Of a stretch of 64,000 nt of DNA, positions 1 to 64,000 are shown in pieces. Within the stretch, counting starts at the first letter, position 1, and every line of letters begins with the position of its first letter. This DNA comes from a virus (taxonomy: Duplodnaviria; Caudoviricetes). Below the pieces are notes generated by a model, which saw only the letters and a program-made list of their open reading frames with translations, ran no database searches and was not told the DNA's origin. The position numbers were made by a program, and so were the translations under genes. The DNA lies in the IMG/VR virus record IMGVR_UViG_3300014204_000010, positions 1 through 64,000 of that record. One strand, 5' to 3'.

Positions 1-4
1 GGGG

Positions 5-298
5 ATGGATTTTGCTTTTTGGTATTATCCCCGGGATACCCATGCTGAAGGTCATCTTTTCGGAAAGCCTTTCACTGTCAGAGAAATGATTGTAGCCCTT
101 CGGAAAGAGGTGCAACTTCACCCGGAACTTTTGGTGAAGTGTCCAGTAATTTGGACGGTTGTTAAAACCGAAGGATATGATTACATGGTGGAGGCCGTGA
201 GCCCTCAAGAAGCTTGCAATTTAGTAGCTAAGGGAAAAGGGGAAAGAACTGCAAAAGCAGATCCGGTTACTTCTTACAAAGCGAGGTTGGGCTTATGA
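5..298 (+). CDS. Hypothetical phage protein
   Basis: 97-aa ORF, stop overlaps next start (ATGA-type coupling); no recognised motif. Confidence 0.6.
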   Translation: MDFAFWYYPRDTHAEGHLFGKPFTVREMIVALRKEVQLHPELLVKCPVIWTVVKTEGYDYMVEAVSPQEACNLVAKGKGERTAKADPVTSYKARLGL

Positions 299-759
299 AA
301 TATGCCGAAGTAGGAACAATAAGCTGGGCAACTATGCGGGAAGAGGATTTGATTCCCATATTTGCCCAACAGCTTCTTAAACTAGCTAAGACTCAGACTC
401 CCAAAATGATTGATCATATCAGGGAGGCTAATAAAATCCTTAGCAGAGTGGCCGTTAAGGAGGGATACTACGGAACAGAAGAATCCTCCACGGATTTGAA
501 TGAGACCCTATTTGATGCTCTTAATTACTATGCCCCGGTAGGGTGCTACTTCGGTGCCCATCCCGCAGATGGCTCAGATTATGGATTCTGGCCCTCAGAG
601 GATTTTGATCGAGAAGTCGATCTTATAGTCCCCGAGAAACTGAACCATGTGTTCGACAAAGACCCGAAATTTACGGGTCTAGTCCTAGTCAACTCAGTCC
701 ACAGGACCACTCTGTACTATTTGTATCAGGGTGTTCCTCTCAAACTATGGGAAATATGA
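295..759 (+). CDS. Hypothetical phage protein
   Basis: 154-aa ORF in coupled operon; conserved-looking GCYFGAHPADGSDYGFW segment; function unknown. Confidence 0.7.
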   Translation: MKYAEVGTISWATMREEDLIPIFAQQLLKLAKTQTPKMIDHIREANKILSRVAVKEGYYGTEESSTDLNETLFDALNYYAPVGCYFGAHPADGSDYGFWPSEDFDREVDLIVPEKLNHVFDKDPKFTGLVLVNSVHRTTLYYLYQGVPLKLWEI

Positions 760-959
760 TTATGGATAAATGTCGGAATCACCCCGAAAGACATGCAGTT
801 TGTTGGCGTAAACCATTAAACTTTGACGAACCCCCGGAGGTACTATTGTGTCTTGCTTGTGCAATAGAAGAAGATCATGCCGGGATTTTGACAGAAGAAC
901 GAACTCTTCGGTTAGATGAGGGAAGACTTCGGAGAAAAAGCAGAGGGAAGCCCGAGTAA
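756..959 (+). CDS. Small Cys/His-containing hypothetical protein
   Basis: ATG 756 overlaps upstream TGA; CRNH...CW...CLAC possible metal site. Confidence 0.6.
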   Translation: MIMDKCRNHPERHAVCWRKPLNFDEPPEVLLCLACAIEEDHAGILTEERTLRLDEGRLRRKSRGKPE

Positions 960-999
960 TCGGGCTTTAATGCACACGATCGGTCCCAAGTCCGATCGT
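948..999 (+). terminator. Tandem stem-loops, possible terminator or processing site
   Basis: AAGCCCGA-GTAA-TCGGGCTT (GNRA loop) and ACGATCGG-N8-CCGATCGT followed by AATTTT. Confidence 0.6.
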
Positions 1000-1025
1000 A
1001 ATTTTATGAAAGGAGGAAAGAGAGT

Positions 1026-1085
1026 ATGAAAAGAACCAGAAAACTGTGCTACCCTGTAGTCTTTTCTGAGGAGAAAAACGAATGA
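1026..1085 (+). CDS. 19-aa leader peptide (MKRTRKLCYPVVFSEEKNE)
   Basis: Strong AGGAGG SD upstream; its TGA overlaps the ATG at 1082. Confidence 0.45.
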   Translation: MKRTRKLCYPVVFSEEKNE

Positions 1086-1999
1086 GAACACTCCGAAGTG
1101 AACTGATCGAAAAGGGTTTGGTCAAGGATTCTTCTAAGAAGAAAAAATGGACGGCTGAGCAAGAAATTTCAGCCCATTTATCCGGGGAGATTCAGGGGTA
1201 TCATTTGATGATACCGAAACCAAAAGGTAAAGGTAGAATAGTAAAAAGAACAGGGAGGCATGGTAAAGTGAAAGAAATATCAATAAGAAAGGTAAATCTT
1301 AACACGACGGGAGCAAATATTCTCCGTATATTCTGGGAATCTCCAAAAGAATCCTTCACCAGAGATCAGGTGGCTAAGAGACTGAGGACAGTTATGGACA
1401 ACGTGGTACCTACTGGCACTCTTGCTGCGGTCTTGGCGAGAAGCCTTAGGTATAAGGTGCTTCTTAATCTCGGTCCCATCGAAGGGAGCAGGATAAGTCA
1501 TTACCAGTTCAATGAGGGTCTTTATGAAGAATTTGGATTAAAGGTCCCGTTAGAAAAGGTTTACGAGGTCTTTTTAGACGGAGAAGCCGATCTCAGAAGG
1601 AATGGTAAGCTTCTGAGAAAGAAAACTCCTGCCCCTGAGAAGGAGGTCGAATCCCCGAAGCTTTGTCCCAGATGTCATAAGCCTCTTACCACTACAGAAA
1701 CAGACGGTCTCTGGTGTGATAATGGCTGCTATGAAAGCGAAGCGGCTGTGTGGAATGCCATTCAGGAGAGTATAAAGAAGGACATTCAAATGGAATTGGA
1801 GCCCGAAAGGGAAAAGCAAATTCAGGAGTTCTTGAAGCTTCTCCCTGGTCTTTCTATTTCGGAAGCTTGGCTGAGTGACGGTAAGGATCGTACAATAACG
1901 ATCATAGCCGGCAAAAGTGGGCCTGGCGTCCAGAAAGTTGCCCTTCAAATCAAGATTTACGATATTCAAGGTGAAGTCACCAGAAAGGAGTTCTTATGA
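1082..1999 (+). CDS. Putative DNA-binding protein (winged-helix-like segment plus zinc ribbon)
   Basis: ILRIFWESPKESFTRDQVAKRL HTH-like segment; CPRC...CDNGC zinc ribbon; basic N-terminus. Confidence 0.55.
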   Translation: MRTLRSELIEKGLVKDSSKKKKWTAEQEISAHLSGEIQGYHLMIPKPKGKGRIVKRTGRHGKVKEISIRKVNLNTTGANILRIFWESPKESFTRDQVAKRLRTVMDNVVPTGTLAAVLARSLRYKVLLNLGPIEGSRISHYQFNEGLYEEFGLKVPLEKVYEVFLDGEADLRRNGKLLRKKTPAPEKEVESPKLCPRCHKPLTTTETDGLWCDNGCYESEAAVWNAIQESIKKDIQMELEPEREKQIQEFLKLLPGLSISEAWLSDGKDRTITIIAGKSGPGVQKVALQIKIYDIQGEVTRKEFL

Positions 2000-2235
2000 G
2001 TGAGTCAGTGGTAGCTAAGAAGGAAACACTCGATCCTAGCCAGCGTTTTCGAGCGTTGCTAACCCGGAAAGGTTACGTCATTTACGACTACGGTAAATAC
2101 ACAACTGTGGTCGAGGATGGGAAAGAGGTACTTTTTGACAAGCCAGAAAAAGCAGCGGATATGGTCAACTATTTAAATGATCTCTCGGTCTTGATGCCGA
2201 GAGACCCCAAAGTAAAGTTTGGGGGATACAGCTAA
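1996..2235 (+). CDS. Hypothetical protein
   Basis: 79-aa ORF coupled to upstream gene. Confidence 0.6.
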   Translation: MSESVVAKKETLDPSQRFRALLTRKGYVIYDYGKYTTVVEDGKEVLFDKPEKAADMVNYLNDLSVLMPRDPKVKFGGYS

Positions 2236-2242
2236 ACCCTGT

Positions 2243-2260
2243 GGGGAGCTTAGGCTCCCC
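2243..2260 (+). terminator. GC-rich hairpin ending the first operon
   Basis: GGGGAGC-TTAG-GCTCCCC after stop 2235; no clear U-tract. Confidence 0.5.
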
Positions 2261-2295
2261 GGCGTCTAATAAACTAAGGGTTGGAAGACGCTTTT

Positions 2296-2339
2296 TCATA
2301 TCTTTTGCTTGACAATATGATTTGAAAGAGATATGATTT
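2296..2339 (+). promoter_or_regulatory. Sigma70-type promoter with overlapping operator-like boxes
   Basis: TTGACA (2309-2314), 17 bp, TATGAT (2332-2337); ATATGATTT direct repeat at 2315 and 2331; inverted TCATAT at 2296. Confidence 0.8.
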
Positions 2340-2365
2340 TTATCTAGGAAGGAGAGTGAGAGGAT

Positions 2366-2779
2366 ATGGCACTTTTCGATGAGAAACAAGTGGTGACACT
2401 TACTCCGAAACCAGGATTGATTCGAAGACGGCAGCCTTTGGTTCCGGAGGAACTGCCTAAAGCAATACTCACCAGAAAAACTCCGTTTGTCTCTACAAAT
2501 TCGGAACCCTGTCTCTATGAGCCAGAAGTCCGGATATTAACTGGACAGCTCTGGAACAGAAGATGGGCTCCTAAATGGGATGACAGAGAAGTGGCGGAAA
2601 ACTGTGAACACCTCGTCCGGGTTTGTGAGAAATTCCACAAATCGGTACCCTCAGTTTTGGCAAAGATGAAACTCAAAGCTACCAGTAATTTAGATTTCTA
2701 TAGTCTCGTGGACTTTGTCTGTGAAGGTGTATTAGATTGGGAACTTCGGCAGAAGCTAACCCCTAAACGAAAGGAATGA
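2366..2779 (+). CDS. Hypothetical protein with N-terminal TLTPKPGLIRRR motif
   Basis: 137-aa ORF, AGGA SD, first gene after promoter. Confidence 0.75.
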   Translation: MALFDEKQVVTLTPKPGLIRRRQPLVPEELPKAILTRKTPFVSTNSEPCLYEPEVRILTGQLWNRRWAPKWDDREVAENCEHLVRVCEKFHKSVPSVLAKMKLKATSNLDFYSLVDFVCEGVLDWELRQKLTPKRKE

Positions 2780-2964
2780 AGATGGCTCAAGATGAAGATA
2801 AAAAAGCCTGCTACATTCGGTTTCCGGAACAAGTGAAGCTTAGAATGGATCATCAGCAGGAGCGACTAGGGGGGATTACCAGGAACGCCTTCGTAACTAT
2901 GTCGGTAGTTAGATACCTGGAAGCCTTAGAGAAAGAAGAGAGAGAATTAGGGGAAAGGAGGTAA
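2776..2964 (+). CDS. Ribbon-helix-helix (Arc/CopG-like) regulator
   Basis: KKACYIRFPEQVK beta strand plus helix, G-ITRNAFV second helix; 62 aa. Confidence 0.7.
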   Translation: MKMAQDEDKKACYIRFPEQVKLRMDHQQERLGGITRNAFVTMSVVRYLEALEKEERELGERR

Positions 2965-2967
2965 ATC

Positions 2968-3444
2968 TTGATTTGTCTCTATTGTAAGGATTTCCAATAT
3001 TCTTCTGCGCGGATTAAAGAACAGAGGTTCTGTCGATTCACGCAGAAGATGGTGGAAAGGACGGATGAACATTGTCATCATCCCGACCCAGTAAAGTACT
3101 TTTGGTGTAGAAGAGCCGAATGCTTCCTGGATGTAGTAGTCTGCATCAGTCGGCAGAGCAAAGGTAATCGGGATTGTGCAACTTGTAGGAAACAAAAGAC
3201 GGAGATTTATGACCTACGGAAGATCATAAACCGCTATAAACCGAGACCGGAAATTCCAATAACACCGGTCATTGTCAACGATGAGGACGACAACGAGAAG
3301 GAAGAGTGGGAAGAAAGTGCTCCCGTTCATACTCCCGTGAAACTGATCAGAAGATCGGAAAAGACTGATTCGGATTTACCACCAAAAGAAGAAGAACCCA
3401 CAGTAACATTAATACCAAAAACAACCTTGATACGCCGGAGATAA
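2968..3444 (+). CDS. Cys-rich metal-binding protein with disordered tail
   Basis: TTG start with GGAGG SD; about 8 Cys in N-half; acidic/Pro tail ending TLIPKTTLIRRR. Confidence 0.7.
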   Translation: MICLYCKDFQYSSARIKEQRFCRFTQKMVERTDEHCHHPDPVKYFWCRRAECFLDVVVCISRQSKGNRDCATCRKQKTEIYDLRKIINRYKPRPEIPITPVIVNDEDDNEKEEWEESAPVHTPVKLIRRSEKTDSDLPPKEEEPTVTLIPKTTLIRRR

Positions 3445-3456
3445 AAGGGGGACTCG

Positions 3457-3786
3457 ATGGCAAAGGATTCTGAAGACGATTTTGTATCAGCGGCAACTAT
3501 TTACTTTGGTAGGTGGGAAACCGAAGAATCTCTGCAAGATGAGATTCAGGATTCCCCTGAAAAAGAGGTCATGTTTTTGTCCTTCTTGCAGTCGTTGAAA
3601 GGAGAAGTCCAACTTTTCGCTCACACAATACTGACCTTACCTTCGGATATGTTTTACCTTAACGGAAAGTTGAAGACCGACCAAGCGGAGAGGTTTATGA
3701 AAGAAAAATACGGATGGTCAAGAGGCAAGTTTGAGAAAGCCCGAGAAAAATTAGTCCAAGAAATTCTTGCCCATCAGTCATCCTAG
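3457..3786 (+). CDS. Hypothetical protein, possibly sigma region-4-like helical domain
   Basis: Helical C-terminus KEKYGWSRGKFEKAREKL resembles C-termini of phage sigma-like proteins; function is inference only. Confidence 0.5.
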   Translation: MAKDSEDDFVSAATIYFGRWETEESLQDEIQDSPEKEVMFLSFLQSLKGEVQLFAHTILTLPSDMFYLNGKLKTDQAERFMKEKYGWSRGKFEKAREKLVQEILAHQSS

Positions 3787-3792
3787 GAAATT

Positions 3793-3822
3793 CTACGGGC
3801 TTTTCAGTTTTTATGATATACT
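3793..3822 (+). promoter_or_regulatory. Extended -10 promoter, CNNCGG class
   Basis: CTACGGG ... TGATATACT; CGG 21 bp before the -10 hexamer as at 13656 and 27899. Confidence 0.65.
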
Positions 3823-3852
3823 AAAGACAGCAATAAAAAATCAGGAGAAAGG

Positions 3853-3876
3853 GTGGGAGGGGTTTTCCCCTCCCAC
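3853..3876 (+). promoter_or_regulatory. Perfect 10-bp hairpin in helicase leader
   Basis: GTGGGAGGGG-TTTT-CCCCTCCCAC between AGGAG SD and ATG 3889. Confidence 0.6.
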
Positions 3877-3888
3877 GTGAGAGAGAAG

Positions 3889-5265
3889 ATGATTATAACC
3901 TACCGAAATCCTTCAGAATGTAGTGTGAGTATTCCTGATGGAAGGAGAATAAATCCTTGTCTATCCTATGAAGCTGTGTACTATAAGCAAGGACCTTACC
4001 ATAAGGAGCGTAAGGTTTACCAAGCCAATGCTCTCTTCTCCCATAAGGCATACCCGCACGATGTTTTCTTTCATACAGGGTTACTTAGAAGGATTATGAA
4101 CTACTGTAAAGAGCAAAACATTTCCGTGGAGATAGCAGGAAAACCCAAAATACTCCTAACAAGAGATCCAAACTTAAATGGTATAACCTTTAAAGAAGAT
4201 CAATTAAGGTTGATAAAGAAGGGTTTGCTTCATCAAAGAGGGCAGCTTATATCTCCGACGGGTACGGGAAAGACCATCATTGGTCTAGCTGTACTTTCGT
4301 CCCTCCCCCGAAATAACCGATACCTATGGACATGCCATACTAAAGACTTGATGTATCAAACATGGGAGGAAGCCAGAAAATTCTTCCCCTCGGTCGGGAG
4401 AGCAGGTGATGGATACAAGGAAACGGATAAGCAGATCATTGTGGGCATTAATAAGACTCTCCGGGGACTTATGGATAATGGCATGCTTCCCGAAGTTCAT
4501 GGTGTAATTGTCGATGAATCCCACAACATATCCAAACTTGACAACGACTATGCCAATCTCATATTCCGAATGCCTTGCTACTTCAGGATCGGATTGACTG
4601 CTTCCCCGACAACTCCTGAGAAAGATGGAGAACCCGGATTTGCAAGTGAGGGTTTGCTCGGTCCGATACTAGGTGAGTTTACCATAAAAGAAGCTACAGA
4701 GAAAGGTATTCTTGCCAAAGTATCGGTGAGGATGATTAAAATACCCATTGATTACGACATAAAATACATTCAAAAATATAAGGATGCTTACGAGGAGGGT
4801 ATAGTCAAGAGACTGGATAAGCTCCAAGCAATAGCAGAGGTTGCGGCTAAGCATGTTAATGCCGGAGACTCTGTGTTGATTATGGTTACCCGAAGAGATC
4901 ATGGAGAAAACTTAGGTAATGTTCTGGCAAGTATGGGTGTCCCGTGTACTTACGTTCACGGAGATGCTAGTGGAATTTTCAGGAACGAAACTAAGGAAAA
5001 ACTTAACTCCAAAGAAATCAAATGTGTTATAGCCACAGTTGTATGGAAAGAAGGTATTAACATACCGGAATTAAACGTAATCATCTATGCTGGAGAAGGA
5101 AAAGGTGATAGGGCTGTCATTCAGTCCATTGGGAGAGGTACTAGAATTACCGAAACTAAGAAAGTCCTTATCTACTATGACATCTTTGATCCTTCAAACT
5201 CCTACTTTATGGAACATTTTGGTCTAAGGTTCATGTTGTACTGTGACCTAGGATGGGTGACATAA
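3889..5265 (+). CDS. Superfamily 2 DNA helicase (UvsW/D10-like)
   Basis: SPTGTGKT Walker A, VIVDESH, GLTAS motif III, QSIGRGTR motif VI; alternative GTG start 3853. Confidence 0.92.
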   Translation: MIITYRNPSECSVSIPDGRRINPCLSYEAVYYKQGPYHKERKVYQANALFSHKAYPHDVFFHTGLLRRIMNYCKEQNISVEIAGKPKILLTRDPNLNGITFKEDQLRLIKKGLLHQRGQLISPTGTGKTIIGLAVLSSLPRNNRYLWTCHTKDLMYQTWEEARKFFPSVGRAGDGYKETDKQIIVGINKTLRGLMDNGMLPEVHGVIVDESHNISKLDNDYANLIFRMPCYFRIGLTASPTTPEKDGEPGFASEGLLGPILGEFTIKEATEKGILAKVSVRMIKIPIDYDIKYIQKYKDAYEEGIVKRLDKLQAIAEVAAKHVNAGDSVLIMVTRRDHGENLGNVLASMGVPCTYVHGDASGIFRNETKEKLNSKEIKCVIATVVWKEGINIPELNVIIYAGEGKGDRAVIQSIGRGTRITETKKVLIYYDIFDPSNSYFMEHFGLRFMLYCDLGWVT

Positions 5266-5432
5266 TGAAACTATTCGGGCAGAAGTTGGAATCTTCAGGT
5301 ACTTGGGCTTGTTTTCCTGGAGACAATTCCTCCTTGCTTCTGCCCGATTTCCAATAAATAGGAGGTGAGGAGCGATGATGGAACTTCCAAAAATTAAATC
5401 CCAATATGGTGTGATGGTAAAAAGGAGGGGTG

Positions 5433-5714
5433 ATGGAATATAATAAAATAGAAATTGAGCTTCCGGTAGGAACTGATATTTCCAATACATTTGTAGACAG
5501 ACTGGTCAGCTTACTTACCGAGGATCTTTGTGAGGAAATAACGAAGAAAAATCCGGGTTTGAGTGCCTGGATATCCGGAATAGGGGCAAAACCTTCCTAC
5601 TCTAGGATTGATGCTGCACTACTTGGAAAAACCACATACTCCCCACTAATTAAGGATGGGGATGAACCTGTATATGATGACTCAATTCTCCACATCGAAA
5701 TAAGTGTAAGGTGA
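5433..5714 (+). CDS. Hypothetical protein
   Basis: 93-aa ORF with AGGAGG SD. Confidence 0.65.
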   Translation: MEYNKIEIELPVGTDISNTFVDRLVSLLTEDLCEEITKKNPGLSAWISGIGAKPSYSRIDAALLGKTTYSPLIKDGDEPVYDDSILHIEISVR

Positions 5715-5715
5715 A

Positions 5716-5871
5716 ATGCAGAGACTACTTAATACCGGGTTAGCAATGATCCATATGTTTTTTGTTGTCCTGATTGCTATTGCTATCCTGGATGCAGTAA
5801 CATGGAAACCGGATACCTATGTCTGTTTTGATACGGTCAAAGGTGTCGTTTGTTTAAGAACTTCCCAATAA
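5716..5871 (+). CDS. Small membrane protein (51 aa)
   Basis: Hand-translated; hydrophobic stretch MFFVVLIAIAILDAV; fills the gap between two ORFs. Confidence 0.5.
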   Translation: MQRLLNTGLAMIHMFFVVLIAIAILDAVTWKPDTYVCFDTVKGVVCLRTSQ

Positions 5872-5885
5872 GAAAGGAATAAAGA

Positions 5886-6221
5886 ATGGAACTTCCGAAG
5901 GTTTACAAACCTGTCACTTTGCGACCGAAGACCTCCATAGGGATAAAACAACGCCGTTTCGGCGTAATGGTCGAAACTGACGGAGAAAATAAAGGTGGTG
6001 TATTCGGTCCTTATGAAAAATTGGAGACTGCTTTGGAGGTAATTCCGTCATATTCGGATTTAGGTATGAATACAAACTTTGACTCACCTCCCCTTGATTT
6101 GTCCAAAACTAAATTCGTAATCTGCTATCTTAACGGATTAGATTATGTAAACCTCTATGAATGGAACTTTGGTAAAGATCAATGGGAAATGCGTGAAGGG
6201 GTGGAAATAAAGGATATATAA
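5886..6221 (+). CDS. Hypothetical protein
   Basis: 111-aa ORF with AAGGA SD. Confidence 0.65.
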   Translation: MELPKVYKPVTLRPKTSIGIKQRRFGVMVETDGENKGGVFGPYEKLETALEVIPSYSDLGMNTNFDSPPLDLSKTKFVICYLNGLDYVNLYEWNFGKDQWEMREGVEIKDI

Positions 6222-6242
6222 TTAAGGAGGAAAAGATGAATC

Positions 6243-6389
6243 ATGGAAAAAGAAATAGACGAAGAAGTTTGGAAAAAAAGATGGACTAAGTTAGTCGAAG
6301 ACGCCGCTGAAGCCATTGAAATCTTCGGAGAGGATGAATTAGAAGAATATGCCAAACGCCTACGTAGACATAATACGGTACCTGAATGA
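6243..6389 (+). CDS. Small acidic helical protein (48 aa)
   Basis: Hand-translated MEKEIDEEVWKKRW...; AAGGAGG upstream; overlaps primase start. Confidence 0.45.
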   Translation: MEKEIDEEVWKKRWTKLVEDAAEAIEIFGEDELEEYAKRLRRHNTVPE

Positions 6390-7245
6390 CCACCACATTC
6401 ACATTGACTATGCTGGGAAGAATGTATCCGAAGGGTGGATAGGGATTCGCTGTATCTTCTGTTCGGATCACTCCAATCATTTGGGGTTTAATATGTCCTC
6501 AAAGGCATATAATTGCTTCAAGTGTGGCCAGTTTGGCAATGTTGTTGATTTTATTCAGATTCTTGATCGGTGTGACCTGAAGCAGGCCATAAGGATCTCC
6601 AGATCATATCAGAGCATTGATTCTTTCATACCCCCTACTGAAAAAAAGCGGTCCTCCGCAGACTCAGCACAGCTCCCATTCGATTCCACAAAGCAATTCA
6701 AGACAAGACATCTCGAATTTTTACGCAGCAGAAGGTACGAACCGGAGAAGCTGATTAAACAATATGACCTCTATGTTACTGGACCTTCGGGTGATTTCAA
6801 GCACCGGATAATAATCCCTGTGTTTTACAAAGGGGAGATGGTTACTTACGTCGGAAGAGACTTTACTGGAAGAGCGGAAGTTCCATATAAGAACTGTCCT
6901 GATGAACGCTCCGTAATCTCCCCGAAGAAAATACTTTATAACCTGGATGAGACAGATTCTACTCTTTGTTGGGTGGAGGGTTTCTTCGATGTGGCCAGAT
7001 TCGGTGAAGGTGCAGTCTGTTCGTTTGGTACTAAATGGACTTCAGAACAATTGGCTTTACTAATTGGTAAGAAAAGACTCTATATCTGGTTTGATGGGGA
7101 TGCCCAGAGAGAAGCAAAGCGGTTAGCTAGTGCGGCTTCTGCATTTATTCCCCATGTAGAAAACTTAAATTTCCCTGAAATAAAGGATCCTGACTCGTTA
7201 TCAGATGCGGAAATGTCGGAAATAAAAGAAGAATTAGGGTTTTAA
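6349..7245 (+). CDS. dnaG: DnaG-type DNA primase
   Basis: N-terminal zinc finger CIFC..H...CFKC; TOPRIM WVEGFFD, FDGD, KDPD. Confidence 0.9.
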   Translation: MPNAYVDIIRYLNDHHIHIDYAGKNVSEGWIGIRCIFCSDHSNHLGFNMSSKAYNCFKCGQFGNVVDFIQILDRCDLKQAIRISRSYQSIDSFIPPTEKKRSSADSAQLPFDSTKQFKTRHLEFLRSRRYEPEKLIKQYDLYVTGPSGDFKHRIIIPVFYKGEMVTYVGRDFTGRAEVPYKNCPDERSVISPKKILYNLDETDSTLCWVEGFFDVARFGEGAVCSFGTKWTSEQLALLIGKKRLYIWFDGDAQREAKRLASAASAFIPHVENLNFPEIKDPDSLSDAEMSEIKEELGF

Positions 7246-7253
7246 ATATTTTC

Positions 7254-7282
7254 TTGACATATCAATTTAGCTGTGATCTAAT
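7254..7282 (+). promoter_or_regulatory. Sigma70-type promoter for the initiator operon
   Basis: TTGACA, 17 bp ending TGA, TCTAAT; predicted +1 near 7289. Confidence 0.75.
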
Positions 7283-7288
7283 TGCAGC

Positions 7289-7462
7289 GTTCGGGTAACA
7301 AAAGGATTGTAGAAGCGGGGGGAAGTAATTGTGCCTATTTACCATAAAAGCTTTTTTGCAGAGTTGGGTGGACATCTCTACTATTCTTTAGCCCGAACAG
7401 CCAAGAATAAAGACATGTTGCTTAAACCCCGGTCTACCCGATTCTGCAATAAAGCTTTTTTT
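7289..7462 (+). ncRNA. Structured leader or small RNA with two mutually exclusive long helices and U7 tract
   Basis: Helix A 7289-7313/7377-7398; helix B 7346-7373/7432-7459 (27 of 28 paired, 3 G-U); T7 at 7456-7462. Confidence 0.7.
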
Positions 7463-7517
7463 GTACCAACTTTTCCTGAATCACCACCAAAATAAAATAT
7501 AAAGGGGGAAAAATGTT

Positions 7518-7727
7518 ATGCTGGATGACCAAGTTAAACCTTTGTACTTTGGAGACGGGGAAGACCCAGATGAAGACGATTGGGATGATGAAGAGGACGA
7601 CTTCGAAGACGAAGAGGACGATTGGGATGACTTTGAAGATGAAGAGGAAGAGGACGACTGGGATGAGGAAAACGATATAGATGATACCCCAGACGATGAG
7701 GAAGATGAAGACGAGGTGGAAGGTTGA
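7518..7727 (+). CDS. Extremely acidic 69-aa peptide
   Basis: 46 of 69 residues D/E, periodic W/F; GGGGG SD; TGA overlaps TTG start of initiator. Confidence 0.75.
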   Translation: MLDDQVKPLYFGDGEDPDEDDWDDEEDDFEDEEDDWDDFEDEEEEDDWDEENDIDDTPDDEEDEDEVEG

Positions 7728-9286
7728 AAACTGAGCTTCAGCAGAAACTGGGTTGGGCTGCTGGGATTGAAGAGAACAGAGCCTTAGTAAGGATCCTAGG
7801 ACCTGTGGAAGCAATAGTACTGTTTGAGTTACTTATTGAGGATGGGAAAACTGATAATGAATGGTTTTCCCTTCCTCAAACCCTCATTGCAGAAAATACA
7901 GGGATTTCTTTCCGCAGACAAATCACAACCCTAGAAAAACTTACATCAGTTAACGGTGTTCTGACCCGTGTTCTCAAGGGTATGCCCGCTCGATTTTACT
8001 ATAAAATCAACTACCAAAGGATTGAGGAGCTTCTCAGTTCTAACAAATTGTTAATACAGCAAAACGCCTGTAAACCAGCGGAAAATTGCAGTTTAGACAA
8101 ATTGTTAATACTGAGAAAACCTGAACCCCAGGATAAGTCTCAGTTTAGACAAATTGTGAATACAGCAAACCCCGTAGTTTTAACACCTAAGAAACCGGTT
8201 TTAACGCTGAAAAACACAGTAATTCTCACGCCTAAGGTAGCGGTTGCAGGGTTGACATTGAAAGCCTCGGTAGTAGGCCAAGAGAAAGAAGAAAAGAAAG
8301 TAATACAAAGAAAAGAAGAAAGAGAAAATAAGGAAGGGAGTAATTATACTAATCCTAATAATAGTTATAGTAATATTAAACCTATTTTCCTTACGGAAAA
8401 TAGGGGCACTCACTTCTCCGAGGTGAGTGCGGCCACTGCTGCTGTGCAGCAAAAACACACCCTTGTTAAGAGGGATACAACTGAGGATTTATGGAAAGAT
8501 AATTATAAAGGCTTTGTTGGTACGGTTGAAACTTCTCCGGAAGCTGAGGCTATTATCTCTTTCTGGAAAAGTAACGGTCTCAAATGTCGGAATAAAGGTA
8601 CTAAGGGTTACATTAAAACCCTCCAATATATTCGGGCAGCTCTGAACGGTAGTTTGTACAGCCAGAACAGACCTGATCTTGCCGGAGTAGAATATACCTT
8701 GGAAGGAATTAAAGGTGCTATTAAGAACTTTGCTCTCGCGGCATTTCATCCGGAGTACGAACCAATATCCTTTGTCAAGAAGCAATTCTACCAAAAGGTT
8801 ACCCTTGATTGTTTCTTCTATCAGCAGTTTTCTCCTGGGGATGAAAATAAAAGGTTATTCTTGACCTTCTTGAAAAAACCGGAGACAGCTCGTCCTAAGT
8901 TTGCTCGTAGGGAAGAAGAAGGTGAAATCTCTAAGGTGGCTACGAAAGTATTGATTGACTGGTTTACAAAGAAAGGTTATCCCTACTCTGAAGAAAAAGA
9001 AGGGGAGGCTTTTGTGGCGGCATCGAATGCCATATTCAGGTTTTACCACGATCACAAGAATGACCTCCTCATAGATACATTTGACTACTGGGGAAGGTTA
9101 TTTGGGCTGACAGACCCAATACAGATAATGGCTCAATTGGTAACCAAAAGCTTCGATGCAAAGCTTCTGGAAGGAAAGAATCAGAAGAACTTTAATCCAG
9201 GATGGGTGGCTTCTGAATTACGTCGTCCGGATTATTTTGTTCGTTACCTAAAAGACAACAACATCCTGAGGTCGGCAAAGAGATGA
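7724..9286 (+). CDS. Replication initiator / replisome organiser
   Basis: N-terminal winged helix (EWFSLPQTLIAENTGISFRRQ..LEKL); internal iteron-like repeats and AT-rich tract; directly upstream of DnaB. Confidence 0.75.
   Translation: MKTELQQKLGWAAGIEENRALVRILGPVEAIVLFELLIEDGKTDNEWFSLPQTLIAENTGISFRRQITTLEKLTSVNGVLTRVLKGMPARFYYKINYQRIEELLSSNKLLIQQNACKPAENCSLDKLLILRKPEPQDKSQFRQIVNTANPVVLTPKKPVLTLKNTVILTPKVAVAGLTLKASVVGQEKEEKKVIQRKEERENKEGSNYTNPNNSYSNIKPIFLTENRGTHFSEVSAATAAVQQKHTLVKRDTTEDLWKDNYKGFVGTVETSPEAEAIISFWKSNGLKCRNKGTKGYIKTLQYIRAALNGSLYSQNRPDLAGVEYTLEGIKGAIKNFALAAFHPEYEPISFVKKQFYQKVTLDCFFYQQFSPGDENKRLFLTFLKKPETARPKFARREEEGEISKVATKVLIDWFTKKGYPYSEEKEGEAFVAASNAIFRFYHDHKNDLLIDTFDYWGRLFGLTDPIQIMAQLVTKSFDAKLLEGKNQKNFNPGWVASELRRPDYFVRYLKDNNILRSAKR
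8035..8400. repeat. Putative replication origin: three ~30-bp iterons plus A-rich/AT-rich tract
   Basis: CAGTTyWRACAAATTGTkAATACwG copies at 8035, 8089, 8141; AT-rich 8280-8400. Confidence 0.7.
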
Positions 9287-10857
9287 TCATTAACCGGGAA
9301 AAGATAGATACAGCCATTGAGAACCAAATAACTACAGCGATGATTTTATCCACTCGTTATTTAACCGAAATCTTTACCTTGTATGAAGCGGAGTACATGG
9401 TAAACCCTTATGCCAAAGTTATATGTGCTTGGTGTATTGACTACTACAAGGTTCATGGTAAAGCCCCACAAGAAACTATTCGGGATATATACGAATTGGA
9501 AAAAGGTTATATGTCCGATGCTGATGCCCAGATAGTCTCAGCTTTTCTCTCCAAGATAAGTAGGGAGTATGTTTCGGGACAGTCGGTGAATGACGAGTAC
9601 GCCTTGAAGGAATCCCTCAGCTACTTTAACCGAAGGAACATTACTGTACGAGCTGAGAAAGCTCTCAGGTTATTGGACTTAGACCGTCATGAGGAAGCCC
9701 AGCAAGTTTTCACTGACTACAAACAGGTTTCTTATCAGCTTTCTGGTTGGTTTAATCCCTACGATCCTCAAGGTATTTGGGAAGTGTTTGATCCTAGCAC
9801 TCAAGGTATTCTACAGTTACCCGGAGCTGTAGGGGAGATAGTCGGTCCGATTGAAAGGGAATGGTTTGTAGCTTTACTCGGACCGTTCAAGAGAGGCAAG
9901 ACCTTTGCTCTGATGAAGATGGCTAGATGGGCCGTCGATCAGAGATTAAAGGTGGCTTTCTTCTCCCTGGAAATGAAGAAGAAAAATATCAAGGAGAGGT
10001 TTGCAAGAGACATCACAGGATATGGTGTGAAGAATGGTTCAGGAGAGGAAGAGATAGTCTATCCTGTCTTTGACTGCATTCATAACCAAAGTGGGGAGTG
10101 CAACCGTCCAGAAAGAACTAATCAAGAGAGTCTGGTAAATGTGGTAACAGGTTATACCGCAGACTCGTTTAACCGAGAACTCACTTATAGGGCATGTACA
10201 GCTTGTAGGGGTCAGGGAAGACTGAGTACCTTCAAGCAGACTGTCTGGTTTGAGACGGCTCAAGTGCCTGCGTTCGACTTCCGAAACACCTTCGACTTCT
10301 TGAAAAGCTATGAAGAAATCTATGGGTCGGAAAATCTGAAAGTTATCCCCTACCCAAGATTCAAAGCTTCCCTCGATGACATCGAAAGAGATTTGTTTTC
10401 ACTGGAAGTAAACACAGGATTCATTCCCGACGTAATTATAATTGACTACGCCGACATTCTCTTGCCTAACAAGTCAAGAGAGGGTAGAAGATTTGAGGTA
10501 GACGACATCTGGAAGCTTCTCCCAGCTATGGCGTCGGAACGAAAGTGCATAGTCATTTCAGCTAGCCAGGGTAATAGGGATTCTGTTTATTCAGATGCCT
10601 TAGGTCAAGACGACATCGCTGAATGGATTGGGAAGTTTGCTCATGTGGATATATTTCTCTGTTTGAATCAAACTCCTGAAGAGAAGCGGAAGAATCTACT
10701 TAGGCTAGGTATGCTTGCCCACAGACACAAGGACTTCGATGAAGAGAGAATGGCTATGATCGTGCAACAACTAAGGGTCGGTCAGTTCTGGTTAGACTCA
10801 GAAGTTATCCGGTACGAAATAGACCGAGAAGCGAAAGCAGCTAAGAAGAGGAGGTAG
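9283..10857 (+). CDS. dnaB: DnaB-family replicative helicase
   Basis: GPFKRGKT, FFSLEM, IIIDYADIL, SASQGNR, AHVD motifs; Cys-rich insertion. Confidence 0.9.
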   Translation: MIINREKIDTAIENQITTAMILSTRYLTEIFTLYEAEYMVNPYAKVICAWCIDYYKVHGKAPQETIRDIYELEKGYMSDADAQIVSAFLSKISREYVSGQSVNDEYALKESLSYFNRRNITVRAEKALRLLDLDRHEEAQQVFTDYKQVSYQLSGWFNPYDPQGIWEVFDPSTQGILQLPGAVGEIVGPIEREWFVALLGPFKRGKTFALMKMARWAVDQRLKVAFFSLEMKKKNIKERFARDITGYGVKNGSGEEEIVYPVFDCIHNQSGECNRPERTNQESLVNVVTGYTADSFNRELTYRACTACRGQGRLSTFKQTVWFETAQVPAFDFRNTFDFLKSYEEIYGSENLKVIPYPRFKASLDDIERDLFSLEVNTGFIPDVIIIDYADILLPNKSREGRRFEVDDIWKLLPAMASERKCIVISASQGNRDSVYSDALGQDDIAEWIGKFAHVDIFLCLNQTPEEKRKNLLRLGMLAHRHKDFDEERMAMIVQQLRVGQFWLDSEVIRYEIDREAKAAKKRR

Positions 10858-10885
10858 GGATTGAACGGGAGAGAGGGACAAAGAA

Positions 10886-11086
10886 ATGACGATCTTCAAT
10901 AACAGACCCTCGGAAATGTGGTCGAAGAAAGCTTGGGATTTTGTTACCGAAAAATACGGAACTCCCCAGAGCTTACAGATCAACACCTATTGTTGTCAAC
11001 CACCAAACTGGACAGCCAAGGTGGAGAAGCGTTTGATTATGGTTACCGTAAAAGAAATTAATGAATGGGAGGGGGTGAAAAATTAA
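10886..11086 (+). CDS. Hypothetical protein
   Basis: 66-aa ORF, TAATG coupling to next gene. Confidence 0.55.
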   Translation: MTIFNNRPSEMWSKKAWDFVTEKYGTPQSLQINTYCCQPPNWTAKVEKRLIMVTVKEINEWEGVKN

Positions 11087-11517
11087 TGAAAGGAAGTCTT
11101 GTCGTAACGGTATCTTCCGGGGAATATGAAAAAGCTTCTACTGAGGAAGATCGGTCTCTTCTTCTGAAGAATCTAGCTGATGCAGGTGTGAAGGTTAGGA
11201 AACCTTTGGAGGACGAGGTATTTGTTGACATTGACACTGATTCTGATTATGAGGAGTTCCTTCATCGGGCATCAAAGATGGAGGACTTTACGGGACTTCG
11301 GTTTAAATACGAAGAGTATCCGTCCAAGTCAGGATTACCACACAGACATATCATAGTAACCATATCTGGTTACAAGATAATGTCTGAATTGGAGAGAATA
11401 GCATTCCAGTTTGTATTCAACTCCGATCCAACAAGAGAGTTTCTTAATGTTGGTAGATACCTCAAAGGAGACACACCAATAAACATGCTGTTCGATTATA
11501 GAGAGGTTAAAAAATGA
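11086..11517 (+). CDS. Hypothetical protein, possible AEP/prim-pol-like catalytic domain
   Basis: VFVDID (DxD), SKSGLPHRH (SxxG..H) and NSDP motifs. Confidence 0.5.
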   Translation: MKGSLVVTVSSGEYEKASTEEDRSLLLKNLADAGVKVRKPLEDEVFVDIDTDSDYEEFLHRASKMEDFTGLRFKYEEYPSKSGLPHRHIIVTISGYKIMSELERIAFQFVFNSDPTREFLNVGRYLKGDTPINMLFDYREVKK

Positions 11518-11897
11518 GAGTACTTGTAACAGGAGATCGGAATTGGTCGAACAAGGATATAATCCGAGAAGTCCTCAAGAAGTATCCTACCGATACAATA
11601 CTGATTAATGGAGGTGCCCGGGGAGCCGATAGTATAGCCGCTAAAATTGGCAAAGAACTCGGGTTCAAGGTCGAGACTTTCAAAGCAGATTGGGGTGCTT
11701 ACGGTCGGGCTGCTGGTCCTATTCGTAATCGAAAAATGCTGAGAGAGGGGAAACCGGATGTCGTAGAAGCCTTTCATGACCATATCCTGGATAGTAAAGG
11801 GACTAAGGATATGGTAGAAATATCAATAGCAGCCAATCTTCCCGTAACTTTGCATGATGACAGAGAAGGGCATTACCCTCTCCATTTATTTTACTAG
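11514..11897 (+). CDS. SLOG-family (DUF2493/YspA-like) nucleotide-binding protein
   Basis: VLVTGDRNW, INGGARGAD, ADW..YGRAAGPIRNRKML, SKGTKDM. Confidence 0.85.
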   Translation: MRVLVTGDRNWSNKDIIREVLKKYPTDTILINGGARGADSIAAKIGKELGFKVETFKADWGAYGRAAGPIRNRKMLREGKPDVVEAFHDHILDSKGTKDMVEISIAANLPVTLHDDREGHYPLHLFY

Positions 11898-11903
11898 GGG
11901 AAT

Positions 11904-12515
11904 ATGAATCGAATTTTTGTATTTGGAGATAGTCATTCTTATCATGGTTGGGTACAGGTACCGACTCTTCTACCGGAAGCTGCCATTCATATTAGACATC
12001 TAGGTCCAATCTTAATGTACTCTCTAAGGAATGGAATCCTGAGAAGGGTTACCAGGGAGGGAATCCTCCCCGATGATCTTATCGTCTTCTGTTTCGGAGA
12101 GATTGACGTCCGTTGTCACATTCACAAATTCAAGGATCAAGGAATCCAGAACATTGTAGACGATTTGGTTACCCATTATTTCTTGGCAGTACAGGAGGCT
12201 ATGAATCATTTCCCCGAAACAAAGGTGGGGATTTACTTCGTACCTCCTGCTACCAAGAAAGAAAACATAGTAGACAATCCTGACTTCCCTTGGTTGGGAG
12301 AAGACTCAGAACGCTTGAATTATACCAGAACTCTAAACAAAACTCTGGGGGAAAGATGTGAGGAAGAAGGTTACTTATTTATTGACCTCACAGAATGGTA
12401 TGAAGATGATGAAGGTTTTCTCCGACTAGACATGGCGGAAAAGGACGGTCCGCACATTCAGGATGCTTCACCCTTAGTGAACTTCCTGCAAAGATTGATA
12501 AAGGAGGATGAATGA
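11904..12515 (+). CDS. SGNH/GDSL-like hydrolase or acyltransferase
   Basis: FVFGDSHS (block I), FCFGEID, DGPH (DxxH). Confidence 0.75.
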   Translation: MNRIFVFGDSHSYHGWVQVPTLLPEAAIHIRHLGPILMYSLRNGILRRVTREGILPDDLIVFCFGEIDVRCHIHKFKDQGIQNIVDDLVTHYFLAVQEAMNHFPETKVGIYFVPPATKKENIVDNPDFPWLGEDSERLNYTRTLNKTLGERCEEEGYLFIDLTEWYEDDEGFLRLDMAEKDGPHIQDASPLVNFLQRLIKEDE

Positions 12516-12934
12516 TTTCCGTTTGTAGAACATTTACTTTTGAGGCAGCTCACCAACTTCCCAGATACGATGGGAAGTGTAGTCAGGTTCACGGTCATAG
12601 TTACAAGCTTGAGGTAGAAATAGCCTGCCCGGTGTCCCTACTGAATGGGTACTTAGACCCTCAAGATGCTATGGTTGTGGACTTCAATACATTAGAATCG
12701 GTCGTAAACAATGAGGTCATTCGGTTATTGGATCACCAAATGATAAATAACCAGATCGACATAGCTGAACCCACAGCGGAAATGCTGGTGTTATGGATAG
12801 TCGAAATACTGAAGAAGGCAGTATGGTCGTATTCTAACCCGGATAGAAAAAGTGTACACCTAAACAGAATCCGTCTGTACGAGACGGAGAAATGCTATGC
12901 AGAATGGAGGGAAACAGATCGGGATGAGAATTGA
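12512..12934 (+). CDS. queD: 6-carboxy-5,6,7,8-tetrahydropterin synthase
   Basis: FEAAHQL, CSQVHGHSY, LDH, PTAE, LYETEK. Confidence 0.95.
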   Translation: MISVCRTFTFEAAHQLPRYDGKCSQVHGHSYKLEVEIACPVSLLNGYLDPQDAMVVDFNTLESVVNNEVIRLLDHQMINNQIDIAEPTAEMLVLWIVEILKKAVWSYSNPDRKSVHLNRIRLYETEKCYAEWRETDRDEN

Positions 12935-13628
12935 TGTCAATTCGATTTTTTATTCAATCAACGGGGAGGTTACATCAGCCCATCAAGGAAGTCTTTGTAC
13001 GTTCATACGACTTCAGGGCTGTAACCTTCGGTGCAAGTACTGTGATACAGCCTACGCACAAGCAGCCAAACCGGGTGCTATGGGTTCCATTACAATGGAG
13101 AAGGTGGGAGAGATCGTCCAAAAATTTGGATGTTCCAATGTGACCATAACGGGAGGAGAACCCTTATTCCAGAGAGCACCTCTATCCGTGTTAATTGCAG
13201 GATTGAAGGTCATCTCCGAATATGGGGTGAAGTTTATTACCGTAGAGACAAACGGTTCCTTCAACCCGTACATAACCAACCCCTCTGAGGATTTAGCCCA
13301 TAACGTAGACTGCTGGGTAATGGACTATAAACTTCCCTGCAGCGGGGAGATGGATAAGATGAACCCGGAAAACTTCGCACTTTTAACCGAAAAGGACTTC
13401 GTGAAATTTGTCATTGCCGATGTCTTCGATATGTTTGAAGCTGTGAAGGCTATGGAGGACATTCGGAAAAGAGGATGTAAAGCGAAGTTTGCCTTTTCTC
13501 CCGTACTTAGCGGAAAAAATATGGATTATAGAGAAGCCTCCCAGGAGCTGCTTAGTTGGCTAAGCCGACTCGGCATCAAGGAAGGAATCCTAAGTTTGCA
13601 GCTTCACAAGATCATTTCGGTCGATTAA
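12924..13628 (+). CDS. queE: 7-carboxy-7-deazaguanine synthase (radical SAM)
   Basis: FYSINGE, FIRLQGCNLRCKYCDT, ITGGEP, VETNGS, LSLQLHK. Confidence 0.95.
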   Translation: MRIDVNSIFYSINGEVTSAHQGSLCTFIRLQGCNLRCKYCDTAYAQAAKPGAMGSITMEKVGEIVQKFGCSNVTITGGEPLFQRAPLSVLIAGLKVISEYGVKFITVETNGSFNPYITNPSEDLAHNVDCWVMDYKLPCSGEMDKMNPENFALLTEKDFVKFVIADVFDMFEAVKAMEDIRKRGCKAKFAFSPVLSGKNMDYREASQELLSWLSRLGIKEGILSLQLHKIISVD

Positions 13629-13655
13629 ACTTTTTTTGGACCAGGGCAAAAAAAT

Positions 13656-13685
13656 CAGCGGGTTTTAAAAAAATTGTGCTATAAT
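13656..13685 (+). promoter_or_regulatory. Extended -10 promoter, CNNCGG class
   Basis: CAGCGGG ... TGCTATAAT; preceded by a T7/A7 inverted repeat at 13631-13654. Confidence 0.75.
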
Positions 13686-13741
13686 GAGATTAAATCAGTT
13701 ACAAAATCCATAGCATCACAAACCAAAAAGGAGGCAACAAA

Positions 13742-14380
13742 ATGAAAGCGTTAGACCAAATCGACGTAGCCAGACTTAAGGCTGCAATCGAAGCCTTGAA
13801 CAAGGCAACCTTCAAAACTGAGGACGGCACCGAAAAGAAATTTGTTGAACAGAATTTGAAAACGGTAGCCATAACGAAGGCAAACATGCTGGACAGCTTC
13901 GTAAAAGCTGTCGAGGGTATGGATGAAAAAATTGCAGAGAATCTGCCCGAGGTAGTATCGAAGTTTTACAATGTGTTCGTCTCCGAGGCAGAAGAAGACG
14001 ATCAGCCGGCACCGGTACCCGCAGCCAAGAAGGAAAAGAAACCCAAGGAACCGAAAGCTCCGAAAGAAAAGAAACCCAAGAAAGAGAAAGCAGTTTTGTC
14101 TGAATACGGACACAAACAGGGAAGTCAGGCCGCAAAGCTTGATGATCTCCTCAAAGAAGGTGGCCATACTGTAGACGAAATGGCCCAGATTTCGGGAAGA
14201 ACGACCCTCGGAGTGAGAAGTCACATTCAGCATCTCCGTAATGATCGGAAACTGGTCATCGAAGAGACGGAAGACCATAAGTTCCAGGTCAAAGGCCCGG
14301 CCCCTGCAGCAGCCCCGGCAGCCACAGCAGCCCCGGCAGCAGCACCCGCCGCAGTAGAAGAAGCAGCCAAAACCGAGTAA
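13742..14380 (+). CDS. Putative histone-like or nucleoid-associated DNA-binding protein
   Basis: KKEKKPKEPKAPKEKK tract, HTH (HTVDEMAQISGRTTLGVRSHIQHLR), Ala/Pro tail; own promoter and AAGGAGG SD. Confidence 0.6.
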   Translation: MKALDQIDVARLKAAIEALNKATFKTEDGTEKKFVEQNLKTVAITKANMLDSFVKAVEGMDEKIAENLPEVVSKFYNVFVSEAEEDDQPAPVPAAKKEKKPKEPKAPKEKKPKKEKAVLSEYGHKQGSQAAKLDDLLKEGGHTVDEMAQISGRTTLGVRSHIQHLRNDRKLVIEETEDHKFQVKGPAPAAAPAATAAPAAAPAAVEEAAKTE

Positions 14381-14383
14381 ACA

Positions 14384-14965
14384 ATGAATAAGGACGCCAC
14401 AGAAAAACATTTAATGTTGATGTTGACGGAAGGTCTGGGTCTTGACCTCACAGACTCAGACCTTCGTGGCACCCCTGAGAGGGTTGCCCGGATGTATGCG
14501 GACGAGTTCTTTGCTAACAATTCTGGAAAAACACCTAAACCCAGAATACAACTTAGTCCCAATAAGAACTACACAGGAATTATTGTCCGGGATAACATTC
14601 CGTTTGTTTCTATATGTGCCCATCATCTACTTCCTTTCTCAGGAGTAGCCCATCTTATGTATATCCCTGATAAACATCTTGTGGGTGCATCTAAACCATC
14701 AAGGATAATCCAGTATTTCGCAAAGAAACCCCAGTTACAGGAATACTTGAGTGCAGAGGTTCTGGACTATTTTTGTTGCAAAGTCCAGCCCTTAGGGGCA
14801 ATGCTGATCATAAGAGCTGTTCACGGTTGCATCTCTTGTAGGGGGGCAAAGGACGGCAATTCCTCAGGTATGATAACCTCAGAAGTTCGTGGGTCATTCG
14901 CCGAGAATCTTTCCACTAGAATGGAAGGCTTAATGTTATTGAAAACTATGAGTCCAGTCCTATGA
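14384..14965 (+). CDS. folE: GTP cyclohydrolase I
   Basis: GTPERVARMY, SICAHHLLPFSG, QLQE, HGCISCRG. Confidence 0.95.
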   Translation: MNKDATEKHLMLMLTEGLGLDLTDSDLRGTPERVARMYADEFFANNSGKTPKPRIQLSPNKNYTGIIVRDNIPFVSICAHHLLPFSGVAHLMYIPDKHLVGASKPSRIIQYFAKKPQLQEYLSAEVLDYFCCKVQPLGAMLIIRAVHGCISCRGAKDGNSSGMITSEVRGSFAENLSTRMEGLMLLKTMSPVL

Positions 14966-15138
14966 CAGCACCCTATCCGGATTTTGAATTAATAGAATGC
15001 CTAAGAAAGAAGTTTGTTGAGTTTTCGGTCGATAATCTCACGAGGGACGAGGTTATCGACCTGATCAATCATATGTACCAAGCGATACAGGTTAAAGATC
15101 GGGAAATAATAGAACTTAGAGGAGTCATGAGAACATGA
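14962..15138 (+). CDS. Hypothetical 58-aa protein
   Basis: Hand-translated; ATGA overlaps at both ends. Confidence 0.55.
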   Translation: MTAPYPDFELIECLRKKFVEFSVDNLTRDEVIDLINHMYQAIQVKDREIIELRGVMRT

Positions 15139-15404
15139 ATGCTTCCGAGATTAAGTGGATTCCTATCGAATCCTCAAGCATCGTCAAATCTATAGCCTAC
15201 CATAAACCAAGTCTTTTCATCAAGTTTAAAAACGACCGTATGTACCAATACTTTACAGTCCCCGAGGGACTGTTCGAAGAACTGAAAACAGCAGAATCTA
15301 TCGGGAAGTATGTTGACAGGTATGTAAAGAAGGGTGGTTACCTCTACAAAGAAATCAAACCCAATGAGTCATTGAAACTGAGGTGGAATGAAGATGGACT
15401 ATAA
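15135..15404 (+). CDS. KTSC-domain protein
   Basis: SSSIVKSIAY, LFIKF, YQYFTVP, AESIGKY pattern. Confidence 0.85.
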   Translation: MNASEIKWIPIESSSIVKSIAYHKPSLFIKFKNDRMYQYFTVPEGLFEELKTAESIGKYVDRYVKKGGYLYKEIKPNESLKLRWNEDGL

Positions 15405-15786
15405 ACTTACGGATGAAGAATACAGAGTACTCGTCAAATGGATGGGTGAGGTTGTTCATGAGAACGCAGGACGTGATTTCTTTGGGCTTCGATGCTGTTC
15501 CTGTGGGTATGAATCTCCTGAAGAGTTAATGAACCGTCATATCCAAATAAGTAACCGGGACTTCGCTATGGCTGTAGACAAAGATGCCCTTTTCCTGAAG
15601 ATTGTGGAAAAAGATTCTTGGGTGAAGTTCCTAGACTCTGCGTCCAAACATTATGACAATTCCTCAAAGTACCACAGAAGTTTCTTTCCCGAATATGGAT
15701 TTATGGAATGGGTGTTTAACAAAGAAGATGGTTGCTACCGTCTACCCAAATTAGCTGCATTAGCAGTTAAGGAAGGAATAATATGA
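15388..15786 (+). CDS. Hypothetical protein
   Basis: 132-aa ORF in coupled operon. Confidence 0.6.
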   Translation: MKMDYKLTDEEYRVLVKWMGEVVHENAGRDFFGLRCCSCGYESPEELMNRHIQISNRDFAMAVDKDALFLKIVEKDSWVKFLDSASKHYDNSSKYHRSFFPEYGFMEWVFNKEDGCYRLPKLAALAVKEGII

Positions 15787-16217
15787 AACCACCCGATCTA
15801 ATGTTTGATGCCGAAATGCAAGAGTTCTTTCGGGAATTTATGGGGAAATGGCAGCCTTTTGACAAAGCAAGATGGGTTAATCCTGAAACTGAACTCATTT
15901 ATAGAAACAAATGGGTAGCAGATACCGGTAAACTATGGTTCTATACCCACATAGACACAACGATTGAGGTATCGGAAAATGATCCTGCACTCTATCGCAT
16001 ACCCGAAGTTTTCTCCCGAGACTTGAAGAGATGTCTTTGGCATATGGTAGACTGGACCAAAATGGAATTAGGTACGCACGACGATAGTGGTGACGTTTAC
16101 CTTTTCCTCCCCTCAGAGATAGAGGAAGGTCCATTAGAGTACGAGGTTACCTTAGAAGAAGCTCTCTTAGGAGCAATCAAATGGCAAATAGATCACGGCG
16201 TCAGACCGAAAGGATAG
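15783..16217 (+). CDS. Hypothetical protein
   Basis: 144-aa ORF in coupled operon. Confidence 0.6.
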   Translation: MKPPDLMFDAEMQEFFREFMGKWQPFDKARWVNPETELIYRNKWVADTGKLWFYTHIDTTIEVSENDPALYRIPEVFSRDLKRCLWHMVDWTKMELGTHDDSGDVYLFLPSEIEEGPLEYEVTLEEALLGAIKWQIDHGVRPKG

Positions 16218-16224
16218 GTGAGAC

Positions 16225-16548
16225 ATGTTCCGTAAGAAAATAAATCAAATTTCATCTAGTTTATGGGTGTGGTTGTTTCTTCTCTGCATGAAGAACGTAT
16301 ATTGGAAAGAAAGGGCATTCGTCGCCAATCGTACCATCATGCGGACTTGGAATGATCAGCTGGAGTTTACCTACATAGTTAGAGACATGCGAAAAGTAAA
16401 CGGTTATACCCGGGAAGAACTATTAGAGATGCTTACCATCGTAAGAATGGAAGAAGAAAGACTTCGGTGGAAATGCCCGGAACCGGATGAATCCTTGTTT
16501 CAAACAATACGGGATAGAGAAGAAAGATTAAGGAGGAGTGCAGAGTGA
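16225..16548 (+). CDS. Hypothetical protein
   Basis: 107-aa ORF, AGGTGA SD, overlaps next start. Confidence 0.6.
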   Translation: MFRKKINQISSSLWVWLFLLCMKNVYWKERAFVANRTIMRTWNDQLEFTYIVRDMRKVNGYTREELLEMLTIVRMEEERLRWKCPEPDESLFQTIRDREERLRRSAE

Positions 16549-17537
16549 AGATAACTAAGGCGGAGATTCTTTGGTCAAGAAAATGTCATCTTTCCTGTAG
16601 CTTTTGTAAAATGGTTACGGGAAAAGCAAACACAGTTCCATTAATATATTGGATATATACCATTCTTCAGCTCAAGAAGCTGGGTTGTGGTTTCATTGCC
16701 TTCTACGGAGCCGAACCCCTCATTGAGATGGAGAAACTTGCAGAAGCAATCGGTTTCAGTGAGAAGATGGGTATCCCCACAACTGTCATCACTAGCGGAG
16801 TCGTTCCAGGATTCCTGAGCAAACTGCAACTTCTACACAAGGAAGGTCTTAGATCGCTAACGATGTCCTACGACATCCAACCGTATGACAAATTTAGTCG
16901 AACAAAAAGCAATGTTGCGATAGAAAGTCTGGAATACTTCAAATCCCTCGGTCATACCCGTGATGTCGCTGTAGTCGTAACTCTTACTCGCAACAACTAC
17001 AAGAAGCTTGCCGACACAATAAGGATGCTCTCCCACAAAGGTATCTGGACGCTGTTTGACTTCATTCATCCCGACAGAGGTCAACCAGGAAGCAAGTGTT
17101 CTTCCACAGATAACAAGAAACTGTTCTTTACCGAGAAAGATAAGAAAGACCTAGTTCAGGTTGTGGATGAATTGATATACCTGAAGCGACAAGGTTTTCT
17201 CCTGCATGCCAGTCTCAGCTTCCTGAAGGATATAAAGAGTCAGGACTACTGGTATAAACACGATTGGAATTGCCTCACATCAAATCTCTGGGGTTTCCCT
17301 TCTTGGGTGACCATTGATTGTGACGGAAAGGTTTATGCTTGTGATGACTTCCAACCCCAGTACAGTCCTGAAATATATGGATGGGAGATTGCAGATAAGT
17401 GGCTTGATTTTGTCTCGGAACATAAGCGTTTGGTTGCAAGTCTTTGTCCCGGGTGTGCTTGGAGTTCTCATATCGACGCCCATCTTATTAAGGTCGGTAT
17501 AGAGAATATCTCTGACTATACCCATTCAAGAAAGTAG
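16545..17537 (+). CDS. Radical SAM enzyme with SPASM/Twitch-like C-terminus, function unknown
   Basis: CHLSCSFC (CxxxCxxC), YGAEPL, TIDCDGKVYACDD, CPGC. Confidence 0.88.
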   Translation: MKITKAEILWSRKCHLSCSFCKMVTGKANTVPLIYWIYTILQLKKLGCGFIAFYGAEPLIEMEKLAEAIGFSEKMGIPTTVITSGVVPGFLSKLQLLHKEGLRSLTMSYDIQPYDKFSRTKSNVAIESLEYFKSLGHTRDVAVVVTLTRNNYKKLADTIRMLSHKGIWTLFDFIHPDRGQPGSKCSSTDNKKLFFTEKDKKDLVQVVDELIYLKRQGFLLHASLSFLKDIKSQDYWYKHDWNCLTSNLWGFPSWVTIDCDGKVYACDDFQPQYSPEIYGWEIADKWLDFVSEHKRLVASLCPGCAWSSHIDAHLIKVGIENISDYTHSRK

Positions 17538-17546
17538 GCGTAAACT

Positions 17547-17864
17547 ATGTCCAGACCAGAACGTAAAGAAGAAATAATCCGTATTCGGCAAGAGGGCTAT
17601 GACGCAGCTAAAGCCGGAAAGCATGTTCAATCTTGCCCCAGAGAATATCTCCATTCAACAAATCAGGAGCAATGGGAGACAGGATACAGAAACTACCAAA
17701 TGGAAGCAAATAAGCTGAGGCGTGAAAACAAAATAGGGAGGATAGCAGATAGGGTGTGCTATATACTAAATAATTATAACATTTGGAAGGAGTCCGAAAT
17801 CGAACGGGTTATGGTTGAATCCGAAATCGAAAGCATAATTGAAATATGGGAAGGGGAATCATGA
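17547..17864 (+). CDS. Hypothetical protein (RMF-like GY..G..G..CP....W..GY pattern)
   Basis: QEGYDAAKAGK..SCP...QWETGY. Confidence 0.55.
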   Translation: MSRPERKEEIIRIRQEGYDAAKAGKHVQSCPREYLHSTNQEQWETGYRNYQMEANKLRRENKIGRIADRVCYILNNYNIWKESEIERVMVESEIESIIEIWEGES

Positions 17865-18151
17865 GGAGTTTATGTGAAGTCTGTCATAAAAGGAAATCCG
17901 TAGGAGTGGCTTCAGTACCCGGAGTTCCGATGTCAGTAGCCTACTGTCGTCATTGTCTGTTAAACGATCTTCAGCCCATGGAAGTACTTATAGCTCACAC
18001 GGCTTGTGGGGGAGAAAGTTTGGCAACCTCAATAAGCTGGTGGAGATTACTTGTTATTCATAATCTCCTGGAACAAGGTTGTACTCTTCAATGGTTCAAT
18101 AGTCAAGTCCTTGAATATTCCGACTTTGTAAACGAGCTTATGGAAAGCTAA
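17861..18151 (+). CDS. Small zinc-binding protein
   Basis: CEVC and CRHC pairs; coupled upstream of queC. Confidence 0.6.
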   Translation: MRSLCEVCHKRKSVGVASVPGVPMSVAYCRHCLLNDLQPMEVLIAHTACGGESLATSISWWRLLVIHNLLEQGCTLQWFNSQVLEYSDFVNELMES

Positions 18152-18167
18152 TATAAGGAGGATTAAG

Positions 18168-18863
18168 ATGATTTTATTATTTTCAGGAGGAGTGGACAGC
18201 TTCATAGCCTACCATCTATTGTCAAAGAGACACAAGGTGGATACCCTTTACATTGACTGTGGTACTCCTTATTCTCATAAGGAAATAAGTGCCGTAAAGA
18301 GACTTGTACCGTCAACCATAATCGAAACAATTTCGTCTATAGGAAATAGACAGTTAGACGGAGTAAATGCCTATGTCCCGTTCCGCAACCTCTACTTAGC
18401 CATGTTTGCAAGTTATTATGCTGAAGATCGCATGATAGCTATGGCGGGATTGAAGGATGATAACGTCAGCGACAAGACACCGCAGGCATTTAAGCTAATG
18501 ACAGATTGCTTAAATCAGCTTGACCCACAACTGGATAAACCTTATCTCATATTCAGTCCCTTCTGGTCTCATACTAAAGAGCAGATTGTGGAATGGTACA
18601 TGAAAAGGGTGGGGGACAAGAAAGCTCTTTTGGATACCGTGTCTTGCTATGTTCCGGGTATTCAATATTGTGGTAAATGTCCGGCTTGCTTCCGTAAGTG
18701 GACGGCTTTTTTTTGTAACGGAATTTATGACCTCCCCGTACCCAACAGAACCCTAGCTCTTGGTTACTATGAAAGAGCTAAGGAGAAAATGTACGTCCAG
18801 GAAAGAAATGAGTCGATCATCAAAGCTGTGACAAAAGCTGAGGCTATGAAACTATGGAATTAA
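18168..18863 (+). CDS. queC: 7-cyano-7-deazaguanine (preQ0) synthase
   Basis: LFSGGVDS PP-loop, YVPFRN, SCY...CGKCPAC; no glutamine amidotransferase domain. Confidence 0.93.
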   Translation: MILLFSGGVDSFIAYHLLSKRHKVDTLYIDCGTPYSHKEISAVKRLVPSTIIETISSIGNRQLDGVNAYVPFRNLYLAMFASYYAEDRMIAMAGLKDDNVSDKTPQAFKLMTDCLNQLDPQLDKPYLIFSPFWSHTKEQIVEWYMKRVGDKKALLDTVSCYVPGIQYCGKCPACFRKWTAFFCNGIYDLPVPNRTLALGYYERAKEKMYVQERNESIIKAVTKAEAMKLWN

Positions 18864-19468
18864 AATACCTAATGTTTGACGAGATTTTCCCGGTAATATT
18901 TCCTGATTCGGTTCTTCACAACCAAGTCAGTATCAAAGGGAAGACAGTCACCTCAGCCGGTTACATCCACACAATAGTAACCGAAGAAGGTTACCTGAAA
19001 GTCCAAACATATGGAGAATCCATGGGGCTGAAAAAGAAGCCCAGCAATCACGATGCCGACATTCTAACAGAAGCTATTAACCAGAAGATGTCTTCCCTGC
19101 ATGGAATTTTAGCCGTAGTGAGTAAGGAACAAAGTGTTCTTTCCGTCTTGAGAAATGCTTACCTGGACAGAAGTGATAATCCCAGGAAGAAAGTGATAGC
19201 TGTAGACATAGACGGTACGATCACCGTAGAAACAGAAGGTCATGATTATCCAAATAGAACTCCCCGCCCCGAGAGGATTGCAATGATCAATAAGGCTTAT
19301 GATGCCGGAAATGTGATCATATACTATTCAGCAAGGTGGGGAGAAGACAAAGCTGCTACGGTCAAATGGTTGGAAGACAACGGTGCAAAGTATCACGGTC
19401 TTGTCCTCGAAAAGCTCTTTTATGATATGCTCCTAGACGACAAAGCTGTTGTTTGGAAAGAGGTATAG
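18854..19468 (+). CDS. Two-domain protein: small phage domain fused to HAD-family phosphatase
   Basis: N-half SAGY..YGESMGL; C-half AVDIDGTI, YSAR, K, LLDDKA. Confidence 0.75.
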   Translation: MELKYLMFDEIFPVIFPDSVLHNQVSIKGKTVTSAGYIHTIVTEEGYLKVQTYGESMGLKKKPSNHDADILTEAINQKMSSLHGILAVVSKEQSVLSVLRNAYLDRSDNPRKKVIAVDIDGTITVETEGHDYPNRTPRPERIAMINKAYDAGNVIIYYSARWGEDKAATVKWLEDNGAKYHGLVLEKLFYDMLLDDKAVVWKEV

Positions 19469-19474
19469 AGGTAA

Positions 19475-20347
19475 ATGAAATTCAAAATCTTCCTGGATTC
19501 CGGTGCATTTAGTGCCTTCATGAACAAAGCGACTGTTTCTCTCCAGAACTACATCGACTATATTCTGGAGAATGAGCAATACATCGAGACCTACGCTTGT
19601 CTTGACGACATCGGATCTCCTGAGAAAACATGGGAGAATCAAAGGGAGATGGAGAGACAGGGGCTGAGTCCTCTCCCCGTCTATCATATGGGAGAACCCG
19701 AAGAGTTCTTCCAACGAGTTCTTGAGTATCCTCACTTTGCAGTCGGAGGGATTGCTTCAAGCGTAAAGGGTTCTGGTTCCTTACAAAACCATCTGGACAT
19801 TCTCTTCTCCCGCATCTGTACTGAAAAGACAGATTATTATCCCTCTCATAAAGTTCATGGTTTCGGTATAGCTATTCCTCAACTGATAGCCCGCTATCCT
19901 TTCTACAGTATTGACACAAGTTCCTGGGTTGCTTATGGAAAGTATGGAATCATCCTAGTTCCTAGAAAAGTACACGGGAAACTGAGGTTTGATGTTTCCC
20001 CCTACACAGTAACGGTGTCTACCCGATCGAAAGCTGTCGGAGAAGCAAAGCACTTTCAGCATCTTCCCAAGATTGAGCAAGACTGGATTATAGAATACTG
20101 TGGGAATCACGGGATGCAGATGGGTATATCCACTTTCACCAAATGTCCATTGGGGCAAAAGTTGGAGAAGAATCAACACAGGGTAAGCAAAGGCTCCGAG
20201 GATGTCGAAGTTGTACTGGAGAAGGGTCTCATAAATGATCATGAATCCAGAGACAGAATGAATCTTATCTTCTTCTTGGAAATGGAGAAACACCAACCTA
20301 AATGGCCTTGGAGATGGTATCAACAAAAGAAGGAAGGTCTTTTTTAA
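19475..20347 (+). CDS. dpdA: DpdA-like DNA-guanine transglycosylase
   Basis: FLDSGAFS, LDDIG, PVYH, AVGG, HGFG, YSIDTSSW TGT-fold motifs; clustered with que genes. Confidence 0.85.
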   Translation: MKFKIFLDSGAFSAFMNKATVSLQNYIDYILENEQYIETYACLDDIGSPEKTWENQREMERQGLSPLPVYHMGEPEEFFQRVLEYPHFAVGGIASSVKGSGSLQNHLDILFSRICTEKTDYYPSHKVHGFGIAIPQLIARYPFYSIDTSSWVAYGKYGIILVPRKVHGKLRFDVSPYTVTVSTRSKAVGEAKHFQHLPKIEQDWIIEYCGNHGMQMGISTFTKCPLGQKLEKNQHRVSKGSEDVEVVLEKGLINDHESRDRMNLIFFLEMEKHQPKWPWRWYQQKKEGLF

Positions 20348-20349
20348 AA

Positions 20350-20547
20350 ATGATCCTCTATCTATCCGGGAACTTCCCGCAATTAGCCAAGATTGAAAAA
20401 GAAGATGCAATGATAGAATGGATGAGGGAACATGACTACGACTATCACCGTTTAATTACCTTTTTTTATAAAGATGACTGTGATAGAGTGTTTCAAAACG
20501 TAAAAACCAAACGAAAACCGACATTTATAAGGAGGAACGAGAAATAG
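20350..20547 (+). CDS. 65-aa protein resembling the N-terminal segment of DpdA-like proteins
   Basis: MILYLSG...RLITFFY; starts 2 nt after dpdA stop; ORF is real, function is inference. Confidence 0.55.
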   Translation: MILYLSGNFPQLAKIEKEDAMIEWMREHDYDYHRLITFFYKDDCDRVFQNVKTKRKPTFIRRNEK

Positions 20548-20549
20548 AA

Positions 20550-20723
20550 ATGGATCGAGAACTTCTGGACTCCCTGGAGAAATCTGTAGCCGCAGCTAAG
20601 AAGATGTACTGGTCTCTCCGGGCAAAATCAAGCAAGAGGGAAACCCCTCATTGCAAACGCGGACAATCTCCACAAATCTCTTATAGTTACCTACAACAAA
20701 TTCAGAAAGGAGTGTTACGATAA
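20550..20723 (+). CDS. Hypothetical 57-aa protein
   Basis: Hand-translated; TAATG coupling to clamp gene. Confidence 0.5.
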   Translation: MDRELLDSLEKSVAAAKKMYWSLRAKSSKRETPHCKRGQSPQISYSYLQQIQKGVLR

Positions 20724-21748
20724 TGGTAGTAAACAGGACGGAGCTTCTGAAGATTCTGGCATCACTGAAACCAGGACTTGCTAAGAAAGAGATGGTGGAA
20801 CAGGCAACACACTTCATCTTTACCGGGGATGATGTCGTGACCTACAATGATCAGATTTGTATATCCCACCCTTATCTTTCAGGAATCAAATTCTCTGTTA
20901 AAGGAGAAGAGTTTTACAAGTGTCTGGAAGTAGCTCAAGGAGATGATGTCGATCTCATTCTCCAGGAAAACAAACTCAGCATCAAAGCCAAGAAGACGAA
21001 AGCGAGTCTTTCTCTGGTATTAGATGACAGGGATAGGGTAGAGTCCCACATTTCAAAAATGAAAGCCACTATGAGTGACTGGGTTCCTCTACCGTCAGAC
21101 TTTCTTTATGCTCTGTCCTTATGTTCGTTTTCGGCATCAAGGGATTTATCCACAGGCATTCTCGCTTGTGTCATGATTACCAACAACAAAGTGTTTGCCA
21201 CGGACAGGAACCGAGTAAGTCGGTTTACCTTAGAGCAAAGTCTCAATAACACCTTCTTCTTGTTTGCCAGGGACGTTCTTGAGCTTCTGAAACTTCCCGT
21301 CACAGAGTTTTGTATCCCGGAGGGGTGGGTTCACTTCAAGACCAAAGATGATGTGACTTTCAGTTGCCGAACAATTTCGGGGAGTCTACCGAATCTAAAC
21401 AATTTCTTCAATGTGGAAGGTCCTACAATAAAGCTTCCAGACGACTTGAAGGAATCTGTAGACGCGGTAATCTTCATGACCAAAGGTGACAGTGAATCTT
21501 CCAGATTTATTGAAGTAGCTATCACTGAAGGTAAGTTGACTGTCAAAGGTGAAAAAGAAAGAGGTTGGATTGAGAAGATGGTTAACATCGACTACAAGGA
21601 TGAACCCATCACTTTCAGGATTAATCCTAACTTTCTCTCTCAGATACTTGAAAGATCAGCGAATATAACCGTCGGGAGAAAAGCGGTGTACTTCAATACC
21701 GAAAAATTCGAACATGTTATTGCACTAGTTCTTATGGAGACGGCATAA
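20723..21748 (+). CDS. dnaN: DNA polymerase sliding clamp (beta-like)
   Basis: 341 aa; three-domain pattern, FATDRNR, INPNFLSQIL; adjacent to polymerase. Confidence 0.85.
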   Translation: MVVNRTELLKILASLKPGLAKKEMVEQATHFIFTGDDVVTYNDQICISHPYLSGIKFSVKGEEFYKCLEVAQGDDVDLILQENKLSIKAKKTKASLSLVLDDRDRVESHISKMKATMSDWVPLPSDFLYALSLCSFSASRDLSTGILACVMITNNKVFATDRNRVSRFTLEQSLNNTFFLFARDVLELLKLPVTEFCIPEGWVHFKTKDDVTFSCRTISGSLPNLNNFFNVEGPTIKLPDDLKESVDAVIFMTKGDSESSRFIEVAITEGKLTVKGEKERGWIEKMVNIDYKDEPITFRINPNFLSQILERSANITVGRKAVYFNTEKFEHVIALVLMETA

Positions 21749-24330
21749 TGTCGGGATTCTTTGACCTCAGTGAAATCAGAACCGACTTCGACAGACCTCT
21801 TTGCCTAGAATGTGGATTATTCAAGACATGTCTTCATCCGTACATGCCCACCGGGGGTAAAGGGAAACTTGAAGTTCTGGAGATCGCGGAAGCCCCCGGT
21901 GAGGAAGAAGACAAAAGGAATACCCAATTAGTCGGGGAGGTCGGGCTTTACTTCCGAAACAAGCTCAAGAAGCACGACATATACTTGGATGAGGATTTCT
22001 GGAAAGAGAATGCTCTAGCTTGCCGTCCCCCCAATAACAAGGAACCTGAACCTGATCAGGTTCGATGCTGCAAACCAAGACTTGACAAAGTGATCGAGGA
22101 GTTAAACCCAAGAATTATTCTTCTCATGGGTAAATCCGCGATAGAATCTTTCTTCAAGGACAGGTTTGATGATCCGTCTCCTTCAAAATGGAGGAAGCTC
22201 TGTATCCCCGATTATAAGACAGGGGCATGGATAATACCACTATTTCATCCCTCTTATGGTAAAAGAAATGAAGCTGACAATCTACTCCAAGCTACTTACG
22301 ATCAAGACTTGGAATTTGCCATTGAGAAGATAAGAACAAAGCAGAGGATAAAAAGAGGGGGATTTCCGAAGGTAGAAGAGAACATAAAAATCCTCAAGAA
22401 GTACGACGAAGTTATTGACGTTCTGGAGGATACAATAAAGAATCCGCCAGAGTATATCATCCATGATTATGAGACTAACAGAAAGAAACCTTTTGTAAAA
22501 GACAGCAAGATTGCTTCGATCTCTTTTTCTCCCGGAGATCCTAACTCAGCTTGGGCTTTTCCTCTCAGTTACCCCTGGTGGAAACCTTCTGAGGAAGAGA
22601 CTATAAAGAAGATGTGGGGGAAGGTTCTGAAAGGACCAAGCAAGAAAGTTTCCCATAGTATGCAGTTTGAGGACAGTTGGGGACGAGCCGTTATCGGAGT
22701 TTTACCTGCATCTTGGCATTGGTGTACAATGACAGTTGCTCACATCCTGGATAATAGAACGGGTTTTACACCATTAAAATTTCAAGCTTATATTCATTGG
22801 GGAGCACCTGATTGGGAAAGAACTGTAAAGCATTACCTGGAGAATGCAAACACTAAGGGTTTTAACAGAGTAATGGAAGTTCCGTTAGATGAACTGCTGC
22901 TTTATAATGGACTTGACTCTTTGTGGGAGACCCGACTTCTCTACCTTCAAAAGAAGCTTGTTGATTCTCATTTAATGAAGGGTGTAAATCTATTCATGGA
23001 TGGTCTGATAGACTTCTCAGACATGCACATGGCAGGTATAAATGTTGATCGTAATTATTATAAGGGAGCTTTCGATGAAGTGGAATCTATGGAGAGCGAC
23101 ATCAAGAGGAAACTTCTGGAACTACCAGAATGCCAGAAGTTCTTTGAAGTATTCAGACGCCCACCCAACTTAGGTTCAGGAAAAGACCTGAGGACGATAT
23201 TCTTTTCAAAGAGCATTCTCGGTTTACCGTCCGTAAAGATGACGGAGAATGAACAGGACTCAGTAGACGCTAGCGTTTTATCCCAACTAGATTCTCCCTT
23301 AGCTCAAAGTTTAACCGACCTAAGTAAACTATCCAAGATAAAAGGTACTTATATAAAGCAGTTTGTTAAGAATATCCAAGATGACGGTAGAGTACACCCG
23401 TCATCGAATCTTCATATACCAAGATCGTACAGACCTAGCACGACAGAACCAAACTTTGCAAACATTCCTGTCAGGGACGAGAACGCCAAGAGATTATCCC
23501 GATCGGGCATCATTCCTAGCAAGGGCAGGTCTATCGTTGACTGGGATTATGGTGCCATTGAAGTGAAGATGGCAGCATGTTATACCCATGATCCAGCTCT
23601 CATATCTTATTGTAATGATCCGACTACAGATATGCACCGAGATCAGGCAATGGACATCTTCTGTCTTCCGGCAGGTCAGGTGACCAAGAAACTCAGGTTC
23701 TTCTCTAAGAACGGATTTGTATTCCCTCAATGGTATGGATCAACATACAAGGCTTGTGCCAGAAACATATGGAGAGAATGTGCTTACCTAAAGACAGCCG
23801 ACGGTATTACTGTTCATGAGTGGTTAGAATCCTGCAAGATCATCAAGAACAGGGATAAAGCCTTAGATGAATTTACCAAGCATATGAAGGGTGTGGAAGA
23901 TCGTTTATGGAAGAGATTTCATGTCTTTCAAGAGTGGAGACAAACCCATTATAAAAACTTCATTGAGAAGGGTTATGTGGAACTTCTGACAGGTTTCAGA
24001 TGTCGTGGTTATCTCGGTAAGAACGAAGTGGTAAACTATCCGTTTCAGGGTACAGCTTTCCATTGTTTGCTCAAATCAATACATCTCAGCAAAGAGCTTT
24101 TTGAGGAAGAAGGTCTGGACTCGTTCTACTTGGGGCAAATCTACGACAGTGGTGTGCTAGACGTAGTTCCTGAGGAGCAAAACCACATAATTCATGTTAC
24201 TACAGAAATAGCTACCGTGAAGATAAAAGAAATCTTCCCGTGGATCATTGTCCCTCTGACAGTAGAATGGGAAGCTACAGGAGTAGATGCTCCTTGGTAT
24301 GCAAAGAAAGAAGTCACTGAGGAGGAATAA
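21748..24330 (+). CDS. polA: Family A DNA polymerase with N-terminal family-4 uracil-DNA glycosylase-like domain and 3'-5' exonuclease
   Basis: CLEC..C, AEAPG..ED, NALACRP, HPS (UDG4); HDYET and YNGLD (exo); DYGAIEVK, KNGFVFPQWYG, QIYDS (pol A/B/C). Confidence 0.93.
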   Translation: MSGFFDLSEIRTDFDRPLCLECGLFKTCLHPYMPTGGKGKLEVLEIAEAPGEEEDKRNTQLVGEVGLYFRNKLKKHDIYLDEDFWKENALACRPPNNKEPEPDQVRCCKPRLDKVIEELNPRIILLMGKSAIESFFKDRFDDPSPSKWRKLCIPDYKTGAWIIPLFHPSYGKRNEADNLLQATYDQDLEFAIEKIRTKQRIKRGGFPKVEENIKILKKYDEVIDVLEDTIKNPPEYIIHDYETNRKKPFVKDSKIASISFSPGDPNSAWAFPLSYPWWKPSEEETIKKMWGKVLKGPSKKVSHSMQFEDSWGRAVIGVLPASWHWCTMTVAHILDNRTGFTPLKFQAYIHWGAPDWERTVKHYLENANTKGFNRVMEVPLDELLLYNGLDSLWETRLLYLQKKLVDSHLMKGVNLFMDGLIDFSDMHMAGINVDRNYYKGAFDEVESMESDIKRKLLELPECQKFFEVFRRPPNLGSGKDLRTIFFSKSILGLPSVKMTENEQDSVDASVLSQLDSPLAQSLTDLSKLSKIKGTYIKQFVKNIQDDGRVHPSSNLHIPRSYRPSTTEPNFANIPVRDENAKRLSRSGIIPSKGRSIVDWDYGAIEVKMAACYTHDPALISYCNDPTTDMHRDQAMDIFCLPAGQVTKKLRFFSKNGFVFPQWYGSTYKACARNIWRECAYLKTADGITVHEWLESCKIIKNRDKALDEFTKHMKGVEDRLWKRFHVFQEWRQTHYKNFIEKGYVELLTGFRCRGYLGKNEVVNYPFQGTAFHCLLKSIHLSKELFEEEGLDSFYLGQIYDSGVLDVVPEEQNHIIHVTTEIATVKIKEIFPWIIVPLTVEWEATGVDAPWYAKKEVTEEE

Positions 24331-24333
24331 AGC

Positions 24334-24549
24334 ATGGCCGAAACATTATGGAAACTATCCAGAAGATTTAAAGCTTATGCAGGACAAGATGTTGAGGACG
24401 TTCCTGATTCTTACCTAACTTGGTTGGAAACACAAGACTGGTTTCATAAGGACTTTCCGAAGGAAGCGTCTATTCTCAGAAAGGAATTAGAATATCGAGA
24501 CCAGTTCAATCTGCATATCAGGAGTCAGAAGGAGGAAGAATGGAACTGA
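24334..24549 (+). CDS. Small conserved protein (DUF3820-like)
   Basis: FKAYAGQDVEDVPDSYLTWL pattern. Confidence 0.6.
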   Translation: MAETLWKLSRRFKAYAGQDVEDVPDSYLTWLETQDWFHKDFPKEASILRKELEYRDQFNLHIRSQKEEEWN

Positions 24550-24836
24550 AGAAGTGGATTAAAGATCATTTCTATGTAACAGTCGGAATGTCCGTAAAAG
24601 GAAGATTCTTCTACGTCAGGGTGATAGATGGAAAGGGGATTGATTCCTTAAACATTCGTTTCCCGATATTCCTGTGGAGTAGAACTGAACTGAATTGGAG
24701 TCGGGATAGAACCATAAAAGGATTTTGTATCCTTTGGATACAAATATCTTTCTATAAATCCTTTCCTGATCGGGTTGTCGGGGTATATCTTAGATGGGTT
24801 TGGGAACTTATTAAGGAGGACTGGGAGAGAAAATGA
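24540..24836 (+). CDS. Hypothetical protein
   Basis: 98-aa aromatic-rich ORF with GGAGG SD. Confidence 0.55.
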   Translation: MELKKWIKDHFYVTVGMSVKGRFFYVRVIDGKGIDSLNIRFPIFLWSRTELNWSRDRTIKGFCILWIQISFYKSFPDRVVGVYLRWVWELIKEDWERK

Positions 24837-25012
24837 CTACCGATAGAATGGAAGAAATACGAGTAGCCTTACCTATCATACGTCAAAAGTGGGCTTATGT
24901 CGGTAATTTAATGAGCGTAATGCTCACCGAAATAGACCGACTAAGAGAAGAAGTGGTAAAGCAGATGACAGAAACCCACCAAGCCCAGGAGAATGATAAC
25001 GATGAAGACTAG
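24833..25012 (+). CDS. Hypothetical 59-aa protein
   Basis: Hand-translated; ATGA overlap. Confidence 0.45.
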   Translation: MTTDRMEEIRVALPIIRQKWAYVGNLMSVMLTEIDRLREEVVKQMTETHQAQENDNDED

Positions 25013-25226
25013 CGATGGATCAATTCTCCCAATGGAAGCAGTGGAAGCAAAGGTGCGGGAAGGCGATATAACGGCAAGATTCTACAAACAAATTCCCGAA
25101 AAGTATCTCCCGGCATTGCAGGGAATGAACCGCAAGCAAAGGAGAGAATACTACAGAAGTCATAAAAAGGAATGGGCGAGGGAGCTAAAAGCGGAACAAG
25201 CCGCCGAGGAGGAGGAAGGTCTATGA
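24993..25226 (+). CDS. Hypothetical protein
   Basis: 77-aa ORF; MNRKQRR motif. Confidence 0.55.
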   Translation: MITMKTSDGSILPMEAVEAKVREGDITARFYKQIPEKYLPALQGMNRKQRREYYRSHKKEWARELKAEQAAEEEEGL

Positions 25227-25594
25227 AGGAGTTGAAAAAACTGTATTGGCAGGTCCTTCCAGTTCTCACAGATAAGTGGAAGGGTCGGTATCGAGGTTGG
25301 CCAGAAGCTTATTACGATAAGGAGAAAGAATATATAGCCGCTTGTATATTCTGCGAAAGCAGCTATGTACCTCAGAAGGTTAAGGTAGGAGATCACACAC
25401 CCTTGACAGTTTCCATAATGGACTATAGTGCCCGGAAGAAAAATCCTGAAGGTCCTGGTTGGGTAAGACTTCGCATACTGAAGACTTTTCCGAATTTAAA
25501 GGAAGCCCAGAAGGCTGCCTTAGAAGTCCTGAGTCTTCATCCTAATCTTTGGCCTACTGCAATTCGGGAGAAGGTAGGGAAGGGAGAGCGATGA
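25223..25594 (+). CDS. Hypothetical protein
   Basis: ATG 25223 with GGAGG SD; CxxC. Confidence 0.6.
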   Translation: MKELKKLYWQVLPVLTDKWKGRYRGWPEAYYDKEKEYIAACIFCESSYVPQKVKVGDHTPLTVSIMDYSARKKNPEGPGWVRLRILKTFPNLKEAQKAALEVLSLHPNLWPTAIREKVGKGER

Positions 25595-25977
25595 GCATCC
25601 TAGACGAAATCAATCAAGAGTGGAAACGGGTTGTAACTGAAATTAAAGAAGAACAGACGTACAGGTTGAAACGGAAAGAGATATTATTTAAGCAGTTGCA
25701 GAAAAAGCATAAACAAGGTAACAATACCTTTTATTTGGGCAGGGATGATTTTTATTATTATGAAAAACTCTTAGGTGGGAGTTGTCAGAATGAGGAAGTT
25801 CAATGCCCGTTTTGCTTAGGAAAAGAAAAAATCCGGCAAATCAATACAGACATCACTCAGTATTTTGAAAATAAGGTCAAATGTCCATTGTGTAATGGTT
25901 ATGGTACAGTATTCTTTATTTTTGGATATAAGTATCAGGAAATTAGTAACGATGATAGCGATTACCAGAGGTGGTGA
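25591..25977 (+). CDS. Protein with DnaJ-type zinc-finger repeats
   Basis: CPFCLGKEK and CPLCNGYG. Confidence 0.6.
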   Translation: MSILDEINQEWKRVVTEIKEEQTYRLKRKEILFKQLQKKHKQGNNTFYLGRDDFYYYEKLLGGSCQNEEVQCPFCLGKEKIRQINTDITQYFENKVKCPLCNGYGTVFFIFGYKYQEISNDDSDYQRW

Positions 25978-26210
25978 AACGAAACGGGAGAAGGTGGATG
26001 ATTAAGTGGAAGGAACGTCTAAAGATCAGTCCAGTATTTATTCCCCAAAATCTTTGGATTGGGGGAACTTGGGATAAAAGTTCCATTAAAATAATGTTCC
26101 TTTCCTTAGGTGTTATTATCCATATACATAGAGTTAAACCAGTAGTTCGTTCTGATGGAGGAGAAGCTTGCTTCTGCACTACCTGCGGAAAATACTTCGG
26201 ATTAGATTAG
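25971..26210 (+). CDS. Hypothetical protein
   Basis: 79 aa; C-terminal CFCTTC. Confidence 0.45.
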   Translation: MVKRNGRRWMIKWKERLKISPVFIPQNLWIGGTWDKSSIKIMFLSLGVIIHIHRVKPVVRSDGGEACFCTTCGKYFGLD

Positions 26211-26243
26211 AACGGAGTACACATTAAAACAAAGGAGGAGTGA

Positions 26244-27173
26244 ATGCCATTACAACTGAAGTACCGACCCTCAGACTTTACAGAAATGATAGGTAACAAG
26301 GCCATTTTAACCAGTCTCGAAAGCATCTTTGCCAGAGAGTTTGACTTCCCCCATGCTTGGTTGTTTTACGGACCTAAGGGTTGTGGGAAGACTACATTGG
26401 CAAGAATTGTTGCCCACAAGTTAAAGTGTAGTGTTGATGACCTTTATGAGTATAACATGGCTAATCTTAAAGGTATTGACACTGTTCGGGACATCCTGGA
26501 AAACGCTGTGTATGCTCCGATCTCAAGTCCCGTTAAGTTCTACATCTTGGATGAAGTACACGAACAAATCAAAGGTGCCCAGGATGCTCTTCTCAAGATT
26601 CTGGAAGAACCTCCTCAGCATGTGTATTTTGCCCTCTGTACAACAAATCCGGAGAAGCTACAAGGGGCAGTCCGAAGCCGTTGTATGCCATTCTTAGTAA
26701 AGACCCTTCTATCTACGGAAATGAAGATGTTACTTGACGGAGTTCTTACCAGAGAAGGTCTACCGGATTACCCAATAGCAGTCATTAGGGAGATAATTCG
26801 TATTGCCGAAGGTATCCCCCGAGATGCTCTGGTGGCCCTTGATTCTGTCATTGACATTCAGAATGAGGAGATGGCTATTCAAGTCCTGCAAAACATTTCT
26901 ATCGGGGAAGCAGACCTAGCCGATATTTGTAAAGAGCTGATGGACGGTACCACTTGGGAGGCTATCCGAAAAAGAGTAAGCACCTTGGCATCAAACATTA
27001 ATGATGCAGAGAAAATACGGAGGGGTGCTATGGGATGGTTTTCCAAAGTGCTTCTTAACTCAAAAACAAACGATAGGGTATCCATGATTCTTCAGATTAT
27101 GGAAGATAATACTTATGATGGAGGAATACCCAAACTAATCAACATGTTTTACATGGCTACAAAAATAAGATAA
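26244..27173 (+). CDS. dnaX: Clamp loader AAA+ ATPase (DnaX gamma/tau-like)
   Basis: LKYRP, GPKGCGKTT, DEVH, LLKILEEPP, RSRC, PRDAL. Confidence 0.92.
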   Translation: MPLQLKYRPSDFTEMIGNKAILTSLESIFAREFDFPHAWLFYGPKGCGKTTLARIVAHKLKCSVDDLYEYNMANLKGIDTVRDILENAVYAPISSPVKFYILDEVHEQIKGAQDALLKILEEPPQHVYFALCTTNPEKLQGAVRSRCMPFLVKTLLSTEMKMLLDGVLTREGLPDYPIAVIREIIRIAEGIPRDALVALDSVIDIQNEEMAIQVLQNISIGEADLADICKELMDGTTWEAIRKRVSTLASNINDAEKIRRGAMGWFSKVLLNSKTNDRVSMILQIMEDNTYDGGIPKLINMFYMATKIR

Positions 27174-27183
27174 GGAGGAGGTT

Positions 27184-27891
27184 ATGTCCATAAAAGATGA
27201 TTTCCTGAAGCACTACAAAGAGATGATTTTACCGAATAAACCGGGTGCAGACAAACTCCTGGAGCACTTGCAAAAGAGGGATTTCTTCACAGCCCCAGCG
27301 TCCACAAAGTTCCACAGTAACTACCGAGGAGGACTGGTAGAACATTCCGTCCTGGTGTATGAAACCCTTAAGTTTGTTATGGAAGGATTTGCACCGACTA
27401 CTTATATTGAAAGACCGGAGATGAAAGTCTCTATGGCAGTAGTCGGTTTACTCCATGACATTTGCAAGATGGAAACTTACTTAGAGGATAAAGAAGCTGC
27501 GACAACCCCACAAAAAGAAGCTATTGCCAGATACGGGCTTAAGGTTCCACAAGATCAGATGACGAAAGCATACGCAAGTAAGCTTATTGAGTGGTGCAAG
27601 GGTGGAAAGACTGGAGCTAAACCGGAGTTCCGGGAGTTCTACCGTGTGGAAGAAGTGTTTCCTTACGGACACGGGGAGAAGTCAGTCTTTATCCTTCAAC
27701 AGTATATTAAACTTACGGAGGAAGAGGCATTAGCTATAAGATGGCATATGGGGGGATTCGACCCCGGTATCCACTTCGGGTATCCTTCAGGGATGGCATA
27801 CAAGCAAGCCGTGAAGGATAACAAGCTTCTGGCTGCAATCATTGCGGCTGATCACATAGCAACTTATCTTGTGGAGTTGTGGAAAGATTAA
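27184..27891 (+). CDS. HD-domain phosphohydrolase
   Basis: APASTKFH, GGLVEHS, LLHDICK, HGEKS, IRWHMG, AADH. Confidence 0.9.
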   Translation: MSIKDDFLKHYKEMILPNKPGADKLLEHLQKRDFFTAPASTKFHSNYRGGLVEHSVLVYETLKFVMEGFAPTTYIERPEMKVSMAVVGLLHDICKMETYLEDKEAATTPQKEAIARYGLKVPQDQMTKAYASKLIEWCKGGKTGAKPEFREFYRVEEVFPYGHGEKSVFILQQYIKLTEEEALAIRWHMGGFDPGIHFGYPSGMAYKQAVKDNKLLAAIIAADHIATYLVELWKD

Positions 27892-27898
27892 GGATTGC

Positions 27899-27928
27899 CA
27901 ACGGACGATTTTAAAGATGTGATATAAT
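27899..27928 (+). promoter_or_regulatory. Extended -10 promoter, CNNCGG class
   Basis: CAACGGA ... TGATATAAT in front of the UvsY/SSB/RecA block. Confidence 0.7.
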
Positions 27929-27952
27929 AAAAGAAAAAAGCTTGAAAGTGAA

Positions 27953-28543
27953 TTGCTTATGCCAGACGACAAAGATTTACCGGGAGATGAAGAATTTGAG
28001 GAACTGGGAGACGAAGAGGACAAGAACTTCCCTCTCAAAAAACATATTGATGTCTATGAATTGGATCGGTGTGCAGTCGAACAAGTAGACTTATACCACA
28101 TATGGGGAGAGCGTTTAGCCCGAGCCGAAAGAACCAAACAGTCCTGTATAGAAGAACTTGCTTATGAGAAGGCAAAACTTTCGGTAAAAATCAGAGAAGA
28201 CCCCGAGAAATACGGGTGGGACCTCGAAAAAGAACCTACTGAACCTTGGGTAAAAGAACAGATTATTCTGGATGACAATATTCGGGCTTTAGCAAAAAAT
28301 GTCATTCAGGCTACATACCAATATAATATGATCAATAATGCAAGAAAGGAGGTACTAGAACACAGAAGAAAAAGTCTGGATATTCTTACTGAGCTTTACA
28401 AAGGTGATTATTGGGGAGGTAGATCGAAATGGTCACCTGCTGCTGACATTGCCCGGGAGAATGGTAAAAGGGAACAAACGGAAATGTTGAATGCAGACCC
28501 CGACTTGAAACAGCGTTTAACAAAGAAAGGGCAACCAGAATGA
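27953..28543 (+). CDS. UvsY-like recombination mediator
   Basis: Helical protein with KPTE.WV and LEHRRKSL pattern; directly upstream of SSB and RecA. Confidence 0.6.
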   Translation: MLMPDDKDLPGDEEFEELGDEEDKNFPLKKHIDVYELDRCAVEQVDLYHIWGERLARAERTKQSCIEELAYEKAKLSVKIREDPEKYGWDLEKEPTEPWVKEQIILDDNIRALAKNVIQATYQYNMINNARKEVLEHRRKSLDILTELYKGDYWGGRSKWSPAADIARENGKREQTEMLNADPDLKQRLTKKGQPE

Positions 28544-28713
28544 TACAAGAATCCTTTAAAATCCTTGTCGGATTTCTCTTTATCTTGGTTGCCTGGTGGG
28601 CTCTACTGAGAGTAGGATCCACCGCAGTATTTCACACATGGTTTAGACTAAAAAAGTATTATGAAGGAGGTAGTAATGGGATTAACGGCAGAACAAAGAA
28701 GGGCACTCTATGA
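28540..28713 (+). CDS. Small membrane protein (57 aa)
   Basis: Hand-translated; ILVGFLFILVAWWALL transmembrane segment; ATGA overlap. Confidence 0.55.
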   Translation: MIQESFKILVGFLFILVAWWALLRVGSTAVFHTWFRLKKYYEGGSNGINGRTKKGTL

Positions 28714-29890
28714 TCAGGAGTTACCTCAAAGGCAAGAAGAAAGCTATGCAAGAAAGGACGAGAAAGGTCGTTATAGATCAGTCTTTAAGACAGAAGAAAA
28801 AGCCGGCATCTCTTTCTGGGGAGCAAAAGACGGCGATCACAGAACAAGAATTATCCCGTATATCGTCGGGGAGAACAATCCCCAAAATCTAAAACCTGGA
28901 CAGGTTGCTTTTATATGTGAGATATTTACCCACAGACAAATCGGTATAAATGAGGATTCGATCCTCTGTCCTAATCTCACTTTTCGGAAACCTTGCCCCA
29001 TATGTCAGCATCAAGCAGACCTCAAACGGCGCCAAGGTGAGGGAGAAGACATTCCTAAAGAGGAAATTTCCAAACTTAATGCTTCCCGTAGAGCCATCTA
29101 TAACATAGTTTGTTACGATGACACTTCCCAGGAAGCAAAGGGAGTCCAGGTTTGGGAAGTCTCTTATGTTCTCTTCTCAGAAGAAGTGGAGAATCTGGCA
29201 AATAAGAAGCGTACCGGTGGAAAAATTCTTTATGCACACCACAATCAGGGTTGCATTATTTCCTTCCATAAACAAGGGAAGGGAAGAGACACCGAGTTTA
29301 GTGCTTTCGAATTTGAGGAAAGATGTCCCATAGATGATAGTTTTCTTGAACAGGCTCACTGTCTGGAAGATTTGGTTGAGGAACTCACCTACGACGAGAT
29401 TTACGATATGTACTGGGAGAATGCTTACGAAGCTGCACCGGATTCCCAGGAAGCAGCAGAAGCTACCAGAAAACCCAAATTGACGGAAGTTGAAAAGAAA
29501 CCCGAAGCAATAACAGATAATTCTAAAGCCGAGGCAGAAGCAGCAGCCAAAGCAAAAGCGGAAGCAGAAGCCAAAGCAAAAGCAGAGGCAGATGCCAAAG
29601 CCAAAGCAGAAGCAGCAGCAGCGGCCGAAGCAGCAGCCAAAGCTAAAGCGGAAGCAGAAGCAAAAGAAACTGCGGCTCTTCAGAAGAAGGAAGAGGACGC
29701 CCCAATATTCCCCGCAGATGAATCGGAAGAAGTGGCTTGTCCCTTTGGAGCAGCCTTCGGTGCCGACTTTGATCAGTACACGCAATGTGATGATTGCCCG
29801 GTTCGGGCAAAGTGCAAGGATAAAAAAGAAGGAAAGAAACCTCCAGTCGAAGAGAAACCTGCTAAGACATTAGTGAGAAGGAGGGCATAA
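28676..29890 (+). CDS. gp32-like single-stranded DNA-binding protein with long linker and C-terminal Cys cluster
   Basis: HRQIG..CP...CPIC, YNIV, K.GKGRDTEF; GAAGGAGG SD; AKAKAEAE repeats; C-terminal C..CDDC...C. Confidence 0.8.
   Translation: MGLTAEQRRALYDQELPQRQEESYARKDEKGRYRSVFKTEEKAGISFWGAKDGDHRTRIIPYIVGENNPQNLKPGQVAFICEIFTHRQIGINEDSILCPNLTFRKPCPICQHQADLKRRQGEGEDIPKEEISKLNASRRAIYNIVCYDDTSQEAKGVQVWEVSYVLFSEEVENLANKKRTGGKILYAHHNQGCIISFHKQGKGRDTEFSAFEFEERCPIDDSFLEQAHCLEDLVEELTYDEIYDMYWENAYEAAPDSQEAAEATRKPKLTEVEKKPEAITDNSKAEAEAAAKAKAEAEAKAKAEADAKAKAEAAAAAEAAAKAKAEAEAKETAALQKKEEDAPIFPADESEEVACPFGAAFGADFDQYTQCDDCPVRAKCKDKKEGKKPPVEEKPAKTLVRRRA
29522..29666 (+). repeat. Ala/Glu/Lys low-complexity coding repeat
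   Basis: AEAEAAAKAKAEAEAKAKAEADAKAKAEAAAAAEAAAKAKAEAEAKE. Confidence 0.85.
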
Positions 29891-29896
29891 ATCCTA

Positions 29897-30994
29897 ATGG
29901 GCTTGATCAAGAAAAGACCAGATGATCAGCCAGGGTCAACCAACGAGGACATACTCCGCGAACAAGCGGGGTATGTCCAAGAGGTTGAGAAGGCTATAGC
30001 GGAACCCACCGACAATGAAATTGTTTCTTTACTGAACCGCAGAGTAGAAGTCAAGCAGGTTATCTCTACAGGATCCACTTTGTTAGATTTGAGTATTTGC
30101 GGAGAAGTGATTAGGGGCGGGGGCATCCCCGGTGGGTTATTAGTCGAAATTTACGGGAGAGCAGGGTTGGGTAAAACTGCCATCCTATCAGAAATATGTG
30201 CCTCCGCCCAGAGCAATGGGGGTAAGGTCCGTTTTACCGATCCTGAAGCCCGTCTTAACAAGGAGTACACCCGGATTTATGGAGTTGACTTATCCAAAAA
30301 GTTTGAGTATTACCGACCAGACACCGTAAAGGAACTGTTCAATGATTATTTGACCCCTTGGGAAACAAATACCGATAGTATAAATGTCTTTGCTTCGGAT
30401 TCCATAGCAGCTTTATCCACTGAAATGGAGATGGAAGAGGAAGACAAACGTGGTCAGCAGCGGGCTAAAGACTTCTCCCAAGGATTGAGGAAGAATGCCA
30501 GAAGCATCGTTGACAAGAATATCCTGATGATCTTTACCAACCAGGTAAGAGCAGGGGAGAGAGGTGACATCACCCCAGGAGGGATGGGTATACCGTTCTA
30601 TGCTTCCATCCGATTAGCAGTAAAACAACCAATGTTAGACCATTTTGTAAAGAAGAGTAAAAACATAGGAGGATCAAAGCGAGAGGAAACCATCGGAATA
30701 AAGAGTGAAATAACCGTAGTTAAAAACTCCGTAGGAATCTCCTATAGGAAATGCCCCATCTACATCATGAATAATTACGGTGTGGACGATCTTCGGGCAA
30801 ATCTTCAGTACTACAAGGAGATGATGGGGCAAAAATCCTATGATGTCATTGACAGAACCTATATCTCCATAATTGATGCCATTCATTACATAGAAGATCA
30901 CAACCTGGAAGAGAAATTAAGAGAACGGACTATTGATACTTGGGAAATGATTTTTCGGGAGTTCCAGGAAGTTAGAAAACCCAAAAAACGCTAA
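29897..30994 (+). CDS. recA: RecA/UvsX-like recombinase
   Basis: ISTGSTLLD, VEIYGRAGLGKT, DSIAAL, FTNQVR, TPGG...FYAS. Confidence 0.93.
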   Translation: MGLIKKRPDDQPGSTNEDILREQAGYVQEVEKAIAEPTDNEIVSLLNRRVEVKQVISTGSTLLDLSICGEVIRGGGIPGGLLVEIYGRAGLGKTAILSEICASAQSNGGKVRFTDPEARLNKEYTRIYGVDLSKKFEYYRPDTVKELFNDYLTPWETNTDSINVFASDSIAALSTEMEMEEEDKRGQQRAKDFSQGLRKNARSIVDKNILMIFTNQVRAGERGDITPGGMGIPFYASIRLAVKQPMLDHFVKKSKNIGGSKREETIGIKSEITVVKNSVGISYRKCPIYIMNNYGVDDLRANLQYYKEMMGQKSYDVIDRTYISIIDAIHYIEDHNLEEKLRERTIDTWEMIFREFQEVRKPKKR

Positions 30995-31007
30995 GAAAGG
31001 AAAGAAC

Positions 31008-31337
31008 GTGGAATACATCATCGTCAGTATTAAACAGTACATGGTGATTGGTAAACTGGAAAAGGAAATAGTAGATGGTATTCCCACAGGGAATTTTATA
31101 TTAATTAGCCCTGCCATTGTCCAACAGTCTAACCCAACAACGGACACCCATCAGTTCCTTCTTTTTCCCGGGTTACCGAAAGTCATACACTTGTCCAAAG
31201 GGTTTATGGAACAGACATTTTGGTATGATGTTTCACCCGGAGGTCTTCGGAACTCGTACATCGAAGTAACCTCTTCCCTGAAGATAACCAATAAAATGCC
31301 TCAACCACTTCCTTTCGGGGGAGGTAAACGTCAATGA
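31008..31337 (+). CDS. Hypothetical protein
   Basis: GTG start with AAGGA SD; 109 aa. Confidence 0.6.
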   Translation: MEYIIVSIKQYMVIGKLEKEIVDGIPTGNFILISPAIVQQSNPTTDTHQFLLFPGLPKVIHLSKGFMEQTFWYDVSPGGLRNSYIEVTSSLKITNKMPQPLPFGGGKRQ

Positions 31338-32185
31338 AAATGCTCCTTGACTGCAATATGATTTGCCATATGGCAAAACACACAACCGGAGATTTAACCT
31401 ACAGTGAATTGAAAACGGGAGTGATCTTCGGTTTCCTGTGGCAACTTCTTTCTTTGGCAAAGGTATTGCAGAGTAGGGAGTTTTGCTTCATCTGGGATTC
31501 TCCGGAATCCCTTCGCACTAATTTATTTCCTGATTATAAGAAGAACCGAATACAAAAAGAAAAGACCGACGAAGAGAGAGAAAGGGATGCCATAGCCTTT
31601 TCTCAATTCAGTACCATAAGAAAGGATATCCTACCCGCAATAGGGTTTAAGAATATATATAGTCAGAGAGGATACGAAGGAGATGATATAATAGCCAGCA
31701 TTGTCCAGCATGACCTTGGACCATTCATAATAGTGTCCTCAGACAACGATCTTTACCAACTTTTGAGGGAAGAGGTCAGTATGTATTCCCTCAAAACAAA
31801 GAGTTTTTTTGGAGTAGTGGATTTCCGCAAGGAGTATAGTATTAAACCTCATAGATGGGCTAGAGTAAAAGCCATAATGGGATGCAAGACAGACGGGGTG
31901 CCAGGAGTACCGGGAATCGGTGTATCTAATGCCGTGAAGTTTGTAGACGGAGTACTTCCCCCGGCATCGAAAGCTTACCACAGTATAAAGTCGAACAAAG
32001 AAATAATAGAACGCAATCAAGTGTTGGTGACCCTACCTTTCCCGGGAGTAGATACATTTTTTATTCAGGAGGATGACAACCTCTCTTTGGAAGGGTTCAT
32101 GTATGTGTGTCAGAAGTATGGATTTCATTCATTTCTTAAATCAGAGGGATTGGATCAATGGATAAGAATTTTTGGACTGAAGTAG
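31334..32185 (+). CDS. 5'-3' exonuclease / flap endonuclease (PolI-N, T4 RNase H-like)
   Basis: LLDCN, WDS, YKKNR, EGDDII, SSDNDLYQL, GCKTDGVPGVPGIG. Confidence 0.92.
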   Translation: MKMLLDCNMICHMAKHTTGDLTYSELKTGVIFGFLWQLLSLAKVLQSREFCFIWDSPESLRTNLFPDYKKNRIQKEKTDEERERDAIAFSQFSTIRKDILPAIGFKNIYSQRGYEGDDIIASIVQHDLGPFIIVSSDNDLYQLLREEVSMYSLKTKSFFGVVDFRKEYSIKPHRWARVKAIMGCKTDGVPGVPGIGVSNAVKFVDGVLPPASKAYHSIKSNKEIIERNQVLVTLPFPGVDTFFIQEDDNLSLEGFMYVCQKYGFHSFLKSEGLDQWIRIFGLK

Positions 32186-32331
32186 GGAAACCTCTAAGGG
32201 AACTTGTGACCGATCTGGAGAAGCATCTCAGCAATGATAAGTTGGATCGGGTACGCAGGAATGCAGCAAAGAAGACCATGGAAAAAATCAAAAAGAATCT
32301 TGATAAATCCGAAGAGATTTACAAGATTTAA
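32158..32331 (+). CDS. Hypothetical 57-aa protein
   Basis: Hand-translated; fills gap, GAGG SD. Confidence 0.45.
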   Translation: MDKNFWTEVGKPLRELVTDLEKHLSNDKLDRVRRNAAKKTMEKIKKNLDKSEEIYKI

Positions 32332-32342
32332 GGAGTGATCTG

Positions 32343-32942
32343 ATGAATCCCAAGAGACACGGTAATAGTTTTGAGTGGGAAGTTTGCGGAAGTTTCTCCC
32401 GATTCTGGAGTAAAGGTGCTCGTGGTGATCTTTTCGGAAGAACAGATTCTTCGGGTGGTCGGGCTACGACGAGAGCTAAAACGGGACAGGAGACCGAGGG
32501 TCAGTTCGGGGATATGTGTGCCACAGCCGATGAAGGAAAGATCGTTGAAAGAAACTGGCATGTGGAGCTGAAAACAGGTTATTCCCAGAAGAGAAAACAA
32601 GCATTGGATAAGAGGAAAGTCCTCACCAATTGGTGCATTCTTGACCTAATCGACACAACACAGAAATTAACTGTATTTGAGGAGTTCTGGCTGCAATGTT
32701 TGGAAGGAGCTAACCATACAGGAAGGGAACCAATCCTAGTATTTAGGAGAACCCGTCTACAGAAATGTATTGCCTTTGAATACGATTATTTCTCCTACCT
32801 GATGGACTACTTCGGTAATCCGCCTATCGAGACTCCTCTTATTCACATAGAAACCCTTGACTATAGCATAGTTATTATGCTTTTGACCAACTTCTTTACC
32901 TGGTTGGAGCCCAGTGAATTGCTATTCAGGAGGAAGCAATGA
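32343..32942 (+). CDS. Holliday junction resolvase-like PD-(D/E)xK endonuclease
   Basis: GNSFEWEV, GDM, VELK, EPILVFRR. Confidence 0.8.
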   Translation: MNPKRHGNSFEWEVCGSFSRFWSKGARGDLFGRTDSSGGRATTRAKTGQETEGQFGDMCATADEGKIVERNWHVELKTGYSQKRKQALDKRKVLTNWCILDLIDTTQKLTVFEEFWLQCLEGANHTGREPILVFRRTRLQKCIAFEYDYFSYLMDYFGNPPIETPLIHIETLDYSIVIMLLTNFFTWLEPSELLFRRKQ

Positions 32943-34036
32943 TTAAGTTCCTGGAGTTTGAATTTTTTCAACCTTATTCTTACGGTTGCCTAGAGCTTTC
33001 CCCCGGAGTGAATGTCATAATAGCTCCGTCTGATAAAGGAAAGACTTCTATTCAACGTGGAGTTGAATGGGTAAGAACAAATAGACCATTGGGAGATGTC
33101 TACAATTCTTGGCATGCTCCCGAAGGAGCCCATACAAGCTTCTCAATCTGCAAGACAGATGGAAGTCTAGTGGGTAAATCACGATTGAAAGGAACAACCA
33201 GATACTTCGTAACTAAGGATGACAAAGAGCTGGAGTTCCAAGAAGCTGTAGCCAGAGATGTCCCGTCTGAAGTAACAGAAGTCCTGAATCTCTCGGATAT
33301 TAATGTTCAGGAGCAGGAAGCTCCCTACTTCCTCATTCAAAACTCGTCTCCCGGTGAAGTAGCAAAGCTGTTCAACGGTTTGATGGGTTGGAATATCATA
33401 GACCGACTGTTTAAGAATCTGGACGGGAAGATAAGAGCAACCAGGGAATCGGAGAAGTCTACAGAAAAGCTCTTGAAACAGAGTCAAGCCGAATTCAAAG
33501 GGTACGCATATTTAGACGAGTTCCAGCGAAGATTTGATATAGTGCAAGCAAGAAGTCGTCTTTATAAAAATAACATGGGCACCATCAGCTCAGTACGCTC
33601 AATCCTTGTGGCAATAAGCATTGTAAATGAAGATATTGACAAACTCAAAAAGAAAACCAAGCTTGAAAGCAGAATCCTAACTCTTATGGAGAAGGTAGAG
33701 ATTTTCCAGAACAAAAATACGAAGAAGGAAAAGCTCACGGTTCTGGTTTCTGACATCAAAGAAACTGAAGAGATTCTGGAAGCAAAAGAAATAATTGAGG
33801 AATTGGACAACAGACTTATCCAACTTACCAGTAAGATCGCGGATCGAGAGAAGATCCAGAATAACATCAGAAACCTACAGTCTTTGGTAGTGAGCATAAA
33901 GCTGGCTGAGAAGTCTGTCGGAGAAAAGACCAAAATATATGAAAACCAAAAGAAACTATTGGAATCAAAAGTGAAGGAGTATAAAGTTTGTCCCTTCTGT
34001 GGACAACCTATTAAGGAAGATTTTCACTTATGCTAA
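32939..34036 (+). CDS. sbcC: SbcC/Rad50-like ATPase, N-terminal half
   Basis: APSDKGKT Walker A, QEQ Q-loop, coiled coil, ends just after CPFC zinc hook. Confidence 0.85.
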   Translation: MIKFLEFEFFQPYSYGCLELSPGVNVIIAPSDKGKTSIQRGVEWVRTNRPLGDVYNSWHAPEGAHTSFSICKTDGSLVGKSRLKGTTRYFVTKDDKELEFQEAVARDVPSEVTEVLNLSDINVQEQEAPYFLIQNSSPGEVAKLFNGLMGWNIIDRLFKNLDGKIRATRESEKSTEKLLKQSQAEFKGYAYLDEFQRRFDIVQARSRLYKNNMGTISSVRSILVAISIVNEDIDKLKKKTKLESRILTLMEKVEIFQNKNTKKEKLTVLVSDIKETEEILEAKEIIEELDNRLIQLTSKIADREKIQNNIRNLQSLVVSIKLAEKSVGEKTKIYENQKKLLESKVKEYKVCPFCGQPIKEDFHLC

Positions 34037-34040
34037 GATT

Positions 34041-34120
34041 CGGGCTAACCCTTAAACCTCTCGGGGGTTAGTTCGATCAGGGGAGAGCGGGAAAGAAACC
34101 CCCTCGGTCCCGCTCTCCTC
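34041..34120 (+). promoter_or_regulatory. Tandem RNA hairpins upstream of sbcD
   Basis: CGGGCTAACCC/GGGTTAGTTCG and GGGGAGAGCGGGA/TCCCGCTCTCCTC. Confidence 0.6.
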
Positions 34121-34135
34121 ATTAATTAAAAGGAA

Positions 34136-35077
34136 ATGACTATGCTACTTAATACAGGTGACTGGCACATAACAGATCAGACACCGGAGAAAAGAACGGA
34201 TCCAGACTTTTTTGCTACTGTATTGGAGAAAGTAGACTTCCTTCTAAATACGGCTCACAAAGCAAATGCCATCATAGTCCAACCAGGAGACTTCTTCGAT
34301 ACAGCTCTAACTCCTTATGATGTCTTTGGTGAGGTATTGAGTCTTATCCGTTCTTATCCAAGTGTGAAGATACTAACTGTTCCGGGTCAGCATGACCTTC
34401 GTTACCGGCGGGAAAAGAAGATTCCGCTACTGGCTCTTAACCAAGCTTTCCCTGATAGAATCATTATTCTCCGGGAAACTCCTCATATCATAGGAGATAT
34501 TGCTTTTTATGGAGCAGGTTTTAATCGGCCCGTACCCCCGATCGTCAATGGAGATCACACTATTAACGTACTTGTCACCCACCGAATGATCATAAACAAT
34601 AAGAAGCTTTATCCGTCTCAGGGAAATTACGAAGTGGCTCATAGGTTTCTCCAAGATAATCCCTTTGATCTGATCGTGTCTGGAGACAATCATGAAGGAT
34701 TTATTGTACGGGATAAGGATAAAGTTCTCTTTAATATGGGAAGTTTGGTTCGGACAAGAACAGATCAGATGGAACATAAGCCCAGGGCAGTCTTGATGGA
34801 TCCTCTCTCCGAAGCGAGATGGACTATTATTGATGTACCCATCGAGCCAGCTGAAGACGTATTTGATGCCCGAAAGATCGAAAAGACCCAGGTAAAAAAT
34901 GAATTGCTGGAAGAGTACTATGAAAAAGTTAAGGCTATGAGGGATAGAACAACCAACAAAGAAGATCGGTTGTTTGATTACACAATTATCCTCACCGCTT
35001 ACATGAAGAACCCAGTAAACGATGTAAGTATAGATGTACAAAAAGAATTGACGGAGGCTTTGGAAGAAAATGAATGA
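34136..35077 (+). CDS. sbcD: SbcD/Mre11 metallophosphoesterase nuclease
   Basis: TGDWH, PGDFFD, PGQHD, THR, SGDNHE, NMGS. Confidence 0.92.
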   Translation: MTMLLNTGDWHITDQTPEKRTDPDFFATVLEKVDFLLNTAHKANAIIVQPGDFFDTALTPYDVFGEVLSLIRSYPSVKILTVPGQHDLRYRREKKIPLLALNQAFPDRIIILRETPHIIGDIAFYGAGFNRPVPPIVNGDHTINVLVTHRMIINNKKLYPSQGNYEVAHRFLQDNPFDLIVSGDNHEGFIVRDKDKVLFNMGSLVRTRTDQMEHKPRAVLMDPLSEARWTIIDVPIEPAEDVFDARKIEKTQVKNELLEEYYEKVKAMRDRTTNKEDRLFDYTIILTAYMKNPVNDVSIDVQKELTEALEENE

Positions 35078-35315
35078 TATCCTGGCAGAGTTAAAAAAGA
35101 TGAAGGATGATGTGGATATATCCAAGAACGAAGTATCTAAAGCAGAAGGAAGGAAAGAGGAGCTGTTCAACCGACTGCAAAAAGAATATGGAATGAAGTC
35201 TCTGGAAGTAGCCGAGAAACAGATAGAGGAACTGGTTAAAACCTCTTCAGACCTGGAAAAAGAGATTCGGTCAGAGCATAGCATCTTGAAAAACGACTAT
35301 AAGTGGGAGGAGTAA
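35070..35315 (+). CDS. Short coiled-coil protein, possible SbcC middle piece
   Basis: 81-aa heptad-rich ORF between sbcD and SbcC C-half. Confidence 0.6.
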   Translation: MNDILAELKKMKDDVDISKNEVSKAEGRKEELFNRLQKEYGMKSLEVAEKQIEELVKTSSDLEKEIRSEHSILKNDYKWEE

Positions 35316-35947
35316 TGGATAAAGTATTTGCCGATCTCGAAAAAGCAGGAGAGTTCCTTAAGGATAAGCAAGAGAGAAAGAAGTTCCTGGAGAAGCAGAT
35401 TAAAGTGTATGAGGATTCCCTCTCCGTCCTTACAAAGAAGAAAGCCACCCTTGATAAAGCTGTTATGGTGGCTCAAGTGGTAGCCCAGGATTTACAAAGT
35501 AGTTTAGAGGGTTATGTAAGTCAGATGGTGAGTCTTGCCTTAGCCGCCGTCTTCCCCGATCCTTACGAATTTGTCTTGAGATTTGAGAAGGGCAGAGGCA
35601 AGACGGGAGCGGAAATGCTGTTCAAAAAGGGAGAAAATGAAGGTCCCCCGATGAAAGTATCGGGCGGAGGACCTAAAGACATCGCTTCTCTTGCATTACG
35701 TCCGGTTGTATGGTCATTAAACCCTAATGAACCCTTCTTCTACTTGGATGAACCAGCCAAGTTTGTCTCCCGAGACCTACAGCAAAAGGTCTCCTTTATT
35801 ATAAAGGATATGAGTGACAAACTAGGCATACAATTCCTGATAAACAGTCATATCCCTGAAATCATCGAATCAGCGGATAAGGTTTTTGAAGTGGAGCAGG
35901 TCAATAGAGTATCAACTATCAAAGAGGTGGACTCCGGTGATATTTGA
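35315..35947 (+). CDS. sbcC: SbcC/Rad50-like ATPase, C-terminal half
   Basis: Coiled coil, SGGG signature, YLDEP Walker B, INSH H-loop. Confidence 0.85.
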   Translation: MDKVFADLEKAGEFLKDKQERKKFLEKQIKVYEDSLSVLTKKKATLDKAVMVAQVVAQDLQSSLEGYVSQMVSLALAAVFPDPYEFVLRFEKGRGKTGAEMLFKKGENEGPPMKVSGGGPKDIASLALRPVVWSLNPNEPFFYLDEPAKFVSRDLQQKVSFIIKDMSDKLGIQFLINSHIPEIIESADKVFEVEQVNRVSTIKEVDSGDI

Positions 35948-36173
35948 TCCAGCTATGGAAAGAAACTTGCTGGACTTTGATTATCTAATCATTCTCAGAA
36001 GTACTGGGGAAGTGATTGCGAAAGGGACTACAAAAGCCAATACTGCCGGTTATGCTTCGACGTATGCCAAACTTGAACAGAAAAACATTGTGAAATTGTA
36101 CGGTACGAATTCCGTTAAAGTGATTGTAGGAAAGGGTAGGTTTTCTAATCAGCTACAATTAGATATATTTTAA
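35937..36173 (+). CDS. Hypothetical protein ending in a clamp-binding-like QLDIF
   Basis: GTG start with GAGGTG SD; C-terminus NQLQLDIF. Confidence 0.6.
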   Translation: MIFDPAMERNLLDFDYLIILRSTGEVIAKGTTKANTAGYASTYAKLEQKNIVKLYGTNSVKVIVGKGRFSNQLQLDIF

Positions 36174-36183
36174 GGAGGTTGGA

Positions 36184-36972
36184 GTGAAAGGAATAATATT
36201 AGCTGGAGGTGCTGGTACAAGACTTTACCCCCTCACCAAAGTAATCTCAAAACAGCTCTTACCGGTTTTCAACAAACCAATGATTTACTACCCCTTAGCC
36301 ACTCTGATGTTGGCGGGGATTCATGAAATAATGATAATTACTACCCCAAGGGATTCCTTGACGTTCAAACGGTTGTTCAATGACATCTATGCAAAATGTG
36401 GTCTGATCATAAGGTGGATTGAACAAAGTAAACCAGAGGGAATTGCTCAAGCTTTGATTCTGGCTGAACCGTACCTTGACGGAGGTAGTTCTTGTCTTAT
36501 TCTCGGAGACAACTTGTTCTTTGGTTCGGGGATGACGGGATTAACAGAGAACTGCACCTCTTTGTTTAAAGGTGCCATCGTATTCGGATACCATGTTAGT
36601 AATCCACAAGATTACGGAGTTATTGAAATTGACAATGACGGTCATATCCTCAGTATCGAAGAGAAACCCAAGGAACCCAAATCGAACATAGCTGTTCCGG
36701 GAATTTACTTCTTTGATGGTTCTGCCCCAGAAAAAGCCAGAACATTGAAGAAGTCTGCCCGTGGAGAGTACGAGATAATTGACCTCATAAAGAAATATAT
36801 GGATGAAGACCGTTTGAGATTGGAAATAATGCCCCGAGGAATTGCTTGGTTAGATACCGGTTCTTATGAAAGCTTGCTTGAAGCCAGCAACTTCATAGCT
36901 ACCATTGAGCATAGACAAGGATTAAAAGTAGCCGACCTCGAAGAGATAGCAAGACTTAAACAGTTCATTTAG
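36184..36972 (+). CDS. rmlA: Glucose-1-phosphate thymidylyltransferase
   Basis: GIILAGGAGTRLYPLTK..SKQLLP..NKPMIYYPL, LGDN, EEKP, WLDTG. Confidence 0.95.
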   Translation: MKGIILAGGAGTRLYPLTKVISKQLLPVFNKPMIYYPLATLMLAGIHEIMIITTPRDSLTFKRLFNDIYAKCGLIIRWIEQSKPEGIAQALILAEPYLDGGSSCLILGDNLFFGSGMTGLTENCTSLFKGAIVFGYHVSNPQDYGVIEIDNDGHILSIEEKPKEPKSNIAVPGIYFFDGSAPEKARTLKKSARGEYEIIDLIKKYMDEDRLRLEIMPRGIAWLDTGSYESLLEASNFIATIEHRQGLKVADLEEIARLKQFI

Positions 36973-37270
36973 GTGGTACAAGAGCATTCTCATAGCATTG
37001 GATGGTAGCTTCCAATGCTCTCATGTATTCACCGACAGCTTTAAGATCATAAAGCTGTGCTTTTATGGTCTCCTCATCCAAACACTGATAACATACAGCC
37101 GTAATCTTATTGCAGATTACGGTTGTTTTATTTCTGTCTATCAAGGTTGGTACTGGTTTTACTGGGGATGGGCAATAGATTTTGGGTATTACTACTTTGG
37201 TTGTTTGGCACCCCATACATATCGGAAAGAATGCCATTGTAAATATCAGTATAATCCATACCTTCTTCAT
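36965..37270 (-). CDS. o-spanin (outer-membrane lipoprotein)
   Basis: Signal peptide with lipobox-like MGC, CPSPVKP Pro-rich region; overlaps i-spanin. Confidence 0.75.
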   Translation of the reverse strand: MKKVWIILIFTMAFFPICMGCQTTKVVIPKIYCPSPVKPVPTLIDRNKTTVICNKITAVCYQCLDEETIKAQLYDLKAVGEYMRALEATIQCYENALVPPK

Positions 37271-37538
37271 TTTTCTTCTCCGAAAGCTTTAGTCGGTTGA
37301 CTTCCTTCTCCCACTTGGATGCAAGGTTGCGGTACTTCTCCAGACTCTTATTATACACCCGAATCTCTTGCAAGTTTCCTTCCAAGGTTTTCTTCTCGGT
37401 TTGGGCAGCTGCCAGCTCTTTTCTTGCCTCAGATAAATCATCGTTTAAACCCTCATTCCGAAGATAAGCAAATCCTCCCACAATGAGTAGAAGGAAAACT
37501 AGACCGATGATGATATAAATCAAAATCCGATTGATCAT
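37128..37538 (-). CDS. i-spanin
   Basis: N-terminal transmembrane helix plus periplasmic coiled coil after endolysin. Confidence 0.8.
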   Translation of the reverse strand: MINRILIYIIIGLVFLLLIVGGFAYLRNEGLNDDLSEARKELAAAQTEKKTLEGNLQEIRVYNKSLEKYRNLASKWEKEVNRLKLSEKKNEEGMDYTDIYNGILSDMYGVPNNQSSNTQNLLPIPSKTSTNLDRQK

Positions 37539-38153
37539 TTACCAGTACCTCATGGATTCTAAAGACTTGTCAAAGAGTTTAGCGAAGTCGTATATCTTTT
37601 CACTGTACCTGTAATTAACCGAGCAGAGATCAAGGGGACCGCTTTTTAACTGAATAATCTTGCGTTTACATGCTTGTCTCATTTCAAAATGGGATAAGAC
37701 TTCTGCCCGTTGATATTCCTTATAGAGATTTGCTTTCCCTCCATTGTAAATCTGATAATCTACCCACAAAGGCTTATGTCCCCAATTCTCTTTCTTGTGG
37801 ATATGACTGATGTAGAAAGCTTGGGCATTAATAGCTTGAGCAGGATTAGAGGGAAGAAAAGGGGACTTCATTAAAGTGGATACATATTTAGCAGTCGAAG
37901 GCATGAATTGGGCTACACCAGTTCCCCCATCGAATGCTGTAATGTTTCGGCAGTTACTCTCCACCTTTAATTGAGCTAAACCAAACTTCCAAGGATAAGC
38001 AGGTCCTAAATACTTTTGATGACTCTTTCGAACGGCAAGTCGGTAGGATTCACAGCGGTCTTGGGCTAAGACAATCGAAGGGATTATCCACCAAAGGACC
38101 AAGCAAGCATAAATCCAAGGTAGATACTTATGATAAGCAGATTGTTTGACCAT
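37539..38153 (-). CDS. Endolysin, soluble lytic transglycosylase family, with N-terminal signal/SAR segment
   Basis: QLKVES catalytic Glu, GVAQFMPSTA, YNGG; hydrophobic N-terminus. Confidence 0.88.
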   Translation of the reverse strand: MVKQSAYHKYLPWIYACLVLWWIIPSIVLAQDRCESYRLAVRKSHQKYLGPAYPWKFGLAQLKVESNCRNITAFDGGTGVAQFMPSTAKYVSTLMKSPFLPSNPAQAINAQAFYISHIHKKENWGHKPLWVDYQIYNGGKANLYKEYQRAEVLSHFEMRQACKRKIIQLKSGPLDLCSVNYRYSEKIYDFAKLFDKSLESMRYW

Positions 38154-38401
38154 TCTTTTTCACTCTTGAAGGTGATGTATCGGAAGGCTAGTTTACGGAC
38201 TATGTGAGCATTGGCAAAACCAGCATTTACATACAAAGCTTTGGACAAGAATAATGTCCAGAATGCAATCTTCGGATTGATATTGTCGGATTCCAAATAC
38301 TCCGGGGGGATTAGACCTATCAGTAATAGAATTACGATGAAGACTGCTAAGGGGATGGATATGCGGTAAAGTTCCTCTCTTATAGTTTTAAATGTCTTCA
38401 T
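38084..38401 (-). CDS. Putative holin
   Basis: 105 aa, about three hydrophobic segments, directly upstream of endolysin. Confidence 0.7.
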   Translation of the reverse strand: MKTFKTIREELYRISIPLAVFIVILLLIGLIPPEYLESDNINPKIAFWTLFLSKALYVNAGFANAHIVRKLAFRYITFKSEKEWSNNLLIISIYLGFMLAWSFGG

Positions 38402-38819
38402 TCTTGGCTCCTATTATCTCAAAAGGTTCGGATTCAAAAGAGTAGGTAACTTTCTTCATCACGGTAGGTTGGTAGATTAAAGTTATACGAAGTCGGTATT
38501 TCCCAGTATGACATAAACCTTTGGGTAGCTTCAGTTCCTGTATCAGCACCCCCTTACCTGTAGGTAAATTAGAACGAAGAGGTGGATAAATCAGGGTGTA
38601 GTCGTTTACCAGTTGTCTTATGATCTCTCCGGAGAAAGGTTCCTTCTTGTCGTAAACCAATTTGTAGACAATAGAACCACCCATCTTGATGTCCCCTCTG
38701 TTCATAATCTGAATGGGTTGTGTAACATCTATCACAGTAAATGGCCAAAAACTCAGGTACAGTACAAAAATGTACGTTATACCCACCAGAACTAATACAG
38801 CCTTAAGCATCTGTTTCAT
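38388..38819 (-). CDS. Membrane-anchored protein of the lysis region
   Basis: One N-terminal TM then beta-rich domain. Confidence 0.6.
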   Translation of the reverse strand: MKQMLKAVLVLVGITYIFVLYLSFWPFTVIDVTQPIQIMNRGDIKMGGSIVYKLVYDKKEPFSGEIIRQLVNDYTLIYPPLRSNLPTGKGVLIQELKLPKGLCHTGKYRLRITLIYQPTVMKKVTYSFESEPFEIIGAKNEDI

Positions 38820-39091
38820 TTTTTCTTGATTACCTCCATAACTTTCCCATCTTCAAACACATGACCATGGAAATTACTGTTATCCCACAGTTGACGATGG
38901 GCTTCCAAGTTTTCTTCGGCAATACACTCGACTCTACCACGTAGAGTCTCTAATCTTTCTTTAACCATGGTTTCATCGGCTTTGCTAGCAACCTGAGCTT
39001 TAAGGGAGGAAATCTCGTTCTTCGCAAGGTATCCGGCAATAGCCATAAGAATCGTGTTTAAGACAACAATTAACGTACTAGGTTCTACCAT
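38816..39091 (-). CDS. Small membrane protein (TM plus coiled coil), holin/antiholin-like
   Basis: LIVVLNTILMAIAGYLA then coiled coil. Confidence 0.55.
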   Translation of the reverse strand: MVEPSTLIVVLNTILMAIAGYLAKNEISSLKAQVASKADETMVKERLETLRGRVECIAEENLEAHRQLWDNSNFHGHVFEDGKVMEVIKKK

Positions 39092-39135
39092 TGGCCCGCC
39101 CCCATGATAATACCTTTCAAGAGATGTAAGTTTGT

Positions 39136-41256
39136 TTAGGTTTCCTTTATAACATCATCAATAATCCTTAAGGTGAGCTTCATGGCTGTCAAGTGCTGAT
39201 CACCCTGGGTCAGTTCTATCTCTGCTTTGTAACGACCGACAGAAGCCGTATCCACGGCAGTTAAGTCTATATAGCATTGACCAAGCGTTGCGTCCGTCCA
39301 AACACAATTCTTAGGACCGATTGCATAAGTCACATCATCAAGGGAAACCTTTGCCGCAAAAGCAGCAGTCCAACCGGAATAGTCATCCTCCAGATCAATC
39401 ACAATTCTCGGAGTGTCTCCACGCACAATCTCTACAGTTTGACTGGCTACGGCTACGGCTGAATAAACCTGACCTTGAATGGCTGGGAGAGTATATGTAG
39501 CTCCCCACAGACCCTCTCCATGAGTAGAAGAAAGCTGTTCGTCTATCTCTTCGACGGAAGCTCCCCCTCCTCCCCCACCACCAGCAGGAGCATTATATAA
39601 AGAATCCTCGGTGAAGCGACTATTCTCTCCATCAGCTTCTAACATGGTGTCCAACTTATCTAAAATGGAAGCCATTGCTTCTTGAACAGCTTCGGTTGCC
39701 AATGATGCTACAGCCGAAGCGATTGCAGCTATTGTGGCATTATCCGGTGCTGTGTAAGCTCCTGATGCCAGACGTGAGGTGATAGTAGCATCCAATTTAG
39801 CTAAGCGGGTATCGGTAGTCAACAAAGGATTTGTGGGTATATTATTGACGCTCGTTTGACTTGCCGCCGACTTTGCAGCATCGTAGGCACTACTCAAAGT
39901 GGCATTACTCACAGTAGGTTGTGTGGTGAAAGCTTTTACGTCGGCTGGTAGATTACCGGAAACATCCCCAGCAGCCAAACTTACCGCTCTCTTTGCACTA
40001 ATGAGCTGATCAAGGAAAGCTGCTTTGGCGTTTGTCCAGACCGTATTGTCCAGAGCTGATGAAGCATTGGCTTTGGAGTCGATCAATGTCTTCAGAGCGG
40101 ATAGACCACATATCGCATCCTCCAACAGATCATTGATCGCTGTTATTGTAGTATTGTCGGGGGCAGTGGTAGGTAAATCCCCTATGGCATCAATGATTGC
40201 CGCAAGACTGCTTCCTGCTGCTTCTATGGTTGTCTTTATAGCTGTAAGAGCCGTATCGTTGGGGGCATCTATTAAATTCATTTTGTCCCCGGCTTGTGCT
40301 GCCGTCTTTGCAGCATCGTAGGCTTCATCGAGGGTAACTCCGGTTACAGTGGGCTGAACAGTGTAAGCTTTAACGTCTGCCGGAAGGTTACCTGATACAT
40401 CTGCGGCTGCAAGAGTATCAGGAGATTTGGCTACTGCCGCACCGGCCGCATGTCTTGTGCTGATCGCTGCGTCCAGATAATCTTTGATCAATTTTCCTAT
40501 GCTGCCGACCGCCGTAATACCGGTAAGCAAAGATTCCCAGATCGCTGCCGCCATTGCTGTGGCAAACGTACTGCTTTTGAGGATGAGATCGGCACCGGTG
40601 GAAGCTAGAGAGAATCCGGTCTTGTCAGATACAGCTACACTCTGTCCATCTGTTAAGTCTACTGTTTGGCTGAGCTTTGTACCGTTAGTGGTGGGGAGTG
40701 CTCCGGCTGTTCCGGGAACACCGTCAGGTAAACTGTTTATCGTACCTGTAGGACTGGCTTTATCAAAGAATTTCTTAAAGGCAGCTGCAATACGTCCACC
40801 GGCTGTTTCAGTTAAAGCCGTATTAAGGATTTTACTTACACTTACTCCAGTTGCTCCAGAAAGAGCGTCGATTAGGGTTTTTACCGCTGAATTTCCGTAA
40901 GTTCCGTTACTGACGACAGCATAAGCATCTCCGCTTTGGACGGCCCTTATCTGGAAAACATGGGATTCAATAGCCGATACGGAATCTACCGTAGCTTTCA
41001 CCAAGACGACATAGATTTTACCTCGTTCGAAACCTGCTGCGGCAGTAAGTTGCCGTCTACCATAGTAGAAACCAACTACTGTATCAAAGGGTGTTGCGGG
41101 AGTCATGTCCACATCTTCATCTATTCCAGTTGTGTTACCCTCTTCATAGATTGAATAAGTAAGAACGGTTGCTGCATAGGCAGCTCCTGAGGAAAACCGA
41201 TGGGCTACTACCGGAATGGGTACATATTCGTCTATGTCATAAATTCCCAGATACAT
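39136..41256 (-). CDS. Virion structural or tail-fibre-like protein with internal repeats and BppU-like C-terminal domain
   Basis: Ala/Thr-rich; duplicated LAA.DVSGNLPADVKA.T.QPTV...AYDAAK; C-terminal IVRGDTP...GRYKAEIEL. Confidence 0.6.
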   Translation of the reverse strand: MYLGIYDIDEYVPIPVVAHRFSSGAAYAATVLTYSIYEEGNTTGIDEDVDMTPATPFDTVVGFYYGRRQLTAAAGFERGKIYVVLVKATVDSVSAIESHVFQIRAVQSGDAYAVVSNGTYGNSAVKTLIDALSGATGVSVSKILNTALTETAGGRIAAAFKKFFDKASPTGTINSLPDGVPGTAGALPTTNGTKLSQTVDLTDGQSVAVSDKTGFSLASTGADLILKSSTFATAMAAAIWESLLTGITAVGSIGKLIKDYLDAAISTRHAAGAAVAKSPDTLAAADVSGNLPADVKAYTVQPTVTGVTLDEAYDAAKTAAQAGDKMNLIDAPNDTALTAIKTTIEAAGSSLAAIIDAIGDLPTTAPDNTTITAINDLLEDAICGLSALKTLIDSKANASSALDNTVWTNAKAAFLDQLISAKRAVSLAAGDVSGNLPADVKAFTTQPTVSNATLSSAYDAAKSAASQTSVNNIPTNPLLTTDTRLAKLDATITSRLASGAYTAPDNATIAAIASAVASLATEAVQEAMASILDKLDTMLEADGENSRFTEDSLYNAPAGGGGGGGASVEEIDEQLSSTHGEGLWGATYTLPAIQGQVYSAVAVASQTVEIVRGDTPRIVIDLEDDYSGWTAAFAAKVSLDDVTYAIGPKNCVWTDATLGQCYIDLTAVDTASVGRYKAEIELTQGDQHLTAMKLTLRIIDDVIKET

Positions 41257-41259
41257 TTT

Positions 41260-42381
41260 TTACCTCACTATTGAACCACCTAAAACGGGGAGACCACCAC
41301 CTCCACCTGCTCCTGCACCATCACTAAATCCACATATCATTAATCCAGCCGCTATCCTTCTGGTTAAAGTTTCCTCCGCCCATGCTCCGCCGTCTACTCT
41401 CGACGTATAGCGGAAATTGATGCCCCCATCTATAGCTTGCCAATAATTGCGTGTATTAACATCCAAATAAGGAAGAGCAATATTGGTTGCGGTATCAGCA
41501 CGAAGACTTAAATAAAAATCAGTATTTGCCGGAATATCTACTACGGAGCTAAAAGGAGCAATGGTAATATCATTTGACGACCATGCTCTATTAGCAGCGG
41601 TCATACCTGAAGTTACTGTTGTTTCTCCACAGGTTAAAATGATCGAATTGTTACCATCAAAATCGGCCATAACCCAGGCACCATCGGCCCTTACAGGGAA
41701 AGGAAATTGACCAACCAAAGCGTATTCATCAGGATTAGAACCGCTGTTATAGGTTAAAACACCAGTAGCCGAAAATATAGTTGAAGTTATTAAAGTTCCG
41801 TAAGTTCCATCATCAAAGCAAAGAACTATGTTCGGGGTTCTTGCTAAGGCAAAAGACCAAGTTCCCGTATAAAGTCCTACAAGTTCTTGTGCATACTTAA
41901 CACCCCAACCAGAATCTGTGCGTCCTGCAATATTTATTACATCACCTGCATTAAACGTCTGGAACTCCAACACCACACAAACAATTTCTCCGGGATTAAC
42001 GGTCCTTGTTGCAGATAAATTTCCAGTTTCTACCCAAGCATCAGCAGTCATGTTATCCGTACCGTTTACCATGTCGTAATATTGATCTTGAGTTCCATCT
42101 GGGGCAAGACCGACTCCAGATATATTTTGCAGAGATATTCTAACGGCGGTAGGCGTCCCTCCTGCTGTCACAGTCATGGTAGAACCCCATTTAAAACCAA
42201 TCTTCTGTATGTTTTTAGAGGTTCTATCTTTCGTAAACACTTTGCCCGAAATTGATATTTTCTCCGTTGCGGTGCGCAATGGCCCAATATCTCCAAAAGC
42301 AAATTTCGTTAGATTATCATAAGAAAACCACTTCCAACTAGGTATAATGACCCCTATACCGGGAATATTCTGGTAAGCCAT
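41260..42381 (-). CDS. Tail-associated beta-rich protein
   Basis: 373 aa, Gly/Thr/aromatic-rich, in tail gene block. Confidence 0.55.
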   Translation of the reverse strand: MAYQNIPGIGVIIPSWKWFSYDNLTKFAFGDIGPLRTATEKISISGKVFTKDRTSKNIQKIGFKWGSTMTVTAGGTPTAVRISLQNISGVGLAPDGTQDQYYDMVNGTDNMTADAWVETGNLSATRTVNPGEIVCVVLEFQTFNAGDVINIAGRTDSGWGVKYAQELVGLYTGTWSFALARTPNIVLCFDDGTYGTLITSTIFSATGVLTYNSGSNPDEYALVGQFPFPVRADGAWVMADFDGNNSIILTCGETTVTSGMTAANRAWSSNDITIAPFSSVVDIPANTDFYLSLRADTATNIALPYLDVNTRNYWQAIDGGINFRYTSRVDGGAWAEETLTRRIAAGLMICGFSDGAGAGGGGGLPVLGGSIVR

Positions 42382-42383
42382 TG

Positions 42384-42623
42384 TTACACCTTAAATTCTT
42401 TTGTATTTATACTGCTAACAATTTTACCCCAGTCTGTTTCTCCAGATACCTTTATATTTGTCTTCAGATTGTGTAGAACTATATCAAACCTACCTTCTAA
42501 AGAAGGTATTTCAGACAGGAGATCATCCTTTGTAGTTACATACGTCCTAGTTTCTCCATCTATCTCAAGATTAATGGATATATGGAGACCGCAATCAAGT
42601 AACGAAATAGTTGCCTTTGCCAT
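42384..42623 (-). CDS. Hypothetical protein
   Basis: 79 aa, AGGAG SD. Confidence 0.6.
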   Translation of the reverse strand: MAKATISLLDCGLHISINLEIDGETRTYVTTKDDLLSEIPSLEGRFDIVLHNLKTNIKVSGETDWGKIVSSINTKEFKV

Positions 42624-42741
42624 CTAACACTCCTACAATCGTGCTTGTGTCCTGTTTAATTTGATGTTGATCTATTTTGGCGACATAGCATAAATGTTTA
42701 AAAAATTCAAGGAAAATCCGCACTTACAAAAATCTTATTTC

Positions 42742-43959
42742 TTACGGGGCAGACGTGGGTGGAACAAAATCGGTAGTCCACAAAATCCTGTTAGTTAGCA
42801 CACAACCGTCGATCCATGCTACTGTACCGCTTGAATTATATTGACCGCTTAACCCAAATTCTAAATCAAAATTACCCTCCCAAGCATTAGAAAGGGCAGA
42901 AGTGAGAGAACCTTTTAATGATCCATTAATATAAACCTTCACAACTCCAGAAGAAGCTGTGATGGCAATGTGAATCCAAGTAGAAAAGGGAATGGTTAGA
43001 GAGACAGTACCCAAGTTATGACCCCAACGGGTTGAAGCATCATAAGCCTGCATTCCAAATCGGTCGTATTCCACATTGTAATATAATTCAATCCACCTGT
43101 AATTAGCAGAATAATCCCCGATAAGAAAAGACATCCGAGCAGTCTCATAATTTACCATATCAGCTCTTTCGATACGGAACCAACTATGTAAAGTCCAATT
43201 GGTTAAAGGTGTATCTGAAAGATCATAACGTAAACCAGCCCAATCATGGGTGTATGCTGGATGATTAACATAGAGTGAACCAGAACCGAACTTACTTTGT
43301 AGATTGGTAATAGAAGAATAGACATTGTGGGTCAAAGAAGGAGCCGCCGGTGCTTCGTTTATGTAAGTTGTGTCACCCTCATCCCCTTCAAAATTGAGGA
43401 CAAGAATTTGATCAGGATCTACATCTAAAACAATGGACGTATGGATTTCATCCGACAATTCACTTTCCTGACCTCTTCCATCTACAGAGCTTATCCTATA
43501 GTAATAATCGCCTGATGAAGTAGGGATGTGGGTGTATGTTAAATCGGTTATACCGGTAATCTTGTTATCTCCAGTAGTTACTCCTGGAGAAGTATCCCAA
43601 TATATAATATAAGAAACGGCTCTGGGGGAAGCATCCCAAGATAAAACAGAACTCGACCCACCAGCTACTACGGGATTTGCGGGGATAGGGGGAGGAGGGG
43701 TAGGTACTGTATAAGTAGCCGCCACTCTTGGCAGCAGAGTTCCACCCATCTTGTTCAAGATGACATATTGACCATTAACTTTACAAACCAAAACATTCTC
43801 TCCTTCGTGGAGATCCGTTAGATCGTAAAGATAACTCCCCGCACTCACAAGACCGTTCTTCAGGAATAAGGATACTCGACCTTTCTCCCTATTGATTGTA
43901 ATTATCTTTCCTTGTTCGATCTTGTCTGGCTTTATAGTGTTCCCGAGCAATATACTCAT
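42742..43959 (-). CDS. Tail/adsorption protein with fibronectin-III and LamG/ConA-like domains
   Basis: LSWD...YIIYW...YYYRISSVD..G.ES (FN3); WTLHSWFR, WIHIAIT, VYING, WIDG (LamG). Confidence 0.75.
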   Translation of the reverse strand: MSILLGNTIKPDKIEQGKIITINREKGRVSLFLKNGLVSAGSYLYDLTDLHEGENVLVCKVNGQYVILNKMGGTLLPRVAATYTVPTPPPPIPANPVVAGGSSSVLSWDASPRAVSYIIYWDTSPGVTTGDNKITGITDLTYTHIPTSSGDYYYRISSVDGRGQESELSDEIHTSIVLDVDPDQILVLNFEGDEGDTTYINEAPAAPSLTHNVYSSITNLQSKFGSGSLYVNHPAYTHDWAGLRYDLSDTPLTNWTLHSWFRIERADMVNYETARMSFLIGDYSANYRWIELYYNVEYDRFGMQAYDASTRWGHNLGTVSLTIPFSTWIHIAITASSGVVKVYINGSLKGSLTSALSNAWEGNFDLEFGLSGQYNSSGTVAWIDGCVLTNRILWTTDFVPPTSAP

Positions 43960-44822
43960 CGGAATAGCTCCAAGTAACTCGCTGTTCTTAATATGGTTAT
44001 CAAACTCGCTTCCCCATTATCCGCTACATTCCCCGATATAGTCTGGGCAAGAACTTGACTTTTCTGGGTTTTATTTCTACGGGTACTGGTATAAGTCACA
44101 ATGTCACCTACCTCAATTTCGGGAAGATGACAACCTAATGTAATTTCTTTCGACAACGTGGCAAAGGAATGAAGGTTCAATTCAGCTTCCCCTCTGGAAA
44201 CTACCAATGTCGAATTGTTGTAAATCGGATCTCTTATCTCGTCTAAGTCGGTAAAAGGTTTGATCTTAAAGAATCTGTCTCCTGCAATGAGTTCGGAAAG
44301 CTTCAAGTGGTATTCTAGGTCGGAGTAATAGTAACCAACATCCTCATATTCGTCTACAGCTAAAATAACCTTAAGATTGGCATCAGCTACTCCGTAAGCT
44401 ACAAGATTAGTACCCGCTAGTAAATCAGCTTGTGTGGAATATAAGTAGACAGCGGTGTTGTTTACCTTCAAATACCAGGTTTGATTAGGACTAACATTCC
44501 AATCAAAAATCTCCAGATCAGAATGAACAGTACCTACCTCCGTAGTGACAGAGTAGACTTTGCTCATTATGTAAAGGGAGTAATTCTGAGGAGCTTTTAT
44601 TATGCTGAACAAGACGGCTATATCGGTTCGTTTATCTCCAACTTCTACTTCAAACCGAGTTGCCACATTCTGAAAATTGTAGTAGTCCCAGGATTCGACA
44701 AAGAACTCAATACCAATATTGGTAAATAAATCCCGGATTGCTTCAAAGCGGATAACCACATCTTCATAGGTTACTGCCGCTAGGGAAAACTCTACTGAGG
44801 TGTCGTCGTAACCGTCAGCCAT
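43956..44822 (-). CDS. Tail tip protein
   Basis: 288 aa; HLPEIEVGDIV C-terminal hub-like pattern; position in tail block. Confidence 0.55.
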   Translation of the reverse strand: MADGYDDTSVEFSLAAVTYEDVVIRFEAIRDLFTNIGIEFFVESWDYYNFQNVATRFEVEVGDKRTDIAVLFSIIKAPQNYSLYIMSKVYSVTTEVGTVHSDLEIFDWNVSPNQTWYLKVNNTAVYLYSTQADLLAGTNLVAYGVADANLKVILAVDEYEDVGYYYSDLEYHLKLSELIAGDRFFKIKPFTDLDEIRDPIYNNSTLVVSRGEAELNLHSFATLSKEITLGCHLPEIEVGDIVTYTSTRRNKTQKSQVLAQTISGNVADNGEASLITILRTASYLELFR

Positions 44823-44823
44823 A

Positions 44824-45252
44824 TTATCCTCTTATCACTCGACAAATGGGTTTCCCGACAACCCCTGTCTTCCATCCGGAAGTGGGTGATCCTCTAAACT
44901 CTTTACCAAACACAGCTTTTACTTCGGAAAGACCACTCCCTGCTAAGTGAAAACCCCTGACTGCCGTGCTGTTAAAAAGTTTACCAAGAAACCAGAAGGA
45001 TTGTACTTTCGTTGAACCCGTAATCACATTCTGCATAGCTTCCACAAAGAAGTTGTACTTCTCCATTCCTGAGATTTCCATGGAGAAGTTAATGATTTGT
45101 TTGGAGAGCTGATCTACTCCCTCAAAATCAAAAAGCATCTTCTCTATCGGAAGACATTGAGAGTCTCTCCAACCTGGGTTGTCTGATCGAACATCGGGTA
45201 ACATCAGCATTGCGGTGTTGGAGAAGAACAGTCTTATCCGCCAGGAGTTCAT
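44824..45252 (-). CDS. Hypothetical tail-region protein
   Basis: AGGAGG SD before ATG 45252; 142 aa. Confidence 0.55.
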   Translation of the reverse strand: MNSWRIRLFFSNTAMLMLPDVRSDNPGWRDSQCLPIEKMLFDFEGVDQLSKQIINFSMEISGMEKYNFFVEAMQNVITGSTKVQSFWFLGKLFNSTAVRGFHLAGSGLSEVKAVFGKEFRGSPTSGWKTGVVGKPICRVIRG

Positions 45253-45260
45253 AATTCCTC

Positions 45261-45911
45261 CTATGAATATGTGTAGTGAATGGCAAGAACCAAGTCGTTA
45301 TTGTACCAGTCGGCTGCATCCCATGAACCCATCGAGTCCAGAAGAATCTGCTTCATGTTCCAATAAACATAACCGGCACCGGCAAGAGGATTGTCATCCA
45401 GTGTGACGTAAGAATCGGTTCCTGCAAGAGGAGTTCCCGTCCAAGTAGCTGCCCCCGGTACACCGTCTGTAGTCCCTATTGCCTTGAAGACACTGTTTGC
45501 GGGAGTACCGTCACCCAATGGCTTACTGGCCCATGTGGCATGAGTGTTGTCATCGTAAGCTTCAAGGGTAGGTGCGGTAACTGTAGCTCCGCTGAACCAG
45601 GCACAACAAACGTAACGAGTATTTCCACCGCTTCCCCCACCTGCTGTAGTTCCTGCAAGAACTACCTGCTGATAGTCCCCTTCACTATTATCCATAAGAA
45701 AGAGCTTCGGGACTTCAGAGGAACCAGATTGAGGAATAATGGCAGGATAAGATGCACCTGAGATTAAATCCCCACCCATTTGTTGTGAGTCCCTCCATAC
45801 AATAATGTCCCCTGCACCCATAAGCAAGAAGTTAGAATCTCCTGCAGGGTTAGTACAAGCCACATCATTGGAAGAGATGTTAAACAGAATATTTACGGTT
45901 GGTTTGGACAT
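45261..45911 (-). CDS. Tail-region structural protein
   Basis: 216 aa, AGGAGG SD, beta-rich, ends YTYS. Confidence 0.55.
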   Translation of the reverse strand: MSKPTVNILFNISSNDVACTNPAGDSNFLLMGAGDIIVWRDSQQMGGDLISGASYPAIIPQSGSSEVPKLFLMDNSEGDYQQVVLAGTTAGGGSGGNTRYVCCAWFSGATVTAPTLEAYDDNTHATWASKPLGDGTPANSVFKAIGTTDGVPGAATWTGTPLAGTDSYVTLDDNPLAGAGYVYWNMKQILLDSMGSWDAADWYNNDLVLAIHYTYS

Positions 45912-45923
45912 AAAAATTACCTC

Positions 45924-48380
45924 CTAGAAAGGACTCGTTACATAAACTGTGGCATTTGCCGAAACAGTTTGCCACTCATAATCTACATAATCTTCACCGG
46001 TAATTCGAATACCGATGGATTGATTGCAAGCATTGTTTCCTACCTTCAGACTATTGTTAACCACTTCTACAAAACCACTCCCCGAAGTTATTGTCAGAAC
46101 AAAAGAACCAGACACAACTTCTCCACTTGATCTGCATAAGTAGTAAGGACCAAATGTCTGATCTCCCGGGATTGTCTTTGTGGGATTGAGAGGACCGGTT
46201 ATGTTGTAAGTTATCTCTGTACCACTTACTCCACCTGTGTATGTGACTGAGAGGGAAGCAGTCAAACTCTCACCCGTTCTGGGATGAACTCCTTGGACAG
46301 ACACCGATACCGACTGCGAAGGAGTCAACTTATTTGTCGAAAAATACCCTAAGGAGGGAATCTGAAGATAACCAGAACCACTCGCAGCAATCTTAGTTTG
46401 GGTAATGAGTACGGGTGTACCTGTAACTGGATCCATCATGTACAGGTTATAAGGTCCAAACCTTTGAATGTCTTGTCCCCCGTTTGCATAAACACAGGCT
46501 ATCGGACCTTCCACGTAAACGGTCGGTTTTGTCTCTCCCCCACCAGTACCTGTATCACTGACAATGCTTACCTTTATTGACTGAGTTAGTCCTTGCTCGG
46601 TGTCTACATCTACGGATACATTTACCTGAGCATCACCGACATGACTACCCTTCAGGTAATTCCTGACGGAACCTCCCCGAGTATAATCGACAAGAACTTC
46701 GGTACCTGTGGCTACAAACGCATTGAGGTCGATTATCCTTCCTACGAAGGAACTATAGAGATTCGATCCTGTTTTTTGTCCGTAAGCATCAATTAACCAG
46801 ATACCAGTGACTGTAGTTATGGGGCAAGAAAGAACACATTGGGATTGACCAAATATGTCGTTTACTACCTCAGTTTTTTCTCCTGTAATTGTAATGGTTT
46901 CTGTAGCTTTATCAGCCCAAGCAAGATAGCCATTACCTGTAACTTCAAGCATGTGAACAACTACATTAGCCGGACATCCACCATTCTCCACGTAAACGTC
47001 TATAACAGACTGACCCGTGGAAATGGTAGTCGGGTTTGCCGTTATTGTCATGCTCGTCTTACATTTGCAGGAGTTATCCACATAAAGAAGCTTTACATTG
47101 TCTCTCCCTGATACAGAGGCAATTACGTTGACTTCCCCAAGTAACTGTACGGCGGTGGGACTTTCGTAAGCCTTTTCGTCATAGACAATGACATTCTTGA
47201 CCATTCCTGAAGCCATATAACTAATGACAACCATCTGATCACAGAAGTTAAACTGGGTTAAGGTTAGATACACCGTCTTGCCGTCAATGACATAACCGTT
47301 ATTTGCAGCGTAATTAAAACTTCTCGATTTGTCGGAGTATGCCCAGATACCTAAAATTGAAGAAGCCTCAAATTCAGTAGAAACGGAGTTTACCCCGGAA
47401 GCTCTTTTAATCTCGCTGGGAATAAGCATCTCTTGGGTATTCTGACTGGCTGTTTTCTGTAAGTTAGCCGGAGAATGAGGATACTTGAACCACATATCTT
47501 TAGCATTAGCAGGTTCAAAGAACCACTCAACCACAGCATTATTTATGGGAACACTGTCACCGTTCTTTACTTGAGCATAAATAATCAGATCGGTATTTCC
47601 GTCTACACCCATACATTCTGAATCCATAGACATTTCTATGCTGTTCTGGGATGTCGTTTGTGCCGGTGTAATCTTAATCCTATTTCCAAACTCAGGCCAC
47701 TCTGGTTCTTCATTGTAACTCTGCACGATTAAGTCGGTAATATCTACATCAGAGGTGGTTGGTGCCCTGTCTAAAACACGGATACAGATGTCTCCTTGAC
47801 GGTCACAGGTTACGAAACCCTCCGCACCGACAGCTAAGTTGACGAGCTTCTTAAGGACTTCTATAGGAAGCTCGTTATCGGCTTCGAAATTGTCGGCATA
47901 AACATAGAAGTCGGCAAGATCACATTTGTTCTCATCCCAAGTTAGACCTACGGATTCTAACAATTCCTCACAGATGTTATAAAAGGTAGTATCTGCCACC
48001 CAAAGCTTAGTAATCTTTTGAGCAAAGGGTTCTCCCATTATGGCTGTGGACTGTCTTCCCCAAATCCCTGTAGTTGTTTCATTGAGACCTACTCGAAAGG
48101 TCGGTCGTTCTATAAAGAACTCTCCTTGGGATATCCACGCAGGATCGTATTCGTCTTCATATTCATCTTCGGAAAGCTCATTGGTTCTGGTGAAAACTTC
48201 TATTCGTGGACTCTCCGGGATTATAGAAAAATCCAGAGCATCATAAAAAGTCTCATCGGCAAGTTCCAAAGATAATTCCCTACAGAACATCTCAAGACTG
48301 GATTCTATATTGAAGGACAGAACCTTGTCTGTTATATCTACAGTCCCGTCTAATACGAATTTCCAACCGTAGTCTCCCAC
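45924..48380 (-). CDS. Tail tip / baseplate hub-like protein with Ig-like domains
   Basis: 818 aa after Dit-like gene; hub-like N-half and ITANP/VEGP/ITGP Ig-like repeats. Confidence 0.65.
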   Translation of the reverse strand: MGDYGWKFVLDGTVDITDKVLSFNIESSLEMFCRELSLELADETFYDALDFSIIPESPRIEVFTRTNELSEDEYEDEYDPAWISQGEFFIERPTFRVGLNETTTGIWGRQSTAIMGEPFAQKITKLWVADTTFYNICEELLESVGLTWDENKCDLADFYVYADNFEADNELPIEVLKKLVNLAVGAEGFVTCDRQGDICIRVLDRAPTTSDVDITDLIVQSYNEEPEWPEFGNRIKITPAQTTSQNSIEMSMDSECMGVDGNTDLIIYAQVKNGDSVPINNAVVEWFFEPANAKDMWFKYPHSPANLQKTASQNTQEMLIPSEIKRASGVNSVSTEFEASSILGIWAYSDKSRSFNYAANNGYVIDGKTVYLTLTQFNFCDQMVVISYMASGMVKNVIVYDEKAYESPTAVQLLGEVNVIASVSGRDNVKLLYVDNSCKCKTSMTITANPTTISTGQSVIDVYVENGGCPANVVVHMLEVTGNGYLAWADKATETITITGEKTEVVNDIFGQSQCVLSCPITTVTGIWLIDAYGQKTGSNLYSSFVGRIIDLNAFVATGTEVLVDYTRGGSVRNYLKGSHVGDAQVNVSVDVDTEQGLTQSIKVSIVSDTGTGGGETKPTVYVEGPIACVYANGGQDIQRFGPYNLYMMDPVTGTPVLITQTKIAASGSGYLQIPSLGYFSTNKLTPSQSVSVSVQGVHPRTGESLTASLSVTYTGGVSGTEITYNITGPLNPTKTIPGDQTFGPYYLCRSSGEVVSGSFVLTITSGSGFVEVVNNSLKVGNNACNQSIGIRITGEDYVDYEWQTVSANATVYVTSPF

Positions 48381-48848
48381 CTAGTATTCTCCTAAGTCTT
48401 CTCTTTCCAAAACCACAAAATTCATCTCGTAATTAAACCGGGTCATCCCGTAATGTGAGCTGATCAAGTTTCGTCTTGAAATGTAGCCTCTCGGTCGTGC
48501 AAACTTCACAAGAAAACAGTCATAGCCGTCGGTAAAATAGAATTGCCCATTAGATATTTGACTCGCTGCTATAAATGCTTGATTAGTCAAAATCGAAAAG
48601 GCTGCCTCATCTGAGATCGTTATCCTCTGATCCTGTATCTGTTCTCCAAAGTCTTGAACTACGACTCCCCCTAGAGTGGGAATGACCGAACCCCTCATCG
48701 TGTTTCCCGCGAAAGGATCATATGTACCCTTACCGATCGGGTCTGTATCGAACACTATTAAAACAGAAGGAGCAGGATTGAAGGCTTCTTGTGGATCAAG
48801 AGAAGCTCCTAACTCCGTACTGAATAAAGCAAACTTCGATCTAGCCAT
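48381..48848 (-). CDS. Distal tail (Dit)-like protein
   Basis: 155 aa directly after tape measure; position-based. Confidence 0.5.
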   Translation of the reverse strand: MARSKFALFSTELGASLDPQEAFNPAPSVLIVFDTDPIGKGTYDPFAGNTMRGSVIPTLGGVVVQDFGEQIQDQRITISDEAAFSILTNQAFIAASQISNGQFYFTDGYDCFLVKFARPRGYISRRNLISSHYGMTRFNYEMNFVVLEREDLGEY

Positions 48849-51800
48849 GGGATAACCTCATTCTCGCTAATTCTGTTTCCAGTCTCTTTATCTGTTGCCT
48901 GGTGGTTTGTGGGTTACCAACTACTTTCAAGGGAACAGCTTCATTCCCGACCTGTAGATTCAAAGTGAATACTTCCGAGAGCTGTCGGACAATTCCTCCC
49001 TGAGCAAAGTTCTGTGTAGGAGCTTTAAAGTTTGGTACAGAGAAGGTTTTAAGGTTGTTTATGAAATGGAAGAAACCTTCACCAAGCATCTGCACTACAC
49101 CCTTTCGAACGACAAATTCTCCCGGGGTAAGATTTGCGGGAACTGAATCAGTATCACCGGTTCCGGGGACATCTCCACCTTCTCCGAACTGATATGGAAT
49201 ACCGAATCCTGTGAATCCTCCGAAAACGGGTTCTTGCCCTTCTTTAACATACTTAGTCACTACGGTGAAGACAGCCCTCATACCATTGATTTTATTAAAT
49301 AAATCGTTCATTCTGGTCTCGACAGAAGCAATCATGGTGGAAAGAGAAGTCATACCCGTTCCGTCACTCCCCATAAAATGCACTATAAAGTTAGCACTCT
49401 TTGCGGATATAGCAGATGCCAGGTTTTCAAATCTCTTCTTCATGTCGTCGATTAAAGGAGAAAGCATTTTTGCACCTTCTCCAGCATCTCCTTTAAGAGC
49501 AAAGACAGCTTTGAAGTCCGTTTTCCCTACTTCATCACAAAGTTTACGGAAGGAGTTTTGCGTTTCCGTAATCTTCAGGGATAGAGATTTCTTCTCTGTA
49601 CCGTCAGCACCTTCAAAGTAGACAACATAGCTAGGAGGTTTCTCGACAAGCTGTGTCTGGAAGGATGCCAAGGTTTTCATTACTTCGTTTATGGTATTGG
49701 TGAGTGTATCTACAGGAGAAGCCTTACCTAAAATCCTTATGACAATCGCAAACTTATCTCCCCTGTTGCTTTCGTCAATGGCAGTCAGTAACCGGTTCAA
49801 CTGAGCCAGAGCCGAGTCAATATTGATTGCTACGGTCAATTCCTTAGCTAGTCTCTCGGCAACATCGTTGTATTTGGCCATCAAGGTGTCGATAGTCTTC
49901 TCAATTCCCGACATCTTGGACCTTGAAGCATCTGCGGTAGACTGGGCTATATCCACCAGTTTCTTAGTAGCTGCCTCTTGAGCATTTATTAACTGCCCTA
50001 TAAAACCGACTCTTGCATTCTTGGTGGCTTCTGCATCCATGACCTCCTTACCTTCAGCATCCTTCTTCATGACCGTCAGATTTCCGATCATTCCAGATGC
50101 CTTATTGAAGTAATCTTGTGCAGAAGCTACCTTGACCTTTGCAGCATCAAGGGTTAGACTTTTATCGGTTTCATTCAGTTGCTTCCAACCAGCACCTATG
50201 ATAGACTGAATTTCCCGTTCTTTGTCGGCTCTTTGTTGCTCAGAGTCCATTGTCAACCGAAGGGCTTCTCGTCTTTGTCCTTCTAAGTCTTCCTTGGTTT
50301 TAGTCAAAGACCTTTCGGCGTTTTCAATTTCCTTTAAGGCTGCAATGTACTCACTTTTATACCGTTGACCTTCGGCAATCTTACCATCTATAAGACCTTT
50401 GTATTTAACTAGGTCATCTTTGTAAATGGCTGCAAGCTTCTCGGCATTCTCTTGTTCCAAGGCAGCCATCATGTACTTCTTATTTTCCCCGATTATCTGG
50501 GTTTGTTTTTCAAGAAACTCCTTTTTAGCGGCATATACTCTGTTCCAAGCAGCAATCTCCTTGACGGTAGCCTCTTCAATCATTATCTGGCTTTGCTTGT
50601 AGTAGTCGTCTTCAAGTCGGTACTTCTCCATCAAGAAGTTAGTCTGATTAAGGATAGAAGTCTCCGCATGGGATATTTCCTGATTCTTTCGAAGCTCAAG
50701 AGCTTGTAATTGGGCTTCGGAAGCTGACTTCAGCAGTTTGGCTTCGTCCTGATACATCTTGTCCATCATGGATAAGGCTTTTTCAACCATCTTAGCTCTG
50801 GATTCCAGAAGCTTATTGAAGTGATCATCAAATACCTTCTCCTTCTCGGCAAGAAGGAGCTGTTCATCCCCGGTTTCTTTTCTTAAGGTATCGACTGCCT
50901 TCTTGGCTGCTTTCTCAGCCAAAGCAGCTTGCTGGAGGACAAAACCCTGACCCTTAATATCCTGAGCCGCATAATACTCTTGCCATTTAGCCCCTAGAGC
51001 GAATAAGGAATCAAACTGTTTCTGTTGGTAGTCGGACATCCCTGCTTTTAAGGATGCTACCATCTTATCGTTCAATTCCACAATGTTCTTGACGTTATTG
51101 GCATACTCCCCTTGGGGAAGGGAATCTAGGAGTTTTTGTCTCAGTTCCTTAGAAGAATTGATAATAACGGAGGCAGTTTCCTGATAGATGCCAGCCGATA
51201 CTCTGTATTGATTGTTAAACATCTGTTGGGCGGCGTAATTGTCTCTACCCTCTTTTGTTAAAGCCGAGAAGGTTATCTTTAGATTGGTAACAGCCTCTGT
51301 ATAAGCTGAAGTCTCCATTCCCGCCAGAGACAAAAGCAACTTATAGGGTTTAAGTAAATCCATTACAGAGGAGACAGTCGTACCCCATTGAACAAGAAGA
51401 CCTCTGTCCTCATTCAAGTAATCAGAATAGAGTTTAAGGGACTTTGCGGCATTATCGTATTCCTTAACTAAATTCTGGATGGCATCAACAGCCGATCGGG
51501 TAGCCATCTTCTCATATTTAGCCGATACTTCCGTAAGAAGACCGGCTTGGGCTTCTAAATTGCCGTTAAACCGCAGCATTTGGGAAGAAAGTTCAGGGAA
51601 TGTGTCCTTAACCTGTCGTAAAACTGCCAGATAGTCGTCGGTGATTATCTCTCCTTTACTCTGACGATCATTCAAATCAAGGAGAGTTTTGGCGTACTCT
51701 ACGGCTGATTTACTGTTTTCCGTATAAGTTATGGTGTTCTTCTGAAGAGTTTTTCCTAATTCCGCAGAGCTTGTACTGAATGCGTAAATGGCTGACCCAA

Positions 51801-54800
51801 GAGCGATTACTGTGGTTAGTAATAACCCAAAAGGATTGCTGGCAATCACCGCTTTAAGAGCTAACCAAGCTCTACTCAATATACCCACAGAGGAAGCTGC
51901 TCCCACCGATGCTGTTCCTATGTAGCCTATAGCAGCGGCCGATCCTGTAAGAAAGATAGCCAAAGAAGAAAGACTGGCTCTAAATAAGTTCCAAGCTGCG
52001 GTGAGGAGTCCTACGGTCGTAGTTAGCCCCATAGCTTCCACAGTGGCTTTACCTAGCCAACCTACTAATGCAATGTCTAATACTGCTTTTATAGCTATGG
52101 TTAAAATACCTAAGGCAGTCTTGAGAAGGAATACCATTGCTAAGAACTTCGCCATAGCATTGTCGGTAAGATAAGTCATTACATCAACGATCTTGGTTAG
52201 TCCTGTTATCACCGAACCAAAGACATCGGTTAGACCACCCTGACTCATCCTTATTATCATATTAGTAAAGCGGTTACCTAACACAGATATTTTTACGGAG
52301 AGACCTTCGGTCTGGGTACCCGCCATTATGGCAGCAGCCCCGTATTGTTCGGTAAACTTGATCATCATACCAAGATGTTCGTGCATGGTGGAGATAACCA
52401 AAGCAGCATTACCTGCTCTTACGTTAAAGAACTGGACGGCGTTTGTTAAACTTCCACCAACCACTTTACCTAAGTTCTCAGCAACCTTAGCAAGACCGAG
52501 TTTCTTTATACTCAAATCTTCGGTAGTCATCCCCAAATCTTGCAGAGCATTACGGAGTTTAGCCGAAGGATTTTCTAATCCGATGAACACTTGACGTAAA
52601 CTCGTACCTATAGTGGACATTCTCATACCTTCGTTTGACAATGCCATTATAGCTCCTAGAGTTTCCCCTAGACTGGCTCCTGCAGCATGAGCCGCCGGAC
52701 CTATGTAGTTAAACACAGTCCGTAAACCCTCAAGATCGGTCTTAGATTTGTTAGCTGCCATGGTCAACATGTCCATGACTCTTGAAGCATCCTCAGCAGG
52801 TATCTTGAATGCACGAAGTACGGTAGTTAGCAAGTCGGCTGCTGTATTCAAAGGTTCAAGAGTACCCTGGGCACCTCTAGCAGCAGCGGCAATCACCTGT
52901 AAAGATTCCCCTGCACTAAAACCTGCCTGAGCAATGTAAATTGCACCTTTTCCTATTTCAGTAGCCGAATATTTTGTTTTATCCGATATATCAAGGATTT
53001 CATCCCCTAATAAACTGATTTCAGCTTCAGTACCTTGGGATATAGCCTGTAACGCCTTTAACGATTGATCAAATTCAGTTACGGCATTTATTGCCTTTGA
53101 GATGGATTCAATGAACTCCCCGATGATCATGGCAGCTACTATCCAGGCAGCCAAGCTCGTCAAGGCTCTTGTCAAGTTTTGTATGTAACCAGCAGCTACA
53201 TTGGCGGCAGCTCCCCCACCTATTAATCCTTGTGTAAACAAAGACAGGGTGCTCAAGGGGCGGTTTACACCGCTAGAAAATCTACCCAGTTCTGTGACAT
53301 GATTCTGGAGAAGTTTTACCGCTTCTTTATGAGTTACATTTCCTGACTGGATGGCTTGGTCAAGAAGCATTACCACTCTACCAGTTCTTCCACCAGCACC
53401 TTCAACTTTTTCGACTGCTTTCTCCCAAGCAGCCATATTCCTTATTGATTCTCCCCAAGCTTTATCTAAATTAGTTAGATTCACTTGAGCCATTCTGAAG
53501 CTCTGCTGGGTACCTTCCATTTGGGAAATGATTTTTGTGGCACTTTCCCCAAACTTTGTCTGTGACCCTATGAGACTTTGGTACTTGACATTGAGGTATT
53601 CTTGATTGTCGGCAAGGAGTTTGGCTGAGTTAGCTGCCCTGGTAGTCAGCTCCCCATGTGCCCTTAAGTTTTCTTGGGCTGTTTTTAGAGGGACATTTCC
53701 TTCTGCAAACTTCTGTCCCATGTATTCAATGGCACTTGCAGAAGCTTTGGTGTTCTTTTCTGCCCAAGTAACAAAGTCGGAGTAGGTCTGTATTCCCCTT
53801 CCAGCTTCATTGGCTCTATTTGCCACTCCCTGTAAAGCGGCTTGATAGTCTGCCCAAGTTTTGATCTGGGTACCAAACTTGTCATGGATGGAATCAGCAG
53901 CTTTCCCAAATTCGGAGTACTTAGTTCGAAGGGCATCGACTCTTTCCTCTACTTGTTGGGAACTTCTTCCTAACTGTAGGTACTGATCTCCGATCTTTGC
54001 AACTTCTCCTCTTAGAAAGGAAGAGGCTACAGCTTGTTTATCGACGGTAGCAGCCCATTTCTCCCCCGCCAATCCCATCTGATTCATTCGCTCTATGTTA
54101 CCAGCAACAGCTTTCTCTGCCGCTATCATGGCGGAGTTAGCCGCACTTTGCTTGTCCCTCAGAGCTTCCAGTTCCCTTCTTGCATCAGGAACAGTCTTGA
54201 TGAAATTGCCTAAACGATCTTTTACCGAAGTGAAGTTATCCTTACCAAATTCGTCTTGCATCTGGGCAAAAGTACGCTGCAAGGTGGTGAAAGATTGACT
54301 CGTGCTGAAAACAACTCCTTGGGAACGGACTAATTCTCCGTTCAAAGCTGAATGAGCAGCCCCTACTCGGTCTACCCCATCTGACCAGTTCTTTAAGTCT
54401 CTTGGAAGAGCATTCATTCCAAGTTGACTTCGCACTTTACCGAAGGAGGCTTCAGCTTGAAGGACTTTCTTTTCAGTTCGGTCTAATGCTCCGACTAGAT
54501 CGTTAAATCGGTTTATGGAAGTACCAGATTCCTTAGCCAATTCGGCAAGAGCTTTCCTGTACTGAAAGCTCTCACCACTGGCCGATTTCAATTTCTGTAC
54601 TAACCTATCATATACTGGACCTTGAAGTTCGGTACTATGGATTGATGAAATGGTAGCGGCATCCAGACCTTTTAATTGTGCCCTTGTCTCTGCAAGAGTT
54701 CTGCCATGGCTTTCTGAAGCTTTCGTAGCCTTATCTTCAGCAGCAACTAGTTCGGTGAGACGGCTCTTGGACTCTGTGGTTCCAGCAGCTAAATCCTTCA

Positions 54801-55029
54801 TAGCATCCGTACTTCTCTTGGATGCCTTTTCCGCACTAGCCATAACCTTTTCTTGAGCATTGGCTAGATCACCCATAGCCTTTGCTCCAGTTTGCCCTAT
54901 TGATTCCAGAGAAGCGACAAATTGCTTGAGCTTATCCGCAATTTTGTCTACGTTCTGCAGGAAGTCGGTTATTTGGGCTTGGAATAAAACCCCTAGTCCT
55001 AGATTTTGGGAACTATCATCATCAGCCAT
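48841..55029 (-). CDS. Tail tape measure protein
   Basis: 2062 aa, Ala/Gly-rich helical; TP901-type core (EFDQSL...AANKSKTDL...GPAA); C-terminal GTGDTDSVPANLTPGEFVV. Confidence 0.93.
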   Translation of the reverse strand: MADDDSSQNLGLGVLFQAQITDFLQNVDKIADKLKQFVASLESIGQTGAKAMGDLANAQEKVMASAEKASKRSTDAMKDLAAGTTESKSRLTELVAAEDKATKASESHGRTLAETRAQLKGLDAATISSIHSTELQGPVYDRLVQKLKSASGESFQYRKALAELAKESGTSINRFNDLVGALDRTEKKVLQAEASFGKVRSQLGMNALPRDLKNWSDGVDRVGAAHSALNGELVRSQGVVFSTSQSFTTLQRTFAQMQDEFGKDNFTSVKDRLGNFIKTVPDARRELEALRDKQSAANSAMIAAEKAVAGNIERMNQMGLAGEKWAATVDKQAVASSFLRGEVAKIGDQYLQLGRSSQQVEERVDALRTKYSEFGKAADSIHDKFGTQIKTWADYQAALQGVANRANEAGRGIQTYSDFVTWAEKNTKASASAIEYMGQKFAEGNVPLKTAQENLRAHGELTTRAANSAKLLADNQEYLNVKYQSLIGSQTKFGESATKIISQMEGTQQSFRMAQVNLTNLDKAWGESIRNMAAWEKAVEKVEGAGGRTGRVVMLLDQAIQSGNVTHKEAVKLLQNHVTELGRFSSGVNRPLSTLSLFTQGLIGGGAAANVAAGYIQNLTRALTSLAAWIVAAMIIGEFIESISKAINAVTEFDQSLKALQAISQGTEAEISLLGDEILDISDKTKYSATEIGKGAIYIAQAGFSAGESLQVIAAAARGAQGTLEPLNTAADLLTTVLRAFKIPAEDASRVMDMLTMAANKSKTDLEGLRTVFNYIGPAAHAAGASLGETLGAIMALSNEGMRMSTIGTSLRQVFIGLENPSAKLRNALQDLGMTTEDLSIKKLGLAKVAENLGKVVGGSLTNAVQFFNVRAGNAALVISTMHEHLGMMIKFTEQYGAAAIMAGTQTEGLSVKISVLGNRFTNMIIRMSQGGLTDVFGSVITGLTKIVDVMTYLTDNAMAKFLAMVFLLKTALGILTIAIKAVLDIALVGWLGKATVEAMGLTTTVGLLTAAWNLFRASLSSLAIFLTGSAAAIGYIGTASVGAASSVGILSRAWLALKAVIASNPFGLLLTTVIALGSAIYAFSTSSAELGKTLQKNTITYTENSKSAVEYAKTLLDLNDRQSKGEIITDDYLAVLRQVKDTFPELSSQMLRFNGNLEAQAGLLTEVSAKYEKMATRSAVDAIQNLVKEYDNAAKSLKLYSDYLNEDRGLLVQWGTTVSSVMDLLKPYKLLLSLAGMETSAYTEAVTNLKITFSALTKEGRDNYAAQQMFNNQYRVSAGIYQETASVIINSSKELRQKLLDSLPQGEYANNVKNIVELNDKMVASLKAGMSDYQQKQFDSLFALGAKWQEYYAAQDIKGQGFVLQQAALAEKAAKKAVDTLRKETGDEQLLLAEKEKVFDDHFNKLLESRAKMVEKALSMMDKMYQDEAKLLKSASEAQLQALELRKNQEISHAETSILNQTNFLMEKYRLEDDYYKQSQIMIEEATVKEIAAWNRVYAAKKEFLEKQTQIIGENKKYMMAALEQENAEKLAAIYKDDLVKYKGLIDGKIAEGQRYKSEYIAALKEIENAERSLTKTKEDLEGQRREALRLTMDSEQQRADKEREIQSIIGAGWKQLNETDKSLTLDAAKVKVASAQDYFNKASGMIGNLTVMKKDAEGKEVMDAEATKNARVGFIGQLINAQEAATKKLVDIAQSTADASRSKMSGIEKTIDTLMAKYNDVAERLAKELTVAINIDSALAQLNRLLTAIDESNRGDKFAIVIRILGKASPVDTLTNTINEVMKTLASFQTQLVEKPPSYVVYFEGADGTEKKSLSLKITETQNSFRKLCDEVGKTDFKAVFALKGDAGEGAKMLSPLIDDMKKRFENLASAISAKSANFIVHFMGSDGTGMTSLSTMIASVETRMNDLFNKINGMRAVFTVVTKYVKEGQEPVFGGFTGFGIPYQFGEGGDVPGTGDTDSVPANLTPGEFVVRKGVVQMLGEGFFHFINNLKTFSVPNFKAPTQNFAQGGIVRQLSEVFTLNLQVGNEAVPLKVVGNPQTTRQQIKRLETELARMRLSHG

Positions 55030-55030
55030 T

Positions 55031-55414
55031 TTACTTTGCCCCTTTTGACGCCCATTGTTTCCACTTGCCCATCATTTTCTCAGTTAAGGCATTTCTCTCT
55101 TCGATTGGCATCTTTTCATAATCTTTGGGGTCTCCGAACAGCAGAAGATTAGACTTACTTTTAGCTGGAGATTCGGTTTCTTCTATTTTCTCCGGATCGA
55201 CACCGTGTATAGCCATTTGGAACTTGTGATCAATTTCTTCCCACTTTAAGTATTCTTCAAGAAGGTAATCTATCTGCCCGAAGGTTATGCCTCCTTCTCG
55301 AAAGCTTTTTCGGTAGATGTCTTCAAGTCGATATTGGGGGAAGTTTCGGAGGAAGAGGGTAACGACCTCTCCGAACGTAGCAGACTTTTCATTCGGTCGA
55401 AGAGGTCTTTTCCT
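55031..55414 (-). CDS. Tail assembly chaperone frameshift extension (gpT-like)
   Basis: -1 frame open from A-AAA-AAA (55420-55414) to stop 55031; predicted G-T fusion of 250 aa. Confidence 0.8.
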   Translation of the reverse strand, partial: RKRPLRPNEKSATFGEVVTLFLRNFPQYRLEDIYRKSFREGGITFGQIDYLLEEYLKWEEIDHKFQMAIHGVDPEKIEETESPAKSKSNLLLFGDPKDYEKMPIEERNALTEKMMGKWKQWASKGAK

Positions 55415-55782
55415 TTTTTTAAGGCTGGCTCAAAACTCACTTCCCAAATGGTCTCGATAAGGGTGACCAACTGTAGATTGGTGAGTTCCTCCATAAGGAG
55501 CTTGACATCTTTCTCACTCAAGTCTGTTACGGGAATAAGGATTTTCCCGATGTTGCTTTCAAGGTTCTTCAGTATTATGGCAATAAAGGCAACATTGTCA
55601 ATACCCTTATCCTTCTGATATTGACTGACGGTATCCTGGACAATCTTGGTAATAAAAGTGGTTATTCTGGTTTGATCAGCCGCAGACAGCGGCCAGATGG
55701 TGAGTTCCTTCAGAGTCTTTTTTCCATATTGGATTGTTCTCATTTGAGGATTGAGGATTTCCTCTTCCATTTCGTTCTTCAT
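55285..55782 (-). CDS. Tail assembly chaperone (gpG-like)
   Basis: Between tail tube and tape measure; contains slippery TTA AAA AAA GGA. Confidence 0.8.
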   Translation of the reverse strand: MKNEMEEEILNPQMRTIQYGKKTLKELTIWPLSAADQTRITTFITKIVQDTVSQYQKDKGIDNVAFIAIILKNLESNIGKILIPVTDLSEKDVKLLMEELTNLQLVTLIETIWEVSFEPALKKGKDLFDRMKSLLRSERSLPSSSETSPNIDLKTSTEKAFEKEA

Positions 55783-55806
55783 TAAGACATCTCCTTTAAG
55801 AAGATT

Positions 55807-55829
55807 CCTCCCCCTTATTCAGGGGGAGG
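55807..55829 (-). terminator. Hairpin downstream of major tail gene
   Basis: CCTCCCCC-N7-GGGGGAGG followed by AATCTTCTT on - strand. Confidence 0.6.
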
Positions 55830-55854
55830 TTGTGATGGTTATACTTGGTAGGGA

Positions 55855-56457
55855 CTAGACCATATCCCCTCCGGACACGAAAACAATGGTGCCGAGTGGC
55901 ATAGAATCCCAAGCAGCATCGCCGCCTGTGATTCCCGAGTCCGCTCTTTTTGCTTCGAACGTAACCGGGATAGCCGCAGCATCCTCAGCCTTCAAATCCA
56001 TTTCGAAGTTACTGACAGCATTAGCCCTGGGATAGATAACGATCATCTGGGCCAAGTTATTAGGGAAGGTGTAAACAGCTTCCATTCTGACGTAAGCGGG
56101 GGCAACCAAACCTCCTAGAGCAATACTTTCATCGTATTCATCTAAGAGGGTAGGGTCAATACCACGAGCCATAGCCATGTTTGCAAGAGTTAGCTCTTTG
56201 AAAGCCGTCTCAAGCATGTTCGATTCCCTTATTGGAAGAGAAATATCTTCCAGAAGGGGGAACCCTGATTCCAACTTCCAGAAGTCTACTTTACCTGTCA
56301 TCTTGGTAGATGCCAGAGCACCGATGGAATTGGCGGAAGTGAGAGCAGGTGTTGCCGTAGCTATGTTCGCCGCCGAAGCACCTACTCTGATCTGAGCCAA
56401 CCCCAAAGCGACAGATTCTGGATGTACAGTCAAAGGGCCTGACCTTGTTAAACTCAT
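55855..56457 (-). CDS. Major tail tube protein
   Basis: 200 aa; LGLAQIRVG, LETAFKELT, IPVTFEA; position before chaperones. Confidence 0.8.
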   Translation of the reverse strand: MSLTRSGPLTVHPESVALGLAQIRVGASAANIATATPALTSANSIGALASTKMTGKVDFWKLESGFPLLEDISLPIRESNMLETAFKELTLANMAMARGIDPTLLDEYDESIALGGLVAPAYVRMEAVYTFPNNLAQMIVIYPRANAVSNFEMDLKAEDAAAIPVTFEAKRADSGITGGDAAWDSMPLGTIVFVSGGDMV

Positions 56458-56462
56458 ACTTC

Positions 56463-56753
56463 TTACCTCCTGTTTTGATTAATGTTTGCTGCTTCTGGCG
56501 TGGTTGCTTCGGATTTCTCCGATTGAAATATATTGGGTAAATAATTTATAACTTGCCAGTGATTACAACCTCTCCTCAGACATTTCATCTTGACATTACC
56601 CTGCAAAAACATTTCTACGGGTATATGCTCATTATTGGAATCCGAGGGTTTACCAAAAATGAAATGCAGAATGCCATTGGGGCGTCTTTCAATAAGCTTC
56701 TTCCCGCACTTTTCACAGTTTACAAAAATTCCTTTTACTGGGCTGCTCCCCAT
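56463..56753 (-). CDS. Com-like zinc-ribbon protein
   Basis: VNCEKCGKKL ... MKCLRRGCNHWQ. Confidence 0.65.
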   Translation of the reverse strand: MGSSPVKGIFVNCEKCGKKLIERRPNGILHFIFGKPSDSNNEHIPVEMFLQGNVKMKCLRRGCNHWQVINYLPNIFQSEKSEATTPEAANINQNRR

Positions 56754-57205
56754 CGCAATCTCACCGAATAAAGTTTAAACTTTGTTTCGTCCTCAAGGAC
56801 TGCTATTGTTGGTGTGGCGTCCCAAAAATCCTGAACAATCATTTGGGCAATAACTTCCCAAGGATTCTGAGTAACATCATATAATGGTATTCTCTTCATC
56901 CCATCCGTAAAAGTGGAATCAACTAAGAGTCCCTTTACGATGTCGGCCATTTCTGCCAGTTCATCCCCTTCGGGGTCTTCCCTGGAAAGACAGTAAATCT
57001 CAAAGAAGTATTCATTAAGTGCCTGTAAGCCAAAAGAACCGAATGACACACTATACCACTTGAGGACTGCTGCATTTCCCTGTGTTCTTGTATCAGGGGC
57101 AGCTAGTGAAACATCAAAGGTGACGGCCGTACCAAGAACGTCCAGAAAGAATTTCTTCAATGATCGTGTTACATTCACTTCTTTTGACAATTTATGGAGA
57201 CTCAT
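56735..57205 (-). CDS. Tail terminator/completion protein
   Basis: 156 aa; FEIYCLSRED pattern; neck position. Confidence 0.65.
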   Translation of the reverse strand: MSLHKLSKEVNVTRSLKKFFLDVLGTAVTFDVSLAAPDTRTQGNAAVLKWYSVSFGSFGLQALNEYFFEIYCLSREDPEGDELAEMADIVKGLLVDSTFTDGMKRIPLYDVTQNPWEVIAQMIVQDFWDATPTIAVLEDETKFKLYSVRLRWGAAQ

Positions 57206-57206
57206 G

Positions 57207-57392
57207 TTATTTCCACACAGACCTGATCAAGTTTTTAGCAAGTTCCACCTTCTGAACAAACGTGGGATAGAAGTCCCTAAAAGTATTTCCCACAAGAGGT
57301 CTTGGGGGAATGTTATGCGAAGGAAAGCCGTACTCTATGGCATAGACGTAAATGTTTGGATCCTTCGGTTTAGGAGTTTTCTTCTCGCTCAC
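57207..57392 (-). CDS. C-terminal part of HK97-gp10-like neck protein
   Basis: YAIEYG...PPRPL motif; GTG start with GGTGA SD. Confidence 0.6.
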   Translation of the reverse strand: MSEKKTPKPKDPNIYVYAIEYGFPSHNIPPRPLVGNTFRDFYPTFVQKVELAKNLIRSVWK

Positions 57393-57930
57393 GTTTTTTC
57401 ACCAGTAACGGGTTAGTCAATGACTGAGAATGTACCTTCGTTTGTGGTACATAGCCCTCAATGGATATATGTCTGAGGGTACTCATAGCTTCATGCCTTC
57501 GTTCCGTTGCACTCGTAGGTCTTTGTGTACTCTTCACTTCTTTACGCTTTACTACAGTTCTTTTGGTCGGTCGGGCAGCACCTTGAACTATGGCTCCTCC
57601 TACATACTTAAAACCGACAAAATATGATGTTCTTATGGGGGAGTTATCCACAGACCAATAGTTTATAGATTTCATCGCTGTGCCCAACCACAACCAGTAC
57701 TGACTTGAATTTGAAAACGCTTTCTTCCAAGATGCGGTTCTAGGGTGACCAAAATCGGAGTAGGTCTGTTCGACAATGTTCTTGCGGAGCTGCTTGGAGA
57801 AAGCAATAGCAGAGTCCAAGGGTATTCGGTTCTTCTGATCGACCACAACCTTCTTCACTCTTTCTAAAGCTGTTAGGATGCGGTTGAAATCACCTTGGTT
57901 CACTGTTATCTTAATCATCGTAAATGTCAC
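57370..57930 (-). CDS. N-terminal part of HK97-gp10-like neck protein with basic extension
   Basis: MIKITVN.GDFNRIL..L N-terminal pattern; lacks the EYG motif found in the next ORF. Confidence 0.6.
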   Translation of the reverse strand: MTFTMIKITVNQGDFNRILTALERVKKVVVDQKNRIPLDSAIAFSKQLRKNIVEQTYSDFGHPRTASWKKAFSNSSQYWLWLGTAMKSINYWSVDNSPIRTSYFVGFKYVGGAIVQGAARPTKRTVVKRKEVKSTQRPTSATERRHEAMSTLRHISIEGYVPQTKVHSQSLTNPLLVKKREREENS

Positions 57931-58576
57931 CGTCTATAACTACTGCTTTGGGTCTGGTATCTTCTACTAAAAGAGCCATGCAAACACTGGGGAAGTTATA
58001 CCTTTGGATATTCTCAATCTTGTAATACTCAGTCTCCGAGACAAAAACTCTATCCAAGGGTTTCAGATCGTATGAAGCCGGGTAATAAAAATCCAGTCGA
58101 TAAATAGCATTCTGTCCAGTTCTTACATTCTCCTCAAGTTGTGAACCAAAAAGTCGATCTGTTATCAGACCGTAAACCGGAGACTCTTTAATCACTTGCC
58201 ATCCTGAAATCATCTTCAAGGTTTCATTGTCTCGCACTTCTACGGGTCTTAGGATATGAGCCGTTACCGGAAGATTACAGAGGTAAAGAACTACACTCCA
58301 CTCTACTACCTCATCCTCAAACATCTCGGGTGTTTTGTTCATAACCAAGTAGTTGCGATTTAACTCGGTTATGTTCAGAACATCTCCGACAACGGCTTCC
58401 GAATCATAAGGAAAAGTGGCATCAAGATGATGCTCCCGAATAAAAGGTTTAGTTGCCTGGGAATTTATATCGTAAATAACCCACTGATCAGTGACCACTG
58501 GGTCTCTACTTATGATCGTAGTGGCAGAACCTTCTTCGGTGTAGACTTCCTTTATATCCTCCCCCAAGGATGCCAT
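57911..58576 (-). CDS. Head closure / head-tail joining protein
   Basis: 221 aa; two beta-barrel-like halves (VVGDVL, LKPLDRV); neck position. Confidence 0.6.
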   Translation of the reverse strand: MASLGEDIKEVYTEEGSATTIISRDPVVTDQWVIYDINSQATKPFIREHHLDATFPYDSEAVVGDVLNITELNRNYLVMNKTPEMFEDEVVEWSVVLYLCNLPVTAHILRPVEVRDNETLKMISGWQVIKESPVYGLITDRLFGSQLEENVRTGQNAIYRLDFYYPASYDLKPLDRVFVSETEYYKIENIQRYNFPSVCMALLVEDTRPKAVVIDGDIYDD

Positions 58577-59043
58577 TATTCAACCTCTCCCGGGGTGAAA
58601 ACTACATAATTCCGGACATCGTAAGTAAGATCGGCTCCATCTATGTCGTAAAGAAAACCGGCATCAATCTTCGTTCCAAACAATTTGTACAAGTCAACCC
58701 CACCAAATGCAGTCGGGTTTTCTGCCATAGCATCCTCAAACTCCTTATCCATCGTTTCGATAAGCTTCTGGAAATGCTCAAACCTGTTTTGCAGATTAAC
58801 GAGCTTGTATTTAAACTTGTTGGCAGAAGCTATTCGGAGAATGTCTACGCAATGTCTGGAAGCTCGATTGATCAACCAGAGAGCCTTTGTTGGGTCAGTC
58901 ACTGGATACGACCAACCCAACTCACTGATGGCCTTGTTTCCCGCAAACTCATATCCATCCGCAGATATTAGAGTGTTGAGGGAGGATAATTGGATGACCA
59001 CATAATCCGTAAGTTCGGCGGCATTATTAATGGTAAAAGACAT
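58576..59043 (-). CDS. Head-tail adaptor
   Basis: 155 aa helical protein after capsid-associated gene; position-based. Confidence 0.6.
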   Translation of the reverse strand: MSFTINNAAELTDYVVIQLSSLNTLISADGYEFAGNKAISELGWSYPVTDPTKALWLINRASRHCVDILRIASANKFKYKLVNLQNRFEHFQKLIETMDKEFEDAMAENPTAFGGVDLYKLFGTKIDAGFLYDIDGADLTYDVRNYVVFTPGEVE

Positions 59044-59045
59044 GG

Positions 59046-59438
59046 TTACTCCGTATTCTGTCTTTTCTTGATAAGGGTCTTAACCGGTGCCGGTACTTCA
59101 TCTGAAACGGGAGCAGTTGCCGGAACCGGTTCTTTCTTTTCCAGAGACCGTTTTGCTCGTGGAGCCTTTATTTCTTTCTCTGCGGCCTCTTTGCGGGCTA
59201 TGATAGCCGCTTGCTTTTTCTTCTCCTCCGATGTGTCATCAAAATTCACTGATACCTTTGCTTCAGTTTGGGGAGGAGGGGAGACTGAGGAGGGTTCTGG
59301 AATAACTTCAGCTTGCCCCCTCCTCAATCTCTTGAACATGAACTCAGGAATGGGTTCCTTGGAATCATCGAAAACCGTCCCTGCCGCGACCACTTGACCG
59401 CTACCTATTTTCAAATTCACCTTGAGCATAAGTTTCAT
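59046..59438 (-). CDS. Small capsid-adjacent protein with disordered tail
   Basis: Start MKLML at 59438 with AAGGAGG SD; tail ends KTLIKKRQNTE. Confidence 0.7.
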   Translation of the reverse strand: MKLMLKVNLKIGSGQVVAAGTVFDDSKEPIPEFMFKRLRRGQAEVIPEPSSVSPPPQTEAKVSVNFDDTSEEKKKQAAIIARKEAAEKEIKAPRAKRSLEKKEPVPATAPVSDEVPAPVKTLIKKRQNTE

Positions 59439-59463
59439 GGTGATTGCACCTCCTTCAAGACGT

Positions 59464-60693
59464 TTAGTATTCTGCCATATCGTAGGCTGTGATCTTGTAC
59501 GTGGTATCCGGATAGTAAAGCACCGGAAGACCTTTATCCTGTACACGCAGCCAGATTCCTTCAGGATCCCATTCGTCTTTCGTGTCGGCGTAGAAACCCC
59601 AGCGCCGAGTATTGCCGTAAGGTGCCTGCATGAACTCTGCAATCTTCTGTCCGCCCTGGGTAGAGCTGAAGAGGAAGAACTCATTATCCAATATGAATTT
59701 TTTCTTCATAAGGACTTTGTCTCTTCCGCCTATGAAGGTTGCAGTGGGCTGTGCTCCAACGGTTACGGTATTGGCAGTCTTATCCACAGCCGTAATCACT
59801 TCGTCTTCATAGGTGTTGTAAGTAACCATGTTGACGAAACGGAGTTTTCCGCCTACTTCAAAATCGGAGGCGTCGTCCACGTAAATCGTAGTTCCGGACG
59901 GTGTCTGAGTCAACCATGCCTGAACTTCGTAAAGTTCGTCGTATATGGTCAAAGCACCGATTCCGAGAAGTACAGCAAGGACCTGAGCCGGACGAGAGAA
60001 GAGATCACCATTACCGAAAGCACTCTTCGTAAGAAGAGCCTGAATCTTCGTGTCCAGCATGAGGACTTTCAGCATCTGGGTATTACAAATGGCATAGTCG
60101 GGAACTACCGAAGCATCGTCGGCAAGAGCTACTTTTCCTTCGAAAATATCTTCGACTACATTCCGGGAAGCACCGTCCACCCAGTTACGGTCATCGTCCA
60201 GAGTTACGAAATGGGAAGTAGGTACTCCGTAACTGAGGGAGAATTTGGTTCCACCGGCCATCGTGTAAGAGAGGGAGCCGTTCAGAAGCATCTGAGCGAC
60301 CATCCATTCTCTCCTGCGATCACAACGGAAGCGGAGTTTTTTTGCACCTCGGGAGAGTTTTCTCTCAGCCGTCTGATAAGTAGCCCAACTACCGGGCTCT
60401 CTCATATTGTTGAGGAACTCTTCATCGAAGTACATCTTTTCTTTCCAGTAAGCGGCTTTTGCTGAAGCTTCGCCGGTTCCGTCGACTCCAATAGCGGGAG
60501 CTACTGAACCCGGAGCAACAAACGGAGTCATCCCACCGGAACTGTATTCAATTTCCCACTTGATGCTGTCCGAATCATAATTCTGACTCGGGAACAATCC
60601 GGTGAAGAAATTCGCGGGCGGCCTCTCAAACTTGGAAATGAGTTTGTTCAGCGTAGTTAGCTGAAGAGCCGGGATTCCTGTTGAACCTTTCAT
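59464..60693 (-). CDS. Major capsid protein (lambda gpE-like HK97 fold) with inserted domain
   Basis: LFP...DSIKWEI...MTPFVAP, RREWMVAQML, D.W..DPEG.W.R...GLPV. Confidence 0.9.
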   Translation of the reverse strand: MKGSTGIPALQLTTLNKLISKFERPPANFFTGLFPSQNYDSDSIKWEIEYSSGGMTPFVAPGSVAPAIGVDGTGEASAKAAYWKEKMYFDEEFLNNMREPGSWATYQTAERKLSRGAKKLRFRCDRRREWMVAQMLLNGSLSYTMAGGTKFSLSYGVPTSHFVTLDDDRNWVDGASRNVVEDIFEGKVALADDASVVPDYAICNTQMLKVLMLDTKIQALLTKSAFGNGDLFSRPAQVLAVLLGIGALTIYDELYEVQAWLTQTPSGTTIYVDDASDFEVGGKLRFVNMVTYNTYEDEVITAVDKTANTVTVGAQPTATFIGGRDKVLMKKKFILDNEFFLFSSTQGGQKIAEFMQAPYGNTRRWGFYADTKDEWDPEGIWLRVQDKGLPVLYYPDTTYKITAYDMAEY

Positions 60694-60724
60694 GTAAAGA
60701 CCTCCTGATAATTTATCTGACCAG

Positions 60725-61417
60725 TTATTTCAGAATGAAGAAACGACCGTCCGTCGAACCGAGGGAAGTTATTGCTGCCGCCGACAAATTGGTCATGTTG
60801 TTCTTGTACAAGACCGCATTGGAGACCACGACGGAGGTAAGGGCACCTTCAGCATCCGTGCCTTCCCCGGTGTCAACGTCTTTGTCGAGAACGTAAGCGG
60901 CTACTGAATAAGTACCGGACTCTGCGGTCTGGACATAGCAGTAAGCCCCCTTCGCTACTGTGAAGTTCCCGTGGGAGAACGCAGTAGTCGTTATTTCCGC
61001 ATAGATTGCACTGGTAGTGCGATCTATGACGGTGATTGCCGCTGCTTTTATCGGACCGTCTCCATCTGCATTCTCCAAGTACAGATCGTCACCGACCTGA
61101 AACTTGTACGAATCGTTTTTGGAAACTCTGATCTTTCCTGAGGCAGAGTCCAGAACGCAAGCAGCTACTCCTATGGATGTGATTCCGTCACCGAGAGTTA
61201 CGGAAGCCGGAACAAAAGGAACCAGTTCCCCTACCCCGCCTGCGTCGGAGCAGTTCACGGCCATCACGGTTCCCGCCTTCAGATAACCATAGCCCTTAGC
61301 GACAGTCTTATCTATGATAAGAGCAATGTCTCGAACGGAATGGAACAACGGTTTAATTCCATATCCTTCAGGACCTCGATTAATCTGAGGCATTGAACTT
61401 CTTACAAAATTGTCCAT
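60725..61417 (-). CDS. Head decoration protein (gpD-like) with inserted domain
   Basis: LKAGTVMA..G.LVPF, YVL..DVD; between scaffold and MCP. Confidence 0.7.
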   Translation of the reverse strand: MDNFVRSSMPQINRGPEGYGIKPLFHSVRDIALIIDKTVAKGYGYLKAGTVMAVNCSDAGGVGELVPFVPASVTLGDGITSIGVAACVLDSASGKIRVSKNDSYKFQVGDDLYLENADGDGPIKAAAITVIDRTTSAIYAEITTTAFSHGNFTVAKGAYCYVQTAESGTYSVAAYVLDKDVDTGEGTDAEGALTSVVVSNAVLYKNNMTNLSAAAITSLGSTDGRFFILK

Positions 61418-61471
61418 TTGGACCTCCTTCTAAAGCTTTTGAACCTTGGTTTGAATTAGTCTTTAAATGGT

Positions 61472-62584
61472 TTAGTAACCCATCATTCGCTCTACTATCT
61501 TGTCCTCTGCCATTTCGTGAACCTTCTCGGATGAAGCAGAGAAACCCATACCGAGGATAGAAGGTTCAGGACCTTCTCCTTCTACCGGTGCCCAATCCTT
61601 CAGTTCCGTCTCTACGGATGCTGCGAATTTGACTTTGTCCAGATTCCCGTTTTCGATGAAGGCTTCATGACTGATCTGCTTTTTGATCTTGGTATGAAGT
61701 CTCACCGGAATCTCTTTGTGAGCCGACAAAGCATTTTCGACGATTGCATCGGCGGAAGCTTTAAGCTCTCGCTCGGATCTCAAAGCGTCATTCTTTTCCA
61801 GTTCTTTCAAACGGTCTTCCTGGGTTTTCCCCGTCTCTTTCAGCTTCGCATTCTCAGCCTCCAGTGACGTAATTTTTCCCGACATACTGGTCTTCTCCGC
61901 AGAGAAAGACACTTCTGCTTCAGTCTTTCCTTCTGCGTAGATGGCCGCATAAATATCCGGGAACTCGGCCTTCAGTTGGTCTTTTGTCATTGGAACCTCC
62001 TCTACCTTTCCTTTAAATGTGGTAACTTCTACTTCCATGTCTTCGTTTTCGGACATGGCAACCGATTTAGTGTTCGGGTCGGCACCAAAGGTGACAACCG
62101 AACCCTCTTTAAATGCTGACTCTCGCCAGATAACAGCCGGACCTTTTAAAACATAGCCATTAACCTCTGCCTGAGAACCTTCCATAATCTCTTCGATCTT
62201 AGAGGGTTTAGCAAAGATGGAAGCTTCATAGGGGAAGCCCGCTTTGGAGTTGGCTACAAACTCCTGTGCAAAAGGGGTATCAAGGACTTTGGCGTTCTTA
62301 GCCACCAATTTGTAATCCTCGGTTACCACGTAGTTAGCAAATCCGATCTTCTTGTCTATGTCGTGCTCTGAGAGGATGGGATTTACTTTCTTGGCAAACT
62401 TCATTCCGGATAGATCAATGGCTAGAGTTCCCCAGTACCAATGACCTTTGATGGGTTTACCCGAGTAAGCCGTCATCTCCATAATAGGATCACCACCATC
62501 TTCCGTGAATCTGAACTCCGCCGCTTCACTGAAGCAAAGAGAGTTCTTTGGGCATTTCTTTGTGATGGATTTTTTCTCTTCCAT
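61472..62584 (-). CDS. Prohead protease/scaffold
   Basis: AYSG, LSEHD, EASI, EGSVV.FGAD protease half; coiled-coil scaffold half. Confidence 0.8.
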   Translation of the reverse strand: MEEKKSITKKCPKNSLCFSEAAEFRFTEDGGDPIMEMTAYSGKPIKGHWYWGTLAIDLSGMKFAKKVNPILSEHDIDKKIGFANYVVTEDYKLVAKNAKVLDTPFAQEFVANSKAGFPYEASIFAKPSKIEEIMEGSQAEVNGYVLKGPAVIWRESAFKEGSVVTFGADPNTKSVAMSENEDMEVEVTTFKGKVEEVPMTKDQLKAEFPDIYAAIYAEGKTEAEVSFSAEKTSMSGKITSLEAENAKLKETGKTQEDRLKELEKNDALRSERELKASADAIVENALSAHKEIPVRLHTKIKKQISHEAFIENGNLDKVKFAASVETELKDWAPVEGEGPEPSILGMGFSASSEKVHEMAEDKIVERMMGY

Positions 62585-62608
62585 TTCTGACCTCCGGTTG
62601 GACTCTCC

Positions 62609-63289
62609 TTAATCAATAGCGGAAAGATCCACTGTGATTGTGTATGTTACGGTTAATTGTGCGCCGTTTGCAACCTCTACGGGTACTCCAAGAACGCTTC
62701 TTTCAAGGAGAATCTGAGTACCATTAAAAGAAGAAAGACCGGTTTCTTTTACCGTAATAGAAGAACCCGAGTTGTTATTGAAAACCCTGGACATAGTAAG
62801 AGTCCAAGATTTTGTACCTGCTGTGTAAGAAGCTGTTACAGCGGAGTTGGCTGCGTAGCTCAGTTGAGAGGCACTGTTACCATGAGCTATTAGAGTAGCA
62901 AGAGCAACATTGGCGGCCGACCAAGCTGTATTTCCTGTGCCTACACATATACCATTAGTGGCACCTGCCCCCGAACTCTTGTGGTTAAGAGGACCATAAG
63001 ACGCAGCTCCTGCTGCATAATAATTTCCGGCAATGTCCTTGATAGAAATATATCCAGCAGCAAAACCTCCGGTTCCTTTTACCCCTGCGGAACAGAGAAA
63101 CATGTCGATGAAGGAATTGTAATAATTCCTCACCCAACTGTGGCCCCGTTCCAGATGATTGTGCAGCAATTTGCCGTTCTTGTCATGCACTTCAAAGCGG
63201 ATGAAAACATCAGGTGGGGGGAGAACATGCAGTTCGGCACACATTTCCTTCAAACGCTTAAATTTTAATTCCTCATCCTTATTCAACAT
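62609..63289 (-). CDS. Structural protein resembling tail-collar/fibre anchor domains
   Basis: ITVKETGL...LLERSVL...QLTVTYTI; Gly/Ala/Ser-rich. Confidence 0.5.
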   Translation of the reverse strand: MLNKDEELKFKRLKEMCAELHVLPPPDVFIRFEVHDKNGKLLHNHLERGHSWVRNYYNSFIDMFLCSAGVKGTGGFAAGYISIKDIAGNYYAAGAASYGPLNHKSSGAGATNGICVGTGNTAWSAANVALATLIAHGNSASQLSYAANSAVTASYTAGTKSWTLTMSRVFNNNSGSSITVKETGLSSFNGTQILLERSVLGVPVEVANGAQLTVTYTITVDLSAID

Positions 63290-63307
63290 TGGTTATGTTC
63301 CCTCCTA

Positions 63308-63487
63308 CTAGGATGTTGCAACATCTACATCGGCTAAGGTTTCAGCCGCTGACGTTATCTCTACCGCTGTGGATACCGGTGTTTCTGCGAGTACACTTAA
63401 AGCAACAGAAGGAACAGCAACACCTGGGGATGTTGACAATTCCAGACGCGGTGGTCCCGGTTTCCCTTTTGAGATAAAAATAATCAT
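63308..63487 (-). CDS. Small 59-aa protein (MIIFISKGKPGPP...)
   Basis: Hand-translated; AGGTGA SD; fills gap on coding strand. Confidence 0.55.
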   Translation of the reverse strand: MIIFISKGKPGPPRLELSTSPGVAVPSVALSVLAETPVSTAVEITSAAETLADVDVATS

Positions 63488-63495
63488 ACAGTCAC

Positions 63496-63999
63496 CTATG
63501 GTAAGGCAAATGCCATTTCCACGATTAAACCTTTAGGGGCCGTTGTGCTTACCCCGTCAACGTCAATTCTCAGAAGGTCACCTGTAACCACGTCATCATG
63601 GGTAGCATCAATAGTCCCGGGTGTTCCCGAAGTTCTTGTGGAGCTTTCTGTAGATTCAATATTCATAAGGGTTGAGAGCATGTCTTGGTTATCGGTCACA
63701 TTATGAATCTGGATAGTGGTTGCATTTGTCGTTCCTGCCGTTAAAACGGTAGCTGCTACCCTCACAAGATTCATTCCGTTTAGTTCGGGGGGGACTACGA
63801 AGTAACCTTTACCATCCCCGGCAATAACATCTGCGGCAGCATCGAAGATCACCATTTGAACGACTTGCGTTCCTATATTGGAACCTGCCAGAGCGTCCGC
63901 TGTTACGAACTTTGCATTATCCGTACCTGCATTAATATCAGCACTTGAAGCTAGAAGGAGGGATAAGGCACTCTTTAACTCGGCGAGTGTCTTCTTTGC
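63496..63999 (-). CDS. C-terminal part of a virion structural protein (5' end outside window)
   Basis: Frame open from window edge; GTDNAKFVTA fibre-type motif; jelly-roll-like C-terminus GDLLRIDVD. Confidence 0.6.
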   Translation of the reverse strand, partial: AKKTLAELKSALSLLLASSADINAGTDNAKFVTADALAGSNIGTQVVQMVIFDAAADVIAGDGKGYFVVPPELNGMNLVRVAATVLTAGTTNATTIQIHNVTDNQDMLSTLMNIESTESSTRTSGTPGTIDATHDDVVTGDLLRIDVDGVSTTAPKGLIVEMAFALP

Positions 64000-64000
64000 C

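Follow-up and report, generated by a model that had tools for sequence, protein, structure and literature searches.

About 10 unrelated DNA-handling and virion proteins of an 89-kb uncultured phage (G000) carry one short peptide on their floppy ends (e.g., K-T-L-I-R-R-R). This tag is a genuine short linear motif: it is fixed in order, terminal, disordered, selected at the peptide level, and kept in orthologues. It comprises two hydrophobic residues (phi) followed by three Lys/Arg residues (B); its consensus in this genome is P-x-K-[TG]-L-[IV]-[RK]-[RK]-R, where the pair is L/I then I/V and the flexible tether often contains Pro/Lys. The tag occupies a free N or C terminus, with three carriers bearing it at the N terminus. 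All carriers with an assignable role handle DNA (gp32, RecA, and PDDEXK by Pfam; the initiator/helicase/clamp context; terminase; and portal). The large terminase and portal genes lie just outside the 64-kb window, i.e., the whole stretch of DNA analyzed. Within it, the following copies were found.

Positions 1211 to 1249, plus strand: gp1082 (1082 to 1999), related internal arm IPKPKGKGRIVKR.
Positions 2396 to 2431, plus strand: gp2366 (2366 to 2779), N-terminal composite tag TLTPKPGLIRRR; Arg codons CGA AGA CGG.
Positions 3340 to 3354, plus strand: gp2968 (2968 to 3444), first copy, (PV)KLIRR.
Positions 3406 to 3441, plus strand: gp2968, C-terminal tag TLIPKTTLIRRR-stop; Arg codons CGC CGG AGA.
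Positions 5913 to 5957, plus strand: gp5886 (5886 to 6221), weaker N-terminal copy VTLRPKTSIGIKQRR.
Positions 28505 to 28540, plus strand: gp27959 (27959 to 28543; precedes the SSB gene), C-terminal LKQRLTKKGQPE of the L-T-B-B subtype.
Positions 29864 to 29887, plus strand: gp32-like SSB (28676 to 29890; Pfam gp32), C-terminal tip KTLVRRRA-stop.
Positions 29897 to 29917, plus strand: RecA (29897 to 30994; Pfam RecA), N-terminal tag MGLIKKR.
Positions 57373 to 57408, minus strand: gp57370 (57370 to 57918), neck-region protein of the head-tail joining gene block, C-terminal LLVKKREREENS.
Positions 59049 to 59081, minus strand: gp59046 (59046 to 59438), small head-module protein beside the capsid gene, C-terminal KTLIKKRQNTE-stop.

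The first-pass annotation had proposed a recurrent basic tail motif, and every peptide that it quoted was present at or beside the place assigned to it. Its recurrence also held up against shuffled controls. Among 145 proteins, L[IV][RK][RK]R occurred 6 times versus 0.25 expected from within-protein shuffles (0/1,000 reached 6), none of the six copies lay more than 23 residues from a protein end, and the reversed order was absent. A variant pattern, PK.{1,6}[LIV][IV][KR][KR], gave 4 copies (0.24 in shuffles). Within the last 12 residues, phi-phi-B-B-B was found 6 times, compared with 0.29 in tail-only shuffles, which control for composition; the other orders bbbhh, hbbbh, bhhbb, and bbhhb each returned 0. 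When all reduced-alphabet 5-mers in terminal windows of 25 residues were scanned without bias and with a look-elsewhere correction, the tag ranked first (6 proteins); over 500 shuffles, the highest count for any 5-mer was 5. The coding-frame rate of the tag was ∼16 times that of the other five frames. Because codons vary among the copies, selection acts on the peptide rather than on a DNA repeat; the two lead copies (gp2366 and gp2968) agree at their wobble positions no more than by chance.

It is highly improbable that the tag is a functionless by-product of purine-rich ribosome-binding sites at gene ends, of composition, or of a folded domain's hydrophobic end preceding a basic tail, and these controls already largely refute such an origin. 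Basic ends are indeed frequent on phage proteins, and three tails (SSB, gp20350, and resolvase) owe their RR to AGGAGG. In the SSB tail, RRR reads AGA AGG AGG, overlapping the Shine-Dalgarno site of the next gene, recA. Most copies, however, use CGN/AAR codons that are not near a start codon, and two are N-terminal; the gp2366 tag, given its Arg codons, is no ribosome-binding site. The excess over tail-only shuffles, the ∼16-fold-poorer noncoding frames, the lack of order bias in relatives with equal ribosome-site usage and many basic tails, and conservation of the tag in orthologues and in a 46-cluster family all argue against a by-product.

Three of the instances listed earlier have DNA-level explanations (origin-type repeats or ribosome-binding sites); these are given here with a weak copy and a plain basic tail.

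Positions 8174 to 8266, plus strand: initiator (7724 to 9286), four xLTPK/xLTLK peptides; four 21- to 24-nt DNA direct repeats forming an origin-like field.
Positions 8456 to 8473, plus strand: initiator, HTLVKR, internal in a linker and not terminal; a possible weak copy.
Positions 10831 to 10854, plus strand: DnaB-like helicase (9283 to 10857), tail AKAAKKRR.
Positions 20518 to 20544, plus strand: gp20350, C-terminal PTFIRRNEK (PTFIRR at 20518 to 20535), ambiguous; RR is AGG AGG ahead of the next gene.
Positions 32919 to 32939, plus strand: PDDEXK resolvase (32343 to 32942), C-terminal LLFRRKQ-stop, ambiguous; RR is AGG AGG, 5 nt ahead of the next ATG.

The xLTPK/xLTLK peptides were rejected as tag copies, as they coincide with origin-type DNA direct repeats that are translated; at the same position, the initiator of relative G002 has (KLSLTK)x5. 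The helicase tail was likewise rejected as a plain basic tail that is missing in orthologues. In both PTFIRR and LLFRRKQ, the RR corresponds to the Shine-Dalgarno site (AGGAGG) of the following gene. The gp20350 orthologue in relative G006 ends ITLHRRIKDED, where RR (AGG AGA) is the ribosome-binding site of the clamp gene, and the resolvase orthologue tails are variable.

Absence from orthologues, which the first-pass annotation had named among its refuting conditions, was not observed. In G006 and G007, both syntenic with G000, the tag recurs at the matching termini of RecA, SSB, large terminase, portal, and the orthologue of gp2968. Between G000 and G006, it recurs at 4/9 tagged termini versus 6/99 untagged termini (Fisher P = 0.004); same-terminus retention in G007 gave P = 0.045 (Fisher). 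Terminal phi-phi-B-B was enriched in G006 (20 versus 10.6 expected, P = 0.001; reverse order, 8 versus 10.6), and an excess was also present in G007 and G008. The more distant relatives G001 to G005 have many basic tails with no order bias. Lys and Arg interchange in the tag with genome G+C content (34% in G006, 43% in G000). With a frequency far above chance and retention in orthologues, the tag is a real shared handle. Thus, the earlier designation as a short linear motif stands on peptide-level selection, disordered ends, and orthologue retention, while no single hub for its docking was identified. Nor is the tag private to G000; it characterizes a small lineage and is widespread in the gp59046 head-protein family.

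The tags of gp2366 and gp2968, TLTPKPGLIRRR and TLIPKTTLIRRR, share 9/12 residues, as originally reported, and 11/18 with flanks; they are the only similarity between the two proteins, whose structure models are both of low confidence. In G006, the positional orthologue of gp2366 has an N-terminal PKPKKILHKR. The gp2968 orthologue has the Cys-rich domain in common (E = 4e-19) and ends in four PKP(K)[IM]I(LH)KK copies separated by acidic spacers, an arrangement known from DNA binders with multiple hooks. A ribbon-helix-helix regulator is flanked by three or four of the small early carriers, and its G006 orthologue has the N-terminal arm KKKALTPKSLTPK. The tag differs in concert by genome: gp2366 and gp2968 both read LIRRR in G000, and their G006 counterparts both read ILHK[KR]. 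Such concerted variation suggests either one specific coevolving receptor or gene-to-gene copying.

At the SSB-RecA locus, the SSB tail is predicted to be disordered behind the Zn knuckle (AF2 model; tail pLDDT below 50). Orthologous SSB tails include KKPLTRRSS and RKKLTRREK, and among the basic tails of nearer relatives, one L/F/I/V precedes the Arg run in 10/14. RecA orthologues begin MGLIRRN (G007), MQKIIKKK (G006), MGKLLRK, MPLKRRRK, and MVKLKKIQ, among others. The L-T-B-B subtype occurs on gp27959 and also on SSB orthologues; gp27959 orthologues end RLKKLTKKE, RLKRRKIEK, MRLRRNKK, and RTLRRRRK.

The SSB tip, RRRA-COOH, invites comparison with ClpX-type signals, in which (as in MuA RRKKAI and C-motif 2) a basic cluster precedes small nonpolar residues at the extreme C terminus. 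A regulated-proteolysis signal of this type, or a tether to acidic phospholipid membranes for which the hydrophobic and polybasic composition would be suited when multivalent, is nonetheless quite improbable. A MuA-type end occurs only on SSB; the other copies lie 5 to 7 residues from the end or at the N terminus, with non-SSB ends reading RRR, KKRQNTE, or KKREREENS. Two aliphatic residues would also confer little membrane affinity.

Among the virion proteins, the only close orthologue of gp57370 (41% identity) ends ERIKKRIRPEEE, and its G007 orthologue ends ...KHLIGKKV.... A full HMMER search placed gp59046 homologues in 46 clusters spread over many phages. The gp59046 family has a conserved C-terminal KK-VL-x-KK, and B-[B/T]-phi-phi-x?-B-B occurred in the last 25 residues of 23/46 sequences (gp59046 plus 45 homologues) versus 0.68 in shuffles. 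The mean pLDDT of the gp59046 Atlas model was 0.58. Look-alike clusters of gp59046 have SAP/HeH/Rho_N nucleic-acid-binding modules where the tail would be, which is a weak lead only. Separately, the protein encoded before the capsid gene has a conserved GRFFI[LM]K end.

These head proteins raise the option of a capsid-targeting or scaffold-like hook on the major capsid protein that loads or anchors proteins in the head, whether for gp59046, portal, and the neck protein only or for all carriers as ejected cargo. The RIIK helix-and-hook of the 80alpha scaffolding protein and SaPI1 CpmB binds capsid protein from inside the procapsid; an amphipathic helix precedes the hook, which is bound in the capsid protein A/P cleft (PMC5644958). 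Like the tag, RIIK is a near-C-terminal basic-phi-phi-basic element common to unrelated proteins, in its case for one cleft of one partner. Of the known systems compared, it comes nearest to the gp59046 family, encoded beside the capsid gene, and a conserved element of this form on a head-assembly protein was found for gp59046 only (23/46). The GRFFI[LM]K end also favors a capsid hook. We nevertheless consider this function improbable: most carriers, unlike those of RIIK, are replication or recombination proteins; three carriers have an N-terminal tag; terminase, SSB, and RecA have to act outside the head; and the scaffold-like tail B-phi4-B is unlike phi2-B3.

Our best guess for the ligand is DNA, with a single protein receptor as a close rival. 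We tentatively favor the view that the tag is a selected arm for docking on polyanions, with the phage's own DNA as its default ligand. We infer both DNA as the ligand and a wedge-and-charge mode of binding: the basic triplet would supply electrostatic affinity, the Pro-Lys turn and aliphatic pair would fix the geometry for a wedge or minor-groove contact, and each carrier would stay tethered to DNA via its flexible leash. A family of 46 clusters from many phages conserves the tag, which is easier to reconcile with a universal ligand such as DNA than with a private protein. Also in favor of DNA are the DNA-handling roles of all carriers to which a role can be assigned, the N-terminal arm on the G006 ribbon-helix-helix orthologue, the four spaced copies on the G006 gp2968 orthologue, and the interchange of Lys and Arg with G+C content. 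AT-hook and SPKK-type minor-groove arms are short, Pro- and Lys/Arg-rich segments beside DNA-binding domains, the AT-hook core being R-G-R-P. The phage arms resemble them in size and composition, sometimes with multiple copies between acidic spacers, but require an aliphatic pair instead of R-G-R-P, and G-R-P is present in no tag copy. Other observations also count against DNA: plain DNA binding needs neither the strict L-[IV] pair nor a fixed order, basic tails of G001 to G005 show no order bias, copies within one genome change together, and the build of the tag, with a variable disordered linker leading to a conserved tip at the end of the protein, is a hallmark of protein docking (as in SSB-Ct).

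It is also possible, if somewhat doubtful, that the tag directs all of its carriers to one receptor protein, a hub combining an acidic rim with a hydrophobic pocket. In that case, the tag would parallel the SSB-Ct, T7 acidic-tail, and clamp-binding systems with its charge inverted, gathering replication, recombination, packaging, and head-completion proteins at a single site. The strict, order-fixed hydrophobic pair, the terminal site on disordered leashes, and the genome-wise LIRRR/ILHK[KR] difference on two or three proteins are consistent with a receptor, and the lack of order bias in more distant relatives suggests a lineage-specific one. RIIK offers a precedent as a B-phi-phi-B hook for one site on two unrelated proteins (PMC5644958). 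The tag also forms the extreme tip of the SSB tail, a classical hub position.

The SSB-Ct tip is D-D-D-I-P-F, and T7 gp2.5 and gp4 have acidic, Phe-ended tails by which two replisome proteins dock on one partner. As in those systems, the phage SSB has a conserved extreme C-terminal tip after a variable disordered linker. Unlike them, its tip (K-T-L-V-R-R-R-A) is basic, with hydrophobics ahead of the charges instead of acidic residues followed by a hydrophobic end, and the tag occurs on far more proteins, including those of the virion; the acidic DAPIFPADE stretch of this SSB is internal, ahead of the Zn knuckle. The T4 gp32 LAST motif (Lys-Arg-Lys-Ser-Thr at residues 3 to 7) docks on an acidic surface of the adjacent SSB and is similar to the residues with which the protein itself contacts DNA (PMC12893549); thus, a single basic tag can make contacts with DNA as well as with protein. 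In LAST and in the tag alike, a gp32-family SSB bears on an arm at one of its ends a short basic stretch that includes a hydroxyl residue. LAST, however, is N-terminal, lacks a hydrophobic pair, and is not common to other proteins, whereas the phage tag lies at the SSB C terminus behind the Zn knuckle and recurs on ∼10 other proteins. The N-terminal arm of this SSB (MGLTAEQRR...) does not contain (K/R)3(S/T)2.

Two partners suggested by the first-pass annotation, the clamp and an acidic peptide, fared poorly. Known clamp-binding peptides include bacterial QL[SD]LF, the PIP box, and APIM, [KR]-[FYW]-[LIVA]-[LIVA]-[KR] (PMC7261172, PMC11139829). Such peptides, and T4 gp45-binding tails, are similarly terminal, disordered, and common to many DNA enzymes, and K-T-L-[IV]-[KR] fits 4/5 APIM positions. 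The aromatic second position of APIM is essential for beta-clamp binding, and RALVK loses binding (PMC7261172), but position 2 of the tag is T, G, or L in 6/6 core copies. The polymerase lacks the tag (termini MSGFFDL... and ...KKEVTEEE) and bears M-x-G-F-F instead, which is conserved in relatives. The phage clamp (gp20723, phrog_947) is therefore an unlikely receptor, with better candidate ligands in polymerase MSGFF and DpdA ...KKEGLF. The second proposed partner is as follows.

Positions 7518 to 7727, plus strand: acidic/aromatic 69-aa peptide, present only in G000.

No comparable open reading frame was found in G001 to G008 or in 37 RecA loci; thus, the peptide is missing from G006 to G008, which retain the tag. 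Also against a receptor, none was found, and no single protein is known at which the replication, packaging, and virion carriers come together. At the DNA level, the G006 copies share 75% identity, and copying rather than coevolution could account for their concerted change.

A more specific form of the receptor proposal, which we regard as rather unlikely, is that the tag is a private, coevolving label for one phage receptor at a single replication-and-packaging site, with sister phages having rewritten the label in concert (L-I-R-R-R versus I-L-H-K-K in G006). If so, the label would bring together SSB, RecA, early regulators, terminase, portal, and head-completion proteins, and it would constitute a charge-inverted, phage-wide counterpart of the SSB-Ct and clamp hubs, covering both DNA replication and virion assembly.

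The phage genome (G000) is ∼89.25 kb and circular or terminally redundant, since the ends of its single 89,373-base contig, of which the window forms the first 64 kb, overlap by 124 bases. Its G+C content is 43%. Among isolated phages, megablast retrieved no matches; by polymerase, the nearest isolates are Bacillus and Edwardsiella phages, with no more than 24% identity. We called 145 genes as simple ORFs; several N termini hinge on the chosen start, and that of the large terminase was set by hand. Between two small early genes, at window positions 939-995, there is a twister ribozyme of type P5 (Rfam RF02684, 58 bits).

The first-pass annotation had proposed a recurrent basic tail motif in unrelated proteins, and every peptide that it quoted was found in the sequence. 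We refer to the motif as the tag: a terminal peptide in which two aliphatic residues precede three Lys/Arg residues (B), as in K-T-L-I-R-R-R. Within the 145 genes, L[IV][RK][RK]R was observed six times versus 0.25 in within-protein shuffles, and the reversed order yielded zero copies. All six core copies lie within 23 residues of a protein end: the N termini of gp2366 and RecA, and the C termini of gp2968, SSB, gp57370, and gp59046 (gp numbers give the first window coordinate of each gene). When shuffling was confined to the C-terminal 12 residues of each protein, which preserves the basic composition of the tails, the pattern φ-φ-B-B-B (φ, hydrophobic) was expected 0.29 times and observed six times, while four other hydrophobic/basic orders each gave zero in these 12 residues. 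As a correction for the free choice of motif in the first-pass annotation, we counted all reduced-alphabet 5-mers in terminal 25-residue windows. L-[IV]-B-B-B was the top word (six proteins), and in none of 500 shuffles did any terminal word reach six. L-[IV]-B-B-B-type patterns are also ∼16-fold denser in the coding frame than in the five noncoding frames. The extended form P-x(1-3)-[TG]-L-[IV]-B-B-R occurs in four copies, with none expected by chance. Peptide forms of the tag include PAKTLVRRRA, TLIPKTTLIRRR, and MGLIKKRPDD.

Roles could be assigned to the following tag-bearing genes, while the small carriers have no match in Pfam or PHROGs.

Roles assigned to tag-bearing genes
By Pfam: gp32-type SSB; RecA
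By PHROGs: lambda-O-like initiator; DnaB-like helicase; beta-like processivity factor
Also with assignable role: PDDEXK resolvase; E-family capsid protein; lambda-type portal; head protease; large terminase

The tag copies are encoded in different ways. RRR is written CGA AGA CGG in gp2366, CGC CGG AGA in gp2968, and AGA AGG AGG in SSB; KKR is AAG AAA AGA in RecA and gp59046 and AAA AAA CGT in gp57370. The lead peptides of gp2366 and gp2968 match at only 3 of 9 synonymous positions, and wobble agreement is at chance. These differing codons and chance-level wobble matches rule out a DNA repeat as the origin of the core copies; therefore, their likeness is kept at the peptide level. A by-product of ribosome-binding sites accounts for part of the list. 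AGGAGG, the Shine-Dalgarno sequence of the following gene, encodes the RR in PTFIRR (gp20350), in LLFRRKQ (resolvase), and in the SSB tail; in the gp20350 orthologue of G006, a close syntenic relative, RR is AGG AGA, and the clamp gene starts seven bases further on. PTFIRR and LLFRRKQ, both listed as copies in the first-pass annotation, are ambiguous. Such sites explain the RR of these two and part of the SSB tail but not the other copies. A generic "domain end plus basic tail" was excluded as well, as the five more distant phages G001 to G005 are rich in basic tails that carry no order bias: in their whole proteomes (397 proteins), hydrophobic-then-basic tails are not in excess over basic-then-hydrophobic tails, and there is no recurrent terminal word. 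Basic tails or ribosome sites alone are insufficient to generate the tag pattern, and the tag as an artefact is the lowest ranked of our readings.

Four xLTPK/xLTLK peptides in the initiator, previously counted as further copies, proved to be the translation of DNA direct repeats, which lie in the following setting.

Origin-like repeat field (window positions)
7724-9286: initiator gene
8030-8335: origin-like repeat field inside the initiator gene
8034, 8089, and 8141: three 29-nt elements with the palindrome TTAACAAATTGTTAA, upstream of the direct repeats
8177-8262: four 21-24-nt direct repeats, GTTTTAACACCTAAG and variants
Downstream of the direct repeats: purine/A-rich run

This arrangement suggests that the field is probably a replication origin within the initiator gene, a placement that resembles lambda O. 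The initiator of G002 carries (KLSLTK)x5 at the matching position. An iteron pattern scan of the window found no copies within tag-bearing genes.

A word-indexed protein search with gp2968 and gp59046 retrieved only self matches, whereas a full HMMER search with gp59046 (window 59046-59438, minus strand) retrieved 46 homologous clusters at 50% identity, all small unannotated phage proteins without a Pfam model. In this family, a conserved N-domain of 50 residues (consensus MKVELLVNLK..G.IISAGT.F.D...PIPEF..RRL.RG.A) is joined through a variable Pro/Ala/Glu/Lys linker to a C-terminal segment, ...P-x-V-K-K-V-L-x-K-K..., that is likewise conserved. B-[B/T]-φ-φ-x?-B-B occurs in the last 25 residues of 23 of the 46 sequences (gp59046 and 45 homologues) versus 0.68 in shuffles (maximum, 4). 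Viral contigs searched with this family yielded three phages syntenic with G000, namely, G006, G007, and G008 (identity of 77% for capsid, 47% for SSB, and 44% for polymerase). G006 is complete (90,579 bases, with terminal repeats). Roughly 55 proteins are common to G000, G006, and G007.

Tagged protein ends in G000 and its close relatives
RecA, N terminus: G000 MGLIKKR; G006 MQKIIKKK; G007 MGLIRRN
SSB, C terminus: G000 KTLVRRRA; G006 KKPLTRRSS; G007 RKKLTRREK
Large terminase, N terminus (start at genome position 74108): G000 MALTLKRRKLIKRP; G006 MKPKPIIKK; G007 MSKTLIRRE
Portal, C terminus: G000 PATKIIKRT...; G006 ...AKPIVKK
gp59046, C terminus: G000 KTLIKKR...; G006 ...KIKMKKKVR; G007 ...KKILKKSA

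The large terminase (genome 72045-74108, minus strand; contig L099 8045-10108) lies outside the window and bears the tag on an N-terminal arm; the ATG at 74108 (MALTLKRRKLIKRP...) is 54 codons upstream of the start at 73946 that gives a 633-aa call. The G006 orthologue of gp2968, found by tblastn through a Cys-rich domain common to both (E = 4e-19), ends in four copies (PKPIIKKK, PKPKIILHKK, PKPKMILHKK, and PKPIKKIIKK), and the G006 gene at the position of gp2366 has the N terminus ...CPKPKKILHKRNP. The C terminus of gp57370 is LLVKKREREENS in G000 versus ERIKKRIRPEEE in its only close orthologue. Among reciprocal-best pairs, 4 of 9 termini with φ-φ-B-B in G000 also have it in G006, versus 6 of 99 other termini (P = 0.004); the same test against G007 gave P = 0.045. 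From these P values and the shared tagged ends, it follows that the motif is not absent from orthologues, an absence that the first-pass annotation had named as grounds for dropping it. The order-specific terminal excess is also present within G006, G007, and G008.

A more distant set comprised 37 viral contigs with RecA 41 to 58% identical to that of G000. SSB ends in a basic tail in the nearer of these relatives, and 10 of 14 distinct tails have a single L/F/I/V at three to six residues from the terminus (RTLRRGR, PVLRRR, RRLSRRR, GRLRR, RGFRKR, and KIIKKKKK, many with CGN codons); in the farther ones, it terminates directly after the Zn knuckle. RecA N termini are often M-x-φ-φ-B-B-B-like (MGKLLRK, MPLKRRRK, MPLRRIK, MVKLKKIQ, and MKLKRRKK). 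A second basic end motif, separate from the tag, is the RecA C terminus [ED]-R-K-P-K-[KE]-R (window 30971-30991), which almost all of the 37 relatives retain, encoded by varying codons.

In an AlphaFold2 model of SSB (window 28676-29890; 25-sequence alignment), the gp32 core is confident and leads, through a disordered stretch, into a single helix of 58 residues; a small Cys4 knuckle and a tail that is again disordered (pLDDT < 50 over residues 395-400 and 402-404) complete the five parts. The helix (residues 284-341) consists of Ala/Lys/Glu. This architecture is unusual, with an internal acidic DAPIFPADE stretch and the Cys4 knuckle, conserved among relatives as CP.G..FG.D....C..C..W..C, preceding the basic tip. 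Atlas models of gp59046 and gp2366 are of low confidence, that of gp2366 (ESM Atlas) being uninformative; a single-sequence AlphaFold2 model of gp2968 (mean pLDDT, 45) is unusable for fold, with the tag-bearing residues 91-158 as coil. The sole likeness between gp2366 and gp2968 is an 18-residue stretch with 11 identities.

Replisomes are wired by common terminal peptides, such as SSB-Ct, clamp-binding motifs, and T7 acidic tails. These, together with the T4 gp32 LAST motif and the RIIK hook of 80alpha SP and CpmB, are the nearest analogues of the tag, which fails a defining feature of each; by analogy, it would work like them yet belong to none. The definitions of SSB-Ct, T7-tail, AT-hook, and ClpX-signal motifs used here are general knowledge. 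Relative to SSB-Ct and the T7 tails, the tag has the opposite charge. An RIIK-like hook that would bind the capsid, relevant mainly to gp59046, ranks third among our readings. GRFFILK (window 60728-60748, minus strand; conserved as GRFFIMK in relatives) closes the 230-aa protein whose gene directly precedes that of the capsid; as a scaffold-like C-terminal hook, it recalls RIIK of 80alpha.

That a single protein receptor reads the tag is possible, and ranks a close second. The strict L-[IV] pair in fixed order, a terminal tip on a leash (the classical docking architecture), the lack of the pattern in more distant relatives, and a concerted genome difference (two or three proteins bear LIRRR in G000 versus ILHK[KR] in G006) all favor such a receptor. 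The evidence speaks against two partners suggested in the first-pass annotation. The peptide encoded at 7518-7727 (67% acidic, with DDWDD/DDFED) is unique to G000, with no similar ORF in G006 to G008 or any other locus examined. Acidic/aromatic runs of like makeup occur inside the SSB linkers of the relatives L031, L029, L004, and G003, and linker acidity in relatives goes with the basicity of the tail. As for the clamp, APIM-type binding requires an aromatic second residue (PMC7261172), which the tag lacks, so membership in that family was rejected; the polymerase also bears its own conserved M-x-G-F-F. This N terminus (window 21748-21765; MKGFF and MIPSFF in relatives) and the DpdA C terminus ...KKEGLF (window 20330-20347) are better candidate ligands of the beta-like clamp (20723-21748) than the tag.

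We tentatively rank first a docking arm for which phage DNA, or polyanion, would be the common ligand. All carriers whose role is known either act on DNA or line its path in the virion, Lys/Arg interchange follows G+C content, and the gp59046 family retains the tag across many phages. DNA as ligand is further suggested by the multicopy tail of the G006 gp2968 orthologue, which resembles multihook DNA binders, and by the LTPK-type N-terminal arm of a G006 ribbon-helix-helix protein. This orthologue of window gene 2782-2964 (L088 9064-9291) carries two LTPK units in the extra arm, MMMKKKALTPKSLTPKVEKPK.

Since the tag is short, stands out cleanly in the statistics, and is retained by orthologues, the search for its partner becomes a direct peptide experiment. 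The tag may also help to annotate ORFan early proteins through the proteins with which they share a tail. Its presence on the SSB tip, RecA, terminase, portal, and head and neck proteins hints either at a physical link of replication/recombination to packaging or at DNA leashes as a general design.

Follow-up and report, generated by a model that had tools for sequence, protein, structure and literature searches.

The window analysed here comprises the first 64 kb (64,000 nucleotides) of a phage genome of 89,373 bp, which is complete, carries direct terminal repeats and comes from an uncultivated source. Positions 7246 to 7517 hold no genes, and this gap of 272 nt is the largest of its kind in the 89-kb genome. 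The genes around it lie on the plus strand throughout and belong, for the most part, to a replication module:

6349-7245, plus strand: DnaG-type primase (Pfam and PHROG 47), upstream of the gap
7518-7727, plus strand: gene for an acidic protein of 69 aa, the first gene downstream of the gap
downstream of the acidic gene, plus strand: 520-aa protein, the N terminus of which matches PHROG 9773, "replication initiation O-like" (E = 7e-8)
9283-10857, plus strand: DnaB-like helicase, downstream of the 520-aa initiator

The TGA stop codon of the acidic gene overlaps the TTG start codon of the initiator gene (7724-7727), and a search of 5.8 billion proteins returned no close homologue of the initiator. 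Within the 520-aa gene there are three 32-nt direct repeats (8032-8169, plus strand), which are 75 to 88% identical, are spaced 54 and 52 nt apart, and share the core GACAAATTGTTAATAC. Judged by their sequence and by their lambda-like placement within an O-like initiator gene, these repeats are probably the iterons of the replication origin. As the iterons lie inside the initiator gene, the origin is probably there rather than in the gap, and a replication origin in the gap was rejected on this ground.

Structured elements were also seen elsewhere in the genome. A Type-P5 twister self-cleaving ribozyme (939-995, plus strand; 58 bits, gathering score 37.6) lies ahead of the gene starting at 1082, and the 99 nt between genes at 34037-34135 (plus strand) fold at -48.9 kcal/mol into two adjoining G+C-rich hairpins of 13 bp, which are highly stable and lack a U-tract.

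The dominant feature of the gap is a long helix, here helix B, which consists of the following parts:

7346-7373, plus strand: 5' arm of helix B, including an A4 tract and a U6 run (7352-7357)
7374-7431, plus strand: interior of helix B (58 nt), which holds the 3' arm of a second helix (helix A, see below), a 7-bp hairpin and a CCCC run (7427-7430)
7432-7462, plus strand: 3' arm of helix B (7432-7459), running into a U7 tract (7456-7462), a terminator-like 3' end

A preliminary description of this locus had proposed that helix B is one state of an attenuator-like, two-state RNA switch heading the replication operon. Helix B itself is as that description had it: 27 of 28 positions pair, three of them as G-U wobbles (7370-7435, 7365-7440 and 7363-7442), with one U-U mismatch (7355/7450), and U7 contributes its first four residues to the final four pairs of the stem. 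For the whole element of 117 nt, the folding energy is -44.0 kcal/mol, compared to -21.2 +/- 3.0 kcal/mol for dinucleotide shuffles (z = -7.5), and the duplex energy of the two arms, -43 kcal/mol, was equalled in none of 2,000 shuffles. The interior on its own is unremarkable (z = -0.93) and has nothing tRNA-like about it; the small hairpin described within it (TATTCTT at 7382-7388 with AAGAATA at 7403-7409) is likewise present in the best fold.

To place helix B in the context of the genome, an explicit helix-length scan of both strands was used (one mismatch or fewer, G-U pairs allowed, span up to 300) in place of a sliding-window energy scan, which discriminated poorly. With 27 pairs, helix B is longer than any other helix found on the two strands of the 89,373-bp genome. 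The runners-up have at most 23 pairs and lie within coding sequence, and the maxima from 20 Markov-shuffled genomes range from 18 to 23.

Several properties of the helix B 3' end are those of a factor-independent terminator. The stem closes with the pairs G7350-C7455 and C7351-G7454 directly before U7, with the A4 tract on the 5' side, and U7 is one of only nine T runs of at least seven on the plus strand of the genome. We count these features in favour of an attenuator, together with the existence in the same genome of another large-looped hairpin. The latter (2261-2295), followed by U5, has a 21-nt loop and is part of an ordinary terminator-then-promoter junction (2261-2337, plus strand) in which the stem GGCGUCU/AGACGC and U5 are followed by TTGACA-N17-TATGAT. 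This junction shows sigma-70-type signals in use by the phage, as well as tolerance of large loops in its terminators. Terminator loops usually measure 3 to 8 nt. Helix B, at 24 to 28 bp with a branched interior of 58 nt, falls outside the compact-hairpin form (stem of about 5 to 14 bp, loop of about 3 to 8 nt), and a consensus terminator scan did not call it. Termination at helix B may therefore be weak or absent, given the 58-nt interior and the A-U-rich lower stem with its U-U mismatch.

As an inverted repeat, the element can also be considered at the level of DNA, as an operator or accessory origin site, a cruciform, or the relic of a mobile element, with the RNA structure being incidental. 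The minus strand of the B element does fold almost as well as the plus strand (-42.3 versus -44.0 kcal/mol), and the motif TTGCAG-NN-T-N(1-2)-GGG occurs three times in the gap, twice in direct and once in inverted orientation (7282-7295, 7356-7368 and 7437-7449), with a single further copy elsewhere in the 89 kb. Against this reading, the probable origin lies elsewhere, at the iterons, and the repeat has no other copy in the genome, in the viral and prokaryote collections, or among known phages. All three non-Watson-Crick pairs are, moreover, G-U on the plus strand; this strand argument is weak, since the minus strand folds at nearly the same energy, and it is the context of U7 and the orientation of the genes that carry the plus-strand reading. 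The 13-nt motif was also considered as an operator or iteron and set aside, as its third copy in the gap fits chance (estimated p of ~0.1, with the choice of region allowed for) and its fourth copy is within coding sequence. Overall, we regard a DNA-level role as the least probable of the explanations weighed here. The first copy of the motif gives 7282-7295 the potential to pair with the 3' arm of helix B as well.

The same duplex might instead be a processing site, at which the RNase III of the host cuts helix B and so separates the primase and initiator messages, or trims the leader, and sets their stabilities. RNase III needs about two helical turns of duplex. Near-uninterrupted double-stranded RNA of ~20 bp, as in RNase III substrates, is present with some to spare in the 27 of 28 pairs of helix B, which stands at an operon boundary, and the phage makes use of RNA cleavage elsewhere, at the Twister-P5 ribozyme. 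What cleavage leaves unexplained is the position of U7 exactly at the foot of the stem and an open frame, led by a ribosome-binding site, which runs through helix B (see below). The genome also has no other long duplex, so this is not a repeated processing signal. A search of the phage itself for genes encoding RNase III or a sigma factor gave only a sub-threshold match resembling sigma region 4, at 80511. We therefore consider RNase III processing an unlikely main function, although, by analogy with lambda sib/tI, terminator and RNase III functions could coexist in one element.

Transcription of the leader would begin at a promoter-like site at the upstream edge of the gap:

7249-7282, plus strand: promoter-like site, with a TTTTCTTGAC box that contains the -35 element TTGACA (7254-7259), a 17-nt spacer ending in TGa, and a -10-like TCTAAT (7277-7282)

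The start of transcription is predicted near 7289. The site is base-for-base in register with the three clear TGn-extended -10 promoters of the phage, at 3793, 13656 and 27899, the -10 regions of which read TGaTATACT, TGcTATAAT and TGaTATAAT. While its -35 element is perfect, it has a C in place of the key A that is expected at the normally essential second position of the -10 hexamer, which is why a consensus promoter scan did not call it. Further evidence comes from related phages (L001, L002 and L006, described below), in which the 11-mer ATTTTCTTGAC, found here at 7249-7259, also heads the equivalent operon (L001, 3022-3032; L002, 1343-1353; L006, 2338-2348). These phages share the 11-mer in spite of only ~50% protein identity, with an estimated chance probability of ~0.01, so that a functional site at this position is likely and a promoter at 7254 is plausible from sequence comparison. 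In the relatives, ATTTTCTTGAC forms the left half of an inverted repeat, CTTGAC-N17-GTCAAG, and could serve both as an operator and as a -35 box.

Downstream of U7, there is no extended -10 or consensus promoter between 7462 and 13677. As no credible promoter is found in this interval, the replication genes must be transcribed through helix B and U7, which implies that helix B is not a full stop. Both transcripts from the 7254 promoter and any read-through from the primase operon would have to cross helix B in order to reach the replication genes. Most likely, then, helix B with U7 is a leaky or conditional stop signal in front of these genes. The attenuator-like layout of the preliminary description holds to this extent: a plausible promoter is followed, ~170 nt on, by a strongly non-random hairpin and U7 ahead of the initiator operon. 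The two-state switch that was built upon it is not supported, as detailed below.

The same layout of a promoter and a terminator-like end would also suit a small RNA gene, in which efficient termination yields a trans-acting RNA of ~174 nt and the replication genes are reached through an unrecognised antiterminator, in the manner of lambda pR'-tR' and Q. Phage leader transcripts that are short and terminated can have a function as small RNAs (PMC7547250). The element is, however, not conserved, and the complete 89-kb genome has no match to the Q-type antiterminator families PF06530 and PF03589 at E = 1 or better. When the translation start regions of the phage were screened as trans targets, none scored above shuffled controls. 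A dedicated small RNA gene thus seems highly unlikely.

To establish how widely the element is distributed, we used family models and related genomes. As in the preliminary description, which recognised no known RNA family here, Rfam gave nothing at the gathering score in the gap, including self-cleaving ribozymes and the preQ1 and THF riboswitches; the latter two were checked because the phage makes 7-deazaguanine. With a permissive filter, the best matches had E = 0.08 or worse and were eukaryotic miRNA and snoRNA models, or SAM-III at 19.5 bits against a threshold of 45 bits. Relatives were sought with the helicase in IMG/VR, JGI metagenomes and GTDB genomes. The syntenic relatives, from IMG/VR and JGI metagenomes, have helicases 48 to 53% identical, primases 40% identical and initiators 27 to 29% identical to those of this phage. 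Their equivalent gaps are shorter and have no helix B element; L004 has no gap at this position, and L014 is a fragment that lacks synteny.

A covariance model built on the B element (R1) had no match in three relatives, searched over their full records, or in the rest of the genome, structural pattern scans of DNA found no match in IMG/VR or GTDB genomes, and blastn of the element against 50,697 phage records returned only chance or low-complexity matches. The only second copy of the gap, from an independent Logan assembly (run SRR18595299), matches it at every position (100% identity). The gap is therefore no assembly artefact, but the copy provides no variation from which covariation could be judged.

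What the relatives do have is a different hairpin. In L001 (3079-3105), L002 (1400-1426) and L006 (2395-2421), a 10-bp stem-loop, AUCAAAGCAG-UAAAC-CUGUUUUGAU, is followed by the U-rich UUUGCAAUC and sits downstream of the conserved box and ahead of the first operon gene, in leaders with fold z scores of -1.8 to -2.3. This hairpin may be the functional counterpart of helix B.

We then asked whether a second helix, as proposed in the preliminary description, could control helix B:

7289-7313, plus strand: 5' arm of helix A, pairing with 7377-7398 as 8 + 7 + 5 = 20 pairs with two interruptions

Helix A would form first, trap the helix B 5' arm inside a closed loop and block helix B topologically, which allows read-through; in the other state, an antisense RNA or a protein on the 5' arm of helix A would let helix B and U7 form and terminate transcription. 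Part of this stands. Helix A exists, its arms interleave with those of helix B, and in a folding series of the growing transcript it is the best fold for 3' ends from 7398 to 7446, with helix B taking over only from ~7452. The two states are within a few kcal/mol of one another at the decision point, and it can be argued from the topology of kissing complexes that a loop already closed would not admit the winding of a long helix for as long as the polymerase holds the 3' end.

However, helix A is at the level of chance. The transcript that carries it (7289-7431) has z = -0.29, shuffling of the upstream part alone gives z = -0.55, and the duplex energy of -24.5 kcal/mol is equalled or beaten in 17.6% of shuffles. 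Helices A and B also have no nucleotide in common, so that any exclusivity between them would be topological only, which is conceivable while the polymerase holds the 3' end, and would not involve competition for bases. To our knowledge, competition for shared bases is a feature of every classical attenuator. As an antiterminator, then, helix A is indistinguishable from shuffled sequence and has no overlap with the helix it was to pre-empt.

The suggested analogy to the antisense-driven attenuation of pT181/pIP501-type plasmids is likewise unsupported, as the shared-arm competition of those systems is absent and a promoter scan of both strands of 6800-8000 gave no site at its threshold, with only weak minus-strand candidates found by eye. 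A ribosome on the frame described next would in any case melt the 3' arm of helix A. Taken together, we regard the A/B switch as quite improbable.

A different input to the gate, and a better-supported one than helix A, is a short open reading frame that the preliminary description had overlooked:

7317-7333, plus strand: ribosome-binding-site-like GGGGGGAAG (7317-7325), forming an anti-Shine-Dalgarno duplex, and GTG start codon (7331-7333)
7331-7495, plus strand: open frame of 54 codons, a leader peptide candidate, spanning both arms of helix B and U7
7493-7549, plus strand: local fold in which residues 7500-7505 of the next ribosome-binding site and the ATG (7518) of the acidic gene are paired

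The duplex of GGGGGGAAG with the anti-Shine-Dalgarno sequence has an energy of -9.4 kcal/mol. A site as good is found at only 1.4% of spurious ORF starts, and 33% of real genes have one as good or better. GGGGGGAAG lies 8 nt before the GTG at 7331; its G5 type and its spacing are also those of the ribosome-binding site of the 7518 gene. Among shuffled gaps, 7.4% contain a frame of at least 54 codons, and 0.12% contain one whose ribosome-binding site is equally strong, the latter figure being a post hoc estimate made after the frame was noticed. The frame also fits the promoter: the distance from 7289 to the GTG at 7331 is 42 nt, and in the other promoters of the phage a ribosome-binding site and start codon follow within 20 to 55 nt, a geometry for which an untranslated leader of 229 nt would be exceptional.

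The coding properties of the frame are less like those of a gene. Its codon score is neutral, its GC skew is negative, unlike that of the genes of the phage, and for its 54-aa product neither the relatives nor 1.84 billion representative proteins gave a credible homologue. For these reasons, the sequence more likely encodes a lineage-specific leader peptide than an ordinary gene product.

The frame stops at 7495, 8 nt before AAAGGGGGA, the ribosome-binding site of the 7518 gene, and the 54-codon, acidic and initiator frames may be chained by translational coupling. In the transcript from 7289 to 7560, the local fold that follows has pair probabilities of ~0.97 to 0.99, and the stop codon of the 54-codon frame is part of its base. 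This fold could mask the start region of the 7518 gene, both ribosome-binding site and ATG, but its z is only -1.55. The one leader holds a G6 run (7317-7322), the CCCC run (7427-7430) and a G5 run (7504-7508), and CCCC could mask either of the G-run ribosome-binding sites through a pseudoknot. G runs of at least six occur only seven times on the plus strand. Together with helix A, such pairings of CCCC with the G runs may add further states to the leader.

The explanation that we favour, while holding it only tentatively, is that helix B and U7 form a conditional intrinsic terminator within a translated leader, of the pyrBI type, which gates the operon for the lambda-O-like initiator and DnaB-like helicase. 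In the Escherichia coli pyrBI attenuator, the classical example of such control, the leader frame runs through the terminator and a ribosome trailing the polymerase blocks the hairpin. Here, helix B with U7, located within the replication operon's leader, would form a terminator-type hairpin on the plus-strand RNA that works independently of factors, and the gate would be translation, not helix A. A ribosome would load at GGGGGGAAG and the GTG at 7331, cover first the foot of the B stem, where G7350 follows the GTG by 19 nt, and then the whole of the 5' arm; with the 5' arm covered, the hairpin would be prevented from forming and transcription would read through. Transcripts that are not translated would end at ~7462 and give an RNA of 174 nt. 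Suppression by translating ribosomes of intrinsic terminators located in or just after a frame is described in two reports (PMC4824070, PMC5021804).

Helix B and its uniqueness, U7, the frame led by GGGGGGAAG and the lack of a promoter downstream are observed; we infer the termination, the translation of the frame and the relief of one by the other from a single sequence. Points counted against this translation-gated attenuator are that the element is an orphan, that the frame has the codon score, GC skew and lack of homologues noted above, that the -10 element has its C, and that the minus strand folds as well as it does. The gate also presupposes coupled transcription and translation and would fail in bacteria without such coupling.

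Since the initiator gene contains the origin iterons, a leader gated by translation would also control the transcriptional activation of the origin. In this fuller form, in which transcription of the initiator depends on ribosomes translating the 54-codon frame through an exceptionally long and branched terminator hairpin, and in which origin activation is controlled as well, the proposal is more doubtful, and we would call it rather unlikely.

To better define how this leader relates to characterised systems, we compared it to several. The closest in logic, pyrBI, likewise has a promoter-proximal hairpin and U-tract inside a short frame with its own ribosome-binding site, U-rich runs ahead of the 3' arm, and a downstream operon that depends on read-through. 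In contrast to pyrBI, the stem here is 28 bp and closes a 58-nt interior, the operon is one of phage replication, there is no sequence relation, and translation and termination are predicted.

The leaders of pT181, pIP501 and pAMbeta1 share with it a terminator-like structure in the leader of an initiator gene and an alternative upstream pairing; in those plasmids, however, the pre-emptor shares bases with the 5' arm of the terminator and a countertranscript gene is present, whereas here helices A and B share no base, no antisense promoter was found and helix A is at chance level. The IncI1 (repY-repZ) and IncB (repB-repA) plasmids resemble it in having a short leader frame before the initiator, coupled frames and possible crossing helices, but they act on translation by means of a small pseudoknot and an antisense RNA, and their defining pairings are not identifiable here.

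Among phages, the lambda pR'-tR' (6S) region with Q, and StxS of Shiga-toxin phages (PMC7547250), show a similar succession of a constitutive promoter and, within 200 nt, a terminator that has to be overcome before a long operon is expressed, with a short RNA as a by-product. The lambda region controls late genes and needs Q, while the present leader precedes a replication module and no Q-family domain was found. The early RNase III sites of T7 and the retroregulation site sib/tI of lambda have in common with helix B a long double-stranded stem between phage transcription units, and the lambda tI/sib hairpin serves both as a terminator and, in its extended form, as a substrate of RNase III. 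The T7 sites differ in being compact hairpins with an internal bubble and no U-tract, many to a genome, as opposed to a single site with U7. The logic of the leader thus matches known leader attenuators, namely pyrBI, the lambda pR'-tR' layout and the plasmid rep leaders, while its sequence belongs to none of them.

If the translation-gated attenuator is correct, the supply of initiator and helicase would be tied to translation of the leader, as perhaps would transcription across the origin. Helix B and the 54-codon frame would then constitute a checkpoint between the translation capacity of the host and the replication of phage DNA.

Follow-up and report, generated by a model that had tools for sequence, protein, structure and literature searches.

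A phage DpdA without the first quarter of its barrel is probably completed by the 65-residue product of the next gene

Introduction

How can a DNA transglycosylase be built when its gene begins directly at the catalytic strand of the barrel? The stretch of DNA that raises this question, hereafter the window, comprises 64,000 nucleotides (positions 1 to 64,000 of the IMG/VR record IMGVR_UViG_3300014204_000010, a virus of the Duplodnaviria; Caudoviricetes), and its source is a complete virus record of 89,373 bp with direct terminal repeats, rated 100% by CheckV. In the window, a DpdA gene starts abruptly at MKFKIFLDSGAF, and the ATG of a small ORF lies two nucleotides after its stop codon. From these features, both of which are there in the sequence, an earlier note proposed that the missing N-terminal barrel segment of DpdA is the next gene, and that the enzyme is either two-chained or, through a -1 slip or a one-base assembly error, circularly permuted. 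The present study reveals that homology, structure models, gene linkage, and natural fusions at either end of DpdA support the first of these proposals. We consider it probable that the phage builds its DNA 7-deazaguanine transglycosylase from two polypeptides, a DpdA core and a small cap, which would assemble into one active enzyme.

Results

A DpdA gene that begins at the catalytic strand

The ORF at positions 19475 to 20347 (plus strand; 290 aa; TAA stop at 20345-20347) begins directly at the catalytic FLDSGAF strand, as read from the sequence. Its product matches PHROG 887 (queuine tRNA-ribosyltransferase) with an E-value of 2e-37 from profile position 57 on, and tblastn retrieved 183 phage records with 36 to 41% identity over ~200 residues, including annotated DpdA/TGT genes of Queuovirinae; Pfam and NCBIfam gave no match. 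Four residues, D8, D44, H128, and D147, are invariant in an alignment of 82 homologues. Specifically, D8 falls on Asp102 of TGT and Asp95 of bacterial DpdA by ungapped offset from the structure-aligned ranges. These two residues serve as the general acid/base, and the roles of the conserved residues are taken from the structural study of bacterial DpdA (PMC10164549). The catalytic Asp pair, as well as the base-recognising Asp and His, are all present in the core. A conserved cysteine cluster or CxCx2C...H zinc motif was not found in the 82-sequence alignment, where only C115 is nearly invariant. Judged by its sequence, the ORF is a phage DpdA, i.e., a DNA transglycosylase of the TGT superfamily, and base exchange on DNA is its predicted function. 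The window DpdA was found on two contigs, which may or may not be independent assemblies.

Among the 120 best metagenomic homologues, 105 start within a few residues of the FLDSGAF motif, as the window DpdA does, and 15 carry an N-terminal segment before it (long form). In the DpdAs of Pseudomonas phage NP1, Rhizobium phage RHEph04, and Klebsiella phage K4PH164, ~58 residues (M.[IL][YF].A[AG] ... [IF]LESYHY) stand ahead of VFLDSGAF. The N-terminal pattern that the earlier note had described for many phage DpdA-like proteins thus holds in these three phages and in the 15 long-form homologues. Edwardsiella phage vB_EpM_ZHS (OM621816.1; L001, ~1372-1486) was considered as a counter-example, an isolate whose DpdA is short and has no cap beside it, and was dropped, as an in-frame MILWPGG... 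lies upstream, right after the folE stop. The start annotated for this DpdA probably lies downstream of the true one, and the sequence ahead of it would supply the N-terminal module. Separately, two relatives (L017 and L018, ~1676-2586) carry a DpdA core with an insertion of ~300 aa, starting with Cys and ending in ...GN just before the SVDSSSW nucleophile motif, which resembles an intein placed at the catalytic site.

At its other end, the window DpdA terminates in WPWRWYQQKKEGLF, which fits the usual family ending WPW-x(9-13)-[LF]F; this ending lies within three residues of the terminus in 54 of 124 DpdA homologues. More broadly, either WPW-x(9-13)-[LF]F or GFGL occurs at or near the C-terminus in the window (20306-20347) and in homologues (P0009-P0127). 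The DpdA gene usually adjoins a phage sliding-clamp gene, which fits the idea that the DpdA tail may be a clamp-binding peptide.

A preQ0 pathway upstream and replication genes downstream

Upstream of DpdA and on the same (plus) strand, the window encodes the preQ0 pathway enzymes QueD (12512-12934), QueE (12897-13628), FolE (14384-14965), and QueC (18168-18863), together with a second radical SAM enzyme (16545-17537) and a HAD phosphatase. Pfam matches in this block (12512-18863) are PTPS (1.8e-32), Radical_SAM (2.9e-13), GTP_cyclohydroI (8.4e-43), and QueC (5.9e-16). Since a full preQ0 pathway would be useless without an active DpdA, the genome context favors a functional two-chain DpdA. Directly downstream of the DpdA region lies a sliding-clamp-like gene (20723-21748, plus strand) with a weak Pfam DNA_pol3_beta_3 match, followed by a PolA-type polymerase gene. 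Relatives retain this gene order (DpdA, small gene, clamp, PolA), and annotated processivity factors occupy the position of the clamp gene in NP1, RHEph04, K4PH164, and the related contig L013. Between the small gene and the clamp gene, a 57-aa ORF (20550-20723) matches nothing in Pfam or PHROGs.

The small ORF resembles the N-terminal module of full-length DpdAs

The small ORF (20350-20547, plus strand) encodes 65 aa reading MILYLSGNFPQL...RLITFFY. Its predicted layout is β1 (MILYLSG), a GNFPQL loop, α1, β2 (RLITFFY), α2, and a basic tail. In a search of 1.84 billion representative proteins, 41 other proteins matched it at E ≤ 1e-3, nearly all of them 56 to 152 aa long and aligned from residue 1. 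The family so defined (~40 cluster representatives) shares the motif M.[IL]YLAGNFPQ[LM]..KE...Y.RL.[TS][FY][FY]Y, in which G7, F9, P10, E18, Y32, and R34 are invariant. The shared motif and the alignment of the homologues from residue 1 indicate that the small ORF is a real conserved protein and that 20350 is its conserved start.

Several comparisons connect this family with the N-terminal quarter of full-length DpdAs. By BLASTP, residues 1-56 of the small ORF align without gaps to residues 1-56 of the DpdA of L035, in which the module is fused to the N-terminus (32% identity, E 4e-7), and residues 3-48 align to the C-terminal residues 297-342 of the DpdA P0066 (37% identity, E 5e-8). The HMM of the small family likewise matches the N-terminal 56 residues of the L035 DpdA and the C-terminal 50 to 56 residues of the DpdAs P0066, P0107, and P0062. 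Profile-profile comparison (hhalign) of the small family gave a probability of 96.5% (E 8.5e-10) against the more distant long-form N-termini and 94.5% against full-length long-form DpdAs, and the joint alignment of the small family with the long-form N-termini is clean. A plain HMM built from 18 long-form N-termini alone ranked the small ORF second among 1854 window ORFs with an E-value of 0.037, which is weak and unconvincing by itself. Taken as sequence homology, these matches identify the small ORF with the N-terminal module of full-length phage DpdAs.

The small ORF has no match in Pfam, NCBIfam, or PHROGs, tblastn against 50,697 phage records returned nothing credible, and a search of a genome collection yielded two MAG contigs only. 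The family therefore seems essentially confined to uncultured phages. Some homologues of the small ORF (among P0141, P0145, P0161, and P0136) have long acidic C-terminal extensions ending in ...QTNLF, ...QTTLF, or ...NLNLF. Because such endings are similar to clamp-binding motifs, the small chain may be the one that bears the tail in some phages.

Structure models match the module to the part missing from the core

Sequence searches of the PDB, with the single sequence and with a profile, gave one weak match only (7ui4, E 0.16), and a fold comparison was therefore needed; a search of the ESM Atlas gave no usable match. The AF2 model of the window DpdA core, built from the 82-sequence alignment, has a pLDDT of 92.2, a pTM of 0.86, and six parallel barrel strands. 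When compared with TGT, QTRT1, and bacterial DpdA, it aligned over 201 to 218 residues with Z 12.1-12.6 and rmsd 3.2-3.9 Å, and its residue 1 fell on residue 95 of Zymomonas mobilis TGT, 98 of human QTRT1, and 88 of bacterial DpdA 7ui4 (VIA-align). According to the model, the core would consist of barrel units β3 to β8 and the C-terminal subdomain, without β1-α1-β2-α2.

The model of the N-fused L035 DpdA (pLDDT 95, pTM 0.91) contains eight barrel strands, and its alignment begins at residue 40 of TGT and at residue 4 of 7ui4 (Z 18.4-18.6). Its residues 1-55 form a strand (2-5), a helix (15-29), a strand (32-37), and a helix (38-53), after which comes the LFLDSG strand. On these models, the module corresponds to TGT residues 40-94, i.e., β1-α1-β2-α2, which is exactly what the window DpdA is predicted to be without. 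Eight strands of a TGT-type barrel are not present in the single chain of the window DpdA, and are reached only by counting in the small ORF product. Thus, when both ORFs are set against full-length DpdAs as the earlier note had suggested, the small ORF aligns with their N-termini and the core, with six strands, starts where the module ends.

The small gene accompanies DpdA across diverged phages

A DpdA accompanies the small family on every one of the 30 viral contigs where this family was found, on the same strand and at most 3 kb away. In 28 of these loci, the small gene forms an ORF of its own downstream of DpdA; it is fused to the C-terminus of DpdA in one (L028, a true circular permutant) and to the N-terminus in another (L035). 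Three more DpdA homologues have the module at the C-terminus (P0066, P0107, and P0062), and a region-restricted search for additional C-fused forms returned the query alone. In the split loci, the gaps are -23, -4, -1 (ATGA- or GTGA-type overlaps), +7, +13, +18, +22, +37, +46, +84, and larger values reaching +1809 nt; each of the three relative frames is represented, and the junction sequences are unrelated.

A wider set of 112 DpdA loci on viral contigs comprises 66 with a downstream module only, nine with an upstream module only, four with modules on both sides, 17 with an N-fused module (10 of these with extra standalone modules), and one C-fused locus. No module was found at E < 1e-3 in the DNA examined at the remaining 15 loci, including L056 and L112, for which ~5 kb to either side was covered. 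The split pair is conserved across diverged lineages in which core identity drops to ~40%. In a FastTree phylogeny of 96 distinct DpdA cores, the window falls in a clade of 35 with SH-like support of 98, which holds 31 split-downstream forms, the N-fused L035, the C-fused L028, and two without a module, with end branches of up to ~0.9 changes per site. The 31 split forms and the long end branches indicate that the split state is old and has persisted through long divergence. It was inside this split clade that the fusions at either end originated.

The other half of the tree includes many phages with two to four paralogous standalone modules, some in tandem and some beside an N-fused DpdA. In these paralogs, β1 and β2 are conserved, and the β1/α1 loops are very different in length and sequence. 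Tandem arrays of two to four module mini-genes surround DpdA in L081 (4463-4980), L109 (4519-5017), and L087 (5793-7479), and lie upstream of DpdA in L078 and L085; some N-terminal modules in L109, L078, and L085 appear to be interrupted by a frame change or to be without a start. The contig L013 (1208-2888; the same contig as L038) has a 182-aa ORF and a gene for a 324-aa DNA methyltransferase-like protein between DpdA and the small gene, where its near-identical relatives L007 and L008 have just a 320-nt gap. The window itself showed no repeat tract that could turn the module on or off. A T7 run (20461-20467) inside the small ORF encodes the Phe-Phe-Tyr of the conserved β2 motif (TFFY); it could be slip-prone, and there is no sign of a switch role.

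These distributions bear on the possibility that the small protein is separate from the enzyme, for instance by regulating, by mimicking the N-terminal module as a decoy, or by partnering another protein, and that the short DpdA exists alone as a six-stranded partial barrel or homo-oligomer, working or not. AF2 folds the core alone with confidence and gives no signal of instability, which speaks for such an arrangement and counts against the need for a second chain. So do the multiple standalone modules of other phages, also beside complete N-fused DpdAs, and the few short-form loci with no module nearby. The standalone modules beside N-fused DpdAs further suggest that module proteins may do more than complete a missing quarter. 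Against this, the core is without exactly those two β-α units that the small protein resembles, the small family was found solely beside DpdA (30 of 30), fusions to either DpdA end exist, and the complete 89,373-bp genome holds a single DpdA and a single small gene, i.e., one module per core. Moreover, no enzyme is known to be stable as an open six-stranded barrel whose hydrophobic core lies exposed. Taken together, we regard a separate factor as improbable.

A probable translational coupling of two genes at the junction

Within the junction (20330-20352, plus strand), an SD-like sequence, AAGGAAGG (20330-20337), is followed by a T6 run (20340-20345), the TAA stop (20345-20347), a 2-nt spacer, and the ATG of the small ORF (20350-20352); an A5 run (20346-20350) directly follows the T6 run. 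No promoter-like or terminator-like site was found between DpdA and the small gene. The junction is probably a site of translational coupling.

The same stretch had suggested to the earlier note that both ORFs could yield one circularly permuted chain. Such a chain would arise either from a -1 slip of a ribosome paused at the DpdA stop (...GLF-L-K-MILYLSG) or from a true T7 that was read as T6, the two ORFs being an assembly artefact of one fused gene. The frame arithmetic of the note is correct: the small ORF lies in the -1 frame relative to DpdA, this frame is open across the junction and back to 20302, and the T6/A5 runs are prone to slippage and error. Moreover, natural C-terminal module fusions exist in other phages (L028, P0066, P0107, and P0062). 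However, in the 28 related split loci the two genes stay separate, with all three frames represented and gaps of -23 to +1809 nt, which removes the need for a frameshift or an assembly error, and several of their unrelated junctions have SD-like sites or ATGA overlaps of their own. The stop of the window DpdA looks native, since the protein ends in the usual [LF]F tail of the family, and a fused window protein would have ~13 residues from WPW to the module as opposed to ~35 to 42 in natural fusions. Furthermore, the slip site T TTT TAA is not a canonical X XXY YYZ heptamer and would permit P-site slippage only, and the predicted RNA fold downstream of the junction is not significant (z -1.26). 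Programmed -1 frameshifting was rejected, as no canonical heptamer, no significant stimulatory structure, and no conservation in relatives were found here. A single permuted chain is thus very improbable in this phage; the two-chain half of the earlier proposal is the supported one, and single-chain permutants belong to other phages. Low-level slippage or a homopolymer miscall may still affect this site, and neither is necessary to explain the locus.

Discussion

In the window phage, the DpdA core is without two barrel units, the small protein is homologous to these units, the gene pair is conserved, and natural fusions of the two exist. On this basis, we propose how two chains would make one enzyme. 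The core would provide six of the eight β-α units of a TGT-type TIM barrel along with D8, D44, H128, and D147, and the small-gene product would provide the remaining two, β1-α1-β2-α2. The two genes would be co-transcribed, and the small chain would be translated from its own ATG, 2 nt past the DpdA stop, probably by coupling. Inserted between β8 and β3 of the core, the small chain would close the barrel. Its GNFPQL loop (after β1) and the end of its RLITFFY strand (after β2) would then form part of the rim of the active site on the catalytic face. This position corresponds to the region that contacts nucleic acid beside the target guanine in bacterial DpdA and TGT, and the small chain may thus have a role in DNA recognition. 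The complex would exchange guanine in phage DNA for the preQ0-derived base supplied by the upstream FolE-QueD-QueE-QueC set.

In bacterial DpdA, the β1/α1 and β2/α2 loops add to the DNA-binding surface, flank the active site, and possibly take part in sequence recognition (PMC10164549). These loop roles, together with the two to four paralogous caps with divergent β1/α1 loops in other phages, lend support to a further, tentative idea, i.e., that the small subunit is an exchangeable specificity cap setting the DNA sequence context or the 7-deazaguanine base accepted by a common core. We consider this idea possible and, at present, rather unlikely. If it were true, splitting off the cap would let phages swap, duplicate, and diversify caps with the catalytic core untouched, and the window phage would represent the one-cap ground state of such a system. 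Besides, a cap that sets target specificity would explain how phages retune their DNA hypermodification against host restriction.

The two-chain arrangement, which we prefer, has practical consequences. Expressing such DpdAs from uncultured phages without the unannotated 65-aa gene would give an incomplete enzyme, and annotation pipelines that call "DpdA present" would overlook half of the enzyme. In addition, the series of N-fused, split, and C-fused forms in one family offers rare natural material on how barrels are assembled from β-α units and on the origin of permutation. No split or permuted DpdA is described in the two reports on phage 7-deazaguanine modification (PMC6884629 and PMC10516641) or in the structural study of bacterial DpdA (PMC10164549), and our full-text literature searches found none. 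A split DpdA with a small cap subunit is common to many uncultured phages and is in no paper that we found.

The closest known enzymes are those of the phage DpdA1 type (Enterobacteria phage 9g, CAjan, Pseudomonas NP1/iggy, and RHEph04; Hutinet 2019, PMC6884629; Cui 2023, PMC10516641), with 36 to 41% identity to the window core. They share with it the FLDSGAF, LDxIG, HGFG, and SVDS(S/T)SW motifs and the ...LF C-terminus. Their neighborhood is also alike, with preQ0 genes upstream and clamp and polymerase genes downstream. In contrast to the window, where the module is a separate gene after the core, DpdA1 enzymes are single chains with the ~58-residue module at the N-terminus.

Bacterial DpdA (Dpd restriction-modification system of S. 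Montevideo, PDB 7UI4; PMC10164549) has the same TGT-type TIM barrel and inserts preQ0 into DNA. Its structure matches the window core with Z 12.1 and the N-fused relative with Z 18.6, and the catalytic Asp pair corresponds by position. Unlike the window protein, however, the bacterial enzyme is a single chain of 413 to 436 residues that has large insertions as well as a CxCx2C...H zinc site, and it requires DpdB together with ATP (PMC10164549). The window family is without a conserved cysteine cluster in the 82-sequence alignment, and sequence identity is 14 to 16%.

The fold and the base-exchange chemistry are also common to bacterial TGT, archaeal ArcTGT, and eukaryotic QTRT1/QTRT2; in terms of the Z. 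mobilis enzyme, the module is residues 40-94 and the core is residue 95 onward. However, TGTs differ from the window DpdA in their tRNA substrate, N-terminal β-sheet lid, and zinc subdomain. Furthermore, where the eukaryotic TGT heterodimer consists of two complete barrels, the window would combine two fragments of one barrel.

Fragmented and permuted TIM barrels are known from other enzymes. The half-barrels of HisF reassemble on co-expression, and transaldolase and the GH70 glucansucrases are permuted. As in those cases, the window DpdA would form a (β/α)8 barrel from β-α units that are separately encoded or reordered. In contrast to them, the cut in the window DpdA is a natural one, lies at a 2+6 boundary, and occurs in a nucleic-acid-modifying enzyme, in whose family N-fused, split, and C-fused forms coexist.
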